Of a DNA stretch of 64,000 bases, positions 1 to 64,000 are shown in pieces. The DNA lies in contig NIVC01000121.1 of the NCBI GenBank assembly GCA_002269645.1, positions 472,293 to 536,292 on the forward strand, given 5' to 3'. Both the position numbers and the translations under genes were made by a program. The notes below the pieces were generated by a model, which was not told the DNA's origin, ran no database searches, and worked only from the letters and a program-made list of their open reading frames with translations. Position 1 is the first letter of the stretch, and the number at the start of each line of letters is the position of its first letter. The DNA is from Macrostomum lignano (taxonomy: Eukaryota).

Positions 1-1095
1 CTGCTGCCAATCCCCTCAGATCCTTCAGTGCCTGCTGCCAATCCCCTCAGATCCTTCAGTGCCTGCTGCCAATCCCCTCAGATCCTTCAGTGGCTGCTGC
101 CCCTCCCCTCAGATCCTTCAGTGGCTGCTGCCCCTCCCCTCAGATCCTTCAGTGCCTGCTGCCAATCCCCTCAGATCCTTCAGTGGCTGCTGCCAATCCC
201 CTCAGATCCTTCAGTGCCTGCTGCCAATCCCCTCAGATTCTTCAGTGCCTGCTGCCAATCCCCTCAGATTCTTCAGTGCCTGCTGCCAATCCCCTCAGAT
301 CCTTCAGTGGCTGCTGCCCCTCCCCTCAGATCCTTCAGTGCCTGCTGCCCCTCCCCTCAGATCCTTCAGTGGCTGCTGCCCCTCCCCTCAGATCCCTCAG
401 TGGCTGCTGCCCCTCCCCTCAGATTCTTCAGTGGCTGCTGCCCCTCCCCTCAGATCCTTCAGTGGCTGCTGCCCCTCCCCTCAGATCCCTCAGTGGCTGC
501 TGCCCCTCCCCTCAGATCCTTCAGTGCCTGCTGCCCCTCCCCTCAGACCCTTCAGTGGCTGCTGCCCCTCCCCTCAGATCCTTCAGTGGCTGCTGCTCCT
601 CCCCTCAGATCCTTCAGTGCCTGCTGCCCCTCCCCTCAGATCCCTCAGTGGCTGCTGCCCCTCCCCTCAGATCCTTCAGTGGCTGCTTCCCCTCCCCTCA
701 GATCCTTCAGTGCCTGCTGCCCTCCCCTCAGATCCTTCAGTGGCTGCTGCTCCTCCCCTCAGATCCTTCAGTGCCTGCTGCCCCTCCCCTCAGATCCCTC
801 AGTGGCTGCTGCCCCTCCCCTCAGATCCTTCAGTGGCTGCTTCCCCTCCCCTCAGATCCTTCAGTGCCTGCTGCCCCTCCCCTCAGATCCTTCAGTGGCT
901 GCTGCCCCTCCCCTCAGATCCTTCAGTGGCTGCTTCCCCTCCCCTCAGATCCTTCAGTGCCTGCTGCCCCTCCCCTCAGATCCTTCAGTGGCTGCTGCCC
1001 CTCCCCTCAGATCCTTCAGTGCCTGCTGCCCCTCCCCTCAGATCCTTCAGTGGCTGCTGCCCCTCCCCTCAGATCCTTCAGTGGCTGCTGCCCCT
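1..1095. repeat. 31-bp minisatellite (CTGCTGCCCCTCCCCTCAGATCCTTCAGTGG variants), about 35 copies, running off the window edge
   Basis: Direct tandem periodicity of 31 nt. The three overlapping + ORFs are translations of the repeat. Confidence 0.97.
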
Positions 1096-1800
1096 CTCAG
1101 TCTACAAAGCGGCGATTCGCAATTCCAATGGTTACTACACAATTCAACGCAAACAAAAAGCCAGTACTTGTTACATAATCGCTTCTGCAACTAAATCCGT
1201 TGCTTCCACCATCCACCTTTCTATTCTAAGTAATTGTAATCTGCGTCAGGTACTCGGAATTGCTCTCGGTCTCGCCTCACTCTATCGATGTCAATTCTCG
1301 TTTACTTCATGATTCATAGAGCAGACACTAGCCAGTCAGCCTCCTTCTTCCACTTTGCTTTCTCAACTCCAGCTCTATTCTAGCTCAAATAGATTGGTTG
1401 AGTGCGAATATTATAGGCAAAGGGGACTGCACTTGATGACGTCATCCATTCATTCGGGGTCAGAGGGTGCGGAATGCACATTATTACTATATTACATATA
1501 GCCTAGCAGTTAGTTAGTGTAAAGCTAAGCATACACAGCTTGGAGCTACTAGAAATTCCACTTAATCCTTGATCTACTTGACGGCTACAAGAGCTAGTGG
1601 GGTGCGGGTGGTGAATGTGCATGTGATGTAGGCATAGATTTAAAAGTCGGTTAAACAGAACAGACTGACAGACAGGTAGGGTAATAAGCCAAATAGTTAC
1701 CTTCAATCATCATCGCAACTCATTTTTAACTACTATAACCAAACTCTTGCAGTATTAAAAAAGAAAAACACAAAAGAAAATTAAATTGTTAATCTATTAA

Positions 1801-2172
1801 TTAAATGGATTGCTAATCTAGCTATTAGAATGGATTGCTAATCTAGTCAATAGAATGGATTGCTAATCTAGTCAATAGAATGGATTGCTTATCTAGTCAA
1901 TAGAATGGATTGCTTATCTAGTCATTAGAATGGATTGCTAATCTATCTAATATAATGGATTGCTAATCTAGTCAATAGAATGGATTGTTAATCTAGACAA
2001 TAGAATGGATTGCTAATCTAGTCAATATAATGGATTGCTAATCTAGTCAATAGAATGGATTGTTAATCTAGACAATAGAATGGATTGCTAATCTAGTCAA
2101 TAGAATGGATTGCTTATCTAGACAATAGAATGGATTGCTAATCTATCCATTAGAATGGATCGCTAATCTAGC
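1801..2172. repeat. 25-bp minisatellite (TAGAATGGATTGCTAATCTAGTCAA), about 15 copies
   Basis: ATGGATTG recurs at 1805, 1830, 1855 and onward. Confidence 0.95.
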
Positions 2173-2579
2173 CACCTTGAAGCAAAGGTACCTAAGTTAA
2201 TAGCTAAATTTCAGGCCATATGTAACAAGGGACATATGATAGACAAAAATTCGTAAGGTTATTATTCCCAAAAAAGGATTATTTCCCAACCGGCTGTTTT
2301 CAACAGAACAGTCAGCCATAATAGAGGATAAAATTTTATGCGCAATTTTTAATTACTAAACTGACACTCGTCTCAGATCAAACGGAATTATTTCCCTACA
2401 TTCCATAATTGTCTTGCAGACGGGCTACGAGCTACCATTTCACAGGTGTTACCTCAGGTGCTTGCAAGCAAATCCCAAATGCTCCCATAAGCGCATCTAA
2501 GCATAAATATAGCGGTAAAAAATGATTCGGCAATTTTTCTAACCACCCTTTGAGGTCACGCTAGCCTGAGGTCACGTCT

Positions 2580-3487
2580 GGACAGCGCTATTAACAGCAA
2601 TCTTGACAGCGCCATTAACAGCAATCTTGACAGCGCCATTAACAGCAATCTTGACAGCGCCATTGACAGCAATCTTGACAGCGCCATTAACAGCAATCTT
2701 GATAGCGCCATTAACAGCAATCTTGACAGCGCCATTAACAGCAATCTTGACAGCGCGCTATTAACAGCAATCTTGACAGCGCCATTAACAGCAATCTTGA
2801 CAGCGCCATTAACAGCAATCTTGACAGCGCCATTAACAGCAATCTTGACAGCGCCATTAACAGCAGTTTTGACAGCGCCATTAACAGCAATCTTGACAGC
2901 GCTATTAACAGCAATCTTGACAGCGCCATTAACAGCAATTTTGACAGCGCCATTAACAGCAATCTTGACAGCGCCATTAACAGCAATCTTGACAGCGCCA
3001 TTAACAGCAATCTTGACAGCGCCATTGACAGCAATCTTGACGCGCCATTAACAGCAATCTTGACAGCGCCATTGACGGCAATCTTGACAGCGCCATTGAC
3101 AGCAATCTTGACAGCGCCATTAACAGCAATCTTGACAGCGCCATTAACAGCAATCTTGACAGCGCCATTGACAGCAATCTTGACGCGCCATTAACAGCAA
3201 TCTTGACAGCGCCATTAACAGCAATCTTGACAGCGCCATTAACAGCAATCTTGACAGCGCCATTAACAGCAATCTTGACAGCGCCATTGACAGCAATCTT
3301 GACAGCGCCATTAACAGCAATCTTGACAGCGCCATTAACAGCAATCTTGACAGCGCCATTAACAGCAATCTTGACAGCGCCATTGACGGCAATCTTGACA
3401 GCGCCATTGACAGCAATCTTGACAGCGCCATTAACAGCAATCTTGACAGCGCCATTAACAGCAATCTTGACAGCGCCATTAACAGCT
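2580..3487. repeat. 24-bp minisatellite (TTGACAGCGCCATTAACAGCAATC), about 38 copies
   Basis: Tandem unit visible directly; it translates as repeated TAPLTAIL. Confidence 0.97.
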
Positions 3488-4496
3488 TTCTAACTGTACT
3501 GGAGAAAAATAACAACTACCAAAAATGCCAGTTAAAAATTAGAAAAAAAACAAGATACCACTACAACGCATTAAGCGTCGCTAGCGAAAAAAGTGAGCCC
3601 GAATCCAGGGCCCCCAAAAACTCTAGCAGCAGGATGCCAGAAAGTTACTACAAGAAGATCCAGCAGCAAGCAAGCAAGGTGTTAGTTTTCTTTAATACAC
3701 AAACCAGACCCCAAGCAGAGCCCAGAACCCTAACTTAGCGTGGGAAAGTGGCTAAAGAAGAAACGTTATTTCATCCATGGATTACTAAGAACAATGCTAA
3801 CATCTGGATTGCAAAATTAAAATGTGCTTTGAATTTCATTTTTAGTCTAATTTAATCAAGGAAAATACCAACGAGGTTCAATATTATACTCTTTCGGATT
3901 TTTCTAACAACTAATAAGCTAAAGAACTTAATTAAAGTTTCAAAGAATCCTTTTAGATTAACAAATTTTATACGCTTAGAACGCCTTGTGATTGAATATA
4001 AGCTGTGAAACATGTTCCCACACGCCACCAGATCCTCTCAAGCCAGCATGTACACACGCAGACACCACTCCGTCATTGGAGGCTAAGTAAACAACAAAAA
4101 ACTTGCTGTAAAACACTATCACACACACTATACGGTAGATCATGCATATAGAAGTCCTATGAGGGCTCTCTGAAAAAGTTCTATATATCAGATACATGTA
4201 TGCTAGCATAGGCAAAGTAAACAATTACGAAAAACTGAAAGAAAATCGAGGTCAATCATACTCGAGGTCAAAGTTATAAAGTAACTGCTCATACTGGGAC
4301 AAAGTTCAAGAGAGATTTCCAACCCGATCCTAGATTAATATCTGATATCTGATTGGTCAAAACTAATTAGGCGAATAACTTAAACAATAAAAGGTTTTTA
4401 CGTAGCTAATAGAGCTTATGAACCTACTAACTAGTTAATAAACGATGCACCAATTTAATGAAATGTTATGAAAAAGTTCCCTACTTTTCACACAGG

Positions 4497-4513
4497 CAGC
4501 CAGACAGACAGAA

Positions 4514-4546
<33 letters not shown>

Positions 4547-4591
4547 CACACACAGACAGACAGACGGACACACAGACAGACAGACACACAC

Positions 4592-4638
<47 letters not shown>

Positions 4639-4833
4639 GGCAGGCAGGCAGACAGGCAGGCAGACAGGCAGGAAGACAGGCAGGCAGACAGACAGGCAGA
4701 CAGGCAGGCAGACAGGCAGGCAGGCAGACAGGCAGACAGGCAGGCAGGCAGACAGACAGACAGACAGACAGGCAGACAGGCAGGCAGACAGGCAGGCAGA
4801 CAGACAGACAGACAGACAGGCAGACAGATACTA

Positions 4834-4890
<57 letters not shown>

Positions 4891-4957
4891 GGCAGGCAGA
4901 CAGGCAGGCAGACAGACACACACACAGACAGACAGACACACAGACAGACAGACACAC

Positions 4958-4992
<35 letters not shown>

Positions 4993-5371
4993 GGCAGGCA
5001 GACAGGCAGGCAGACAGGCAGGAAGACAGGCAGGCAGACAGACAGGCAGACAGACAGGCAGACAGGCAGGCAGACAGGCAGGCAGACAGGCAGACAGGCA
5101 GGCAGACAGACAGGCAGACAGGCAGGCAGACAGGCAGGCAGACAGGCAGACAGGCAGGCAGACAGACAGACAGACAGACAGGCAGACAGGCAGACAGACA
5201 GACAGACAGACAGACGGACACACAGACAGACAGACACACACACAGACAGACAGACAGACAGACAGACAGGCAGACAGGCAGGCAGGCAGACAGACAGACA
5301 GACAGACAGACAGACAGGCAGGCAGACAGGCAGGCAGACAGACAGACAGACAGACAGGCAGACAGATACTA

Positions 5372-5428
<57 letters not shown>

Positions 5429-5495
5429 GGCAGGCAGACAGGCAGGCAGACAGACACACACACAGACAGACAGACACACAGACAGACAGACACAC

Positions 5496-5530
<35 letters not shown>

Positions 5531-5770
5531 GGCAGGCAGACAGGCAGGCAGACAGGCAGGAAGACAGGCAGGCAGACAGACAGGCAGACAGACAGGCAGA
5601 CAGGCAGGCAGACAGGCAGGCAGACAGGCAGACAGGCAGGCAGACAGACAGGCAGACAGGCAGGCAGACAGGCAGGCAGACAGGCAGACAGGCAGGCAGA
5701 CAGACAGACAGACAGACAGGCAGACAGGCAGACAGACAGACAGGCAGACAGACAGACAGACAGACAGACA
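4497..5770. repeat. Compound (GACA)n/(GGCA)n/(CA)n microsatellite in the Sidekick intron
   Basis: Tetranucleotide units. A landmark (GATACTAAGATAGAC) occurs twice, about 540 bp apart. Confidence 0.97.
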
Positions 5771-5779
5771 GGCCCTCAC

Positions 5780-8367
5780 CGGCTGGAGTTGCTGAGCAGC
5801 ACGGAGTTGCGGTACCACAGAATGGCTGGCTGAGGCTCGCCGCTAGCCGAGCACTGCAGCTGCCTGTCGGAGCCGTGCGACACGACCACGTCGGAGGCCA
5901 CGGAGCCGGGCACCAGGGTGGGCGCCTGCTGCATGATGAGGTAGGCGGAGCCCGAGGCGACTGGCGAAGAGGCGGCGCCGCCGCCAACCAACTGACCTTC
6001 GCAGACGTATCTGAATTGTGTAAAAAGTAAAAAATTGAAATCTTGCATCCGTATTAGAGCGGCCTCAGGTGCGTCAACTTGTTTCAATATCCGTTCATTT
6101 TTCTTAATAACCTAATTTAACGAGATGCCTCTGTCCTATCACATGTAAACTGCATCGTCATCGTAGAGAAATTAGATAGTAGAAATGAGATGGGGAAGTA
6201 TGCCGAGGCTGGAGAGGGGCAGGAGAGAGGAGAGAAAGAAAAGTGGAGAGGATCATTGCTCAATTAGTTTTAATGGCAAATGAGGCAGAGAGAAGGGGAT
6301 TCAGAGAGTGGGGAGGGGGAGAAGGGAAGAGAGAGCGGGAGAGGGAGAGGAGAGGGAGAGGTAGAGGGAAAGGGAGGGAGAGGTAGAGGGAAAGGGAGGG
6401 AGAGGTAGAGGGAAAGGGAGGGAGAGGTAGAGGGAAAGGGAGGGAGAGGTAGAGGGAAAGGGAGGGAGAGGTAGAGGGAAAGGGAGGGAGAGGTAGAGGG
6501 AAAGGGAGGGAGAGATAGAGGGAAAGGGAGGGAGAGGTAGATGGAAAGGGAGGGAGAGGTAGAGGGAAAGAGAGGGAGAGGTAGAGGGAGAGGAGATGGA
6601 AAGGAGGAGAAGTAGAGTGAGAGACGGAGAGGTAGAAGAAAAGGGAGCTAGAGGGAGAGGAGAGGGAAAGGGGAGGGAGAGAGGAAAGGTAGAGGGAAAG
6701 AGAGGGAGAGGGAGAGGAGAGAGAGGAAGAGATAAGAGGTGAGGGAGGGAGAGCACTACAGGTGTGAAACACGGCAGGTTGTCAGCTCACCTGGCCTGAT
6801 CTCTCTGCCCCAGATTGCTGATGGTCAGTCGCCGGGCATAACTGGGCTCCAGCATGTACTTCACGCCGTCGTGAATAATTTCGCTCTTCACCGGGGACTC
6901 CAGGTCTGCTTTGTACCAGCGAATCCGCAGGTACTCCAGCGGCCGGGCATTGAAGACGCACTCAAATATCGCCCTGCTGGTGATCGGGCTGCCCAGTTGG
7001 AAAGTGAAATTGCCCGACTGCCACAGCAGTTGGGGATCGGATCTAGCCGGGGGAGTCGAACCCGTGACCACCAGGGTGTAAGTTGGACTGTTGATGTAAG
7101 TCGTGTCGTGATAGTTGTTAGTCATTTGAGCCTGCAATTCATATATAAAAGGACTGAATTTAGCATTGCATAAATTAACAAGAAATGACAGGGGTGCTAA
7201 CAGGGATAACAGGGGTGTTAACAGGGATGATAGGGGTGCTAGCAGGGATGACAGGGGTGCTAGCAGGGATGACAGGGGTGCTAGCAGGGATGACAGGGGT
7301 GCTAGCAGGGATGGCAGGGGTGCTAGCAGGGATTACAGGGGTGCTAGCAGGGATGACAGGGGTGCTAGCAGGGATGACAGGGGTGCTAGCAGGGATGACA
7401 GGGGTGCTAGCAGGGATGACAGGGGTGCTAGCAGGGATTACAGTGGTGCTATTAGAGATAACAGGGGTGCTAGCAGGGATGACAGGGGTGCTATTAGAGA
7501 TAACAGGGGTGCTAACAGGGATGACAGGGGTGCTAGCAGGGATGACAGGGGTGCTAGCAGGGATTACAGTGGTGCTATTGGAGATAACAGGGGTGCTAGC
7601 AGGGATGACAGGGGTGCTATTAGAGATAACAGGGGTGCTAACAGGGATGACAGGGGTGCTAGCAGGGATGACAGGGGTGCTAGCAGGGATGACAGGGGTG
7701 CTAGCAGGGATGACAAGGATGCTAACAGGAGTGACAGGGGTGACAGGGGTGCTAGGGTAGCAGGGAATTACAAGACAAACGAGAGTCACACCTGATAGAC
7801 GAAGCCATTCTCAGCGGTGCTAACATTCAGCACAAACAATCGACTCGAAGACATTGAAACGAAATGCCTGGCATCTTCGTCAACTCTGAATCCATTTCTA
7901 AGCCAGCTGGCACTGGGAGGCGGGTAGGCGCTGACAGGCGGCAAGGCCAGTTGCAAAGCTCCGCCCAGACTCGCACCGACATTCCTACTCGACTCAGTTG
8001 GCGGATCGAAATAGCCGACACGAAAATCGATGCCCAGATCTCTGAGGCCGCCGTATTCGTTGAAGGCGAAGCATCGGTACAGACCGGCGTCGCTCCGATT
8101 CACACTGGTGATCCTGTAGGTGAAGGTGTCATTTAACCGAATCCAACGATCTAATTCGCCTTTGCGCCAGGCGTACACTGCACTCGGTCGGGCATTCGCT
8201 TCGCAATTGAACACGTGCCGGTTGCCTTCCATCTGGGTGACTGGCGTCCCGGGGCCAGCATTGTAGTGAGTGAAGGATCTGGGCGGGTAGAAATCCTGAG
8301 CGCTAGCTAATAACAGGGCTAGTGTTAGTAGCAGAGACAGAGCTAGGTTGAGCTGTCGGTTGAGCAT
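5780..8367 (-). CDS. sdk: Sidekick-like Ig-superfamily cell-adhesion protein, first three coding exons (signal peptide + Ig1-Ig4 part); the gene continues beyond 5780
   Basis: Exons 8367-7792 (ATG; signal peptide MLNRQLNLALSLLLTLALLLASAQ; donor CAG|GTGTGA), 7131-6791 (TTGCAG|; AG|GTGAG) and 6010-5780 (TTCAG|; CG|GTGAG) splice in frame. The peptides QMEGNRHVFNCEA, LPPVSAYPPPSASWLRNG, FECVFNARPLEYLRIRW and YARRLTISN..D..RYVCE match Sidekick Ig1-3 as I recall them (LEGNRLVLTCLA, LPITSYPRPQVTWFREG, LECIASARPVEDLSVTW, FGRRLTISN). Confidence 0.85.
6295..6745. repeat. Polypurine tract containing a 22-bp repeat (GGAGGGAGAGGTAGAGGGAAAG) in Sidekick intron 2
   Basis: Almost pure A/G on the + strand with 22-nt periodicity. 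Confidence 0.93.
7186..7757. repeat. 21-bp minisatellite (GACAGGGGTGCTAGCAGGGAT), about 27 copies, in Sidekick intron 1
   Basis: Direct tandem periodicity. Confidence 0.96.
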
Positions 8368-8706
8368 TGTTGCTCTACGACTGCAGAGGACTGACCCAGT
8401 CTACTGCAACTCGGTAGTTCGCTTCAATTTGGGTTTTTTCAATCGTTCTGCAGAACCAGCGGCATGCAAAAAAGATTGGAATTTATGGCCGATTTTTTAT
8501 ACTTTGAAAGCATTGGCAGTTTCGCTTAGCCAACAGAATTAGCAGAGATTTTTCAGCCAATAGGAAACCAATTGCTAGATATTTAAATAACTGGAGTCTG
8601 GATGAAAGCATCTCACAGGCGAACTACACTACTGATAAGTAGGATAAATAGTGCATATTTGGACTATTAATTCTAGAGCAATCAGTTTCTGTCGAACTGT
8701 CTATTG

Positions 8707-8898
8707 CAGGGGTCGGCAAACTCCAGCCCACGGACCTCTCCTCTCCCTTCATCAATTTTATCTTTTTTCTCCTTTATTCCCTCACTTTATCTCTCCTATT
8801 TTCTTCCCTTTTCTCTTCTCTTCTCCCCCATCATCTGGCCTATAGTCTTCGCTAGCTTCTCTATTTGTCCATTGTGTTAAAAAGTTTGCAAATCCCTG
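8707..8898. mobile_element. hAT-type MITE
   Basis: Imperfect TIRs CAGGGGTCGGCAAACT...AGTTTGCAAATCCCTG. The 8-bp flanks GTCTATTG / GTCTATCT match 6/8, consistent with a decayed hAT target-site duplication. Confidence 0.65.
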
Positions 8899-11800
8899 GT
8901 CTATCTAGTGCGATTTGACCCTTAACCTTCAGCTATGGCTAAGTTCAAATCTCGGCTACAAAAGGGATTTTATAGCCTATTTGTCATTTCAACAATGTTA
9001 GTCATTGTAGCATTTCTATTAAAGGACTCTCTAGTAGGCCTAAAGAAAGTCATCTAAGGTAAAGTAGCTTGCTAACAATGAAAAATATATAAGCAAAAAA
9101 ATAAACATACCAACTATTCTATTAATCAATATGCTATCATTATGTTGCCAATGTATTTTGTCCATTGTGCCTACGGACATCATTAAGGCTAATTAAATTA
9201 ATTATATACTACATAATCCAAATTGTCTAATTGTCTAATTCTTTGTGGGTTAAAATGCAAAGTTGGTGATTATGACCTGTCACCTAACATGGCAAGCTAG
9301 TTTTTAGCCTTCTAATAAGCTACCTTTGATCTTATTATATTATAATATAGCCTTGATCATTTTATACACTTTGTCTTTAGTTTAGCATTACAGCAGTTAT
9401 TGCAAGTAAGCAAATGTTTATTGATAGCAGAGTTTTTCAACTTTTGTGTATAGGTATATTATTAGGTTTTTCATATGTAATGTAGGAAACACTCTAGTCA
9501 CTAGAAAAAAGAGCAAATAAGCATTTTTTAAATAAGGCCCAGCTATAACTATATCTATACTGATTCAAATGCATTGGCAATAGAATATAGTATATTATTA
9601 GAATGGAAACTGGAAAATGAATTCCATCTATTGTAGTATTGTATTTGTTTTAACATAAATAATAAATTATTAGAAGCATTACCTGTTCAAACAGTTCAAG
9701 TACTATACATATTAGGCTTAATATTAATACTAAGTCCAAGTGTGAAAACGCTTTAAAACTGTAATTCAAAAAAGAGAATATAAAATTTGAAAGAGCCTTC
9801 ACATCTCAGTCTCTAAATCTGTTGCCCCGATTGCCGATTGGTAGATGGGGAGATGTCTGTCAAACTTCAGTTAAATATTTGATGAATTTTCATCCTCTAT
9901 ATTAAAAACAAAATCGACCAATACGTTTATTATAGGATCTAGCTAGGTATGTGATTGATGCGGTAGTGGCGGATCCATGGGAGGCAGGGTGGCTGCCCCC
10001 TAATTTGCTGTCGCCAATCTGCCACCCGCCCCCCTTCCCTAATTAAAAAATCCTGATTGCTGATTCCACCGCTGAAATGCAGTTAAAGAATACCCTGGAT
10101 TATAGAATTTAGTTTCAAACTCATTTTCTTAAAGAGCTAAACTTGCGTACCAGATTTTTAGCTGTAAACCAAATATAATACTGCTATAAGTCAATTTTAT
10201 ATCGGAGAAACACCCTGACCTGTAGACCCAAAAACCGACATAGGCTGACTAGTTGAAAAATTTGAAATAAGGAAGTGAAGCAAGTTTTGCTGATCCACTA
10301 AAGTTTTGACTAATACAATAAAATACAGTTAACTGCAGAAAAATTCCTAAACAGTGTTTTTAAAAGTATTCTGACTGCTATTATTTGTTGAGAAACATGA
10401 AAATTTGTTTGAAGTAGCTTATAATTCAAACCTTTGATAAAACGAATTAATACATGTACTAAAATTTAAATGATATGTCTATTCTCCCGTCCGTTTATTC
10501 AACTCTTTAATTATCTATGAAATTGGTTCCAGTAATAAAGAGAGCCATAGACGTATCTTATAGTCACAGCAATTGTCTTACCCACTAATGTAACAAGCTC
10601 TGTACATTACTAGCACATGTGCTTTTTATTACTTGCATTACATTTAATTAAATTTACTGATTATTACAGGTCAATTTACATGTAGAAAACAAAAATTTGG
10701 AAAATTTTCCATGCATGTATTTTCCCGTCCTTTTACTTGTGTAGTCGACCTTGTATTTACTCTGTAGAAACTGCATGTGGTGCACTTTAAATTATCTATA
10801 CCTTTGCGAAACAAAATACTCGACCGTAGCGATATTCATTACTGTGGCCGGGGCAAAATTTTTTAGAGTCCTACCTACTGATCTACACTCATCATTTATT
10901 ACTTGTTTTGAGGCCCTTTTTGGCGTCAGAAGCGGTAGTCACGTACGGGTAGTATCGGTGCTTTCGACATTTTTTTCTCAACTTTTGATATGCAAAAAAT
11001 GCTTGCAGTTTAATTTTTGTTCTGGTCCTACAGGTGTCTGGCAGCTCTAAAACAGATCTGCTGTCCTATCGTTTACCCCCCCCCAAAGTGCCCTAAAACT
11101 TAGCCCAAAACTTTTTTATTCTTTCCCTGTGGAATCTCATATACATGTACAGTACGTGTACATGTACCGATCTGGATTGCAGCCAATTCGCGTTGGACGT
11201 AGTACAAAAGAATATATCTTATTCTAATTCCAAATCAACGAATTTGGATACGAGAAAATTAACCCAGAGCAGGGTTATATAACTCCAGGACTCGACCTAC
11301 ACATATACCCAGCTAGCTACTATATAACTAAAAGTTCAAATTTGCATACTGCAAGTAGCTCGTATGTGTGTACACTGCAAAGTCTGCATTTTTATTGGGT
11401 CTTCATGCAGCTACTGAAAAGTAGAAACTATCGACTGTAGGGCCAGGCCAACTGCAGGACATAACCAAGCTGGAAACTGTATGCAATATGAGCATTGTAA
11501 AATTGTCTCAGCCTGTATACATGTACACGGATGGACATGTCGAAATAACAACGTTTCTTGATGAAATAATATCTTTGCCGCGCAGTCGAGCACACTTGAG
11601 CTAGTCAGTAACTCTTTGCTTTATTAATATACTTATGTAAATCTTTTTATGTGCACCTATCAAGCTCAAATCATTTTTGTCTTTTATTCGTCACCTTCTA
11701 AAAGTATATATCTCACGCTGCCACGCAAAAACTGGGGAAAATGCTAACACACATTCCGTGGGCGTAAAAGCTTTCAATTCAAGGTAAATAGCAATAACTA

Positions 11801-12013
11801 CATTTACCTGCTGACTAAGAGTGTCAAAAACATTTACTTATTGTCATTAACAAAAAATCGCAAATAAAATCTGTGCAAATTTGTTCACGCAGGGTTAAAC
11901 TGGGTAATTTAGAACATTTTTTGTCGCTGAAAGCTAAAAGCTTGGTAAACAAATACCCAAACTGTATTATTGGTGCCTTTAGAAGCAAGAACGAAAGACG
12001 TGCTGAAAGCAAC

Positions 12014-12027
12014 GTTGCTATGGTAGA
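12014..12027 (+). promoter_or_regulatory. RFX X-box-like motif upstream of lectin copy 1
   Basis: GTTGCTATGGTAGA, 2 mismatches to GTHNYYATRRNAAC, about 100 bp before the ATG at 12126. Confidence 0.45.
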
Positions 12028-12125
12028 TAATGGGACTAAACAATGCATATAATAAATGCATTGATCAGCTGCATCTAGCTAGAAGCAATTTTATTACTAA
12101 AAAGTTCCATCAACACAAATCAAGG

Positions 12126-13572
12126 ATGCCAATCTCCAAAAGAATCGGTTCTCAGCTTCTGGGCTTCATCACAGCTATCGTTTCTTCTGCTCTGGTGAGC
12201 AGCGCGGCCAGATTCGAGCTGCAGCTCGGTGCCGCAGTCAACCGAACTCTCCCAGTCGCGTTTGAAGTCGCGCACAGCTTCAACCAGCGTCACTGCTCTC
12301 AGCTGTGCTCACAAATAGCCGAGTGCTTCGGATTCTACCAGATGAAAAAAGGAAAATTGTGCGGCCTGTTTAACGCTTCTCAATTCTACCGGAAGAACTT
12401 GTGGACAAGTTCGGAGACACCGCTTGACATATTTGTGATTGACGCTTGTAAGTCCTTGTTATTCAACTCTATTGAACTTTTATAATCTTAAAAACACGCA
12501 CTTTGTCTTTAAGCGCGATTCTCCGACCGAGATTCTCCCACCGAAATTCTCCTGCCGAGATTCTCCCATCGAAATTCTCCCATCGAGATTCTCCCATCGA
12601 GATTCTCTCACAACGATTATCCCCTCGAAATTCATCCATTGAGATTCTCCCACAAAGATTATCCCATCGTGATTCTTCCACCGAGATTCTCCCATCGAGA
12701 TTCTCCCAAAAAGATTATCCCCTTGAGATTCTCCCAAAAAGATTATCCCATCGAGATTCTCCCAAAAAGACAATCCCACCGAGATTCTCCCACCGATATT
12801 CTCCCACCGAGATTCTCCCACCGAAAATCTCCCATTAAGATTCTCTCACCAAGAACAACCCTCCTGCAGGAAACCCTCCTGTGGGAAACTCTGGTTCTCC
12901 CGAATCAGTGTTTGGAGTAACATCCTTAGCTCATTAGAGTACAATCAATACTTACTTTAGCATGTGTTTGATTCAAAAGCTATTAGAATACCAGATAGGA
13001 AAGTAAACGAATATTCTCGCCGGTGAGGGGGGGTCTGTAGCTTGAGCAGCAGTGTATCTGACAAAACGCTCGTAAAAGTTTATTAGTTTTATGAAGTTTT
13101 ATAATTAAATGATTTTGCCCACTTTAAACGCAAGATGCTGCTGTATTCTACATTTGCAGACAGCAGCTCGAAGACACAGAAGCTGAGCATATCAGGCTGC
13201 TCTCAGAGTTCAGTCGGTAGCGAGGGCGTCTGCACCAGAGCCATCGACGGCAACAAGAACCCAATGTTTCACGATGGTTCATGCAGTCATACTGACACAA
13301 TCCCGAACCAGTGGTGGGAAGCCCAGCTTTTCCGACAGTCCATTGTTTCCCACGTAGTCATCTACAACAGACAGGATTGCTGCTCAGAGCGGTTGAACAA
13401 CTTTGAGCTGCTTGTGGACGGCGTTCAGTGCCGCAGCGTCAGCGTGTCGGTGCCGTTCTCTGTTGGCAACTTCACCTGCCAGATGGCCGGATCCAGGATT
13501 CGAGTCCAGAGTCGCCGTAGCAATGTTGTCACGCTGTGCGAGTTCGAGGCATACGGGATTTACTTCCCTTGA
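12126..13572 (+). CDS. Secreted PAN/apple + F-type lectin (fucolectin/FTP) protein, copy 1 (244 aa)
   Basis: Exons 12126-12447 (signal peptide; C-x3-C-x5-C-FGFY...C-x-LF PAN core; T|GTAAGT) and 13160-13572 (TTGCAG|). The join is phase 1 and in frame. Canonical motif H-x26-R-x-D-x4-R (SHT...NRQDCCSER); C-terminal TLCEFEAYG. Confidence 0.9.
12515..12870. repeat. Degenerate GAGATTCTCCC-based tandem repeat in the intron of lectin copy 1
   Basis: GAGATTCTCCC/GATTATCCC recurs with short variable spacers. Confidence 0.85.
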
Positions 13573-13749
13573 CTGGTTGAGTGATTCGGTGAGTGTGTTC
13601 AGTGGTGACGTCCTGTTTAATAGATAAAATTGAATTGTTGCATTAAAAAAGCAAAAAATTGCAAGAATTTAAAATAAAACGGATAATACATGAGTATAAT
13701 TTTAGCGATTGACTGTACGTACAGAGGCAACATTATGTACATCAGATCT

Positions 13750-13980
13750 CCAAGGACTACTCAAGTAACATAGGACGCAACACTTGAAATCTATGGTAAA
13801 TGTTTTGAAGGCAACTTTTCGCGAAAAATTACACTACAGAGATAGAAGGTTTTAATTTTTTTCAGCACAAAAATTGTTATTTCTTTTGATAGGAGGCAGA
13901 TCCAGTGTTCATCTTTTGATATGTTGTGCCTTTCTTATTGCTCTATCGATATTCATAAAGCTTTTTGTTCAGAAATAGTT
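13750..13980. mobile_element. One arm of a long-TIR MITE family (also at 27033-27270; complete copy at 56712-57260)
   Basis: Shares TTTTGATAGGAGGCAGATCCAGTGTTCATCTTTTGATATG and its flanks with the other copies. Confidence 0.75.
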
Positions 13981-14390
13981 TTTAATGCAGGTTTCAACGG
14001 GAAAATACACTACGGAGATAGGAAATTTCACGATTTTCAACACTAAAACAGTGATTGGGTCTCTTAACAGTGTCAGAGAAAATTCTAATCACACTTATTT
14101 TGTGCCTCACATGCTGCTCTAACGATGCATTTAATCGATTTTTCATGTTAAATTGGTCTGTCACTTGAAAAAAACGTTTAAAATAACGACAAGATTCAAT
14201 ATGTTCAATATTGACTTCTCTGAGATCAGGACACTTAGAGACACTTAATATCCATAATATTTTATCTAAGTACTTGTACGCTGATACCAATGAAAATAAA
14301 ATGTGTTTTCTGAAATCATCAAATATACTCGTATGTTATAGCTTCAAGTTGTCAGTAGTTTAAAGCTTTCACGGGTGTCACTTTTTTATA

Positions 14391-14738
14391 AGAGACAGGG
14401 CCTGTGTGCACCCTGGCGCACTTTAAGCGACATTGTCACACAACCGGCGAGAGGCATTACTACCCATTCCGGAGACTCCTCTGAGCAGGCACATAAGCGC
14501 GCGGATACGTAAGCAGTCATACGCACAGGCACACGCTCACACAGGAGAGTACAGCGTCCCTAACTTTATTTATTGTTAGGCATGTACACTTCACTGTGCC
14601 TTGGGGGTTGGCCCTCAAAGCCGTTAATTGCACGAGCAGAGCCAAGCCGAGATTCCAATTCAGCCCCAAATTAATGTGACTGCACTTGGAGCTGGCGCAC
14701 CAGAGCGCCGCGCGCCAGACAACTGGGCTACGGGCCTC
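14391..14738 (-). mobile_element. tRNA-derived SINE, family A
   Basis: About 350 bp, homologous to 30566-30912 and to 35710-35850 + 36358-36566. The minus-strand head carries an A-box-like TAGCCCAGTTG. B-box-like sequence is clearer in the 36.5 kb copy (GGCTCGACTCC). Confidence 0.7.
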
Positions 14739-15703
14739 TTTCACGGTGTCACAATTATTGAATATTAGGAATGCAGAGCAAATCTTCACATGCCTACATT
14801 ATTATTTTCTTACTATTAACTAATTATTAACTAACTAATAATAATACGACGTAACATTGCAAGTATACTTGAAGTTTAGGGCGAGGCTTCACATCATCTC
14901 AAATCCGCGGTCGCATGTACCCTAATTGACGCACCCTAATACGTCTTTTATCAAAATCAACCAGATGGTAATAACAACAATACGTCATGTCATATTAAAA
15001 AAACGAGATCAATAAACGAGATTATTTTTAACATTAAGGCTCCAAAGATTTGGAAAAAAAAACTAAACTCAAGAATTCGACGAATATATTGAATTCTTTA
15101 AAACTAAAATTCGCAAGCAAAGTAATTCTGAGCCCACATCGCGTCCGAAATTCGTGGTTTCTGCAGAAAAAAAGTGATTCTCATCCAGCTGATTAAACAA
15201 AAAAATGTGATCAGATAAAGAGACAAGCGTGGAGTACTGCAACACATTGAGCAATATTTCCAAGTGGAATGTCTGGCGCACCGAATTTTGATACGAGCTA
15301 TCAAATATAGTTCAGCGTTCGAATCTAGAGATGTATAAGAGCCACCTGCTGTACTACCAGTAAAATTAGACTACTGATACCACCTGTGCCACTGGAAACA
15401 CTTTTGTCAACAAAGATTTCTTTAAGAATGACGTCTCCACAGCAGGCTTTAATTTTTTTAGAAATGTCTTCTTTTTTACTTTTCAGCGCGGATAATAAAG
15501 CGGACTGTGCAACCTCGGTCGGATCTGAAAATTAATAAATAAAATCTCGTCAAAAAGTATTTCTGGTGCAGTTGACACAAAATAAATATGTTTTCAACGT
15601 ACTAGCGTTAAAGTTGTTACATCTGTAGACCTAGCTTGGTAAGTCACAGCGTTCGCATCAAGCGTCGCTGGATGTTTCTACGTCAAAAACTTCTGCAACT
15701 CAC

Positions 15704-20217
<4,514 letters not shown>

Positions 20218-20370
20218 TTGCTGCGGTTTTGAAGTTGCTCTTGAAACTTGTATTTGCACGTATAAAATGTATTTGAACTACTTTAATTTTGCAGAATGTA
20301 TCTGCAGATGCGCAGTGTCTATGGTAGAAATATATGCACTGTATATTACAAATGAAAACAATTACCGAAG

Positions 20371-20560
20371 CAAGGAGTTCTACAATTAGCAATCTGGAGC
20401 GGAAACGAGTTTTACCTCATGAGGCCACGCCAATTGTAAAGAATAAGGAGCCAGCACTGAATGTCTATGGCTCTGTCTGACTGTCTATGCTAGTCTGGCC
20501 TCATGAGGTAAAAGTGAAAAACTCGTTTCCACTCCAGGTTGCTAATTATAGAACTCCTTG
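20371..20560. mobile_element. 190-bp MITE-like inverted repeat just upstream of the CAP gene
   Basis: CAAGGAGTTCTACAATTAGCAATCTGGAGCGGAAACGAGTTTTACCTCATGAGGCCA is mirrored by TGGCCTCATGAGGTAAAA...AACTCGTTTCCACTCCAGGTTGCTAATTATAGAACTCCTTG. Confidence 0.75.
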
Positions 20561-21332
20561 GACGGATAAAAGAAAGAAAGAAAGAAAGAAAGAAAGCCAG
20601 GTCAAGGACTACTTAGTCACTCAGGACGGGAGTCTTTCACACAAATTGTTCTATGGCCAAGCCTATCTGAAGAGGATTTCAGTCACTTTGTCTGTCAGGA
20701 ATAATACAAAGCTACTAGTTGTTAATCTACTTTGTTAAAATAGTTCCAGCATTTTCCTATGTCTGTTTGTTTGTTAGATTATGGCTAAATTTGATTGAAT
20801 TTGGCTCATACTACTGAACGAATAGTAGTTTTACTGAATATAGTTGAGCGAACCATATAGTACATTTCCACCCCGATCTGTATGCCTGATCACCATCCCT
20901 CCCTATTCCTCCCTACAGTTGTAGTTTTGTTTCGTTTAAGTCGATCAAGCAACCACAAGAACTTAACCATGCAACCAAGCAGCAAAACAATATGTCCGTG
21001 AAATGCTGTAGGATTTGTATTTTAGTTAAAAACAATCCTGCTTACCCTGGTTAAAAACTGGGGGGGGGGGGGCTGGCCCTTAATGGCCCCTAGAGTACCC
21101 CTACGGAATCCAGTGAAAACCCTAGCTATAGGCCCTAGCCAGCCACTAAGTGTATCCCCTAGGGGCCCCCTAGGTTATTTTCAAGTGGGTGGATGTACAG
21201 CGACCCCGACTTTCTAATCGACCGGCATGTACACCCTCTGTGCCTTGGGGGTCGGTCCTCGTGGCTGTGAATCGCATGACATACCCACGGTCAATTTTCA
21301 TGCACGAGCCGCTCACCAGGGGTCGTGGGGCG

Positions 21333-22757
21333 GTGGTTCAATTGGTTCCATGGTTCAATTGGTCCCATGGTTCAATTGGTTCCATGGTTCAATAGGTTCC
21401 ATGGTTCAATTGGTCCCATGGTTCAATTGGTTCCATGGTTCAATAGGTTCCATGGTTCAATTGGTTCCATGGTTCAATAGGTTCCATGGTTCAATTGGTT
21501 CCATGGTTCAATTGGTTTCATGGTTCAATTGGTTCCATGGTTCAATTGGTTTCATGGTTCAATTGGTTTCATGGTTCAATTGGTTCAATTGGTTCCATGG
21601 TTCAATAGGTTCCATGGTTCAATTGGTTCTATGGTTCAATAGGTTCCATGGTTCAATAGGTTCCATGGTTCAATTGGTTTCATGGTTCAATCGGTTCCAT
21701 GGTTCAATTGGTCCCATGGTTCAATTGGTTCCATGGTTCAATTGGTTTCATGGTTCAATTGGTTTCATGGTTCAATTGGTTCAATCGGTTCCATGGTTCA
21801 ATTGGTTCCATTGGTTCAATTGGTTCCATGGTTCAATTGGTTTCATGGTTCAATTGGTTCAATTGGTTCCATGGTTCAATTGGTTTCATGGTTCAATTGG
21901 TTCCATGGTTCAATAGGTTCCATGGTTCAATTGGTTCCATGGTTCAATAGGTTCCATGGTTCAATAGGTTCCATGGTTCAATTGGTTTCATGGTTCAATT
22001 GGTTCAATTGGTTCAATTGGTTCCATGGTTCAATAGGTTCCATGGTTCAATTGGTTCCATGGTTCAATAGGTTCCATGGTTCAATAGGTTCCATGGTTCA
22101 ATTGGTTTCATGGTTCAATTGGTTCAATTGGTTCAACTGGTTCAATTGGTTCAATTGGTTCAATTGGTTCCATGGTTCAATAGGTTCCATGGTTCAATTG
22201 GTTCCATGGTTCAATAGGTTCCATGGTTCAATTGGTTCCATGGTTCAATTGGTTCAATTGGTTCAATTGGTTCAATTGGTTCCATGGTTCAATTGTTTCC
22301 ATGGTTCATTGGTTCCATGGTTCAATTGTTTCCATGGTTCAATTGGTTCCATGGTTCAATTGGTTCCATGGTTCAATTGGTTCCATGGTTCTATTGGTTC
22401 CATAGTTTTATTGGTTCCATAGTTCTATTGGTTCCATAGTTTTATTGGTTCCATGGTTCAATTGGTTCCATAGTTCTATTGGTTCCATAGTTTTATTGGT
22501 TCCATGGTTCAATTGGTTCCATAGTTCTATTGGTTCCATGGTTCAATTGGTTCTATGGTTCAATCGGTTCCATGGTTCAATTGGTTCCATGGTTCTATTG
22601 GTTCCATGGTTCTATTGTTTCCATGGTTTTATTGGTTCCATGGTTCAATCGGTTCCATGGTTCTATTGTTTCCATGGTTTTATTGGTTCCATGGTTCTAT
22701 TGGTTCCATGGTTCTATTGGTTCCATGGTTCTATTGGTTCCATGGTTCCATTAGTCC
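21333..22757. repeat. Satellite of mixed 9-bp (GGTTCAATT) and 8-bp (GGTTCCAT) monomers
   Basis: Direct reading. Monomer variants shift along the array (GGTTCTATT and GGTTTTATT appear after about 22390). Confidence 0.97.
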
Positions 22758-24720
22758 CATATAGTATTCGGAGCAAAAATTTAACTATATAAATCACAAC
22801 CATCAGTTGACCAGCAGTTGAGGCTTGCCCACTGTCGAGGCTTGATCGGCGAAACTAGAGAAATTCGCATCAGGGTGTTCATAGTCACCTGGTGCCACCT
22901 GTTGAACGTCCAGAAACTCCGCCTGGGTGAGGGCTAGTGACCAACAAGGTCAGAGCTGATGCAGACACATGTGATCGACGTGCTGATGAAATTTGGAGAC
23001 TTGGCAAGGCTGCAGTGAGGCGCAGTGCTGATTGGCGCACAGGGGTGTACTGAATACACTGGCGCTTATGGGAAAAATCCGACCTTCTGGCAGAATCGTC
23101 GAATATCTCGACGGTCCGGAGGGCTGGCGACTTGATTCTTGTTTGAGAAGGTGCACAACAAGAAGTTAGCCCGTGTTCTTGAATTTCGTGTGCCTGCGTT
23201 GCTCCGTTCCGGCGCAGCAAAAAAATTGTCAGTGGGGGGGGGGAATTTTTCCCCTCTTGGTAGTTCTACTGTCAATCTTCGCGCGACATGTTTCGCCGAA
23301 CAATCGGCATCTTCAGGCAATAATATAGATGCAGAGAGATGGAAAATTTTTAAAGTCTAGTAAGCCAAAATGATGCAAGAATGGGTAGCAGAGTTAGATG
23401 ACCCTAAATAAGAGGCAAGCGCATGGGGAGTTTAGAAATTATATTAGATGAAGAAACGACCTTCTTGATAGCTTAAAGAAGCTTGACTAAAATATACGCT
23501 CGCACGAGCGAAGTTCCCTTTTTCGCATTGGAAAGCTTTTGAAAAGTTCCCAAGAAGCTTTGCTTTTGTGAAAAAAATAGCGCTTTTTGCTATAAGCATG
23601 CAAACTTCACAGACCTTTCTCGAATTTAGACAAATCATTTCACTTCCTAAAAGCTTATATCCAATATTAATATTTATATTCACTACTCGTTAGGCGGTTG
23701 CCAATTTACTCTAATTTACTTTGTAGAACCTGATCTGGAAACTGCAGTTGACACCCACGCAGCTTTATTAAAAAATGTAGAAACTATAAAGTTTTCTGTT
23801 TGCTAGACTTATTTGTTCCGTATCTAAACTAAACCTGGATTACGCTTCATTGTTTGAACGAATTTCAGATCCGGTAGCTAGTGAAACTCAAATAAGAAAT
23901 CAACATGTAGCATATACGCTCTTACTTTACCTGTGGGAGTTTGCATCCGGCATATAGGTTTGGTACGACATGTTAACATTTATATCATTGTAACTGCAAA
24001 CTCTGATATCAAACACCAAACAAATTTTTATTATGGACCCTGCATAATGGAGAATCTATCTCATATTGAAGATAAAATTAGCCTGTAAGAGTTCGTATAG
24101 TTCCGTTTTCTGACTAAGTCGATGTTATAACATTGATTCGTTGCCTGATCGACACTGGGACCTTTTGGGATTCTGTGGCAGATGGGGAGAAATGACTGAG
24201 ATGTCAAGGCTTATTAGAGGATTGCTGAAATGCTGTGGCTCATATGAGGCCGCTGAGAATTGTGAGTTGTTGGTAGGTCAAGCATCAAAAGGGGGGTTAG
24301 GATTCAGCCATGACTTAAAGAGGGTGGGTGATGCTTTTTTGCTTGAAACATCATTTTCCCTTAAATTACTTACAACTGCGACTGTACAAGATCAAAACCT
24401 GCATGTAGTTTATTCAAGCATTCTTTTTTATTTTTTTATTTCACATTTCTTTTCGACTTGAGTTTTCAAGAAATCACAGACTATACTGAAATGTTATTAC
24501 GAGTCTTTTTACTGTAGCTACTGGTTTTGTTTCAATTGACTGAAATTCTCGGTCGATTTTCGATAGCCAAGAGCATTTTGCCTTTACTATTCTTTGCTAT
24601 TTTTTCAAGTCAATTAAATAATGTGTTAGGTACAGCAGCAAACACTGAATCCACATTAATTATCATGGGTGCGAAGCTACCTTGGTATCTTAAATATATA
24701 ATACATAAAGATTTTTGCAG

Positions 24721-24920
24721 CTTGGTGGGTGCCCCTGTCTCTTGGAGGGTGCCCCTGTCTCTTGGAGGGTGCCCCTGTCTCTTGGTGGGCGCCCCTGTCT
24801 CTTGGTGGGCGCCCCTGTCTCTTGGAGGGTGCCCCTGTCTCTTGGTGGGTGCCCCTGTCTCTTGGTGGGTGCCCCTGTCTCTTGGTGGGTGCCCCTGCCT
24901 CTTGGTGGCCGCCCCTGTCC
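24721..24920. repeat. 20-bp minisatellite (CTTGGTGGGTGCCCCTGTCT), 10 copies
   Basis: Exact 20-nt register in the listing. Confidence 0.97.
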
Positions 24921-25385
24921 TTGATGGCCGCCTCTTGCTGCACACCCTTCAACACTGCCACGTACAAGTTTGCAAACGTTGAGCTCGTGCCATTTATCAA
25001 GTTTGGCTGTCTTTTTCATTTTGTTGCTGAAGCAAATTTTTGTGGGCGATTAAAGGGGGTGGCCTGACCAAAAAACAAAATGCTAACTGTTTAGTTCCCA
25101 TTGATCAGACTTGAAACCTTCTAAGTTGAATTTAAAAGATAAACTTTAGAAGCAACATAGAAACAGAAAAGTTTTTCTCAGAAAAATTATACTTTTTACA
25201 GCAGGAAATATTTCCATTATAAGTTATCCTCTAGAAAAATGTTCATCAAGACAGTAGGGCTAAAGAATTCGGAAAAATATTTATAGCTGACGTCTATTAC
25301 TTAGAAATAGGTAAATTAAAACTAACTTAAGTGCCCTCTCTATAATATCATTTCCCTCGTCACTCACTAGTACACACTCAAACAG

Positions 25386-26408
25386 TCAAGGAAGGTAATT
25401 CCCGTATGCCTCGAACTCGCACAGCGTGAGAGAGTTGCTATGACGACTCTGGACTCGAATGCTGGATCCGGCCATCTGGCAGGTGAAGTTGCCAACAAAG
25501 AACGGCACCGACACGTTGACGCTGCGGCATTGGACGCCGTCCACAAGCAGCTCAAAGTTGTTCAACCGCTCTGCACAGCAATCCTGTCTGTTGTAGATGA
25601 CTACGTGAGAAACAATGGACTGCCGCAGAAGCTGGGCCTCCCACCACTGGTTCGGGATTCTTTTAGTATGACTGCATGAACCATCGTGATACAATTGGCT
25701 CGTGTTGTTATCGATGGCTCTGGTGCAGACGCCGCCGTGATTTAGAGAACTCTGAGTGCAGTTTGTCCAGCTCAGCTTCTTTTTGTCAGCAAAAGGCAAG
25801 ACATTCAGTGTTTAGAGAGCAAGATAGCACGTGAGCCTGCAAATCTAACATGTCTTGACATGTCTGTCTAGTGAACAAGGGAGATACTTAAGCAGAAGCA
25901 CAGCTAGTACAGCAGAAAGTGTATATACACGCAATTCGTTGAGGTATTTATTTACACACTATTTATTTATTTATTTATTTATTATTTACAATTGACTAGT
26001 TGGACTTTTCGACTGTTGAGCTGTAAGTAAAGAGCACACACTAGCAATGCTTTACAAGTGAGAACAAGCTGACTTACCGAAATCAATCACAAAGATGTCA
26101 AACTGCTGCTCCGATCCGTCGGCTGTCCACGAGCTCTTCCAGTAGAAGGCGGTCGCGTTGAACAGTCCGCAGGGTCCCGCCTTGTTCTGCATCGAGTAGA
26201 ATCCGAAGCACTCGGCTATTTGTGAGCACAGCTGAGAGCAGTGACGCTGGTCGAAGCTGTGCGCGACTTCAAACGCGACTGGGTGAGTTCGGTTGACTGC
26301 GGCACCGAGCTGCAGCTCGAATCTGGCCGCGCTGCTCATCAGAGAAGAAGAAACGATAGCTGTGATGAGGCTCAGAAGCTGAGCAGCAGCTCTCAATGAA
26401 GACTGCAT
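25386..26408 (-). CDS. PAN + F-type lectin copy 2; splice acceptor mutated (TG instead of AG), possible pseudogene
   Basis: PAN exon 26408-26078 (G|GTAAGT). FTP exon 25786-25386 has an intact H-x26-RQDCCAER motif, but it is preceded by CCTTTTGCTG where paralogues have TTTTTGCAG or TTTTACAG. Confidence 0.8.
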
Positions 26409-26521
26409 TTCCTACACAGTGATATACGAGGCATGCAGCTTAGCCACGTAGGCGCGCGTAGGTTTGCATCCGGCAGTTTTATACATTCTGATGTATTTGC
26501 AGACCTTTTTTTCAAAGTTTT

Positions 26522-26535
26522 TTTACCATAGCAAC
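26522..26535 (-). promoter_or_regulatory. RFX X-box-like motif upstream of lectin copy 2
   Basis: GTTGCTATGGTAAA on the minus strand, 1 mismatch to consensus, 114 bp before the ATG. Confidence 0.55.
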
Positions 26536-26897
26536 GGTATGCGGTAGCAGGCAGGCTGAGAGGGAAAACTGTTCCGGAGTTTTGATTGGCGCCACCTTTG
26601 AAAGCCAAACCTTCCAACACCAATACTGGTAGATTCTGTTGGGGAACAAGTTTCCTCTGCTTATGCTTTTGCAAGTAGAGCTGATGGGTTTGCTTGAGGA
26701 AATTGGATATGCTGTGTTGTAAATCAAGTGCGACACCCGAGAATTTCATAACGTAACCATTGCTCAGTGACTAACTCTGAAGGTCTCACCCTATCCTGTG
26801 CAAGCAAACAGGGCAGGCAGCGATTGCTGCTAAAATATCTCAGTAGTTTTTGTTAGTAAAAGATATTTCTACAGATTTTGTATTAATAATACGCTCG

Positions 26898-27028
26898 TAA
26901 TAATGTTAATAGTATTAACAATAATAATGTTAATAGTATTAACAATAATAATGTTAATAGTATTAACAATAATAATGTTAATAGTATTAACAATAATAAT
27001 GTTAATAGTATTAACAATAATAATAATA
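26898..27028. repeat. 24-bp AT-rich repeat with an internal palindrome (TGTTAATA-G-TATTAACA), 5 copies
   Basis: TGTTAAT at 26904, 26928, 26952, 26976 and 27000. Confidence 0.92.
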
Positions 27029-27032
27029 CTCA

Positions 27033-27270
27033 CAAGGACTACTCAAGTAACATATATATAGGACGCTACACTCGAAATCTATGGTAAATGTTTTGAAGGC
27101 AACTTTTCGCCGAAAAATACACTTTGACAGAGGTAGAAGGTTTTAATTTTTTCAGTACAAAAATTGTTATTGCTTTTGATAGGAGGCAGATCCAGTGTTC
27201 ATCTTTTGATATGTTGGGCCTTTCTTATGGTTCTATCGATATTCATAAAGCTTTTTGTTCAGAAATAGTT
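27033..27270. mobile_element. Arm of the long-TIR MITE family (homologous to 13750-13980)
   Basis: Near-identical sequence starting CAAGGACTACTCAAGTAACATA. Confidence 0.75.
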
Positions 27271-27399
27271 TTATTGGCCTAAATTGGTCTTATTGAAAAA
27301 AAACGTTTAAAATAATGGATATTATTAGGATGAATGTCCTTGAATATTCATATAAGTATAATTGATTACACCAGCCCTAATAGGCAAATGTGCAACCGA

Positions 27400-27625
27400 C
27401 AGCTCAGCCGCAGCTATTGTGCGGCGCATCTGAAGGCTCCAATGACTGGGGGTCGCCACACACAGCCTCAATTACCCCAGCTAATACTGGCATCCATTTT
27501 ACAGCTGGGTGAACTGAAGCAATGCAGAGTTAAGTATCTTGCTCAAGGACACAAATTGTTCTGAGTGGGTCGGGAATCGAACCCACGACTTTCAAGTCAA
27601 GAGTTTAGCCAACCACTCGGCTACA
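27400..27625 (-). mobile_element. tRNA-derived SINE, family B
   Basis: On the minus strand: A box TAGCCGAGTGG and B box GGTTCGATTCC, then TGTGTCCTTGAGCAAGATACTTAACTCTGCATTGCTTCAG, a central block of the kind seen in invertebrate SINEs. Second copy at 34902-35135. Confidence 0.8.
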
Positions 27626-27742
27626 ACCCCTAAAAATTACAAATTTAATTCTACCGAGATCTAGGTTGAGAATCGCCTAAAGTCTCATGCAGACTCTTGA
27701 TGCCCCATTAGTTACACAAGCTTCTAAACGCAGGATCTGCAC

Positions 27743-28090
27743 TCAAGCCATCAAAGTTGCCCAAAGAAAGCCGGCTGTTATTGGGCTTTGCAGCGATGTT
27801 CGGACACAAAAATCCAGATGGAATGCTGAGAAATGGGCTGCGGCAGGATATGTGAGCAAATGATGGCTGCTCTGGTCTCTGGAGTATGGTAGAATAGAGA
27901 CTGGTTGATGATCGATGCCGTACGCTTTCGGGAGTTCCTTGACCTTTTGGAACTCTGGTGAGTCAAACTGGAGTCCACCGTCATTGGTGATCACTCTTGA
28001 GATGCTCCAGCGACTGAACGGCGCTTTGAGGGTCTTGAAAAAGACACCGAGAATGAGCTGCATGCCTTTTGCGGGCACTCAGCATATAGC
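27743..28090 (-). mobile_element. Degraded LTR-retrotransposon integrase (rve) fragment
   Basis: FSRWSISRVITNDGGLQFDSPEFQK...YGIDH resembles the F.R.G.P..I.TDNG.QF.S.EF...GI.H integrase core. Confidence 0.6.
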
Positions 28091-30052
28091 TATCAACATA
28101 GGTCAATCTGCTAATTAATATACGCCTTCATCTGCCTTCGTCTACTTCTGAGTTGCACGTCTAATGGAATTTCATCGCGTTCACAAAAATACAGTAAAAT
28201 GTATGGACTTTATGGCTTTTGAAGAACTTGAAGATTGATTTAGCGATAGATTCACCTGCTGATAGTGCCTGCGGCTTCGTGGTGATGACTGAATGCTTGA
28301 GATATTAGTTAAGTATCCTCAGAAGTTAAGGCTTAGTCATACGACATTCAGTTGTAGCCTGCTGCGATGAAGCTGAAAAAATAAAAACTGACTACATGTA
28401 CTTTTATTGAATCACCTTCCTGCTTTCGTCAAACATGTAATTCTGAATGTTTTCTACTTCTAATTCAATAATTTATACACAGTTTAACAGCAAGTTTTAA
28501 ATTAAGCAACCATTAAGTTTTCCTGACAATTTCAAATACTCGTACATTAAAATATTTGAATCATCATTCGATATTAGAAATTACTTAAACTAACTTTGGT
28601 AGCTTCTGAGCGGCATCTTTATCAGTGGACTACTGATGTGTTCCTTACTACGCTCGTACCAAGAGTTTCTTAGTAATCAAGGAACAATCACTTCTAACTA
28701 CTGCTGCAACCCAGTAATCAAGTGAAGGTATCTATTACCTTGAGTCCTGATCAGTAGAGCTCTTCCGGTACATGTAGTTCTCGATCTCAATCAGTTTAGA
28801 CTTCTTGATTTAGTAGTTCTGGTCCAAGTTCCTATTGTACTTCCAACGAAGTCGTTTCCGGCCAGTATCTGCAGTTAGGACCAATCAGAAGCTTCTGGTC
28901 AACAATGGGGATCCCTGCGCCGCGCTGCGGTTTCAAATAAGCCTTCCCCTTCTAGCAGTGTCTTAATGCACTCTAGGTATAGCTCCGGAAATCACTGATA
29001 GTCTTCTTATGGCTATCGGGGTAAGTCCTTCTGGAGACTATAACCAATGGAGTCTCAAAAAGACTCAGTCACAACAATAATATCGATTCGACTCAAACAC
29101 CTGGCGCAAATTAGTAAGGCTTACCACAAGAGCTCAGCCGAGTCTCGGTTGACTTGGTCTAAAGGAAGTCTGGCTTCCTCTTCGGAGCTCTTCTTCCCTC
29201 TGGAAGGTTCTCTGTTTTTCAGTTGTTGCTCCGGTCCGCTTCAAATCACTTGTTTTTATAGGCAACTTTTGCGAAATATACATAGCAGTATGATTCATCT
29301 TTTCGGTTGTAAATAATATGACTCTTCTTTACGTTTAAATAGTAACTTGACTTACGGTTTAAGTTTTGCTTCGTATGTTTGCATTAGTCTACTTACAGTA
29401 GCATTCTATGGATAAACTTCTACATTAACAATTTTATGATTTTTGTGGGACGTTGAACATTCTACACAACTTCTTGCAGATTGTATTCGCGTGGCTGATA
29501 TCCGTAGCGTCAACCACATCGTCAATAACTATAACCAATCGCTCTCCGACTTCACCTAAGACAAACTACATGTACCAGTTTCATTTGGAACTTGTAAGTT
29601 CAAACGGGGACATGCAGTCTAGCAAGCGTCTCACTACCTCTGCAGGTTCTTCACTCTTGATCAACTCTCAGAGGCATCTAACAATTCTGCTCAACTGTAA
29701 CTTGGGTCAAAATGATCAAACAAAGAGGCGCGTGTCAAAAATCGGCTACCAAACTTGAAAAAAAATCTTGCTTACCGACACAACACAGTCCACATTTCTT
29801 ATATCTAGAAGAACAGCTCAGAAAACGCAAACAGCTACGCCTTCAAGGTATATAAAAAGGATAGCTATGTGTGTCCTTTGTTTGTCAACGGAAGCAATGT
29901 CAACAGTAAAAACTCAAACTGAACAGTTAAAACACGTTGGAAACACTTTGGCATGTTTGCGCATGGGTGCTACGGTAAGGCGTTAAAAGCATATGAGAAG
30001 CTTGTTCAAACTACCGGATGCAAGATAACTGTGTCTGCAAAGCTTGTATGTC

Positions 30053-30383
30053 ATGCGATTTTCAACGACAGCTTTTTCTCAGCTTCTGAGCCTCATCACA
30101 GCTATCATTTCTTCTGCTCTGGTGAGCAGCGCGGCCAGATTCGAGCTGCAGCTGGGTGCCGCAATCAACCGAACTCTCCCAGTCGCGTTTGAAGTCGCGC
30201 ACAGCTTCAACCAGCGTCACTGCTCTCAGCTGTGCTCACAAATAGCCGAGTGCTTCGGATTCTACTCGGTGCAGAACAAGGCGGGACCCTGCAGACTGTT
30301 CAACGCGACAGCCTTCTACTGGAAGAGCTCGTGGACAGTCGCCGTGTCCGAGCAGCAGTTTGAACTCTTCGTGATTGATGTCG
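30053..30383 (+). CDS. PAN exon of lectin copy 3 (orphan first exon; no dedicated FTP exon)
   Basis: ATG at 30053, signal peptide, PAN core and donor G|GTAAGT. The intron matches copy 4 up to 30565 and is then replaced by a SINE. Confidence 0.8.
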
Positions 30384-30565
30384 GTAAGTGTCGGCTTGTG
30401 CTCATTACTAGATGAAAAACTTGTAGTGGTAAGAGCATGGACCTCAGCCCCTCAGCAGCGTAAGCGTTTGTCTTCAACGGGCACAGAACTTGTTAATAAA
30501 ACCCACTTCATCCGTTGCGCTGTTTAGAAGTCCAATGCTTTGCTTGGGTCTTGGCCTTGTTTGCT

Positions 30566-30912
30566 TCAAGCGGCATTGTCACACAACGGGGCCGGCGAGA
30601 GGCATTACTGTCCATTCCGGCGACTCCCCTGAGCAGGCACACAAGCGCGCGGATACGTATGCAGTCATGCGCACAGGCACACACTCACACAGGAGTGTAC
30701 ATTGGACCTAGCTTTATTTATTGTGAGGCCCTGAGGCATGTACATTTCAATAAACATGGGGGCTGCCTCTCAATCGCATTAGTTGCACGAGCGGAGCCAA
30801 GCCGAGATTCCAATTTAGATTTTAAAAATGAATGTGCAAGCAATTGTGCACTTGGAATCAAGCCTGGGCCGCTGGCACATCAGAGCGCCGCGCTAGACCG
30901 CTGGGCTACCGT
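30566..30912 (-). mobile_element. tRNA-derived SINE, family A, at the break point of the lectin copy 3 intron
   Basis: Homologous to 14391-14738. Confidence 0.75.
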
Positions 30913-31189
30913 CACCCTTGTAGCGAATCATTCCAGCTTCATGCCATCATCGTTCACATCTTCTAACACCCGCTGACTCGGTTGCTCACTCAAGGACAAG
31001 GCAGTATTGAATCGCAGCAAAATCTTTTATACTGCATCACTTTTAGATATGGAATTATTCTATATTAAACGTATTCATTGCGAGGCCTTCTTCAATCGGT
31101 GATTCTTGTAGAATCGATGCTGCAGATTTAAAAAACGCTATTTAGCAATCGCAAAGTTGACCGCGTCAATGTAGTAGGAAAAAGCAATT

Positions 31190-31530
31190 ACAACAGCAAC
31201 AACAAAACACGATGTCAGGGTTTTCAGAAGGCCAGGTCTCGAACGAATGCCACGCCGCCGACCGAATCCGGGGCGCCGGCGTGAGCCAGCAGGCAGTCGA
31301 TAAAGCGCCGAGTGCGCGCCTGTCCCCGCCAGTAGGGTGCCTGCAGTGTCAGCAGCAGCACCTCCCCCACCAGCTGCGGGCAGAGGGACTCGGTGCGGAT
31401 GATGTGGGCTGCCAGCTGAAGTCGCTGGCGGCGCAACATTTCTCTTGGACCGACCAGGCCGGTGCGGTGATACCGTGCCGCGTTGTTCACTCGCTCGTCG
31501 CTGATTTTGAAGGCGGTGCGCAGCAGGCCA
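31190..31530 (-). mobile_element. 5'-truncated RTE-clade non-LTR retrotransposon 3' fragment
   Basis: RRQRLQLAAHIIR..P...VLL...RG C-terminal motif, followed by a short (TTG)-like tail. Homologous to 35851-36345. Confidence 0.7.
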
Positions 31531-32618
31531 AATAAATTAAGACGCTTACTGTATGTCACGCATAGCACGTGTAACTTCATGCACATATCCAAACTAATGG
31601 GATAATAAAACAGCTTATTTAAAACAGCTTAACAGTTTCAATAATAAAACAGCCATTTTACTCGTAAAACTTTATTGACTTGCTGATGGTATTTCTCCAT
31701 GCTTCACTGAGAGATAGTCTGGCCTGCTTCCCAACGCATCAATGAGTGACTGCTTGAAGTCGAAGGTTTTCGAAAAGTCCAAATGTCGCTGATGGATCGG
31801 TGGAAGAACGTCTTCATTTCACAGAGGTCCGGTCAGTACCCAGCAGTAGCTTAGCTGCTTATGACACTCGTTAGTACTCAGAACTCCTGGAAAACGTATA
31901 ATTGGTTCAAGACACATATCAGCAATTTCACAAAATAAGACTTCGACTGCGGTTGCAAGACCTTTCAGAAGAAGATGGAGGATGGAGATGGAGAAGAAGA
32001 AGAGATATTTGTCAGAGTTTGTATGACCGGAAACGGTAAGGAAATTCTCCCTGCAAATTAGCATGAGATAACGAAAAACCGCAATATCTTTTTTTTCCAA
32101 TTTCTTTTTTCTAAGAAAGTATAGCACGCTCTTACAACTTCTTCTCTTTTTATGACCTAGACCAAGATAAATTGCTAAAGCTGACTTTCGTATACTGGAT
32201 ATTGGGAAAACATTTCTCAGGAATGGGCTTTTGTGCACACGGGACACTGTATTGCATAGGTTAGCTCGGACTATAGGGCTCACTGTTATAATACTTGCCA
32301 AAAACGTGACTTTGGACGACTCTCGTACTCGTGAAATGCATGCTAAAAACTAGAATGCAGTTTATTGGTCAGGCTGTGCATCATGGATGTAGGAGAAGAA
32401 GCCCTCTTCAGAGGAAAGGCAAAATGGCTGGGCCTTCTCAGAAAAAAGCTGAGTTGGGGTCCTGCTTGGCAAAGAGGAAAACAGCAACAGGTTTTGCGTG
32501 ACTCAAAATACTTAATTATTGAGGAGCCATATGACTATGGTGAATAAAACAAAGGTCTACAATAAAACGCAACTAAGCTGCCCCGTCTCCCTCTACTCCT
32601 AGTGTGACTGTGAAGGCA

Positions 32619-33599
32619 ATGCGCTTTTCAATGAAAGCCTCTGCTCAGCTTCTGAGCCTCATCATAACTATCGCTTCTTCTGCTCAGGTGAGCAGCGCGG
32701 CCAGATTCGAGCTGCAGCTGGGTGCCGCAATCAACCGAACTCTCCCAGTCGCGTTTGAAGTCGCGCACAGCTTCAACCAGCGTCACTGCTCTCAGCTGTG
32801 CTCACAAATAGCCGAGTGCTTCGGATTCTACTCGGTGCAGAACAAGGCGGGACCCTGCAGACTGTTCAACGCGACAGCCTTCTACTGGAAGAGCTCGTGG
32901 ACAGTCGCCGTGTCCGAGCAGCAGTTTGAACTCTTCGTGATTGATGTCGGTAAGTGTCGGCTTGTGCTCATTACTAGATGAAAAACTTGTAGTGGTAAGA
33001 GCATGGACCTCAGCCCCTCAGCAGCGTAAGCGTTTGTCTTCAACGGGCACAGAACTTGTTAATAAAATCCACTTCATCCGTTGCGCTGTTTAGAAGTCCA
33101 ATGCTTTGCTTGGGTCTTGGCCTTGTTTGCTAGGGACGAAATATGTATGTGTCAATCAGTGGCGCACTCTTAGATTTATACATTTACTCTTTTTACAGAC
33201 AAGAAAAAGTTGAGCTTGACGAGCTGCACTCAGAGTTCCCTTGGTTTCGGCGGCGTCTGCACCAGAGCCATCGATGGCAACACGAACCAAGCGTGGAGGT
33301 CTGGTTCATGCAGTCATACTGGCGAAATCCCGAACCAGTGGTGGGAGGCCCAGCTTCTGCGGCAGTCCATTGTTTCTCACGTAGTCATCTACAACAGGCA
33401 GGATTGCTGTGCAGAGCGGTTGAACAACTTTGAGCTGCTTGTGGACGGCGTCCAGTGCCGCAGTGTCAGCGTGTCGGTGCCGTTCTCTGTTGGCAACTTC
33501 ACCTGCCAGATGGCCGGATCCAGGATTCGAGTTCAGAGTCACCGTAGCGATGCTCTCACGCTGTGCGAGTTCGAGGCCTATGGGATTTACTTTCCTTGA
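32619..33599 (+). CDS. Secreted PAN + F-type lectin, copy 4 (243 aa)
   Basis: Exons 32619-32949 and 33199-33599; GT-AG, phase 1, open frame; canonical H-x26-RQDCCAER. Confidence 0.92.
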
Positions 33600-34689
33600 C
33601 TGATTGGTTGAATTTTCGAGCTCATGTGATACACACAGGAAGTGTCGAAGCGAGAATCAAACTCATTATTAAGCTAAATTGACACAATTGCGCGCATGTT
33701 TAACAGAACATACTGTTTCAGTAATCATGAGGAGCTATTTGTCAACAGTTTTCTAAATTTACTAGCTGGTAAATTCCAGTAAATTATCATTTCTGAATTG
33801 ACTTCGGATTTGATGAGACAGTTTTCGTAAATTATAATATCAACATCTGCTGCTGAGAATTTTAACTCTTCACCGAACTGAATTTACGGTATTTCTTTAC
33901 TCGCGAAATGATTGCTCCAATATTTATCTTTAGGTAACAAAACTGTTTTTTTTTCTGAATAGAAACTTTCTTTTTGCCTGTAATGGCACTATAAACATAC
34001 GAGACCAAACCGCATGTTACTCCAGACTCTTCGTGATAATTACACCAAGAATCAAATCTATTAGCTCCCTACAAGACAACCTAGAAGGGCAATATCGTTT
34101 CAATATTGAATGCTGTGATTAAAACAAGATTTTTATCTACTTTATCGTTGGTAAGACTCACACTTGCTTTATACAATTACGCAGACTTTGTTAATCTTTG
34201 TCGGCGCAACAAAATACATTTTTCCACAGTTGACTCTGCTTCTAGAAGTACGTCGTAAATCCAATTAGCTGAACCGTTAAAAGTACAGAAGAAAAAACTG
34301 TATTGGAATCATAATTGGCAAATAAGGAGGGAGCCTTAGGTTTCCCGCCTCAAACTAATTAATAATTTAAGCTCAGACACACCATCGCAACGCGGCTGAG
34401 GTAAAACAAAAGTTCAACAAAAATGAATTGAACTGTTAAGCTTTCCCCTCCATTGTGCGTCAGTCGTGACCGCCTTATATCTACATGTACAGTGTATGGC
34501 AACTCCAATGCCAAAAGAGGTGCTGAAGAGCAAGCAACGTGATGATAAGGTCCGGGTGCCATTCAAACTCCTGTCGAGGCTACTTAACGTAGTTTTTTTC
34601 TAAAATTTATTGTATGTATAATGACAGTATTTCGAAACTAAAGAGCTATAATCAATGAGAGGCGATCAGAACAACTTTTATACGTCTTC

Positions 34690-34892
34690 ATGTTGCTTAA
34701 GGTTGCTACAGACGCTGCAGTGGCAGTCGATGGCGCACTGTAATTCCTGGGAAACATGCATTGTAACAAATTGGCCAAACATAGTTGCCTCGAGGCGGGG
34801 GCTTAGAATTGCTAATAAAAAACCTTCCAGAAGAGGATTGTGATCCTCTCACTATATGCGTGTTTGAGGCATACGGGATCTACTTTTCCTGA
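34690..34892 (+). pseudogene. Decayed F-type lectin exon remnant
   Basis: GATCCTCTCACTATATGCGTGTTTGAGGCATACGGGATCTACTTTTCCTGACTGG encodes DPLTICVFEAYGIYFS*, matching the paralogue end DALTLCEFEAYGIYFP* and its 3' flank TGACTGG. Upstream SCCLRL resembles DCC.ERL, but the region is frameshifted. Confidence 0.6.
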
Positions 34893-34901
34893 CTGGTTTT
34901 T

Positions 34902-35135
34902 AGCCTAGTGGTTAGAGCGTCGGACGAGCGACTGAAATGTTGGGGTTCGATTCTCGACCTACGCGGAACAATTTGTATCCATGAGCAAGATTTTTAACTC
35001 TGCATTGCTTCAGTTTACCAGCTGTAAATGGGTGCCAGCATTAGCTGGGGTAATTGAGGGTGTGTGGCGACCCCCCAGTCCTTGGACTGAACAGCCGTAC
35101 GCAGCCTTCAGATGCGCCGCGCAATAGCTGCGGCA
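34902..35135 (+). mobile_element. tRNA-derived SINE, family B
   Basis: TAGCCTAGTGG A box and GGTTCGATTCT B box; body homologous to 27400-27625. Confidence 0.8.
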
Positions 35136-35709
35136 ATAATAGCAGGGAGATAATTGAAAAGAAAAATATATTATATAATTCAAATTAGCTAGACTTTTTT
35201 TCCGACGACTTTCTTTGTAAGACCATATTGTATTTTATTATGAGTTAGTCAAATTACTCTTTTTCATCCCCTAAACTTTCGAGCAAATAGGAAACGCTGT
35301 TGGTCAGGAAAATTATCCGCATCTATTGCTAACAAACCTACGAGTATTTACAAGTAATTTGCTTCATTCATATATTATTAATTTTTCATCTTTGAAAATA
35401 GCCAAGCATAAAAGCTGAACTTGGCAGATCTTTTTGTATGTAAATGGAAGAAATCTTTTGAAGCTAAAACAGTTTCAGAGGTGGTCAGTAAATCTAAATA
35501 TTGAATATTACTGTACAAGCCACCATCGAATGAGGCCAGTTTTTACGTCATCATATTTTTTATTCCAGTGACTTGCAAATATTATTTGTGTGTTTATATA
35601 TCACTCTTTCGAAATTGGAGCCTCATTTGATGCTGTTGCCAACGAACCTTTACTACTCGCTACGAAAAAAAACAATTTAATAGGCGAACGAAATTATTTT
35701 ATTAAGACA

Positions 35710-36566
35710 GGGGGTTGTTTGCACCCTGGCGCACTTTAAGCGACTTTGCATTACTGCCCGTTTCGCCGACATTCCCTGAGCAGGATGTCGAACATAAATA
35801 CAAGCGCGCGGATACGTACGCAGTCATACGCACAGGAGGCAAACACTCACTCAACAGCAACAGAATACGCGTTCAGCATCACAGGGCGCGCCTCAGGGCC
35901 AGGCCGTATCCGCAGCCAGTAGGAAGTGGACGAAACACCGAGTGCGAACCTGCCCCGCGGGTAGGGTGCCTGCAGCGTCAGCAGCAGCACCTCCTGCACC
36001 GGCTGTGGGCAGTAGGACTCGGCGCGGATGATGTGGCCTGCCAGCTGGAATCGCCGACGGCACAACAGGTCACTCGCTCGTAGCAGATATTGAAGGCCGC
36101 ACGCAGCAGGCCAGCATGCGCCGCGTCAGCTTGTTGCTCGAGCGACTCTGTCAGCGTCCACGTCTCGGCGTTGTACAGCAGGACGATCTCGATCACTGCC
36201 TGAAACAGCGCCGCCCTCTGGCGGTCGGGTAGGGCCTTTGACTGCAGAACTGCCCTCACAGAACAAAAGGCAGTCCAGGCAAGCCCGCGGCGATGCCGCA
36301 AATCTTCGCGGACGCCGTGAACCAGACCGCCGAGATAGACGCTCGCTCCACACCGCTAGGAGTGTACAGCGGCCCAAACTTTATTTATCGTTAGGCATGT
36401 ACACTTCACTGTGCCTTGGGGGTTGGCACTGAATGGCGTTAATTGCACGATCAGACCCAAGCTGAGATTTGAATTTAGCCCCAAATTAATGTGACTGCAC
36501 TTGGAGTCGAGCCTGGGCCTCTGGCATATCAGAGCGCCGCGCTGGACCACCGGGCTACAGCCCCCG
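35710..36566 (-). mobile_element. Family A SINE split by a nested RTE-clade fragment (35851-36345)
   Basis: The SINE halves 35710-35850 and 36358-36566 rejoin to the sequence seen intact at 14391-14738. The insert encodes VLLYNAETWTL...LLRAAF and QLAGHIIR (RTE-type). Confidence 0.75.
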
Positions 36567-37168
36567 CTAATGGAAAGTCAATCACTGATGGACGGATCCA
36601 CCACTTTTACTGCTTCGAAAATCAATATTGGCAGAATATTTGGGGCCGCCATGACGCAATAGTAGATTATTTAGTATGTGACTGAGATTGCAAAAATATG
36701 CAATATATTTCATAATTTTAGAAGGGCATTGTAATTATATGTTTCTGTATTATGCTCAACGCAGATGTCATTATGCCACCCAATTCACTCTAAGGCAAAA
36801 AAAATTCACATGATGAAATCGGGAAACCACATGGGGAGCAATTATAAGATAATGGTAAAAAATAATTGCCATTGTGTCGATGTAAAAGCATACCGCGACC
36901 TTCTGCGAAATTTTCCCACAACCAGTGAGGAAATTCTACCTATTCCGTTGTCAAGTTAAAATATGCAGTTTACCGACACTTACAAAAAACTTTGCCTGCA
37001 GGAGAAAAAGAGCTCTCTGGAAAAAAGGCAGACGAGGCAATTAGTAAAAGTCCTTGAAAGAAGAGAAGCTGCGCAAAAATTTTGTTTGCCAACGGAGGCT
37101 CAGCAGCTACAAGCTGTGCTACTCGAAAGGCAAAGAAATTTTCACTCCTAGGCATGCTATCGCATTTC

Positions 37169-37182
37169 GTTGCTATGGTAAA
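37169..37182 (+). promoter_or_regulatory. RFX X-box-like motif upstream of lectin copy 5
   Basis: GTTGCTATGGTAAA, 1 mismatch, about 100 bp before the ATG at 37283. Confidence 0.55.
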
Positions 37183-37282
37183 ACAAAAAGCCTTTGAGCA
37201 TACACGAAAAGGTATTAAACTACCGGTTGCAAACGACGTGCCTGCACAATTAGGAAACCATATCTCCCTCTCTGTGTAGGAA

Positions 37283-38333
37283 ATGCAGTCTTCAATGAGA
37301 GCCTCTGCTCAGCTTCTGAGCCTCATCACAGCTATCGTTTCTTCTGCTCTGGTGAGCAGCGCGGCCAGATTCGAGCTCGGTGCCGCAATCAACCGAACTC
37401 TCCCAGTCGCGTTTGAAGTCGCGCACAGCTTCAACCAGCGTCACTGCTCTCAGCTGTGCTCACAAATAGCCGAGTGCTTCGGATTCTACTCGGTGCAGAA
37501 CAAGGCGGGACCCTGCGGACTGTTCAACGCGACCGCCTTCTACTGGAAGAGCTCGTGGACATCCGCCGGATCGGAGGAGCAGTTTGACGTCTTCGTGGTT
37601 GATGTCGGTAAGTGTCGGCTCGTGCTCATCACTAGCCTACATGCAAAACAAACCTAGGTGTAGTGGTAAGAGCATAGAGCTCAGCCTCTCAGTACCATGG
37701 TAACGTAAGCGTTTTTCTTCAACTTAACGGTTATTGCGTCGCAAAAACTACTTCAGCAGTTGCGCTGTTTTGAAGTCCAACTACAAGAACAAGAAAATGG
37801 CAACGGAACAACATGTGCCAAGAAAACTCTTCCTGTTTTGCTTGGGTCTTGGCCTTGTTTGCTAGGCACGAAATATGTATGTGTCAATTGGTGCAGCGTT
37901 CCTAAATTTATATACATGCTGTCTTTTTGCAGACAAAAAGAAGCTGAGCTTGACAAGCTGTTCTCAGAGTTCCCTTGGTTACCGCGGCGTCTGCACCAGA
38001 GCCATCGATGGCAACACGAACCAAGCGTGGAGGTCTCGTTCATGCAGCCATACTAAAAGAATCCCGAACCAGTGGTGGGAGGCCCAGCTTCTGCGGCAGT
38101 CCATTGTTTCTCACGTAGTCATCTACAACAGACAGGATTGCTGTGCAGAGCGGTTGAACAACTTTGAGCTGCTTGTGGACGGCGTCCAGTGCCGCAGTGT
38201 CAGCGTGTCGGTGCCGTTCTCTGTTGGAAACTTCACCTGCCAGATGGCCGGATCCAGGATTCGAGTCCAGAGTCGTCGTAGCGATGCTCTCACGCTGTGC
38301 GAGTTCGAGGCATACGGGAATTACCTTCCTTGA
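37283..38333 (+). CDS. Secreted PAN + F-type lectin, copy 5 (241 aa)
   Basis: Exons 37283-37607 and 37933-38333; phase 1; 2-codon deletion (RFELGA vs RFELQLGA); canonical fucose motif. Confidence 0.92.
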
Positions 38334-39968
38334 CTGGTTCGAGTGATTCAGTGCGTGTGTTACGTAATTATTTAGCGAGTTGACGAGTCAAGAATCGATT
38401 GCGAGAAGAATTCAGACTTTGAGAGAAGCTTTAATTGAGTAATAAACCCTTTGTCTAAGCCGAAATTTGTTAACATTTTGAGTTTACAATTTTTTATACA
38501 AGTACTTCGGGTTTTTACCGGTTTGACGAAAGTTGAAATTTGTTGAGAAAAACTGGTTGAATTTTTTTATATTTGTCCTGTTCTTTTGGAATATTACCAA
38601 TATTACTCATCATTCCCGATATTTTTCCACAATTATTGTCACCGTGTATTTTCTCGCTTAAAATCTGGGATAAATGAAAAATGTACTAAGGGAATTTTCC
38701 GCAGGATCCTGTCAATAAATTATGCGTGTTTGAATATTGCTTGGCCAAATACAGTTTTCGTTAACAGTAAACACTAACTACAAGTAATTAGTATAACAAC
38801 GAGAGAAGGTTTTGAAACACATCGCGACGCTGTTGAGGCAGTCAAGCATCCAACAAAGTTATAAATAGTTATACTGCTCTCTTTCTTGGAAGTACAGTAT
38901 AGCTTCTGCTTTCTTAGAAATTACTGTATTTCAAATTTCCGCTAAATCTTTTATAATGTAATGTACGAGCTATTAAAATCACATTTTACAAAAAAATTGT
39001 TAGAATCTTTTCCAAAATGTAGTATAAATAGAAGGCCAGAAACTGAGAGGTCAAAAACAACGTTCCAACATTCCAAACATTTGAAAAAACTTTTTGTCGA
39101 CTTTTCAACTCGATCGCTAAAATTAAAGCGATCGAGTACTTTACTTTCCCAATACTTTCCCAGCTTTTGAAACAGACTTTATTCATTTCCTTAGGTCATT
39201 GGGAGAATTTATCAGAGAAGGTCATTGTATCACAGCCGTGACTCTCTGATCCTGTGAAACGCCCTGACTGAGAGACATTCTCCATAGGAGTAATTAATAA
39301 ATGTTAGAGATAGTCAATAGTGCCAAATAATAACTCAGACCTGAGATACACATACAGTGTACGCTACTTGCAATAGATAATACTGTATACGCTACCGGCT
39401 ATACGTGATACATCAGTAGTAAAAGTACATTAGACATACGTGCCAGGAAGTTACCATACGTCCGTGCCATGTTATGCAAAAGTTAGGCATATGAAGCGGA
39501 GCAGATAGCAGCCCAGCGATAAAACGCGTCTGACTCTCGCCCTACAACCTCGATCTATACCTGTTTCCATCCCGTGCGCGGCAATATGTGCACAAAAATT
39601 TGACCTGGGGACTATGGCCAACTCTCAAGCTGGGTTAGAAAGTTGATGATTTGAAAGTCAGGGCCGCTGAACACCCTGAGTGTATTTATGAGTACGTCTG
39701 CGTACAGCATTGGCGCGCTTGTATGTGCTCAGGAGTGAGCGGAATGAGCAGAATTGCCTCATTCCTGGCTGTGAGATGAATAGATGCTTCCAAGTCATGG
39801 ACGTCCTCCCTGATGTCCATGCTTTACGACCCAAAGGCTGTTATGTGATAAGAATAATATCAGAAAAATGGTCAAATAGCTCGTGTACATGTTCAGTAGG
39901 CATATGAACGGTAACGGAAAAATGCAACGTATTTCGACTAAAGTTAACAACAATAACAACAACAACAA

Positions 39969-41831
<1,863 letters not shown>

Positions 41832-42934
41832 CACTACCAACGCAGCCTCGCATGCAAGGTCATAGAGCAGGGCGTGTCAGATGGCTCGTTTATTTACTTC
41901 TTAGCTTTTACGGTTGCATTTATTCATTAGAATATTGAAACAAATCGTCGATATTTTCGTTATAAAGGAAAATATTAAATAAAAATTCAATTTAAACTGC
42001 CAATTGCCTGCAGCTATTGTAACATGCTCTGACGAAAAAAGAACTTCTAGTTTGTCTTTACGCGTCACAAGACAATGCTAGAACATGAAAGAAGGGCGAG
42101 TGAAAAAAGACAAATCATACATGTTGTACGCTTCAAAAAGGCTTCGGTAAATAATCCAACCTTTTCATTTTGAGATGTACTATGAGTAAAACAAACTTCG
42201 ATTAACTTGGCTATAGATTAAGTTAGATATGATTAGCTAGAGGTTCATAAGATTACATGTAAAAATAACAACATGTAATTTGTCTTTTAGTCTTTTAATT
42301 GGCCTTTAGTCTTTTAATTAAATCAGAGCGACAGTCAAGGGATCGTTGAACAAAGTCTGCAGACCAGTATAACTAACCTCCATGAAGTACATCACAATAT
42401 CATTTTTAAGTTGAAGATCGTCAAAAATTTGATCAGAACTCATGCTACAGAGATTGCCTATAATAAGTTCAAAAGAATGGAAAACTAATAGTTAACCTTT
42501 CAAAACATGACCATGCAGCGTGTGGATTTGTTTCCTTAAAAAACAATAACTTCTAAGAAACGATCCTATCCAGCTACAACATCTAGCCATCTCTATCGAG
42601 AAAAATTAACGAGATTGCGTGACTATATAGTATAGCAAAGGAACAGAAGTTTTAACTTGATTTTTTACTACAGGGGTTTCATGCAGCAGAGACTTTGTTG
42701 TACGCCCCAGAAGCCTATTCTCTGTTTGCAGTAATCCTCTACAGCAATCCTACGTCGATGACATTTATGTACTTTTAAATTACATCGACGTTCAGACGAC
42801 GTACATGTATGACTTCTTTATCCGTCGATGTAATGTTAAAAGCACATACTTTGTTTGCAATTCAGAAAACCAGAAGGTACTAAAAACTGACAACTTCCTA
42901 TCCTGCATTTCTTACATTTGTCGACTCAGAATTC

Positions 42935-44766
42935 TCAAGGAAAATAGATGCCGAACGCTTCAAACTCGCAAATGCAAAGCGCATCGTTCAGGTTATTCTC
43001 AATCCGAATTCTGCTGCCAGCGCCCAGCCAGGAGAAGTTGCCAACTGAGAATGGTGTCGATCGGCTTACCTGGGCGCATACGGCATCGTTCACCAACAAG
43101 GAGAAGTTGTTAAGCCGCTCGACACAGCAATCCTGGCGGTTGTACAGGACCACGTGCGTGACAATTGACGGTTGAAGCAATTCAGCCTCCCACCATTGAT
43201 TGGGAAATTGGTCCGTGTGCGTGCAGGATCCTGCAGAATAACTTGGATTATTGTTTCCATCAATAGCTCGACTACAAACTCCAGAGTATAGCACTGAGCT
43301 CTGACTGCAGTTGGAGATGGAGAGCTGCCGTACTGTCCAGTCTGAAATAATTGATATTCCGGGATAGTTAGAAATCTTCCTGATCTGACAATCTGCTAGC
43401 TACTACTTCCAGTAGCATAACAATCCAGAAATAAGCAAACATTTTTGGGCTATTTTCTGCTCGGACATGGCTCATCATGGTGCCATCAAGACACGCACCA
43501 GGGTCAACCTTGTCTAGAGGGTTACAAGTATATCCAGCTATGTCATTATGTGAATAGATAATCAAGAGCTACACTATTACTGTATATGCGAATACGTGCG
43601 ACTGCTTCCCATGCTTGGACATTCTGTTTCTCAAACTTAGCAGATCTTGTCTCTGTGCCATTCTTAGCAGATCTTCTCAATCTGCTCGGTTCTTGCAGGA
43701 TCTTCTAAGATGGGAGGTACATTTTTTCGTTATTCATTTGGCTAAAGTGTTCTAACTGAACTATATTTTATTTTATGACAAAATAGGACAATAAATAAAA
43801 AAATATGCGATTCGAAGCTATAAAAGGATATAAAAGCTAAGATCTTGTACGATGTAGCAAGTCGCCCAGACCTGGTAAGTTTACCTAAGTATTATTATAG
43901 CAAAGATCTTGCACGTTCTTGCAAGTACTTGCGCAGCAACCCAAGAAGATAGACAAGATCTGCTAAGAATCAACAAGTCAATGTCTTCTAGGGGATCTGT
44001 GCACATTTCTGTCTCCCATCCCCCTTGCCATTAATAATCCTTATTGCTGAAATGAGCCTGATAAAACGTCTATAAAACAAACGCTATACTGTTTCAGCAC
44101 TGGCCACCGCGAAACAAATGGAAAGAGCCCATGCAGTACTGCTTTATATATAATTAATAGAGATAGTTTTTCAGCTCCTACTGTTAGATAGGGGATACTG
44201 GACAGATAGGGGATTGAGGAAAAAGCTACAAAAACAAATTTAAAAAGCTCTTGCGTCTCTGCGGAAAAGACATGCTAGCTATGCATGCACATTGAACCTT
44301 GAGACTCTTGTGTGTCTATTTTAAATTCCTTATAAGGGCCACTCTAAGCACACTTCAGGCAACCGCAACAACCTTTTGTGATCATATAATGCGATCATCA
44401 CATGGTGTACCTCTGGCAATCATGCAGGTTTAAAGAAGCTGATTGATACTTACTGCCATCAATCACGAAGACGTCAAACTGCTGCTCCGATCCGGCGGAT
44501 GTCCACGAGCTCTTCCAGTAGAAGGCGGTCGCGTTGAACAGTCCGCAGGGTCCCGCCTTGTTCTGCACCGAGTAGAATCCGAAGCACTCGGCTATTTGAG
44601 AGCACAGCTAAGAGCAGTGACGCTGGTTGAAGCTTTGAGCGACTTCAAACGCGACTGGGAGAGTTCGCTTGACTGCGTCACCGAGCTGCAGCTCGAATCT
44701 GGCCGCGCTGCTCACCAGAGCAGAAGACATGAGCACTGCCGATAGGAAGCTGAGAATCCGGCTCAT
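42935..44766 (-). pseudogene. PAN + F-type lectin copy 6: PAN exon has a premature TAG; FTP exon is intact but the most divergent
   Basis: PAN exon 44766-44454 reads ...CACTGCTCT TAG CTGTGC (paralogues have CAG) at 44610-44608; donor A|GTAAGT. FTP exon 43341-42935 (TTTCAG|) is open with H-x26-RQDCCVER. Confidence 0.8.
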
Positions 44767-44903
44767 TGCTAGGTTACAATTAGAAGTTTGAAACGGAGCT
44801 ATTGACTTGCAGGCCACAGCGAATTATTCTATTTTTTCAGTTTATCGCATCCGTATATCAGACAACATTTATCCGTTTTGGGATGTACGCAAATCTCTTT
44901 TCG

Positions 44904-44917
44904 CTACCATGGAAACT
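44904..44917 (-). promoter_or_regulatory. RFX X-box-like motif upstream of lectin copy 6
   Basis: GTTTCCATGGTAGC on the minus strand, 1 mismatch, 138 bp before the ATG. Confidence 0.55.
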
Positions 44918-45499
44918 GAGGACCATGCAAAAAATAAAGGCTTCCTTCCCACTGCTATTTCTATTGGTTTGCGGTGACTAAATAAGTAGATATTTCTCTG
45001 ACTTGCTGAGCCCTTCTTCCCGCAAGGTACTGTACATGGGTCACGGAGTTGTATTGACATTGTACGTGTTACGACAAATTTTCTCATTAAAATTTTGTGG
45101 CTAAAAGCAATTTAATTCCGCTTGAGGCTGATCTGCGTTAAAAATTTGAGTTGGGGTTGCACTCCTCTGCCAATAATTTTTTCATTGGAGCAGTTAATAC
45201 TCCATTTTACAGAGCATTTATATACTGAATTGTAGGCTATCAGATACTTTATTCTCCCAGGATAGAGTATATGCTTGAGCAATTAAAATGCATCTGCTGT
45301 CTGTTTTTTTCTCGCTAGTATTGCATATTAGAGTCGTTAGTAATGCAGCTGTCGCATCTGTCACAACTGAAAAATGTAAAATGTATAGCTGCCAGGCTTT
45401 TGCCTCTCGCAAATAAGCATATGGTCGGAAAATCGTAATGAGTTTCTATCACCTAACTCAAGGTCAGGTGTCTTGGATTATACTTTATTGACACCCCGT

Positions 45500-46020
45500 T
45501 GGAGCTCAGCGAGTGCGGCCTTGCACCTTGTTAAGAGCTTCAATAACCCCTTTTCCAAATAAAAACGGCAGGGAAGATGGCTGGTCTCACAATGGCAAGT
45601 GTAAATCCATCAAATCAGGGGGTGAGGCCCCAGGTGGCACCGAAAGCTCTGTGGATCTGCACTAGAGTCACGAAAGCTTTGCGGGCTTAGTTTGGACATG
45701 TGGGGTCCAGCGCAACCTAATGGTCAATGGTGACGCCCAGACATCTGGTTTGTTTCTCTATGTCAACGGGTTTGCCTCAGATGGAGAGCGGTTCCATCCT
45801 CTAGTATCATTAGCTGGTGAGCATGATAGCCACGGTTTAGACTCGAGCAGGGAGCGTGAGACCGCAGCTGAGTGCCCAGCGTTCGGCAAGGTGGATGAAC
45901 CGAGGGTGATGGTCCACGTGTAGCCGATTTCCTGAACCGGATCCGGAAGCGGGCTGCTGAGCAACTCGTTCATGACCAAGTTCCAGAGAATCGGGCTGAA
46001 GGGCCAGATTTGGCTTTCCT
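45500..46020 (-). mobile_element. Degraded non-LTR reverse-transcriptase fragment
   Basis: PFSPILWNLVMNELL...IGY and LGVTID correspond to RT domains 4-7; frameshifted. Confidence 0.65.
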
Positions 46021-46639
46021 GGTTTCAAATTTTAAGTCGCGTCTTGATAAGCGGCCAGCTCAGCTAGGTCGAGAGACATTCCAAAAATTTTTTTCTCATT
46101 TCTGGACTGCATGCATGCTACTGGGAGTAGAACCTTTGCAGATTTTGAGATCAGGACGACTGCAACTATTCTGGAATATCATTGCAAGTATTTGACAATT
46201 TGCAGTCAAGCCATCGATGAAAACAAATGTTTCTATTTGTTTAAGTTTTCTAAATCGAAAGTGCACTGCTGGATAAAAAGCACAAGCGATATTAGTGATA
46301 AACAGGAATATTGGCAACATCAGCAACTCGTTTGCTAGGAGCTAAATCCTTTTTCAATTCGGATTGGAAATGTGTATTCTTCGGAAACAGAAAAGGTTTT
46401 CTGCACACAAAATGTGTCAAACATTTTTCAGAAAAAGTTCCAATTTGTCGAAATGGTGGAATTACGAAGTACTTATATCAATAATTGCCTACTCGGAATG
46501 TCAACTACTCGTAGTTCAGCTCAGCGAAAAGTTTGATTACTTAATTAAAGTTTAGCTCAAAGTCTGAATTCGTATCGTAATCGATCATTGCCTTGTCACT
46601 TACTCGCTCATTAACACACTCACTGAATCACTCAACCAG

Positions 46640-49600
46640 TCAAGGAAGGTAATTCCCGTATGCCTCGAACTCGCACAGCGTGAGAGCATCGCTACGGCGA
46701 CTCTGGACTCGAATGCTGGATCCGGCCATCTGGCAGGTGAAGTTGCCAACAGAGAATGGCACCGACACGTTGACACTGCGGCACTGGACGCCGTCCACAA
46801 GCAGCTCAAAGTTGCTCAACCGATGTGAGGCGTTCTGCCTGTTGTAGATGACTACGTGAGAAACAATGGACTGCCGCAGAAGCTGGGCCTCCCACCACTG
46901 GTTCGGGATTCCTCCTTCAGTATGGGTGCATGAGCCAGAGCTCCATGCTTGGTTGGTGTTGTTATCGATAGCTCTGGTGCAGACGCCGCCGAAAGCAACG
47001 GAACTCTGGGTGCAGCTCGTCAAGCTCAGCTTCTGCTCGTCTGTAAAAGAATGGCATCATATACATTTTAGAGCACTGCACCGATTACATATTTCATGCC
47101 TAGCCAACCCTAACGAGCCAGTTGCATCCGAAGCGCCTAGCACTGTAAGGGCGCTACGTGAGAAGCTTCAGAGCCTAGGGCTTTCAACACAAGGCAGAAA
47201 ATGTGAACTTTTAATGCGGCTGAGGGCGCACCTCGAGGGCATCGCCTCCGATCTTGAGAATGCAGACGACGAGGACGAGGAGCAAGATGAAGCTGCCACA
47301 GTGACGACGCGTGAAAGAAGAAACGGCGCTACGGCGGAGAGGCAACTGCCTTTTATCGCGAACGAGTCGGTACAACATGGTCAAGAGTCTGACGCGGCTG
47401 GCGGCCTGGACGACGAGCTGGTGGAGGCTGAGAAGCAGCTCCGACTGCTAAAGCTACGCAAGGAGGCCGCTCTGCTTCAGGCGGAAGTCAGCCAACTTCA
47501 GCGAAGGCCTGCGACGTCAAAGAATCCCGGTGAGTTGCTCATTAACCTGTGGTCCGACGATGAAGATGCTGCCCAGCAAGAGCCCAGTCGGTCTGTAGGC
47601 AAGGTGTACCGAATCCCTGAGTTTATTAACAAGCGAAAGCAGCAGGAGGCAGGAGTGACTCAGTCCATTGACAAATCAGGGAGAGTCACCTTCAGAGTGA
47701 AGGAAGCTGTTGTTGACTCGCTGACGTTTGGAGACTGGATCTCGGCGAATGCTCGAATCATGCTGAAGTTGCTGGATGATGGCAGGTTGGTGAAGAGCGG
47801 GCTGGGCGGCCAGCCTGATGTGTCAGAGTTGCGAGACTACCTGCGTTACACTGCGCGCATTGGCGAGCTGTTTGACCTCGGGTTCGACAAGGCTCGAGTC
47901 ATGAGGTTTGATGACGAGTGCAGACTGAGTGAAGATGGTGAGACGTCATGGGAGTCGCGCGGATCTGACCTTGGCCGAGTTGCCACCTATCTGATGGCCC
48001 CACAGAGTGCACCGACTGCCAGAGTTGACCGGGGGCCAAGACAAAGCCTGCAGCCACCCTGCTTTGATTTCAACAAGGAATCTGGATGCTCAAGGCGGAA
48101 CTGCCGTTTCGCTCATCGGTGCCGGCGTTGTGGACTTGGCCACTCAGCGGCGATGGCGCACAGGGATGACGGTGCTGAGGTCAGCAGGCCTCTGCATTGA
48201 CTGCGCGTTGATCCTGTTTTAACTTCCTCTGTTTTATCAACTGACCTAAAGCTGGAGGCATGGATGGAAGAGTTGGAGTCGATTGATCTGCCGCTGGACA
48301 GAAAGCAGTTTATTCTTGATGGGTGTGTCTGAGGGATTTCGGATTACGAATGTGCAGCGAGAAAACCTGAAGTCTGTCGAGGTCAGCAACTACGAGTCTG
48401 TGAATCTTTACGCTGAAGCTGTTCAAATGCAAATTCTGAGAGAAATTCGCCTTGACCGCTACCGTCGGTGCTCGGATGGGTGGCGGCCTCGGATTGTGAG
48501 TGCGCTGGGTGCCCTGCCGAAGGATGACGGTCGGGTACGCCTAATTCACGATTGCAGTCGGCCGGACAATCTGTCGGTGAACGCGCACTGGGAGAGCAAT
48601 GAAAAGTTGCGGTTTTCAAGCGCTGAAAACTTCGCAAGGAAGTTAACGAGAGGCTGCTACATTACTAAAGTTGACCTGAGTGAAGCATACCGCGCATGTG
48701 GAGTGCACCCAGGAGACTTCGTCAACACCGGCCTCAAGTTCAAATTTCCTGGCTGCGCCACTCCCACCTACATGTTTGATACGCGACTGCCGTTCGGGGC
48801 GGCAGCCTCGGTCACGTGCTTCCAACGCCTGAGCAATGCGATTCATCTGATGATGGTGCGTAGAGGCTTCATCAACACCGAGTCTTACCTGGACGACTTT
48901 GCCTACTGCGGGACGCAGGAGAACTGCCAGCGCTTCTACGTCGATCTTATTGACTTGCTGACTCGGCTGGGCTTCACCGTCAATCCGGCCAAGTGCCAGC
49001 TGCCGGCGCAGCGGATGTCATTCCTTGGAATTGAGTTCGACACTGTGGAAGGAATCAAGAAGCTGCCGGATGAGAAGGCAAGGAAGTTGATCAACCTGCT
49101 TGGTGTCGAGTCAGCCAAGGTGAGGCTTAGTCAGCGGGCCCTCCAACAGGTCATTGGCAAGTTGGGGTGGGCAGCGCAGGTCATCAGTTGCGGAAGGACC
49201 TTCTTGCGTGAGCTGATTGAGCGGTGCAACATCTTACGGCGTGGACAGCGAACGCTGGTCGACTCCGGGTTACGCAGTCAGCTGAACTGGTGGAAGGTGG
49301 CGTTGCAGGCGTGCCGATGGGTGCAGCTGTGGCCGAGCTACGATCGAGTTGTGGCGATGGAATCCGATGCGTGCGGCAGAGGTGGTGCGGCGCTGCTGCG
49401 TGACCAGGATGGTCTGGTTGACTGGTGCTACCTGGACTGGGAGAAGGATGCAGGATCTGTCTTCGCTGACCTGCCGATCAACTACAAGGAAGCGTTGGCC
49501 CCTCTGCTGGCAGTGATGAGGTGGAGGGATGTGCTCAAAGGTTGCAAGGTGAGCATCTACTGTGACAACCAGACGGCCTGTCACATCATCAACAAAGGCG

Positions 49601-52600
49601 TTTCAAAGTGTCCTGCGTTGCAGCGGCTGCTGCAGACTGTGGCTCTGATGTGTTTGCGTTTTGGAATGAGCATTCGCGCGTTTCATGTGCCTGGTGATTT
49701 TCAAATTTTTGCTGACGCTGCCTCGCGGTTGCACGAGCGAGGCCAGCTGTTAAACTTTTTACTCCGCTGTTATGGTTTTATTTGTCCTAGCATTCTACAA
49801 TCACTGCATCAGCATGCTTTTGGCTTGGCGACCGCCTCCTTTCTTCATTTTCAGGCCGCCCAGCTGCGTCAGACTCTCTTAGCAGCCGCGCTACATCGCT
49901 GCTGAGCGCTGCGTACGCACCGCGGTCGGCGCAGGCAGTCAACAGACACATCCGTGAGTGGCAGGAGTTCTGCCGCCATACCGGCTGCGATCCAGTGTCC
50001 TGCAACGTCACGAGCCTGCTGAACTATTTGGCCAGTCTGATCGGCACACGGCTACATGCCTACAGCAGCATCTCGGCAGTCTGCAGCTCTCTGTCGCTCT
50101 GGTTTCGAATAAACTCGTCGCCGGACCTGACTAAGCACGCTTCAGCGGTTCTTCTCCTACGCGGCGCTAAACGGGTCCTCGGACTGCGCGTGAACCGAAA
50201 GCGGCCTGTGTCACCTACAATGCTGACAGAGATGCGACGACTAGTTGACGAGACCGACAGGCTGCAGCTGGCCTGCTGGGCTGCGACCATCTGCTGCTGG
50301 TGGGGAATGTTGCGAAAGTCCAGCTTTCTGCCACGAACTGGCAAAGGCCCGGCCCTTTCCCGGCGCGCCGACCTGCTTCAGCATCCGAAGGGTCTGGTGT
50401 TGCGCTGCGAGTTCGGCAAGACCATCCAGTTTAAGGAGCGCAGTCACCGGGTACTGCTGCCGAGATTGGCGCGGCAGCCAGCCCTGTGCCCTGTGAGCGC
50501 AGTCGAGTGACACATCCGCGCCAACGGGTTGAAGTCAGCAGAGTCACCGCTCTGGTCCTACGCCGACAGAAGTGGCGGCTTGCGCCTGCTGACTGGGAGG
50601 CACCTGGACTGCTTCCTCCGTGACAAGTTTGCCGCAGCCGGCGTTCGACCAGGATCTTACTCCGCGCACAGTCTGCGACGAGGAGGAGCTACCTGGGCGT
50701 CTGTGCTAGGCCTCCCAGTGTCTGATATCATGCGCATTGGTGACTGGAGAAGTGAGGCTGTGCAGCGTTATCTCCCCCAGTTTCACCAGGCAGCGGAGGC
50801 TGCTGTGACTTTTGCCGGTGGTGTCTCTGCTTTGTTTTAGCTCCTCGCCTTCTGCTTTTGTTCGCTTGCTTGCTTTGGGTTTGGAGGTCGCTTTTTCGCT
50901 GTGCGCCTCCCGCGCGTTGCTCGCCTTGCTCGCCAATTGTCTCTGTGTCTCTTTGTGTCCGGGCTGGTCACTAAACGAGACCCTAGCTTATAGAGTTTTA
51001 TGGCCAAGTGTTTGAGTGAAGGACAACTTAATCACTCAGAAGACTCGCAATTAATTGTGAACAAAGTTTGAGGCTCGTTTAAAAGCATTCTTCTATGGCC
51101 AAGCCTAAGATAAGGCTAACCACGAATGTAGCATGCAACATGTACCACAGACACAAACTATCACTGACTACAAGGTAGAAACTATCCAAGTAATGTTTTT
51201 TCGAGGATTAAGTTATTAATAGCTGGCCTCTAGCGTCTGTAGTTTCCCGTCCCAAGTATAGCTTTTTGCAATTGAATTCCGCCAAACTGCAAAACCTTTC
51301 AGCCAATGGAGATTTTTCCTTCACTTCGGTGGCTTCTACCATAGACTATTTAGGACACACCGGCTAGCTTTCCCGCTCCTGTAAATGATTTCAGCCAAAC
51401 TGAAAAACCTTTCAGCCAAGACTTTCAGTCAGTGCTTTTCTCACGCAGCTAACCGGTGTGTCCTAAATAGTCTATGGTAGAAACAGCTGAAGTGAAGGCA
51501 AAATCTCCATTGGCTGAAAGGTTTTACAATTTGGCTGAATTCAATCGCAAAAAGCTATATTGAATACTCCATGGTTTGAGTTGACTATGGAAGGTAAGTC
51601 ATTAGACAACTTAATTTATCATGCTGTTATGGAACCACGGGCCAGTAGACAAGGTACGACTTGAGCTTGTATTTACAGAAAGAGCTTTCATTTACATAAA
51701 AACAGGGCATTAATGAATTATATTTTTAAGTCAAATTGAAAGCATCAAAATTTACAAAATTTCAACACTTTACGATAACTGATGTCGCTGCAAACACAAT
51801 CCAAACAATCGGTTGGAGCGCATCTCCAGCCAGCGCAATTGTTAGCAGTGATTGCCCTGCCAACAGGTTCGGTGACGCCTCTCTCTCGAATAACATGAAT
51901 CTCAACTGCTCAAGTGTCACTCCTTTTACTGAAACTTGCTCATCCTCAGCCAATTCGCTTCTGTCCCGATAGTACTCTTGGAGTTACAGTGAAAATTAGG
52001 CCCATTCATAAAAATTACCCAGTTTCCGTTAGTGGCCAGTTGATGGCAGCGATCTGCTGGGTGATCTAAAAATGCCTAAAACCTGTTCTGCGTTTTGCCA
52101 CCTCTCTGGATGGCAGAATGCACCAACCCAAATTCCGACGAACTTGCCATGCAAACCGTAACGAAAGGACCCTCTGGGTTGTCACTGTGCGCTTTAATGA
52201 AGAGAAAAAAGAGAAGAGATGCCGAACTTTTCTGGAGAGAAGCAATGGTCAGAGCGTTTGACAATTGCCGTTTCTTAGTTGGCGAAATATACTTTGTGTA
52301 CCTCAAGACTACTCGGTCTTTAATGACCATCAATACATTGGATGTCGCCGATCGCATTACCTCGGTTCAATAGATTCATGACAACAGTGTTAACACAGAC
52401 GCAATGATTTGTGTACTTGCGTGATGGATTCACCCTCCTAGAAATCCGAGCCATCATGCCATGCCGTTCAGGTGATATTACCTAGAACTTGCGTTGTACT
52501 TTACCACTGCTCCAAAGAGAATTTTGCTTCACGAGACGAGACAACAAGCTTAAATAATGGCGCACCGCAGCTAAAGGCATACAATCTTAATCTGCTTTCC

Positions 52601-53551
52601 GGTGCATAGGTTGTTACCGTTGGTTTACTTCTCTTTACCTGACATGACCAAGTGGACGCAGTCCGTTCCAACCTTCTCGGAAAAGACAATAGCGTCCTTC
52701 ATCATCTGGTGGAGCCACTCACGCCCTCTAAATCCAGAATGCGTACATAACGTGCAGAAAACTTCGTCGTGTAGTTTCACAGGCGTAGTTCAATCATAAT
52801 ACGCTCCGAGCTTCATAGCAACCTCTTCAGTGATTGCCTGAAAAAGCCGCTCAGCTTACCAATGCATCTGTTTCGTTTCACAGACGCGATAAGAGCAGCT
52901 TTATAGGTTTTTTCAAACTTCTGAAATACGACATTGACAATCACTTCCTAATTCCTCACTTCTTTGAAGTGACGGTGTAGACTGGTAAGAAAGCCGTCTG
53001 CTCTAGGCAAGGATGCAAACCACATGCGCATATACTCTATAAGTTACCTGTGCGGCATGCTGTCAATACAATCAGGAAGATTCTCCGAGCGTAAAAATGT
53101 CATCTGTGGGCAATTCTCATAGATCCTTGGCGTTTACTACCCGGGCACTCAAGTACTGTGCCCGTTGAAGACAATTGCATACGCTACTGAGGGGCTGAGA
53201 TCCATTTAGGTCAGTGATGAGCACGAGCCGACACTTACCGACATCAACCAGGAAGACGTCAAACTGCTCGTCCGATCCGGCGGCTTTCCACGAGCTCTTC
53301 CAGTAGAAGGCGGTCGCGTTAAACAGTCCGCAGGGTCCCGCCTTGTTCTGCACCGAGTAGAATCCGAAGCACTCGGCTATTTGTGAGCACAGCTGAGAGC
53401 AGTGACGCTGGTTGAAGCTGTGCGCGACTTCAAACGCGACTGGGAGAGTTCGGTTGACTGCGGCACCGAGCTGCAGCTCGAATCTGGCCGCGCTGCTCAC
53501 CAGAGCAGAAGACATGAGCACTGCCGATAGGAAGCTGAGAATCCGACTCAT
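46640..53551 (-). CDS. Secreted PAN + F-type lectin, copy 7 (237 aa), with a 6.2-kb intron and an altered sugar-binding motif
   Basis: Exons 53551-53239 (G|GTAAGT) and 47040-46640 (TTTTACAG|); phase 1; in frame. Both intron ends (47041-47105 and 53150-53238) are homologous to the short introns of copies 4 and 5. The motif reads H-x27-RQNASHR. Confidence 0.85.
47106..48200 (+). CDS. Gag-like ORF1 of the YR retrotransposon (SAP domain + Cys/His finger), 5' end truncated or non-ATG
   Basis: TVRALREKLQSLGLSTQGRKCELLMRL fits the SAP pattern; C-terminal CCCH/CCHC-like finger. Confidence 0.75.
   Translation, partial: NPNEPVASEAPSTVRALREKLQSLGLSTQGRKCELLMRLRAHLEGIASDLENADDEDEEQDEAATVTTRERRNGATAERQLPFIANESVQHGQESDAAGGLDDELVEAEKQLRLLKLRKEAALLQAEVSQLQRRPATSKNPGELLINLWSDDEDAAQQEPSRSVGKVYRIPEFINKRKQQEAGVTQSIDKSGRVTFRVKEAVVDSLTFGDWISANARIMLKLLDDGRLVKSGLGGQPDVSELRDYLRYTARIGELFDLGFDKARVMRFDDECRLSEDGETSWESRGSDLGRVATYLMAPQSAPTARVDRGPRQSLQPPCFDFNKESGCSRRNCRFAHRCRRCGLGHSAAMAHRDDGAEVSRPLH
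48201..49905 (+). CDS. Reverse transcriptase-RNase H ORF of the YR retrotransposon (one +1 frameshift near 48321)
   Basis: The N-terminal STDLKLEAWMEEL...FILDG is in the gag frame; VSEGFRI onward is in the +1 frame. Catalytic motifs are intact. Confidence 0.88.
49863..50840 (+). CDS. Tyrosine recombinase ORF (overlaps the RT ORF end; one in-frame TGA at 50508)
   Basis: AAYAPRS...WQEFC...LLNYLA N-terminal part; catalytic R, K, HxxR, W and Y all present; the two supplied ORFs are in the same frame, 18 nt apart. Confidence 0.88.
51257..51559. mobile_element. MITE of about 300 bp with ~110-bp TIRs, flanked by TA
   Basis: TA|TAGCTTTTTGCAATTGAATTC...CCATAGACTATTTAGGACACACCGG is mirrored by CCGGTGTGTCCTAAATAGTCTATGG...GAATTCAATCGCAAAAAGCTA|TA. 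Confidence 0.85.
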
Positions 53552-53661
53552 TGCTAGGTTACAATTAGAATTTTGAGGCAGCTATTGACTTGCAGATGAG
53601 AACGAATTCTGTTTTGCAGTTTTCTCACATGCGTATATCAGACAACATTTATCCGTTTTTC

Positions 53662-53675
53662 GTTACCATGGAAAC
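53662..53675. promoter_or_regulatory. Perfect RFX X-box upstream of lectin copy 7
   Basis: GTTACCATGGAAAC is a full match to GTHNYYATRRNAAC in both orientations, 111 bp before the ATG at 53551. Confidence 0.65.
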
Positions 53676-55579
53676 GGAGGACCAAATAATAAAGGCTTCC
53701 TTCCCACTGCTATTTTTATTGGTTTGTGGTGACCAACCAAGTAGGTATTTCTCTGACTTGCTGAGCCCTTCTTCCCGCAAGGTACTGTACATGCCAAGGT
53801 TCGCACTCAAAACTAGTAGATTGGTTCTTAGAGCATTGGTTGCATGACTTGTCGTGAGCTATTGCTTTATTCCATGGTATTCTTTCCATGGTAAATCTAA
53901 GGGGATTAAATATATTTTATTCACTAAAATATGGTTTTGATTGCTCTTTAAGGTCGGCTGAGGGCAGGTCGTTTAATGCCATTATTGCAGTATATTGAAG
54001 ATCATTCTTAGTTAAATAGTGCTGTATACTCATATCTATACGAGTTCAGTTATAGATGCTGACATGCCAGTTTTAATCGCTAAAAATATGATTTTGATAG
54101 CATAAGTGAAGGGCAGAAGTGGAATATACAAAAACAATGATGGCCCTACTGCAAGCAGTCGATTGTGAAGAATCTCGCTGTTGAAACGGGACTCAAGCCT
54201 GCTACAGCCAAAGATTAAAGGGATTCTTCTCGGATGCTTTAAGCGAGTTCTCAATCGAAAAGTGCTAGGAAAGAGCTGAATTGTGAAAAGTGTGCATTTC
54301 ATGTATAAAATGATGGTGGAATCGTTCCGTTCAGATACACTAGGGTTGCCATTATTGCTGTGTCGCCTGCAAATATATAAAAACACCTGTTACGACTCTT
54401 TCAGTTTGACCCAGTATTTAAGACAGTAAAAGGTGTATTCGGCGTTTTTATTCTCGTTTACCGCTGTGACTACAGAGAACCGACAAATTGAATGGCACGC
54501 TTAAGAAGGAGGTGGTTGTCTCAAATGGAGGTCTCACATTGGCTGGTAACTAGTTCTTATCCTACTCGTACTTCTTACCCTTCTTCTCATTCTATCCTAA
54601 CCCTACTTCTCAGAGGCGCGTACCATAAATGTACCTTATATTTCTATGGTAACGTCTACCGCACGCAACTGCAACGTTACCTCAACCTGTCCAGCACATC
54701 ATTAAGGCCGCACCTACATGGTAGCCCTGGTGCGGAGTGGACCTGGGCTTTATTAATTTTGCCTATAGGCCGACCGCTTAACAGGAGAGAGTTGATTCCG
54801 CGCTCACCGGTGTTATTGCCCAAGGCCCAGAGTGTTCTCCTGCATTGCCTGTCAACGGTATGCATTCGCAAAGTTTTGAGAGGAGACGCTGCCCCTGATA
54901 CTGATAGAGCTGTGTAGCCCAAAAGCAATAAACTAGCTAGTTGCTAGGGAAGTCAGCTCTGCCACGGAGTGGGGATTTTAACGCATTGGTTGAGTTAGAT
55001 GCGGCCTCCCCTATCCTAGGCCTCTGTCCCTCACAATACTTTTAGACACCTCCCCGTCAACTGTAAATTCTTCTTCTCATCTCCGAAACATCCGTGCCTT
55101 CTCTAAATTCGTCCAAGTTGTCTCTTGGCCGGCCCGTTGCCAGGGGGGTCCGCGCCGCCATCGATCGGTTGTTCACCGCGGGCCTGCCCTCCGATGCAGT
55201 TCTGGCTGATATTCTCCTGGTCCGGCTCGAAATGATGGAGTGGGGTTCAGGGGCGCTCTAAATTGCGCTCGGATTTCTAACTCTTGTATTGATAATATAA
55301 AAGTAAGATAAATTTGGGTCCACGAGATTTGCCCGCAGACTCTCTGAGTTGCCCTTTTCCCGCCGAGGTTTGCCCGCAATGCTTTTTTCCTGCAGCGCAT
55401 TTAGATTTTGTCTGCATTGCCTCACAATTGCTTAGTAAGTCTTAAAAAGAGATTTTGGGTCAAAAAGATTTAGGAATATATGCACGAATTAATAGCTCAC
55501 AGATGTACCCAGTTGCATGTAAATAGAAATGAAACTCTACAAGTAAAACAAGCAGTTGATATGTAATTACTATCACATA

Positions 55580-55727
55580 CTGTTCACATCACTGTTCACA
55601 TCACTGTTCACATCACTGTTCACATCACTGTTCACATCACTGTTCACATCACTGTTCACATCACTGTTCACATCACTGTTCACATCACTGGTCAAATCAC
55701 TGTTCACATCACATCACTGTTGACATC
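55580..55727. repeat. 12-bp repeat (ACTGTTCACATC), about 12 copies
   Basis: Direct reading. Confidence 0.95.
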
Positions 55728-56711
55728 AGTGTTCACTAAAAAATTCGAATGTTTTCCTGGCTTTCCTATCTCTCCGACAGTTGATCGTCTGGGTGGGCTT
55801 TGGACCCATTTGATGATCATTCCATAACCTGTTTTGGCCATTATTGTTACACAATGCATCAGCGCTGTTCATCGTGAAGCTGGAACGCATATAGAAGGGG
55901 ACGAAACTTGATCGAACGAACCAGAGTTTCAAACTGCCGGTGACCAGGAAGTCCACAATGACCGAGACAAACAGTCAGGATGCTGCTGCGCTCGCCGTTG
56001 ACTCGATGACAAAGGCCGGGACAGGGCCTGGCCCTGAAGACTTTTTCCAGAGCCTGCAAAGATCGACTTTATAAGAAATAGAGCCTGAAGACCAGGCAAG
56101 GGTACGCGCGCGGAAAAGCTCCCACGCGGGCGTAATTGACATATGTTTTCAGTTATAGGGGCGGGTTGCATAATTGCACTTTTTATTTGTGCTACACATA
56201 TACATGTACAGTGCTAATGATATGTCTACAAGTACTCCTCGGGGATGTTACCTATCACATGTACTCGTACATATTGCAATCGTTAATCTCTGATGAGTAA
56301 GGGGTGTCGCTGTACGTACATGCCTCTGTACTCTGGTGGGGGTAGAGGTGTGGCATGGGGTGTCGGCCGCGCCGGCACTTATAGCCCTGCACGGCCGAGC
56401 CGTCTTGTCTCTGCCTCCATTTCTATTTTTATGTTTTCTTTACGAACCAATAAATAAAAACTCGCCTAAATAAATAAACGCTTCGCTTTATTACGTTTGA
56501 GATCCGCTTTCTCAGCCGCCAACCGTGTTCCACTCGTTAGGCCAATCTCTATACACGAGATACACGGTTTTTTAGCCCACGGTCTTTTAACCCATTGCCG
56601 GTGCATGTCTTACAGCTAGGTCTACGTCAAGAACAGCCGCTGTCTGCAGCTTTTTTCGGAACCGCTTTGACTTGTGACTTCTTCCGGCATGTTTAAAATC
56701 CTTGGTGTACA

Positions 56712-57260
56712 TAGCAAGGACGACTTAAGTAGAAGGACGGGAAACCTTGTTTCTTAGAAAATTTTAGAAGGCAGGTTTTCCCGAAAAAATACACTACGGA
56801 GATAGGAAGTTTTCATTTTTCAGTACAAAAATGGCTATTGCTTTTGATAGGAGGCAGATCCTGTGTTCACCTTTATTGTAATCATCTCTGTTACAAGTAT
56901 TTGTTACACAATCAGCTAAGAATGATAAAATAGACTCATAAAACCATGCAATGAGCCGAGTTGTGCATTTCAATGGTTTTTAGGCACAAGACTTGTGGAA
57001 ATGTACGTAGAATAAAAAATTAACATAGAATCCTAATTTTCTGAACGAAAAGCTCAATGAATATCGATGGAGCAATAAGAAAGGCACAACATATCAAAAG
57101 ATGAACACTGGATCTGCATCCTATCAAAAGCAATAGCAATTTTTGTGCTGAAGAAATGAAAACTTCCTATTTCTGTAGTGTATTTTTTGGAAAACCTGTC
57201 TTCTAAATTTTTCTAAGAAACGAGGTTTCCCGTCGTTCTACTTAAGACGTCCTCGTTAGT
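56712..57260. mobile_element. MITE of about 550 bp with ~160-bp imperfect TIRs
   Basis: GGACGACTTAAGTAGAAGGACGGGAAACC...GCAGATCCTGTGTTCA is mirrored by TGAACACTGGATCTGC...GGTTTCCCGTCGTTCTACTTAAGACGTCC. Confidence 0.8.
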
Positions 57261-58889
57261 GGTACATAGACTTTCGCAAGTTTAACGGATGAAAGTGCAA
57301 AAAATCTAAACAAAAGTGCCACTGATTAATAAAAAGTGGTTTATCTCAGCTAAACAATCTAACTGATTTAATGCAATCCTACTCCATTTTGTGTTTTCGC
57401 TAGCTTTCAGAAGGTTTACAGAAAGCACAATAATATTTTTTATAAATCAGCAACGTGATTTTATAAATGCACTGCAACTGGTCCGGGAGTAGTTTGCATC
57501 TTTGTCGAGTTCAGTGAATATGATTCTGATCTTCGCTTGAATGCTCCTGATTAGATCAAGACAAACCACAAATCAGTTATATTTCGTAGGCCTATTGTAG
57601 CTTCATTACACGTTTTAGCTAAACTGCTCAGAATGGTAGCAAGGCCTAGGGCCTTATAGAGTTATAAGGTTTTAAGTTTATATTTAAGAGTAAGGCTAGA
57701 TCCCCCTAATATATATATATATTAGCCTTAAATTTAATTTACACTAGGCCTAGTATTATAATTTGCAAAAAATATAATGAGTTCAATTGTTAAAAACATA
57801 GGCTCATCTATAAGTAAAGAAAAATGATGAATACAGGCCTATTTTAAAATCTATATTTATAGACAATAGAAAATGATATAAACCTTGTAAAATACAAAAT
57901 TCAAGTCAAATTGAATGATATTTTAGCCCTGTAGGCCTACTCTATATTATAAGGTGGGGACCTAAGTGAATAAATAAATAACTAAGCCTACTTTGATACA
58001 ACTTTGGAGTCAATGTGTTATATAGAGTCAGTATTAAATTGTTATATGACAGTATTGAATTGCTCTTTATATTTATTTTTTTGGTATAATTGGCATTTAA
58101 ATTTTGTTAATTTTATTCAATCTAATTAATCTAATCCAACTTAATCAATAGGCCTATTTATAGGTATATTAAAATTTGTTTTATAAATATATCATTATTG
58201 GCATTAGGAGAAATTTGAGATCATTATGTTCATACATGCCCAATACCCATCTGACCTGTCCAAATGGGAACTGGTTATTTTAGTGATAGTTACTTCAGTG
58301 ACATCCATTATGATGACAGGTTACTTTGGTGATAAATGCATATCCCATAGTCTGGATCATGGCAGGCATATACGCTGGAATGAAAATTCTAGTTTTTTTT
58401 TATTTTACTTTTTTATTTCAATTTTACAAATCAATTTGAAATTTAGGTTAAAATAGTTTTTTAGCAATTATTTTTGTCCTAATGTTCTGTCAAGTTAAGA
58501 TAAAAATATTTAAGGGACATAACTACTTTTTTTAAGTGAAGGGTTTCTAAGAAATAAACATGAAAATTAAATCTAACCCTTAATCTAACCTGTAATTTTC
58601 ATTTTACATTAGTACAAGTATAAGCTTTTGAAAAGTTCTATTTTTGACAAAATAAAAAAGTGTAAAAGTGATTGGCATGTTTCTGAAAAGTCCTTTTGCT
58701 TTGAAAAGAAATCTTAAAATAAGAAAATATGAGCTATTTCTTGGAAACAACTTACTTTAACAAAATAAAGACTTCCTTTTTGAAACTGGCCTATTTAAAC
58801 AAGGTATCAAATTATGAGAGACTTATTTAGAGTATTTATTTCAGCCTCAATATGAAATTATATACACATTATATTGTCACTAAGGTGGG

Positions 58890-59183
58890 CATACATGCGC
58901 AACAGTCGGCCGAGTTGGCCGATCCGGCCGACCGATTTGGTGGTGAACCAAGGAAGTCGCAAAAATGCCCACCCAAAAAAACCCAAGTAGTAGTAACTAA
59001 GTAGCTGACGAGGCATTTTAGCCTTATAAGACAGTCATAGTTACTCCTGCCGTTTACCCAAAGTTGCGTTAATTTTGCTTTAGGTTTTTTACATGTAAGT
59101 CGCATTTTTGGCCAAAAACTATGTCGCATTTTGTTAAAACTAAGTCGCATGGCCGACCGAATTTTGGAGGTTGCGCATGTATG
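58890..59183. mobile_element. hAT-type MITE
   Basis: 14-bp perfect TIR CATACATGCGCAAC / GTTGCGCATGTATG; 8-bp flanks AAGGTGGG / AAGGTGGC (7/8). Confidence 0.8.
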
Positions 59184-59932
59184 AAGGTGGCCTAACTTGT
59201 TACCAAAATGGATGTCACCAAAGTGACTGTCACCAAAGTAACTATAAATTTGTTCAAACTGGACAGGTGAAATAGCCACTAGCCAAGGTAATTTGCCAAA
59301 TTAAAAATGCAAAAAACAAAAAATTGGAGGAAGAAAGAAAGGAGAGGAAAAGAAAAGAAAAAGAAAAAAAGAAAAGAGAGAGAGAGGAAAAAGAGGAAAG
59401 AGAAAGAGAAAGAAAAGAAAAAAGAAAAAGACAAGAAAAGTCATATACAAAGTGAAAATTAGGTTGCAATCAATGGAACTAAGTCACAATCAAGAGGAAC
59501 TAAGTTGCAATTAGGAGGAACTAAGTTGCAATTGGGAAGAACTAAGTCGCAAATCTAGACAAAACTAAGTTGTACCAGATGGGTAAAATTTTGAGGTTGG
59601 GCATGTATGATTATGTTAAAGCATACTAAATGTTGCTCTGGTCTCTTGGCGCTTCTTTGCCAGCGCTTCTCTGGCATTGTCCTATGCTTGCCATAAAGAT
59701 AATCCTTTAGCTACTACAATTCTACAAAGACTAAGTTATTGCATGCCAAACTAAGTTATTTCTTGTCATAGATTTTTATCAATTATCAAATATACAGCTT
59801 CAAGTAGTTGGCAAATTATATTTGGATACATTGCTCACTTTAGATAGTACCAATAAAACCTCATCTTGGTATAATCTAAATTGTTAAGTAAATCAGCTCA
59901 ACTATAAGAAACTAGCAGAATTGTCATATGTA

Positions 59933-61314
59933 TGAGGGTTGTTTTGAAAGTTTGCAATCAAACATTTTTAACATTAATGGATTGAAAAATGTAATGCTAC
60001 TCTTCCTGCTTCTCAATATAGGCACCCTTGAGACTTATGCATTTGTGCCATCTCTTACGCAACTTCACAATGCTGGCAGCATAGAAATTGGCAGGTGACC
60101 TGCTGACTTACTAGCTGATAGCCAATGCCAGGGTCTGTAGAGAGCTATACTCTGGGTTTTTTAGGGTTGGAAATCTAGTTACCAGCTGGCCCTTGGGGCT
60201 CAAATCCAGTTGCCAATGGCTATTTTTGGTTGCCCATTAGCAATTAGCCACATTCTTGAGGATAGATATTTCCGAGGCTCATTAAACATGTTTGCACTGT
60301 ATGACTATGGAATGAGACTGTATGGGACTTGTGATTGACTTGTTATTCCCAAATGGTAGCTATTGTTGCCTGGCTGGTATGCAGCCTAGCATTGTCATGC
60401 TGAAGCAAGATGCCACAACTCAGCTTGCCATGTTGCTAAGCCTTGATAGCTTTATGCAACTTCTGCAAGACTTGGATTTGGACTTGGACTTGGTACTCAC
60501 TGTTGATTGTGGCACCATTGGGAAGCCATTCAATGAGCAGAATGCCCTCCTTGTCCAGATGACAGTGGCCATTTGCTTGGCAGCTAAAGGTGCAGTCAAG
60601 GCCTTGACAGGTGTGGGCTCTTGGCTAGCCTTCCACACACTGCTCTGTATCTTGGGGCTCTGGCGCACTATAATGGAACCAGGATTCATCCCTAGTCATA
60701 ATCCAATCCAAAAAGTTGAGATCACTGATTCACTGCGATTATGACTGGAGGAGCTGCTGATACACCTGGACCTGCTCTTGCTGCTGTCAGAATTTTTGGG
60801 ACCCAACAAGCAACAATACGCAACATATTGAGCTCAACCATCATCATTGAGTGAATGGCCATTGATGAGATGCCAGTAATGGTTGACAACTCTCCCACTG
60901 TGGCTTGGCAGTCAACATCCAGAGCACAACACACAAGCTTGATATTTGACCTGTTGACTGTGGTGGCAGGCCAGCTACTCCATAGAAGGTCATCGACCAT
61001 CACTTGTTAACCATGGTTTTTTATGTGCATATTTAACATATGTTGCTTGCACTTGCAAAGAATTTTCACTTGTTGCTTCCCTTGCTTTCACAAAAGCTAA
61101 ATGACACCCTGCTTTGCTTCTTTATTATTCAGCATAGTGAAAAAAATTAGTATGACTAAAAACACTGCAAAAAGGAAATGCCTGGCTTAAACAAGACCAC
61201 TCTAGCTTTAAAAAATTCAACATATGATATTTGTCTATGGTATAAAGTTTAAGACAAGGTAGTGACTCAAAAAAGATATGCATGTTTGATCGTGGACTTT
61301 TTGAACAACCCTCA
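59933..61314 (-). mobile_element. Decayed full-length mariner transposon
   Basis: TIRs TA|TGAGGGTTGTTTTGAAAGT and ACTTTTTGAACAACCCTCA|TA. Minus-strand remnants: HTH (ATVGELSTITGIS...WVPKILT), QSSVWK...K.MATVIW, GILLQHDNARLH and the C-terminus FYAASIVKLRKRWHKCISLKGAYIE. Many stops and frameshifts. Confidence 0.9.
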
Positions 61315-61598
61315 TATATATCTTTACAGTGTTAAAGTGTTATACTATTGAAATGTTAAAATCCATATGCTTTAGGGTATTATTTTAAGGTTAGTAGGGT
61401 CTTTTGGGTAATGGTAAGCATTTTCTTTGCATGATTAACAGTTTCAAAGTTATTTTTATTAATTTAAATTTGACTAGGCCTATATTTTGAACAGTTTGTT
61501 GTTTTTATTGCAAAAAACTAAATGCTAAAAAAGATTTGTACAACCATCAACAATTGCTTATCGACTTGAATAACTGCATGATTTCTATTATACCTTAG

Positions 61599-63109
61599 TA
61601 TGGCAGAAGATAAAAGTCGAAAAGGAGAGATTGATTCTCCAATCAGAGACATGATTGATGAGATCAACATAGATCCAAAGATGTCAACAACTAGCTCATG
61701 TTCTGGTAGAATTGTAGTCTACCAGGTATGTCTATTAGCTTTTAAAGAGTGTTTTCTTTGTTTTCAATATCCTAGATTTAAAACCTTGAATATTCTTGAT
61801 TATCAACTTAAAATTGTTTTAGAAGCTTGAAAATATTAGGAAGACCAACTGCAACTGGCTGCTGGTGCTTCATGAGCCAATTAACCTGGAACAGTTGCAG
61901 GACAGCTTGAGAAATGTCACAACTGGTGGCATCGTCTTTGCAAAGTTTGAGCCCTTCATTCTGCATTGTCAATGCGCTGATATGGAAACGGCTAGGTGTC
62001 TGGTAAAGCTTGTTTTTACTTTGTCATATTACCCTTTTCAGAACTTTTTTGGCTTCTAATCCTAGACTCCCTTAGCCAGCCTCTAAGGGTTCCCAGATCC
62101 CGAGTTGCTGCGCCAGGCTCCCAGATCCCGAGTTGCTGCGCCAGGCTCCCAGAGTGTCAGTTGGTGGGCCAGCTTCCCAGATCCGCAGTTGCAGGGCCAG
62201 CCTCCCAGATCCTCAGTTGCTGGGCCAGCCTCCTAGATCCTCAGTTGCTGGGTCAGCCTCCAGATCCTCAGTTGCAGGGCCACCCTCAGCTTCCCAGATC
62301 CTCAGTTGCAGGGCCACCCTCAGCTTCCCAGATCCTCAGTTGCAGGGCCACCCTCAGCTTCCCAGATCCTCAGTTGCAGGCCAGCCTCCCAGATCCTCAG
62401 TTGCTGGCCCAGCCTCCCAGATCCTCAGTTGCTGGCCCAGCCTTCCAGATCCTCAGTTGCTGAGCCACCCTCAGCATCTCAGATCCTCAGTTGCTGAGCC
62501 ACCCTCAGCATCTCAGATCCTCAGTTGCTGAGCCACCCTCAGCATCTCAGATCCTCAGTTGCTGAGCCACCCTCAGCATCTCAGATCCTCAGTTGCAGGC
62601 CACCCTCAGCATCTCAGATCCTCAGATCCTCATTGCAGGGCCACCCTCAGCTTCCCAGATCCTCAGTTGCTGAGCCACCCTCAGCATCTCAGATCCTCAG
62701 TTGCTGAGCCACCCTCAGCATCTCAGATCCTCAGTTGCAGGGCCACCCTCAGCTTCTCAGATCCTCAGTTGCAGGGCCACCCTCAGCTTCCCAGATCCTC
62801 AGTTGCTGGGCCACCCTCAGCTTCCCAGATCCTCAATCTTTCAAGCAATTCATGTTGATTTTGCAGTTGATCTGCGGTCTGAACAGTGGTTTTCGTGAAT
62901 CAGGAATCGTTGTGGGCAAAAATGACAGATTTACAGTGGTAAGCAGGTTTTTATCTACAAATAAAAAAGTTACGCATTGCAGTTATTCATGTAAATGTAT
63001 GCCTCGTTTACATATATTTGTCTGTCCAATTTTCTAGGCAATCAGATCTTCACAAATTATGGAAGTGCCACTCACCAACAATAGCGGCAAAGTAATTGTT
63101 CCTGATGAG
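61599..63109 (+). CDS. TYW3: tRNA wybutosine-synthesizing protein 3 (TYW3), four exons; first and last exons not located
   Basis: Exons 61599-61725, 61823-62002, 62867-62938 and 63038-63109, all GT-AG and phase 0. Motifs DKSRKGEID..I, TTSSCSGRI, CNWLLVLH, KFEPFILHCQC, SGFRESGI, AIRS...EVPL. Confidence 0.92.
62090..62832. repeat. 30-34-bp minisatellite (GGGCCACCCTCAGCTTCCCAGATCCTCAGTTGCA variants) in a TYW3 intron
   Basis: CAGATCCTCAGTTG recurs throughout. Confidence 0.95.
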
Positions 63110-64000
63110 GTATGAAACTCAGCTATTTGGGTTAAAATGTTTTAACGGGTAAAAATTTTGAAACTGAACATTTGAATGTCAAGAAGTCGCGTTGCTGAAT
63201 ACGATGACTGACTAAGTATTTGAATTGATCTGTTTATAGGAAAGACGTTTTTGCTAAAATTGATCACACATACTGTCCTAACCCGGGTCGGTTTGGGTGC
63301 CCAGTCTCGAGTACGATATAATATACGTAATATAACAGGCGTAGTGACGCTCTCTCTGTACTTTTATGGATACGAGCAGGCGTGACGACGCTCTGCGATA
63401 ATAGGTCAATCTTTCTAGTGTTGTGACACTCAGAGTTCACGCTGCGGCTCGAGAGTGTGATGGTACACTCTCGAGTGCTTCTAGTTTCGATACTGTTCTG
63501 TAGGTTGTACACACTAAATAGAGTAACGATACAGTACTACAATAAGTACTACAAAAGTACGCAGGGCGTGGGCAAAACGCAGAGTCACCAATAAATACCC
63601 CAAACCGTGGGGCAGACGGCCCCACCGGCTAAGCAACTACCAAAGAAAAGTGACTGGCCGCGCCGGCCAGCCAATCAAAACCCCGCCTAGGGGAGGGGCC
63701 CGCACCCGCGCCAAAGCTGGCTTGGCCGCAGCCAACCAGCCCTGAGCAGGCAGGGGCACGGCTGGGGAGGGGCACGCGCAAAGCCGCGCCGCCGGCCAGA
63801 CCCTGCCACGCCCGCCAACCCCCTAGCCAGCCCCAAAGTGCAACGCGCCCTGCCAACCGACAAGGGCGCATGCACTACAATACGACAAACTATTCTTAGT
63901 ATAGTTAATATAGGAAGACTAGCAATCTAAATTCTCAATCCCGTTGAGAAAGCAACAAAGAACGATAATCCTAACTCTCCTTTGATGCTTGGCCTACCAA

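What the first reader, a model, noticed from the sequence alone, without database searches (positions are those of the whole stretch)
12014..53675. An RFX X-box sits 75-150 bp upstream of every lectin start codon: a lectin family wired to the ciliogenesis programme?
Motifs relative to the X-box consensus GTHNYYATRRNAAC: copy 7 GTTACCATGGAAAC (53662, perfect); copy 6 GTTTCCATGGTAGC (44904, 1 mismatch); copies 2 and 5 GTTGCTATGGTAAA (26522, 37169; 1 mismatch); copy 1 GTTGCTATGGTAGA (12014; 2); copy 3 GGTGCTACGGTAAG (29966; 3); copy 4 ATGACTATGGTGAA (32531; 4). The motif persists although the flanks of copies 1, 2/5 and 6/7 are otherwise poorly alignable. Copy 5 also has AGTACCATGGTAAC in its intron (37691). 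RFX/DAF-19 X-boxes at this distance mark genes of ciliated cells. Inference: these lectins are made by multiciliated epidermis or ciliated sensory cells, for example as a surface mucus or chemosensory glycan-sensing layer.
Basis: partly seen in the sequence, partly recalled or inferred. Interest (0 to 1): 0.85.

Follow-up and report, generated by a model that had tools for sequence, protein, structure and literature searches.

The report
Conserved X-box-like motif before flatworm lectin genes
A cluster of seven secreted fucose-lectin gene copies in the flatworm Macrostomum lignano carries, about 90-150 bases before each start codon, a short palindromic DNA motif that has survived while the rest of the promoters diverged beyond recognition; in five copies it looks like a binding site for RFX, the regulator of cilia genes, but nothing here shows where the lectins are expressed.

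Summary
The window is Macrostomum lignano. Each gene has two exons: a signal peptide plus Cys-rich module, then an F-type lectin domain.

There are three promoter types: c1, c2-c5 and c6/c7. Their flanks are statistically unalignable, yet they share CGTTnCnATGGTA, the best-shared k-mer in an unbiased search (P about 0.003 against genomic triplets; none of 3000 shuffles).

I scored the sites with a matrix built from 30 validated C. elegans X-boxes:
- **c7:** the top site in 64 kb, identical to the xbx-1 X-box.
- **c6, c2, c5:** borderline.
- **c1:** weak.
- **c3, c4:** at noise level.

So "every lectin" is really five of seven.

The conservation is asymmetric. The 3' AAC, the most informative X-box positions, is kept only in c7. 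That fits one good RFX half-site or a different factor.

Several copies are damaged: c6 nonsense, c2 acceptor lost, c3 exon 1 only.

RFX binding is plausible, and a planarian Rfx orthologue is tied to cilia gene modules. The ciliogenesis link itself is untested. I rate this a credible new candidate RFX target family of moderate interest, not a demonstrated new circuit.

The parts
12014..12027 (+). c1 X-box-like motif GTTGCTATGGTAGA. It has a perfect left half-site GTTGCT and a poor right half. An extra half-site AGCAAC abuts it at 12008-12013.
   Evidence: 9.5 bits; P=0.015 per 100 nt
26522..26535 (-). c2 X-box-like motif GTTGCTATGGTAAA
   Evidence: (13.8 bits)
29966..29979 (+). c3 degenerate relic GGTGCTACGGTAAG, aligned with the c2/c5 motif but not a credible X-box
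   Evidence: 0.3 bits; P=0.25
32531..32544 (+). c4 degenerate relic ATGACTATGGTGAA
   Evidence: -0.7 bits; P=0.33
37169..37182 (+). c5 X-box-like motif GTTGCTATGGTAAA
   Evidence: (13.8 bits)
44903..44916 (-). c6 X-box GTTTCCATGGTAGC. On the other strand it reads GCTACC AT GGAAAC; both halves occur in validated nematode X-boxes (osm-1, xbx-6).
   Evidence: 15.5 bits
53662..53675 (-). c7 perfect X-box GTTTCCATGGTAAC, identical to the validated C. elegans xbx-1 X-box
   Evidence: 21.1 bits, best site in the window
12048..12055 (+). c1 TATA-like element TATAATAA, 21 nt after the motif and 78 nt before the ATG. The inferred core promoter is not demonstrated.
26476..26483 (-). c2 TATA-like element TATAAAAC. 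Related A-rich/AAACT elements lie at 37213-37220 in c5, 44839-44846 in c6 and 53615-53626 in c7.
12126..13572 (+). c1 gene: exon 1 12126-12447, exon 2 13160-13572; intact 244-aa ORF
25386..26408 (-). c2 gene: exon 1 26408-26078, exon 2 25786-25386. The intron acceptor AG is mutated to TG, so this is a probable pseudogene.
30053..30383 (+). c3: exon 1 only, with no exon 2. It is 97.7% identical to c4 for 513 nt starting at the ATG.
32619..33599 (+). c4 gene: exon 1 32619-32949, exon 2 33199-33599; intact 243-aa ORF
37283..38333 (+). c5 gene: exon 1 37283-37607, exon 2 37933-38333; intact 241-aa ORF
42935..44766 (-). c6 gene: exon 1 44766-44454 with nonsense codon TAG at 44610-44608 (Q53*); a strongly diverged exon 2 at about 43330-42935
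46640..53551 (-). c7 gene: exon 1 53551-53239, exon 2 47040-46640. Its 6.2-kb intron holds reverse-transcriptase ORFs. The lectin motif RQDCCAERL is changed to RQN-ASHRL.
37691..37704 (+). c5 intronic X-box-like site AGTACCATGGTAAC, created by a c5-specific 8-nt insertion and not conserved in paralogous introns

Best explanation
The motif is a functional proximal-promoter element of a tandemly duplicated, partly decaying family of secreted PAN-like + F-type lectin genes in Macrostomum lignano.

The most likely mechanism is binding by an RFX-type winged-helix factor. It would bind as a dimer on the full palindromes of c7 and c6. On c1, c2 and c5 it would bind mainly through the one perfect GTTRCY half-site.

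The site lies 20-60 nt upstream of a TATA-like/AAACT element. That places it roughly 60-100 nt upstream of the inferred transcription start. From there it would switch the genes on in RFX-expressing cells. In flatworms those are most plausibly ciliated cell types (epidermis, sensory neurons, protonephridia).

Shown here:
- the sites and their positions;
- their statistical excess;
- their survival in three otherwise unrelated promoter types;
- their decay in c3 and c4.

Inferred, not shown:
- RFX binding;
- the transcription start;
- the expressing cell type.
For: - The motif is the best-shared k-mer among all seven 400-nt upstream regions, found with no prior motif model.
- The three promoter types are unalignable apart from it: flank z-scores are below 2.3 against motif identity of 10-13 of 14. 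blastn homology between types begins only inside exon 1.
- In the triplet test on c5, c1 and c7, the shared 12-mer has a total distance of 2. P is about 0.003 against random genomic triplets and 0 of 3000 shuffles reach it.
- Within c2-c5 the longest run of invariant columns lies inside the motif.
- PWM from validated X-boxes: c7 is the best site in 64 kb and equals the xbx-1 X-box. c6, c2 and c5 are among the top 6 distinct sites, against 0.5-0.8 expected in random sequence.
- The differences between promoter types at positions 4 (G/T) and 6 (T/C) fall on degenerate positions of the consensus.
- c1, c2, c5 and c7 each keep a perfect GTTRCY monomer site. That is the RFX monomer recognition sequence conserved from fungi to animals (PMC10530576).
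- The distance to the ATG matches validated nematode and fly X-boxes.
- A planarian Rfx orthologue is linked to cilia modules with RFX-motif-rich promoters (PMC12660999).
- In an acoel, fucolectin-6 marks cells of the heavily ciliated epithelium (PMC8097308).
Against: - Only c7 scores inside the bulk of validated nematode X-boxes. c6, c2 and c5 sit at the lower edge, c1 scores below all but one of the 30 validated sites, and c3 and c4 are noise.
- Column conservation does not follow RFX information content. Positions 13 and 14 are A in 30/30 and C in 29/30 validated sites, yet they are the most variable here. The uninformative position 11 is invariant T.
- One intact gene (c4) has lost the motif. 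The two best sites belong to copies with lesions: c6 has a nonsense codon and c7 an altered sugar-binding loop.
- An X-box by itself is not predictive of RFX dependence. Even among the 25 tested fly genes with an X-box conserved between two species and matching a restricted consensus, only 16 were RFX targets (PMC2375033).
- 38.8% of M. lignano genes are trans-spliced, so sequence near the ATG need not be the promoter (PMC5730564).
- There are no expression, TSS or binding data.
- No forkhead, CRE or other co-motif enrichment was found.
Confidence: 0.5

Rival explanations
1. The element is functional but is read by a different, unidentified transcription factor. That factor's site would be the asymmetric core CGTTGCTATGGTA, and the resemblance to an X-box would be partial and coincidental for promoter types 1 and 2.
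For: - The conserved block is asymmetric. The 5' (C)GTT, the central ATGG and the T at position 11 are kept. The 3' AAC, which is nearly invariant in validated X-boxes, is kept only in c7.
- c1, c2 and c5 score below nearly all validated sites.
Against: - c6 and c7 carry full X-boxes. c7 is identical to a validated one, at the same promoter position.
- The substitutions between promoter types fall on X-box-degenerate positions.
- The kept half, GTTGCT, is a perfect RFX monomer site.
- I could not name any alternative factor with this specificity.
Confidence: 0.2
2. The element is a true RFX site, but the lectins are not part of a ciliated-cell programme. RFX would drive them in a non-ciliary context such as immune or secretory cells or the testis. 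This would fit fast-evolving secreted F-type lectins acting in defence or reproduction.
For: - RFX factors have non-ciliary targets. DAF-19 regulates antimicrobial genes in the C. elegans intestine (PMC3591283).
- RFX2 is a major regulator of spermiogenesis (PMC4498915; only the title and abstract snippet were seen).
- The family shows tandem duplication, pseudogenes, gene conversion and high dN/dS (0.4-2 in exon 1, 0.25-0.8 in exon 2). That is typical of immune or reproductive proteins.
- From my own knowledge, not checked here: F-type lectins act as immune recognition molecules in fish and molluscs, and as oyster sperm bindin.
Against: - In the only flatworm data I found, Rfx is tied to cilia modules.
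- In C. elegans the immune genes regulated by DAF-19 lack recognisable X-boxes.
- There are no expression data either way.
Confidence: 0.2
3. The motif is not functional. It would be a slowly decaying relic of the ancestral promoter, or a chance similarity picked from many possible transcription-factor motifs.
For: - c3 and c4 show that the motif can decay.
- Several copies carrying it are pseudogenes.
- The degenerate consensus alone is hardly enriched in the window.
Against: - There is a 13/13 identity between c1 and c2/c5 in flanks that are otherwise at random-level similarity.
- Significance in the triplet test.
- Per-promoter PWM probabilities of 0.015, 0.003 and <0.0004 in three independent promoter types. 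These multiply to about 1e-8, which survives correction for several hundred candidate motifs.
Confidence: 0.08

Closest known systems
C. elegans DAF-19 X-box target promoters (xbx genes, IFT and BBS genes)
   Same: Both have a 14-bp imperfect palindrome GTHNYY AT RRNAAC about 60-200 nt upstream of the ATG in compact promoters of an organism with trans-splicing. c7 is identical to the xbx-1 X-box, and the two halves of c6 occur in the osm-1 and xbx-6 X-boxes.
   Different: The genes here encode secreted lectins, not ciliary structural or transport proteins. Most copies keep only one good half-site. The invariant AC at positions 13-14 is lost in five of seven copies. RFX dependence is untested.
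Drosophila dRFX targets defined by X-boxes conserved between D. melanogaster and D. pseudoobscura (Laurencon et al. 2007, PMC2375033)
   Same: The logic is the same: conservation of an X-box at 56-146 nt from the ATG inside otherwise diverged promoter sequence is the predictor, not mere presence. The + strand reading of c7, GTTACC AT GGAAAC, equals the D. pseudoobscura GA21369 X-box.
   Different: The conservation here is between paralogues within one genome, not between orthologues of two species. Even among the 25 tested fly genes (X-box conserved between the two species and matching a restricted consensus), only 16 proved to be RFX targets.
Planarian (Schmidtea mediterranea) Rfx-cilia gene modules (PMC12660999)
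   Same: Same phylum. An Rfx orthologue is connected to modules of cilia genes whose promoters are enriched for the RFX motif.
   Different: That paper, as far as I read it, does not report lectins among those modules. Macrostomum is a distant, early-branching flatworm lineage.
F-type lectins (fucolectins): FBP32 of striped bass (PDB 3cqo), Anguilla anguilla agglutinin (1k12)
   Same: Exon 2 encodes an F-type lectin domain: Pfam F5_F8_type_C_2 at 8e-13 and FBP32 at 2e-31. The His and two Arg of the fucose-binding motif are conserved.
   Different: The domain is preceded by a private Cys-rich N-terminal module that may be PAN-like. Pfam PAN_2 hits only c1 at E=0.07, and the AlphaFold model is unreliable there. 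Three F-type lectin genes of a ctenophore and a crinoid have no proximal X-box.

Membership tests
RFX X-box promoter element | Sequence within the score range of experimentally validated X-boxes (14-bp palindrome GTHNYY AT RRNAAC) | tested here: inconclusive
   PWM from 30 validated C. elegans sites; leave-one-out scores are mostly 15.7-22.4 bits. c7 scores 21.1 (inside). c6 at 15.5 and c2/c5 at 13.8 are at the lower edge. c1 at 9.5 is below. c3 at 0.3 and c4 at -0.7 are noise.
RFX X-box promoter element | At least one intact RFX monomer half-site GTTRCY | tested here: met
   GTTGCT in c1, c2 and c5. GTTACC (reverse strand) in c7. c6 has GCTACC, as in the validated osm-1 site. c3 and c4 have none inside the motif.
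RFX X-box promoter element | Position roughly 50-250 nt upstream of the start codon | tested here: met
   87-150 nt in all seven copies. Validated sites are mostly -60 to -200 and 56-146.
RFX X-box promoter element | Motif conserved where surrounding promoter sequence is not | tested here: met
   The comparison is between paralogous promoters only; no orthologous species were available.
RFX X-box promoter element | Per-position constraint mirrors RFX binding specificity | tested here: not met
   Positions 13 and 14 are the most variable and position 11 is invariant. Spearman correlation with RFX information content is -0.18 to -0.32, not significant.
RFX X-box promoter element | Bound by an RFX protein; expression depends on RFX and on the motif | not testable with these tools
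   Needs EMSA, DAP-seq or ChIP, rfx RNAi, and mutated promoter-reporter transgenes.
Ciliogenic (RFX/FoxJ1) regulon | Expression in ciliated cells, co-expressed with rfx and/or foxJ1 | not testable with these tools
   No M. lignano expression data were reachable. Forkhead core motifs in the seven 400-nt upstream regions number 5, against 1.7 expected; this is not compelling.
F-type lectin (FTP / fucolectin) domain | Sequence membership in the domain family | tested here: met
   Pfam PF22633 at 8.2e-13 and PF00754 at 1.1e-9. PDB FBP32 at 2.2e-31, fucolectin-related protein, and eel agglutinin 1k12.
F-type lectin (FTP / fucolectin) domain | Fucose-binding motif His ... Arg-x-Asp-x4-Arg/Lys with vicinal cysteines | tested here: met
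   H148, R175 and R182 are invariant or nearly so in the alignments. RQDCCAER is present in c1, c2, c4 and c5. c7 has RQN-ASHR, having lost the Asp and the Cys-Cys.
PAN/apple domain (exon 1 module) | Sequence or fold match | tested here: inconclusive
   PAN_2 at E=0.071 in c1 only. AlphaFold pLDDT is below 50 over residues 1-109.

The most novel reading that the evidence does not exclude
In Macrostomum, RFX has recruited a whole battery of secreted fucose-binding lectins. The ciliogenic regulator would then specify not only the cilium but also an extracellular glycan-binding coat or mucus layer made by the same ciliated cells. The X-box would be either retained or independently re-acquired in three unrelated promoter types while gene conversion homogenises exon 1.
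Probability: 0.25. Interest if true: 0.55.

Novelty: new member of a known kind. Interest (0 to 1): 0.35.

Why it matters
If the motif is a working RFX site, these lectins would be an example of the RFX regulon reaching beyond ciliary structural genes to secreted effector proteins in a flatworm. They would also give a compact, well-defined promoter for cell-type-specific transgenes: a 14-bp switch within about 150 bp of the ATG, in a species where transgenesis works (PMC5730564).

The locus is also a neat natural experiment. Three promoter types share nothing but this element. Two copies have lost it. Several copies are pseudogenes.

It does not open a long-standing question. The RFX/X-box logic is well known, and the ciliary link remains untested.

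Tried and rejected
1. **More M. lignano DNA or transcripts.** I therefore had no orthologous promoters, no TSS and no expression data.
2. **Literature.** Searches for Macrostomum plus lectin, fucolectin or X-box, and for F-type lectins in flatworms, found nothing on this family. The adhesive-gland paper does not involve F-type lectins. Chu et al. 2010 does not cover flatworms.
3. **Strict IUPAC consensus counting.** It is too degenerate to be informative, so I replaced it with a PWM from validated sites.
4. **Global MAFFT of the seven upstream regions.** It misaligned the c6/c7 motif, so I replaced it with motif-anchored and pairwise tests.
5. **Co-motifs.** Forkhead cores number 5 against 1.7 expected. 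No CRE is present. CCAAT is at background. I rejected these as evidence.
6. **A general X-box/F-lectin link across animals.** Three F-type lectin genes of Bolinopsis and Antedon have no site of at least 9 bits within 1 kb upstream. I rejected the idea on this small sample.
7. **The intronic c5 site as supporting evidence.** It is a c5-specific insertion.
8. **Fold of the N-terminal module.** AlphaFold confidence was too low to search with.
9. **Rfam.** No RNA families were found in the window.
10. **Transposable-element origin of the motif.** The promoter segments match only their own paralogues in the self-blast.
Full report
**What the locus is**

The window is eukaryotic. A protein search with the spliced copy-5 product returned FTP-domain proteins of the flatworm Macrostomum lignano as best hits. 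UniProt A0A1I8J772 (P0001) reproduces copy 7's exon 2 residue for residue, except for its last residues after ...ALTLC, and then follows copy 6 with its nonsense-bearing segment skipped. It is therefore a fused gene model of this very locus, and the window is M. lignano.

tblastn maps seven exon-1 copies and six exon-2 copies. Each gene has two exons joined by a phase-1 GTAAGT...YAG intron.
- Exon 1 encodes a signal peptide plus a Cys-rich module. It gives only a weak PAN_2 hit in c1 (E=0.07). The AlphaFold model is unreliable there (pLDDT below 50).
- Exon 2 encodes an F-type lectin domain. Pfam F5_F8_type_C_2 scores 8e-13. PDB hits are FBP32 at 2e-31 and eel agglutinin. The His/Arg/Arg fucose-binding residues are conserved.

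Condition of the copies:
- c1, c4 and c5 are intact.
- c2 has its intron acceptor AG changed to TG.
- c3 is exon 1 only.
- c6 has a CAG-to-TAG nonsense codon at codon 53.
- c7 has lost the Asp and the Cys-Cys of the sugar-binding loop, and carries a 6.2-kb intron with reverse-transcriptase ORFs.

**Checking the observation**

Copy 6 begins at 44903. In gene orientation they start 87-150 nt before the start codons.

The IUPAC consensus alone is weak evidence. There is one perfect lectin site, and at up to 1 mismatch there are 16 strand-hits against 10.4 expected.

I therefore built a position weight matrix from the 30 validated 14-bp C. elegans X-boxes in Table 1 of Chu et al. (PMC3245922) and scanned both strands.

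| Copy | Score (bits) | Chance of an equal or better hit in a random 100-nt stretch |
|---|---|---|
| c7 | 21.1 | <0.0004 |
| c6 | 15.5 | 0.003 |
| c2, c5 | 13.8 | 0.003 |
| c1 | 9.5 | 0.015 |
| c3 | 0.3 | 0.25 |
| c4 | -0.7 | 0.33 |

- c7 (GTTTCCATGGTAAC) is the single best site among 128,000 positions. It is identical to the validated xbx-1 X-box.
- Validated sites score mostly 15.7-22.4 bits in leave-one-out. So c7 is a textbook X-box, c6, c2 and c5 are borderline, c1 is weak, and c3 and c4 are not sites.
- "Every lectin start codon" should read "five of seven".

**Is the motif conserved more than its surroundings?**

Yes, and this is the strongest result.
- A self-blast shows that homology between copies begins only inside exon 1 for c1 against the rest, and for c6/c7 against c1-c5. 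It begins at the ATG for the 97.7%-identical c3/c4 pair.
- There are three promoter types: P1 (c1), P2 (c2-c5) and P3 (c6, c7). Motif-anchored pairwise alignments of the flanks give z-scores below 2.3 between types. Within types they are 4-9 among c2, c3 and c5 (lower for pairs involving c4) and above 22 for c6/c7. Motif identity between types is 10-13 of 14.
- A search for the best-shared k-mer, with no motif prior, returns CGTTGCTATGGTA at the top.
- For one representative of each type, the shared 12-mer has a total distance of 2. This is matched by 0.3% of random genomic triplets from the window and by none of 3000 shuffles.
- Within P2 the longest run of invariant columns lies in the motif.
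- Synonymous divergence of exon 1 is low (dS 0.03-0.4). Exon 2 of c6 is saturated against all others, although its exon 1 is only 0.06 from c7. Exon 1 is therefore being homogenised by gene conversion, and the promoters are much older than the exons suggest. A 13-nt conversion tract is not a credible alternative.

**Is it an RFX site?**

For:
- c7 and c6 are full X-boxes built from validated halves.
- c1, c2, c5 and c7 each keep a perfect GTTRCY. This is the RFX monomer site conserved from fungi to animals (PMC10530576).
- The P1/P2 versus P3 differences at positions 4 and 6 fall on degenerate consensus positions.
- The distance to the ATG matches nematode and fly X-boxes.
- A TATA-like/AAACT element follows 21-57 nt downstream, at -70 to -80 from the ATG. 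That would put the motif about 60-100 nt upstream of an inferred start site.

Against:
- The column-by-column conservation does not follow RFX information content. Positions 13 (A in 30/30 validated sites) and 14 (C in 29/30) are the most variable here. Position 11 is uninformative for RFX but invariant T here.
- The constraint looks like one half-site plus ATGGTA. That is compatible with half-site RFX binding, but also with another factor.
- The intact gene c4 has lost the motif. The two best sites belong to copies with lesions.

**Is it wired to ciliogenesis?**

This could not be tested. I found no expression, TSS or binding data for these genes.

Context from the literature:
- In an acoel, fucolectin-6 marks cells of the ciliated epithelium (PMC8097308).
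- In flies an X-box alone is not predictive. Even among the 25 tested genes with an X-box conserved between two species and matching a restricted consensus, only 16 were RFX targets (PMC2375033).
- RFX has non-ciliary roles, for example innate immunity in C. elegans (PMC3591283).
- 38.8% of M. lignano genes are trans-spliced (PMC5730564). Several copies have a pyrimidine tract plus AG just before the ATG, so the mRNA 5' end may be an SL acceptor. The same is true of nematode X-box genes.
- Forkhead, CRE and CCAAT co-motifs are not enriched.
- Three F-type lectin genes of a ctenophore and a crinoid have no proximal X-box, so any link is lineage-specific.

**Verdict**

The element is very probably functional (about 0.8 by my estimate) and is more likely than not an RFX site (about 0.5-0.55).

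Expression in ciliated cells is a reasonable but untested guess (about 0.3).

The finding is a new candidate member of a well-known kind of regulatory arrangement. It is readily testable in a species with transgenesis and is of moderate interest.

Noticed in passing
window 30053-30565 vs 32619-33131; 44454-44766 vs 53239-53551; 42935-43330: Exon 1 evolves in concert. c3 and c4 are 97.7% identical for 513 nt starting exactly at the ATG, while their promoters differ. c6 exon 1 is dS 0.06 from c7, but c6 exon 2 is saturated (dS above 3) against every other copy. Gene conversion seems to stop at or near the start codon.
   Followed up: partly
window 44608-44610; 25787-25788; 30383 onward; 46640-47040: The cluster is decaying. 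c6 has a TAG nonsense codon at codon 53. In c2 the intron acceptor AG is TG. c3 lacks exon 2; a dispersed repeat follows at 30564-30818. c7 has RQDCCAERL changed to RQN-ASHRL.
   Followed up: yes
window 42935-47040 (- strand): UniProt A0A1I8J772 (M. lignano 'FTP domain-containing protein') is a chimeric gene model. It joins c7 exon 2 to c6 exon 1 and c6 exon 2, skipping the part of c6 exon 1 that holds the stop codon.
   Followed up: yes
window 59214-59262: A tandem pair of X-box-like motifs, GTCACCAAAGTGAC and GTCACCAAAGTAAC (9.0 and 13.2 bits), is followed directly by TATAAAT and TTGTTCAAACT. That 11-mer is also present in the c3 promoter. This may be another promoter of similar build; no lectin exon follows.
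   Followed up: partly
window 54640-54653 and 53882-53895: Further X-box-like sites lie upstream of c7: ATTTCTATGGTAAC (15.5 bits, 1.1 kb upstream) and CTTTCCATGGTAAA (7.2 bits). This may be a homotypic cluster.
   Followed up: no
window 12008-12019: In c1 the motif's left half-site is abutted by an inverted half-site, giving a perfect 12-nt palindrome AGCAAC|GTTGCT. The arrangement is everted, unlike a normal X-box.
   Followed up: no
window 46866-49905 (+): The c7 intron carries retroelement ORFs: RVT_1 and RNase H in 48283-49905, and a SAP-domain ORF at 46866-48200. The start of the SAP-domain ORF overlaps c7 exon 2 on the opposite strand.
   Followed up: partly
window 13751-13982 and 27033-27272: A dispersed repeat (91% identical) lies downstream of c1 and 0.6-0.9 kb upstream of c2. 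Each copy carries GTTTTGAAGGCAAC (9 bits).
   Followed up: no
window 61600-62059 (+): Two ORF fragments match the tRNA wybutosine methyltransferase TYW3 (Pfam 3e-15 and 1e-6), probably exons of a TYW3 gene.
   Followed up: partly
window 7786-8367 (-): This ORF has immunoglobulin (Ig_3 / I-set) domain matches.
   Followed up: no
window 1-1096, 2577-3486, 4492-5771, 17913-19028, 21334-22760, 41455-41837, 12517-12854: There are many long tandem arrays: 31-mer, 24-mer, ACAG, TCTA, 17-mer and ACT repeats. They include a 14-nt array inside the c1 intron and account for the multi-frame 'ORFs' in the mechanical ORF list.
   Followed up: partly
window 37255-37282, 26409-26430, 32590-32605, 53552-53570: A pyrimidine-rich tract ending in AG lies just before the start codons, for example tctccctctctgtgtag|GAAATG in c5. 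It looks like a splice acceptor, possibly for the spliced leader.
   Followed up: no

Follow-up and report, generated by a model that had tools for sequence, protein, structure and literature searches.

The flatworm Macrostomum lignano likely possesses a lineage-specific multigene cluster of secreted lectins of ~240 amino acids, in which an N-terminal PAN module precedes an F-type lectin domain (FTLD) and whose members are putative fucose binders with loop diversity. F-type lectins, proteins of innate immunity and gamete recognition, are a classic example of diversification within species, and to our knowledge their study has been almost confined to fish, amphibians, molluscs, arthropods, and bacteria. 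What is new here is the combination of domains; the lectin type itself is well known, and the cluster is not a new kind of system. From its sequence we infer that the array may be termed a 'glycan-recognition system'. As transgenesis and RNAi are feasible in M. lignano, the family is an accessible entry point to glycan recognition in flatworms, in which three members are canonical, one is a natural variant of the binding site, and others are dated pseudogenes, and the cluster is suited to the study of the part that exon-level recombination and gene conversion play in shaping lectin repertoires.

Gene structure and state of the copies

The window, which denotes the whole 64,000-nucleotide stretch of M. 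lignano DNA analysed here, was searched by tblastn with the two exons of the first copy (c1) and by nhmmer with exon DNA profiles. Both searches recovered the set of exons that the initial annotation had listed, namely seven exons encoding a signal peptide and N-terminal module (N exons; nhmmer E-values of 1e-111 to 1e-133), six exons encoding the FTLD (FTP exons; 1e-119 to 1e-156), and one FTP remnant. These elements occupy both strands from 12.1 to 53.6 kb, and the listed coordinates proved correct throughout (Table 1); neither search found a further N or FTP exon in the window. The genes have two exons separated by a phase-1 intron. As every N exon is followed, after one extra base, by a GTAAGT donor and five of the six FTP exons are preceded by a YCAG acceptor, the products are in-frame proteins of 238-244 aa. 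A CAP-domain gene and remains of retroelements interrupt the array, and the region is rich in satellites and retroelement fragments. No Rfam family was found anywhere in the window. An AATAAA hexamer lies ~100 nt past the stop codon in c1 and c5 only, and the scan for poly(A) signals and TATA boxes was otherwise uninformative.

Table 1. Exons of the seven copies and associated features (positions within the window; minus-strand exons are given in reading direction)
Feature	Span	Strand	N exon	FTP exon	Near-invariant 156-nt tract	Remarks
c1	12126-13572	+	12126-12447	13160-13572	12183-12338	Intact, 244 aa; intron 12448-13159; FTP exon includes TGA stop
14-mer tandem array	12517-12854					Within c1 intron
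c2	25386-26408	-	26408-26078	25786-25386	26196-26351	ORFs intact
c3	30053-30383	+	30053-30383		30110-30265	N exon alone; ORF intact, GTAAGT donor
c4	32619-33599	+	32619-32949	33199-33599	32676-32831	Intact, 243 aa
FTP 3'-end remnant	34840-34898	+				59 nt; nhmmer E 5e-10, tblastn E 0.003; profile positions 349-407 of about 448
c5	37283-38333	+	37283-37607	37933-38333	37340-37489	Intact, 241 aa
c6	42935-44766	-	44766-44454	43341-42935	44572-44727	Pseudogene and chimera
c7	46640-53551	-	53551-53239	47040-46640	53357-53512	6.2-kb intron
Retroelement ORFs	46866-49905	+				On opposite strand in c7 intron; SAP-domain ORF 46866-48200, RVT_1 and RT_RNaseH ORF 48283-49905

The copies differ in their state of preservation. 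In c1, a GTAAGT donor and a TTGCAG acceptor join the exons, and the FTP exon carries the motif H-x26-RQDCCSER. The acceptor of the FTP exon of c2 has changed from CAG to CTG (TTGCTG/AC), and inspection of its surroundings revealed no in-frame substitute AG; because the acceptor AG is lost, c2 is probably a splice-dead pseudogene. Copy c3 lacks an FTP exon. Its N exon and 5' intron sequence (30053-30565) are 97.7% identical over 513 nt to those of c4 (32619-33131) and its upstream motifs are also present at c2 and c5; it may be an orphaned piece, or it may supply the FTP exon at 33199 (FTP4) with an alternative first exon, in which case it would not be a dead copy. The N exon of c6 is interrupted by an in-frame TAG at 44610-44608, and its FTP exon, which is strongly divergent from the others in the window (56-63% amino acid identity), has lost a structural Cys through a Cys to Trp change at the equivalent of Cys124 of AAA. 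The ORF and splice sites of c7 are kept, but RQDCCAER has become RQN-ASHR, by which the Asp and the vicinal Cys pair are gone and the spacing is cut to x3, and AIDGN has become AIDNN. A search for an LTR pair flanking the reverse-transcriptase ORF of the c7 intron found none.

Judged by these sequence features, the cluster comprises canonical units c1, c3/c4, and c5, a copy with an altered binding site, c7, and the pseudogenes c2 and c6. The initial annotation had divided the copies into intact (c1, c4, c5, and c7) and damaged (c2, c3, and c6); its lesions in the latter group are right and c1, c4, and c5 are indeed canonical, but c7 is intact only formally, as part of its fucose motif is lost. 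The mixture of intact and damaged copies is consistent with the birth-and-death pattern it had suggested and, with three or four of the seven copies defective, decay of the cluster is possible.

M. lignano is described, in the accessible part of the source, as a hidden polyploid that is hard to assemble (PMC10468722), which together with the near identity of c3 and c4 would allow the copies to be seen as one or two genes duplicated by the assembly or present as separate haplotypes. We consider this extremely improbable, as the copies lie on a single contig in both orientations, their exons are only 60-94% identical at the nucleotide level, their introns (249 nt to 6.2 kb in length) and flanks are mostly unalignable, and the lesions are private to each copy. 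Orientation, divergence, and private lesions led us to reject this reading for all copies except possibly c3 and c4, the one pair that could be an artefact, in agreement with the earlier view that such duplication was unlikely.

Domains of the encoded proteins

The identification of the FTP exon by its H-x26-R-x-D-x4-R motif in the initial annotation is supported by three comparisons. In the profile check of the spliced proteins that it had proposed, the Pfam families F5_F8_type_C_2 (PF22633; 47-49 bits, cut-off 27.8) and F5_F8_type_C (PF00754; 32-38 bits, cut-off 28.2) scored above cut-off over the FTP part. Sequence searches of the PDB matched 3cqo (MsaFBP32; E 1e-31), 2j1r (1e-13), and 1k12 (4e-12), and the alignment places the equivalents of H52/R79/R86, C82-C83, and C50 within the FTP exon. 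Of the PDB matches returned by Foldseek, the best 11 are all F-type lectins (E ~2e-7, TM to target 0.6-0.72, with a moderate model pLDDT of 64-83 in this domain). The fucose motif is defined as HX(26)RXDX(4)R/K, with AAA His52, Arg79, and Arg86 as its key residues (PMC5297725), and occurs with exact spacing in five of the six FTP exons (c1, c2, c4, c5, and c6), c7 being the one without it. The calcium motif, defined as h2DGx (PMC5712786), reads AIDGN in c1, c4, c5, and c6 and AIDNN in c2 and c7. Equivalents of all structural Cys residues are present in c1, c2, c4, and c5, while c6 lacks that of C124 and c7 the CC pair. By these comparisons, the C-terminal exon encodes a bona fide F-type lectin domain.

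The N exon begins with a signal-peptide-like segment, a hydrophobic core with a mean KD value of 2.35-2.5 over ten residues followed by SSA-A, and no C-terminal hydrophobic tail was found in the spliced products; this agrees with a secreted protein, as had been proposed, that has no C-terminal anchor. The module that follows has a Cys core of C-x3-C-x5-C-x12-C, read straight from the sequence, and HC-SQL-C-SQIAE-C-FGFY...GP-C-GLF is invariant across all copies and paralogues. Pfam returned no PAN match at E<=1 for the whole proteins of the window, and the best match for their N-modules alone, PAN_2 at 14.5 bits, lies below the cut-off of 21.1. The N-modules of two paralogues, P0011 and P0013, exceed the PAN_1 cut-off of 21.4 with 22.3 and 23.3 bits, and a window N-module matches that of P0011 with an E-value of 9e-8. 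Alignment of the N-module to PAN_1 repeats by hhalign gave a probability of 96.5% (E 7e-10), and an N-module profile run against 1.84e9 proteins returned PAN_1 and PAN_2 proteins together with M. lignano paralogues. In the PDB this profile matched only three entries, all of them PAN/apple micronemal proteins, with weak E-values of 0.23-8.4. In the PAN fold a central helix packs onto a beta-sheet; AlphaFold2 models of the N-module are unreliable, with a pLDDT of 51 for the module alone (5-sequence alignment) and 23-42 within full-length c4 (8 sequences). Apple domains, as in factor XI and prekallikrein, have six Cys; the N-module has four and lacks the third apple disulfide, that between the first and last Cys. 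With only four Cys it does not qualify as a strict apple domain, and its sequence suggests a divergent, minimal four-Cys PAN-like module. Of the PAN/apple assignment made earlier, the PAN-like part thus stands, on the indirect evidence of the paralogues that pass PAN_1, the hhalign probability, and the PDB profile matches, while the apple subtype does not.

Variation among the copies and proposed role

Variation between the FTLDs is concentrated in three loops, CDR1, CDR2, and the loop that follows the His. Variable amino acid positions make up 15 of 23 positions in these loops versus 26 of 111 elsewhere (Fisher P = 2.6e-4, for five sequences and with loop limits set after viewing the alignment), and pN/pS is 1.33 in the loops (bootstrap 0.75-3.0, a range that includes 1; five sequences) versus 0.34 in the scaffold. 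CDR1 lies between the two members of an extra, family-specific Cys pair, and the variation in CDR2 falls at positions equivalent to Phe45/Tyr46. With a scaffold ratio that drops to ~0.08 in sliding core windows at a pS of 0.1-0.2, the substitution pattern indicates that the scaffold is under purifying selection, and thus that constraint acted on the protein after duplication. This bears on the reading in which the region is a silent, decaying graveyard where every copy is effectively a pseudogene. Damage affects two to four of the seven copies, satellites and retroelement fragments abound, and the intact copies are absent from public protein sets, all of which would fit; we nevertheless hold it to be very improbable, as c1, c4, and c5 keep their ORFs, canonical splice sites, structural Cys, and motif, upstream motifs are still common to c1, c2, c3, and c5, and the scaffold bears the mark of constraint after duplication.

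The N and FTP exons have discordant histories among the copies. Within the N exon, a near-invariant tract of 156 nt encodes the stretch from the end of the signal peptide to ...ECFGFY; conservation along the genes is highest in the first half of the N-module, and even in the pseudogene c6 the tract still matches at 94-96%. RNA structure as the cause of this invariance was considered and rejected (z-score of -0.76, no Rfam family). The cluster would have evolved through duplication, both tandem and inverted, recombination at exon level or gene conversion, the insertion of retroelements, and the loss of copies to pseudogenisation. A bolder proposal, which we regard as doubtful, is a flatworm-specific system with a constant handle and a variable head, in which the tract is kept by gene conversion or nucleotide constraint, FTLD exons are shuffled by recombination in the intron, and the CDR loops diversify. 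If true, this would amount to combinatorial secreted receptors for fucosylated glycans, serving immunity or mate/gamete recognition.

We propose that, after cleavage of the signal peptide, the FTLD would bind terminal alpha-L-fucose through a His/Arg/Arg triad, predicted to consist of FTP-exon residues H40, R67, and R74 (H52, R79, and R86 in AAA), in a pocket that the vicinal disulfide would support together with a structural Ca2+ site (AIDGN). The paralogues differ chiefly in CDR1, CDR2, and the loop right after the His. As these same loops set the specificity for subterminal sugars in eel lectins, the copies probably form, by analogy, a small set of lectins with finely differing specificities. 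Oligomerisation is the probable task of the PAN module, or else a second contact with protein or glycan. A different division of labour, in which the PAN module is the main binder and the FTLD scaffold has a role other than fucose binding, such as a structural or adhesive one in mucus or extracellular matrix or the binding of another ligand, seems quite improbable to us. PAN/apple domains can be lectins, and the sole PDB matches of the N-module profile, SML-2, EtMIC5, and TgMIC4, have lectin function; no other part of the genes is as conserved as the first half of the N-module, and c7 and c2 depart from the calcium motif and c7 from the fucose motif. Set against this are the full HX26RXDX4R motif in five of the six FTP exons, the vicinal Cys pair, the structural Cys, and the purifying selection on the scaffold, a pattern of conservation that is what a working fucose pocket predicts.

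For such fucose-binding proteins, our leading guess is the recognition of microbial fucosylated glycans in mucus or at epithelia, and our second guess is gamete or seminal-fluid recognition. The latter would make them sperm, egg, or seminal-fluid lectins under sexual selection, an unlikely alternative to the microbial role. The gamete-recognition FTLDs of oysters diversify at pocket sites, recombine in an intron, and include isoforms without the triad (PMC5712786), to which the loop-focused variation, mosaic exons, and partial loss of the triad region in c7 can be likened, and the accessible parts of two studies report fast evolution of reproduction-related genes in Macrostomum (PMC7336406, PMC8662610). 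Against a reproductive role, no lectin, fucolectin, or PF00754 term occurs in the available part of the supplementary files of the M. lignano seminal-fluid screen, positional RNA-seq, and three-species RNA-seq papers, weak negatives, given incomplete files whose annotation vocabulary is not established.

Relatives and comparison with known systems

In protein databases, the PAN-FTLD architecture occurs in M. lignano only, where it is represented by 15 sequences in seven clusters at 90% identity. The sole public model at the locus, UniProt A0A1I8J772, is chimeric, combining FTP7 with the pseudogene c6, and is the only representative of the locus in a database of 5.8 billion proteins, from which the intact copies are absent; the public annotation thus merges two broken copies and leaves the intact genes unannotated. 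Our searches of the accessible literature found nothing on Macrostomum together with F-type lectin, fucolectin, discoidin, or PAN, nor did they yield an account of PAN–FTLD proteins or of clustered FTLD genes in a flatworm. The terms fucolectin, PF00754, IPR006585, discoidin, and fucose do not occur in the available part of the supplementary files of M. lignano transcriptome papers, and these searches turned up neither transcripts nor proteins of any copy. The initial annotation knew of no described cluster of this kind in flatworms, and the accessible literature yielded none, but paralogues are already in UniProt under the automatic names 'FTP domain-containing' and 'Apple domain-containing', so the proteins of the family are only undescribed, not unseen.

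On the side of the N-module, the apicomplexan micronemal proteins SML-2 (2YIL), EtMIC5 (1HKY), and TgMIC4 (4A5V) resemble the flatworm proteins through the C-x3-C...C-x-L core that underlies the profile matches (at weak E-values of 0.23-8.4), but they are arrays of apple domains without an FTLD. Nematode secreted proteins that join a C-type lectin to a PAN/CW module (PMC5297725) are likewise invertebrate lectin–PAN fusions, although their lectin has a C-type fold, not an F-type one, and evidence for homology is limited to the PAN module. The single-FTLD fish fucolectins Anguilla anguilla agglutinin (1K12) and Morone saxatilis FBP32 (3CQO) share with the flatworm proteins a secreted FTLD with the same His/Arg/Arg spacing, equivalents of vicinal Cys82-Cys83, of Cys50-Cys146, and of Cys108-Cys124, and the h2DGx motif. 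The flatworm proteins have, in addition, an N-terminal PAN module with an exon to itself and two further Cys that enclose CDR1, and their FTLDs are only ~30-38% identical to those of fish, with sugar binding predicted from sequence. In the Japanese eel, seven eFL isoforms, 68-78% identical, vary mostly in CDR1 and CDR2 (PMC5712786), and thus constitute a multigene repertoire with loop-centred variation as in the flatworm copies. The FTLDs of the sperm bindin of Crassostrea gigas combine diversification of pocket sites, recombination that reshuffles gene parts, and triad-less isoforms (PMC5712786), which parallels the loop variation, exon mosaicism, and altered c7 site of the flatworm cluster. 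Oyster bindin, however, consists of tandem FTLD repeats in few genes that are varied by recombination in an intra-domain intron and by alternative splicing, whereas the flatworm has separate, clustered two-exon genes, each with a PAN module.

Exon complement and state of the copies

Using the two exons of c1, one of the seven gene copies (c1-c7), as protein queries, we recovered seven N exons (encoding signal peptide and N-module), six C-terminal FTP exons (encoding the F-type lectin domain, FTLD) and one short C-terminal fragment from the window by tblastn. An nhmmer search of the window with DNA profiles of both exon types identified the fragment as a 59-nt FTP remnant (E = 5e-10) and revealed no further match. 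Exon match E-values between 1e-38 and 1e-156 exclude chance as their source, and as both methods returned the same seven N and six FTP exons, the coordinates and counts in the initial annotation are correct. N exons run from an ATG to one extra base before a GTAAGT donor, indicating a phase-1 intron, while FTP exons have a YCAG acceptor, an 'AC' start and a conserved TGA end. As the N-termini comprise a basic n-region, a hydrophobic core with a Kyte-Doolittle mean of 2.35-2.5 over 10 residues and a small-residue VSSA-A site, and inspection of the products revealed no C-terminal hydrophobic segment, we predict soluble, secreted proteins.

Complete ORFs, canonical splice sites, the full cysteine set and both motifs are found in c1, c4 and c5. 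The ORFs of c2 are whole, its acceptor reads CTG and, by inspection, the close downstream AGs are out of frame. c3 comprises an N exon and 5' intron with 97.7% identity to c4 across 513 nt, and the mature N-modules of the two have the same amino-acid sequence. c6 contains a TAG (44610-44608) and has lost its Cys124 equivalent. In c7 the ORF is retained with RQDCCAER changed to RQN-ASHR, making it at best a binding-site variant; the earlier division into intact (1, 4, 5, 7) and damaged (2, 3, 6) copies thus stands for copies 1-6, and c7 is not plainly intact. The c2 FTP exon carries AIDNN where AIDGN is expected, as does that of c7, and the two also have SVNVS, GSSIR and GNYLP in common, which suggests shared ancestry or conversion between them.

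Upstream of the ATG, AAACTRCCGGWTGCAA is present in c2, c3 and c5 only (three matches versus 0.16 expected), while TGCTATGGTA precedes c1, c2, c3 and c5, the c3 copy being near-exact with one mismatch and c4 having only a degenerate version; both are candidate promoter elements. Because c3 retains its donor, AAACTRCCGGWTGCAA and a near-exact TGCTATGGTA, it could serve the FTP exon at 33199 as an alternative first exon.

The array is interrupted by another gene and by retroelement remains, and large satellite arrays are spread across the window. A CAP/CRISP exon between c1 and c2 represents another secreted-protein gene within the lectin cluster. No LTR pair was found around the retroelement ORFs of the c7 intron, and the Ig-domain ORF belongs to a neighbouring gene.

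Coordinates of gene copies and other features in the window
Feature	Position	Strand	Details
c1	N exon 12126; FTP exon near 13162; 156-nt tract 12183-12338	+	In-frame spliced protein 244 aa; intron 712 nt
c2	N exon 26408; FTP exon near 25790 (25386-25786); 156-nt tract 26196-26351	-	Spliced protein 243 aa, if splicing occurs; intron 291 nt
c3	N exon 30053; 156-nt tract 30110-30265	+	
c4	N exon 32619; FTP exon near 33195; 156-nt tract 32676-32831	+	In-frame spliced protein 243 aa; intron 249 nt
c5	N exon 37283; FTP exon near 37929; 156-nt tract 37340-37489	+	In-frame spliced protein 241 aa; intron 325 nt
c6	N exon 44766; FTP exon near 43345; 156-nt tract 44572-44727	-	Protein 239 aa, interrupted; intron 1112 nt
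c7	N exon 53551; FTP exon near 47050 (46640-47040); 156-nt tract 53357-53512	-	Spliced protein 237 aa; intron 6198 nt
FTP remnant	34840-34898 (tblastn near 34848)	+	
AAACTRCCGGWTGCAA	26464-26479 (c2, -); 30008-30023 (c3, +); 37217-37232 (c5, +)		30-70 nt before ATG
TGCTATGGTA	12016 (c1); 26524 (c2); 29968 (c3); 37171 (c5)		~85-125 nt before ATG
CAP/CRISP-domain exon	19327-19659	-	Cysteine-rich secretory, venom-allergen-like; Pfam E 2e-12
RNase H fragments	40543-41242	+	Between c5 and c6
Retroelement ORFs	46866-49905	+	SAP domain, RVT_1+RT_RNaseH; in c7 intron, opposite strand
Ig-domain ORF	7786-8367	-	I-set/Ig_3; outside cluster; preceded by signal-peptide-like segment
Tandem array	1-1096		31-mer
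Tandem array	2577-3486		24-mer
Tandem array	4492-5771		(ACAG)n
Tandem array	12517-12854		14-mer (c1 intron)
Tandem array	17913-19028		(TCTA)n, 99% purity
Tandem array	21334-22760		17-mer
Tandem array	41455-41837		(ACT)n
Tandem array	62091-62835		28/34-mers
A0A1I8J772 parts	FTP7 exon 47038-46670; spurious exon 45994-45824; c6 N exon; FTP6 exon	-	Stop skipped in c6 N exon

Identity of the two modules

The C-terminal domain scores over the curated Pfam cut-offs for both F5_F8_type_C_2 and F5_F8_type_C. Its best solved-structure match is the striped-bass F-lectin FBP32 (3cqo, E = 1e-31), with further matches to Streptococcus pneumoniae fucose-binding modules, the Anguilla anguilla agglutinin (AAA; 1k12, E = 4e-12) and lectinolysin, and an AlphaFold model of moderate confidence over this domain (pLDDT 64-83) returned F-type lectin domains as all of its top 11 Foldseek matches. 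Exon residues H40, R67 and R74 align with AAA His52, Arg79 and Arg86, the CC pair with the vicinal Cys82-Cys83, and C38 and the '...LC-E...' cysteine with Cys50 and Cys146; AIDGN corresponds to the h2DGx Ca2+ motif, and the spacing of the published F-type lectin motif H-x26-R-x-D-x4-R (PMC5297725) is exact. Taken together, F-type lectin membership is well supported for c1, c2, c4, c5 and c6, which are putative sugar binders, in agreement with the initial annotation of these exons.

An extra cysteine pair, C-x10-C ('SCTQSSLGFGGVC'; for example 33223-33258 on the plus strand in c4), flanks the CDR1-equivalent loop in every FTP copy in the window and in P0009 and P0011, two M. lignano paralogues. 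This pair is family-specific and lies outside the canonical AAA disulfide set, and the loop may be a disulfide-stapled variable loop.

The N-modules in the window fall below all Pfam PAN thresholds (best PAN_2, 14.5 bits, E = 0.039), and AlphaFold gave no fold for them. An invariant HC-x3-C-x5-C-FGFY-x8-C-x-LF pattern matches the four-Cys PAN core. When the five intact window modules were combined into a profile and searched exhaustively against 1.84 billion representatives, only six proteins matched. Two are M. lignano paralogues that share the architecture, one has four PAN_1 repeats (Pfam 1e-35), one is small and scores over the PAN_2 cut-off, and the other two are clearly spurious. Alignment of the family N-module profile with those PAN repeats by hhalign gave 96.5% probability (E = 7e-10) across the Cys core, and the only three PDB profile matches were PAN/apple micronemal proteins. 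Furthermore, the N-modules of P0011 and the paralogue P0013 clear the PAN_1 gathering score and share homology with the window module (E = 9e-8); under UniProt automatic rules one paralogue is called 'Apple domain-containing' and another 'CW domain-containing'. From these sequence comparisons we conclude that the N-module is a divergent minimal PAN domain, which retains the PAN part of the earlier PAN/apple assignment and removes the six-Cys apple domain.

Loop variation and mosaic histories

Across the FTLDs of c1, c2, c4, c5 and c7, the scaffold is under purifying selection (sliding-window pN/pS near 0.08, pS 0.1-0.2), and most amino-acid changes fall in three segments corresponding to AAA CDR1 (apex Glu26/His27), CDR2 (Phe45/Tyr46) and the residues immediately after His52. 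With loop limits set after viewing the alignment, 15/23 loop positions vary versus 26/111 elsewhere (Fisher P = 2.6e-4), and pN/pS is 1.33 (bootstrap 0.75-3.0) in the loops versus 0.34 (0.21-0.52) in the scaffold for these post hoc limits. This contrast indicates loops that are released from constraint or diversifying, with the loop ratio not significantly above 1.

Judged by their identities, the exons have discordant histories. The c6 N exon is 87-90% identical to the c2-c7 N exons and 73% to that of c1, while its FTP exon is 56-63% identical to the others, with saturated dS. c6 (42935-45038, minus strand) is a chimera with three sources. It is c7-like in its upstream region and at its 5' end (38/39 nt at the latter) and c5-like in the 3' half of its N exon (114/117 nt), and its FTP exon descends from a much older lineage; the C-terminal ALCICEFEAFG of this exon resembles P0009.

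A 156-nt N-exon tract is 94-100% identical across all pairs of the six two-exon copies (156/156 between c1 and c7), and the same tract is visible in c3 in the codon alignment. In the corresponding comparisons the N-exon remainder is 62-67% (3' part) and 39-50% (5' part) identical. Over 30 codons of the tract there are zero synonymous differences. Gene conversion is the simplest explanation and a likely one; nucleotide-level constraint keeping the tract identical is a possible alternative, and for the tract we detected no signal of RNA structure (z -0.76) and no Rfam match.

Database family and comparison with known lectins

The best database match, UniProt A0A1I8J772 from M. lignano ('FTP domain-containing protein', 368 aa), maps by tblastn to the minus strand of the window (42938-47038) at 96-99% identity, which identifies the window as M. 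lignano DNA. This sole public model from the locus is a mis-joined chimera of two defective copies, the FTP exon of c7 and c6, and none of the intact copies (c1, c4, c5) turned up in the protein databases searched. A full-length family profile revealed six further M. lignano clusters of PAN+FTLD architecture, 33-46% identical to c4, giving seven clusters at 90% identity (15 sequences) with the chimeric model; all non-Macrostomum matches were FTLD-only, mostly fish fucolectins. Our literature search found no paper on proteins with the PAN–FTLD architecture, nor on F-type lectins from Macrostomum.

How products with the gene structure, domain identity, motif conservation, lesions, loop-focused variation and mosaicism observed here would work may be drawn from the F-type lectin literature: the proteins would be secreted and bind fucose, stabilised by Ca2+, through the triad, with CDR1 and CDR2 setting fine specificity and the PAN module either oligomerising the protein or making a second contact with ligand. 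On all sequence criteria examined, the genes belong to the F-type lectin family, a known kind; what is new is that PAN and FTLD are combined, that this architecture has expanded in a flatworm, and that a constant tract and variable exons form a mosaic. In their way of working the genes may be likened to the family of eel fucolectin isoforms; their recombinational diversification recalls oyster bindin.
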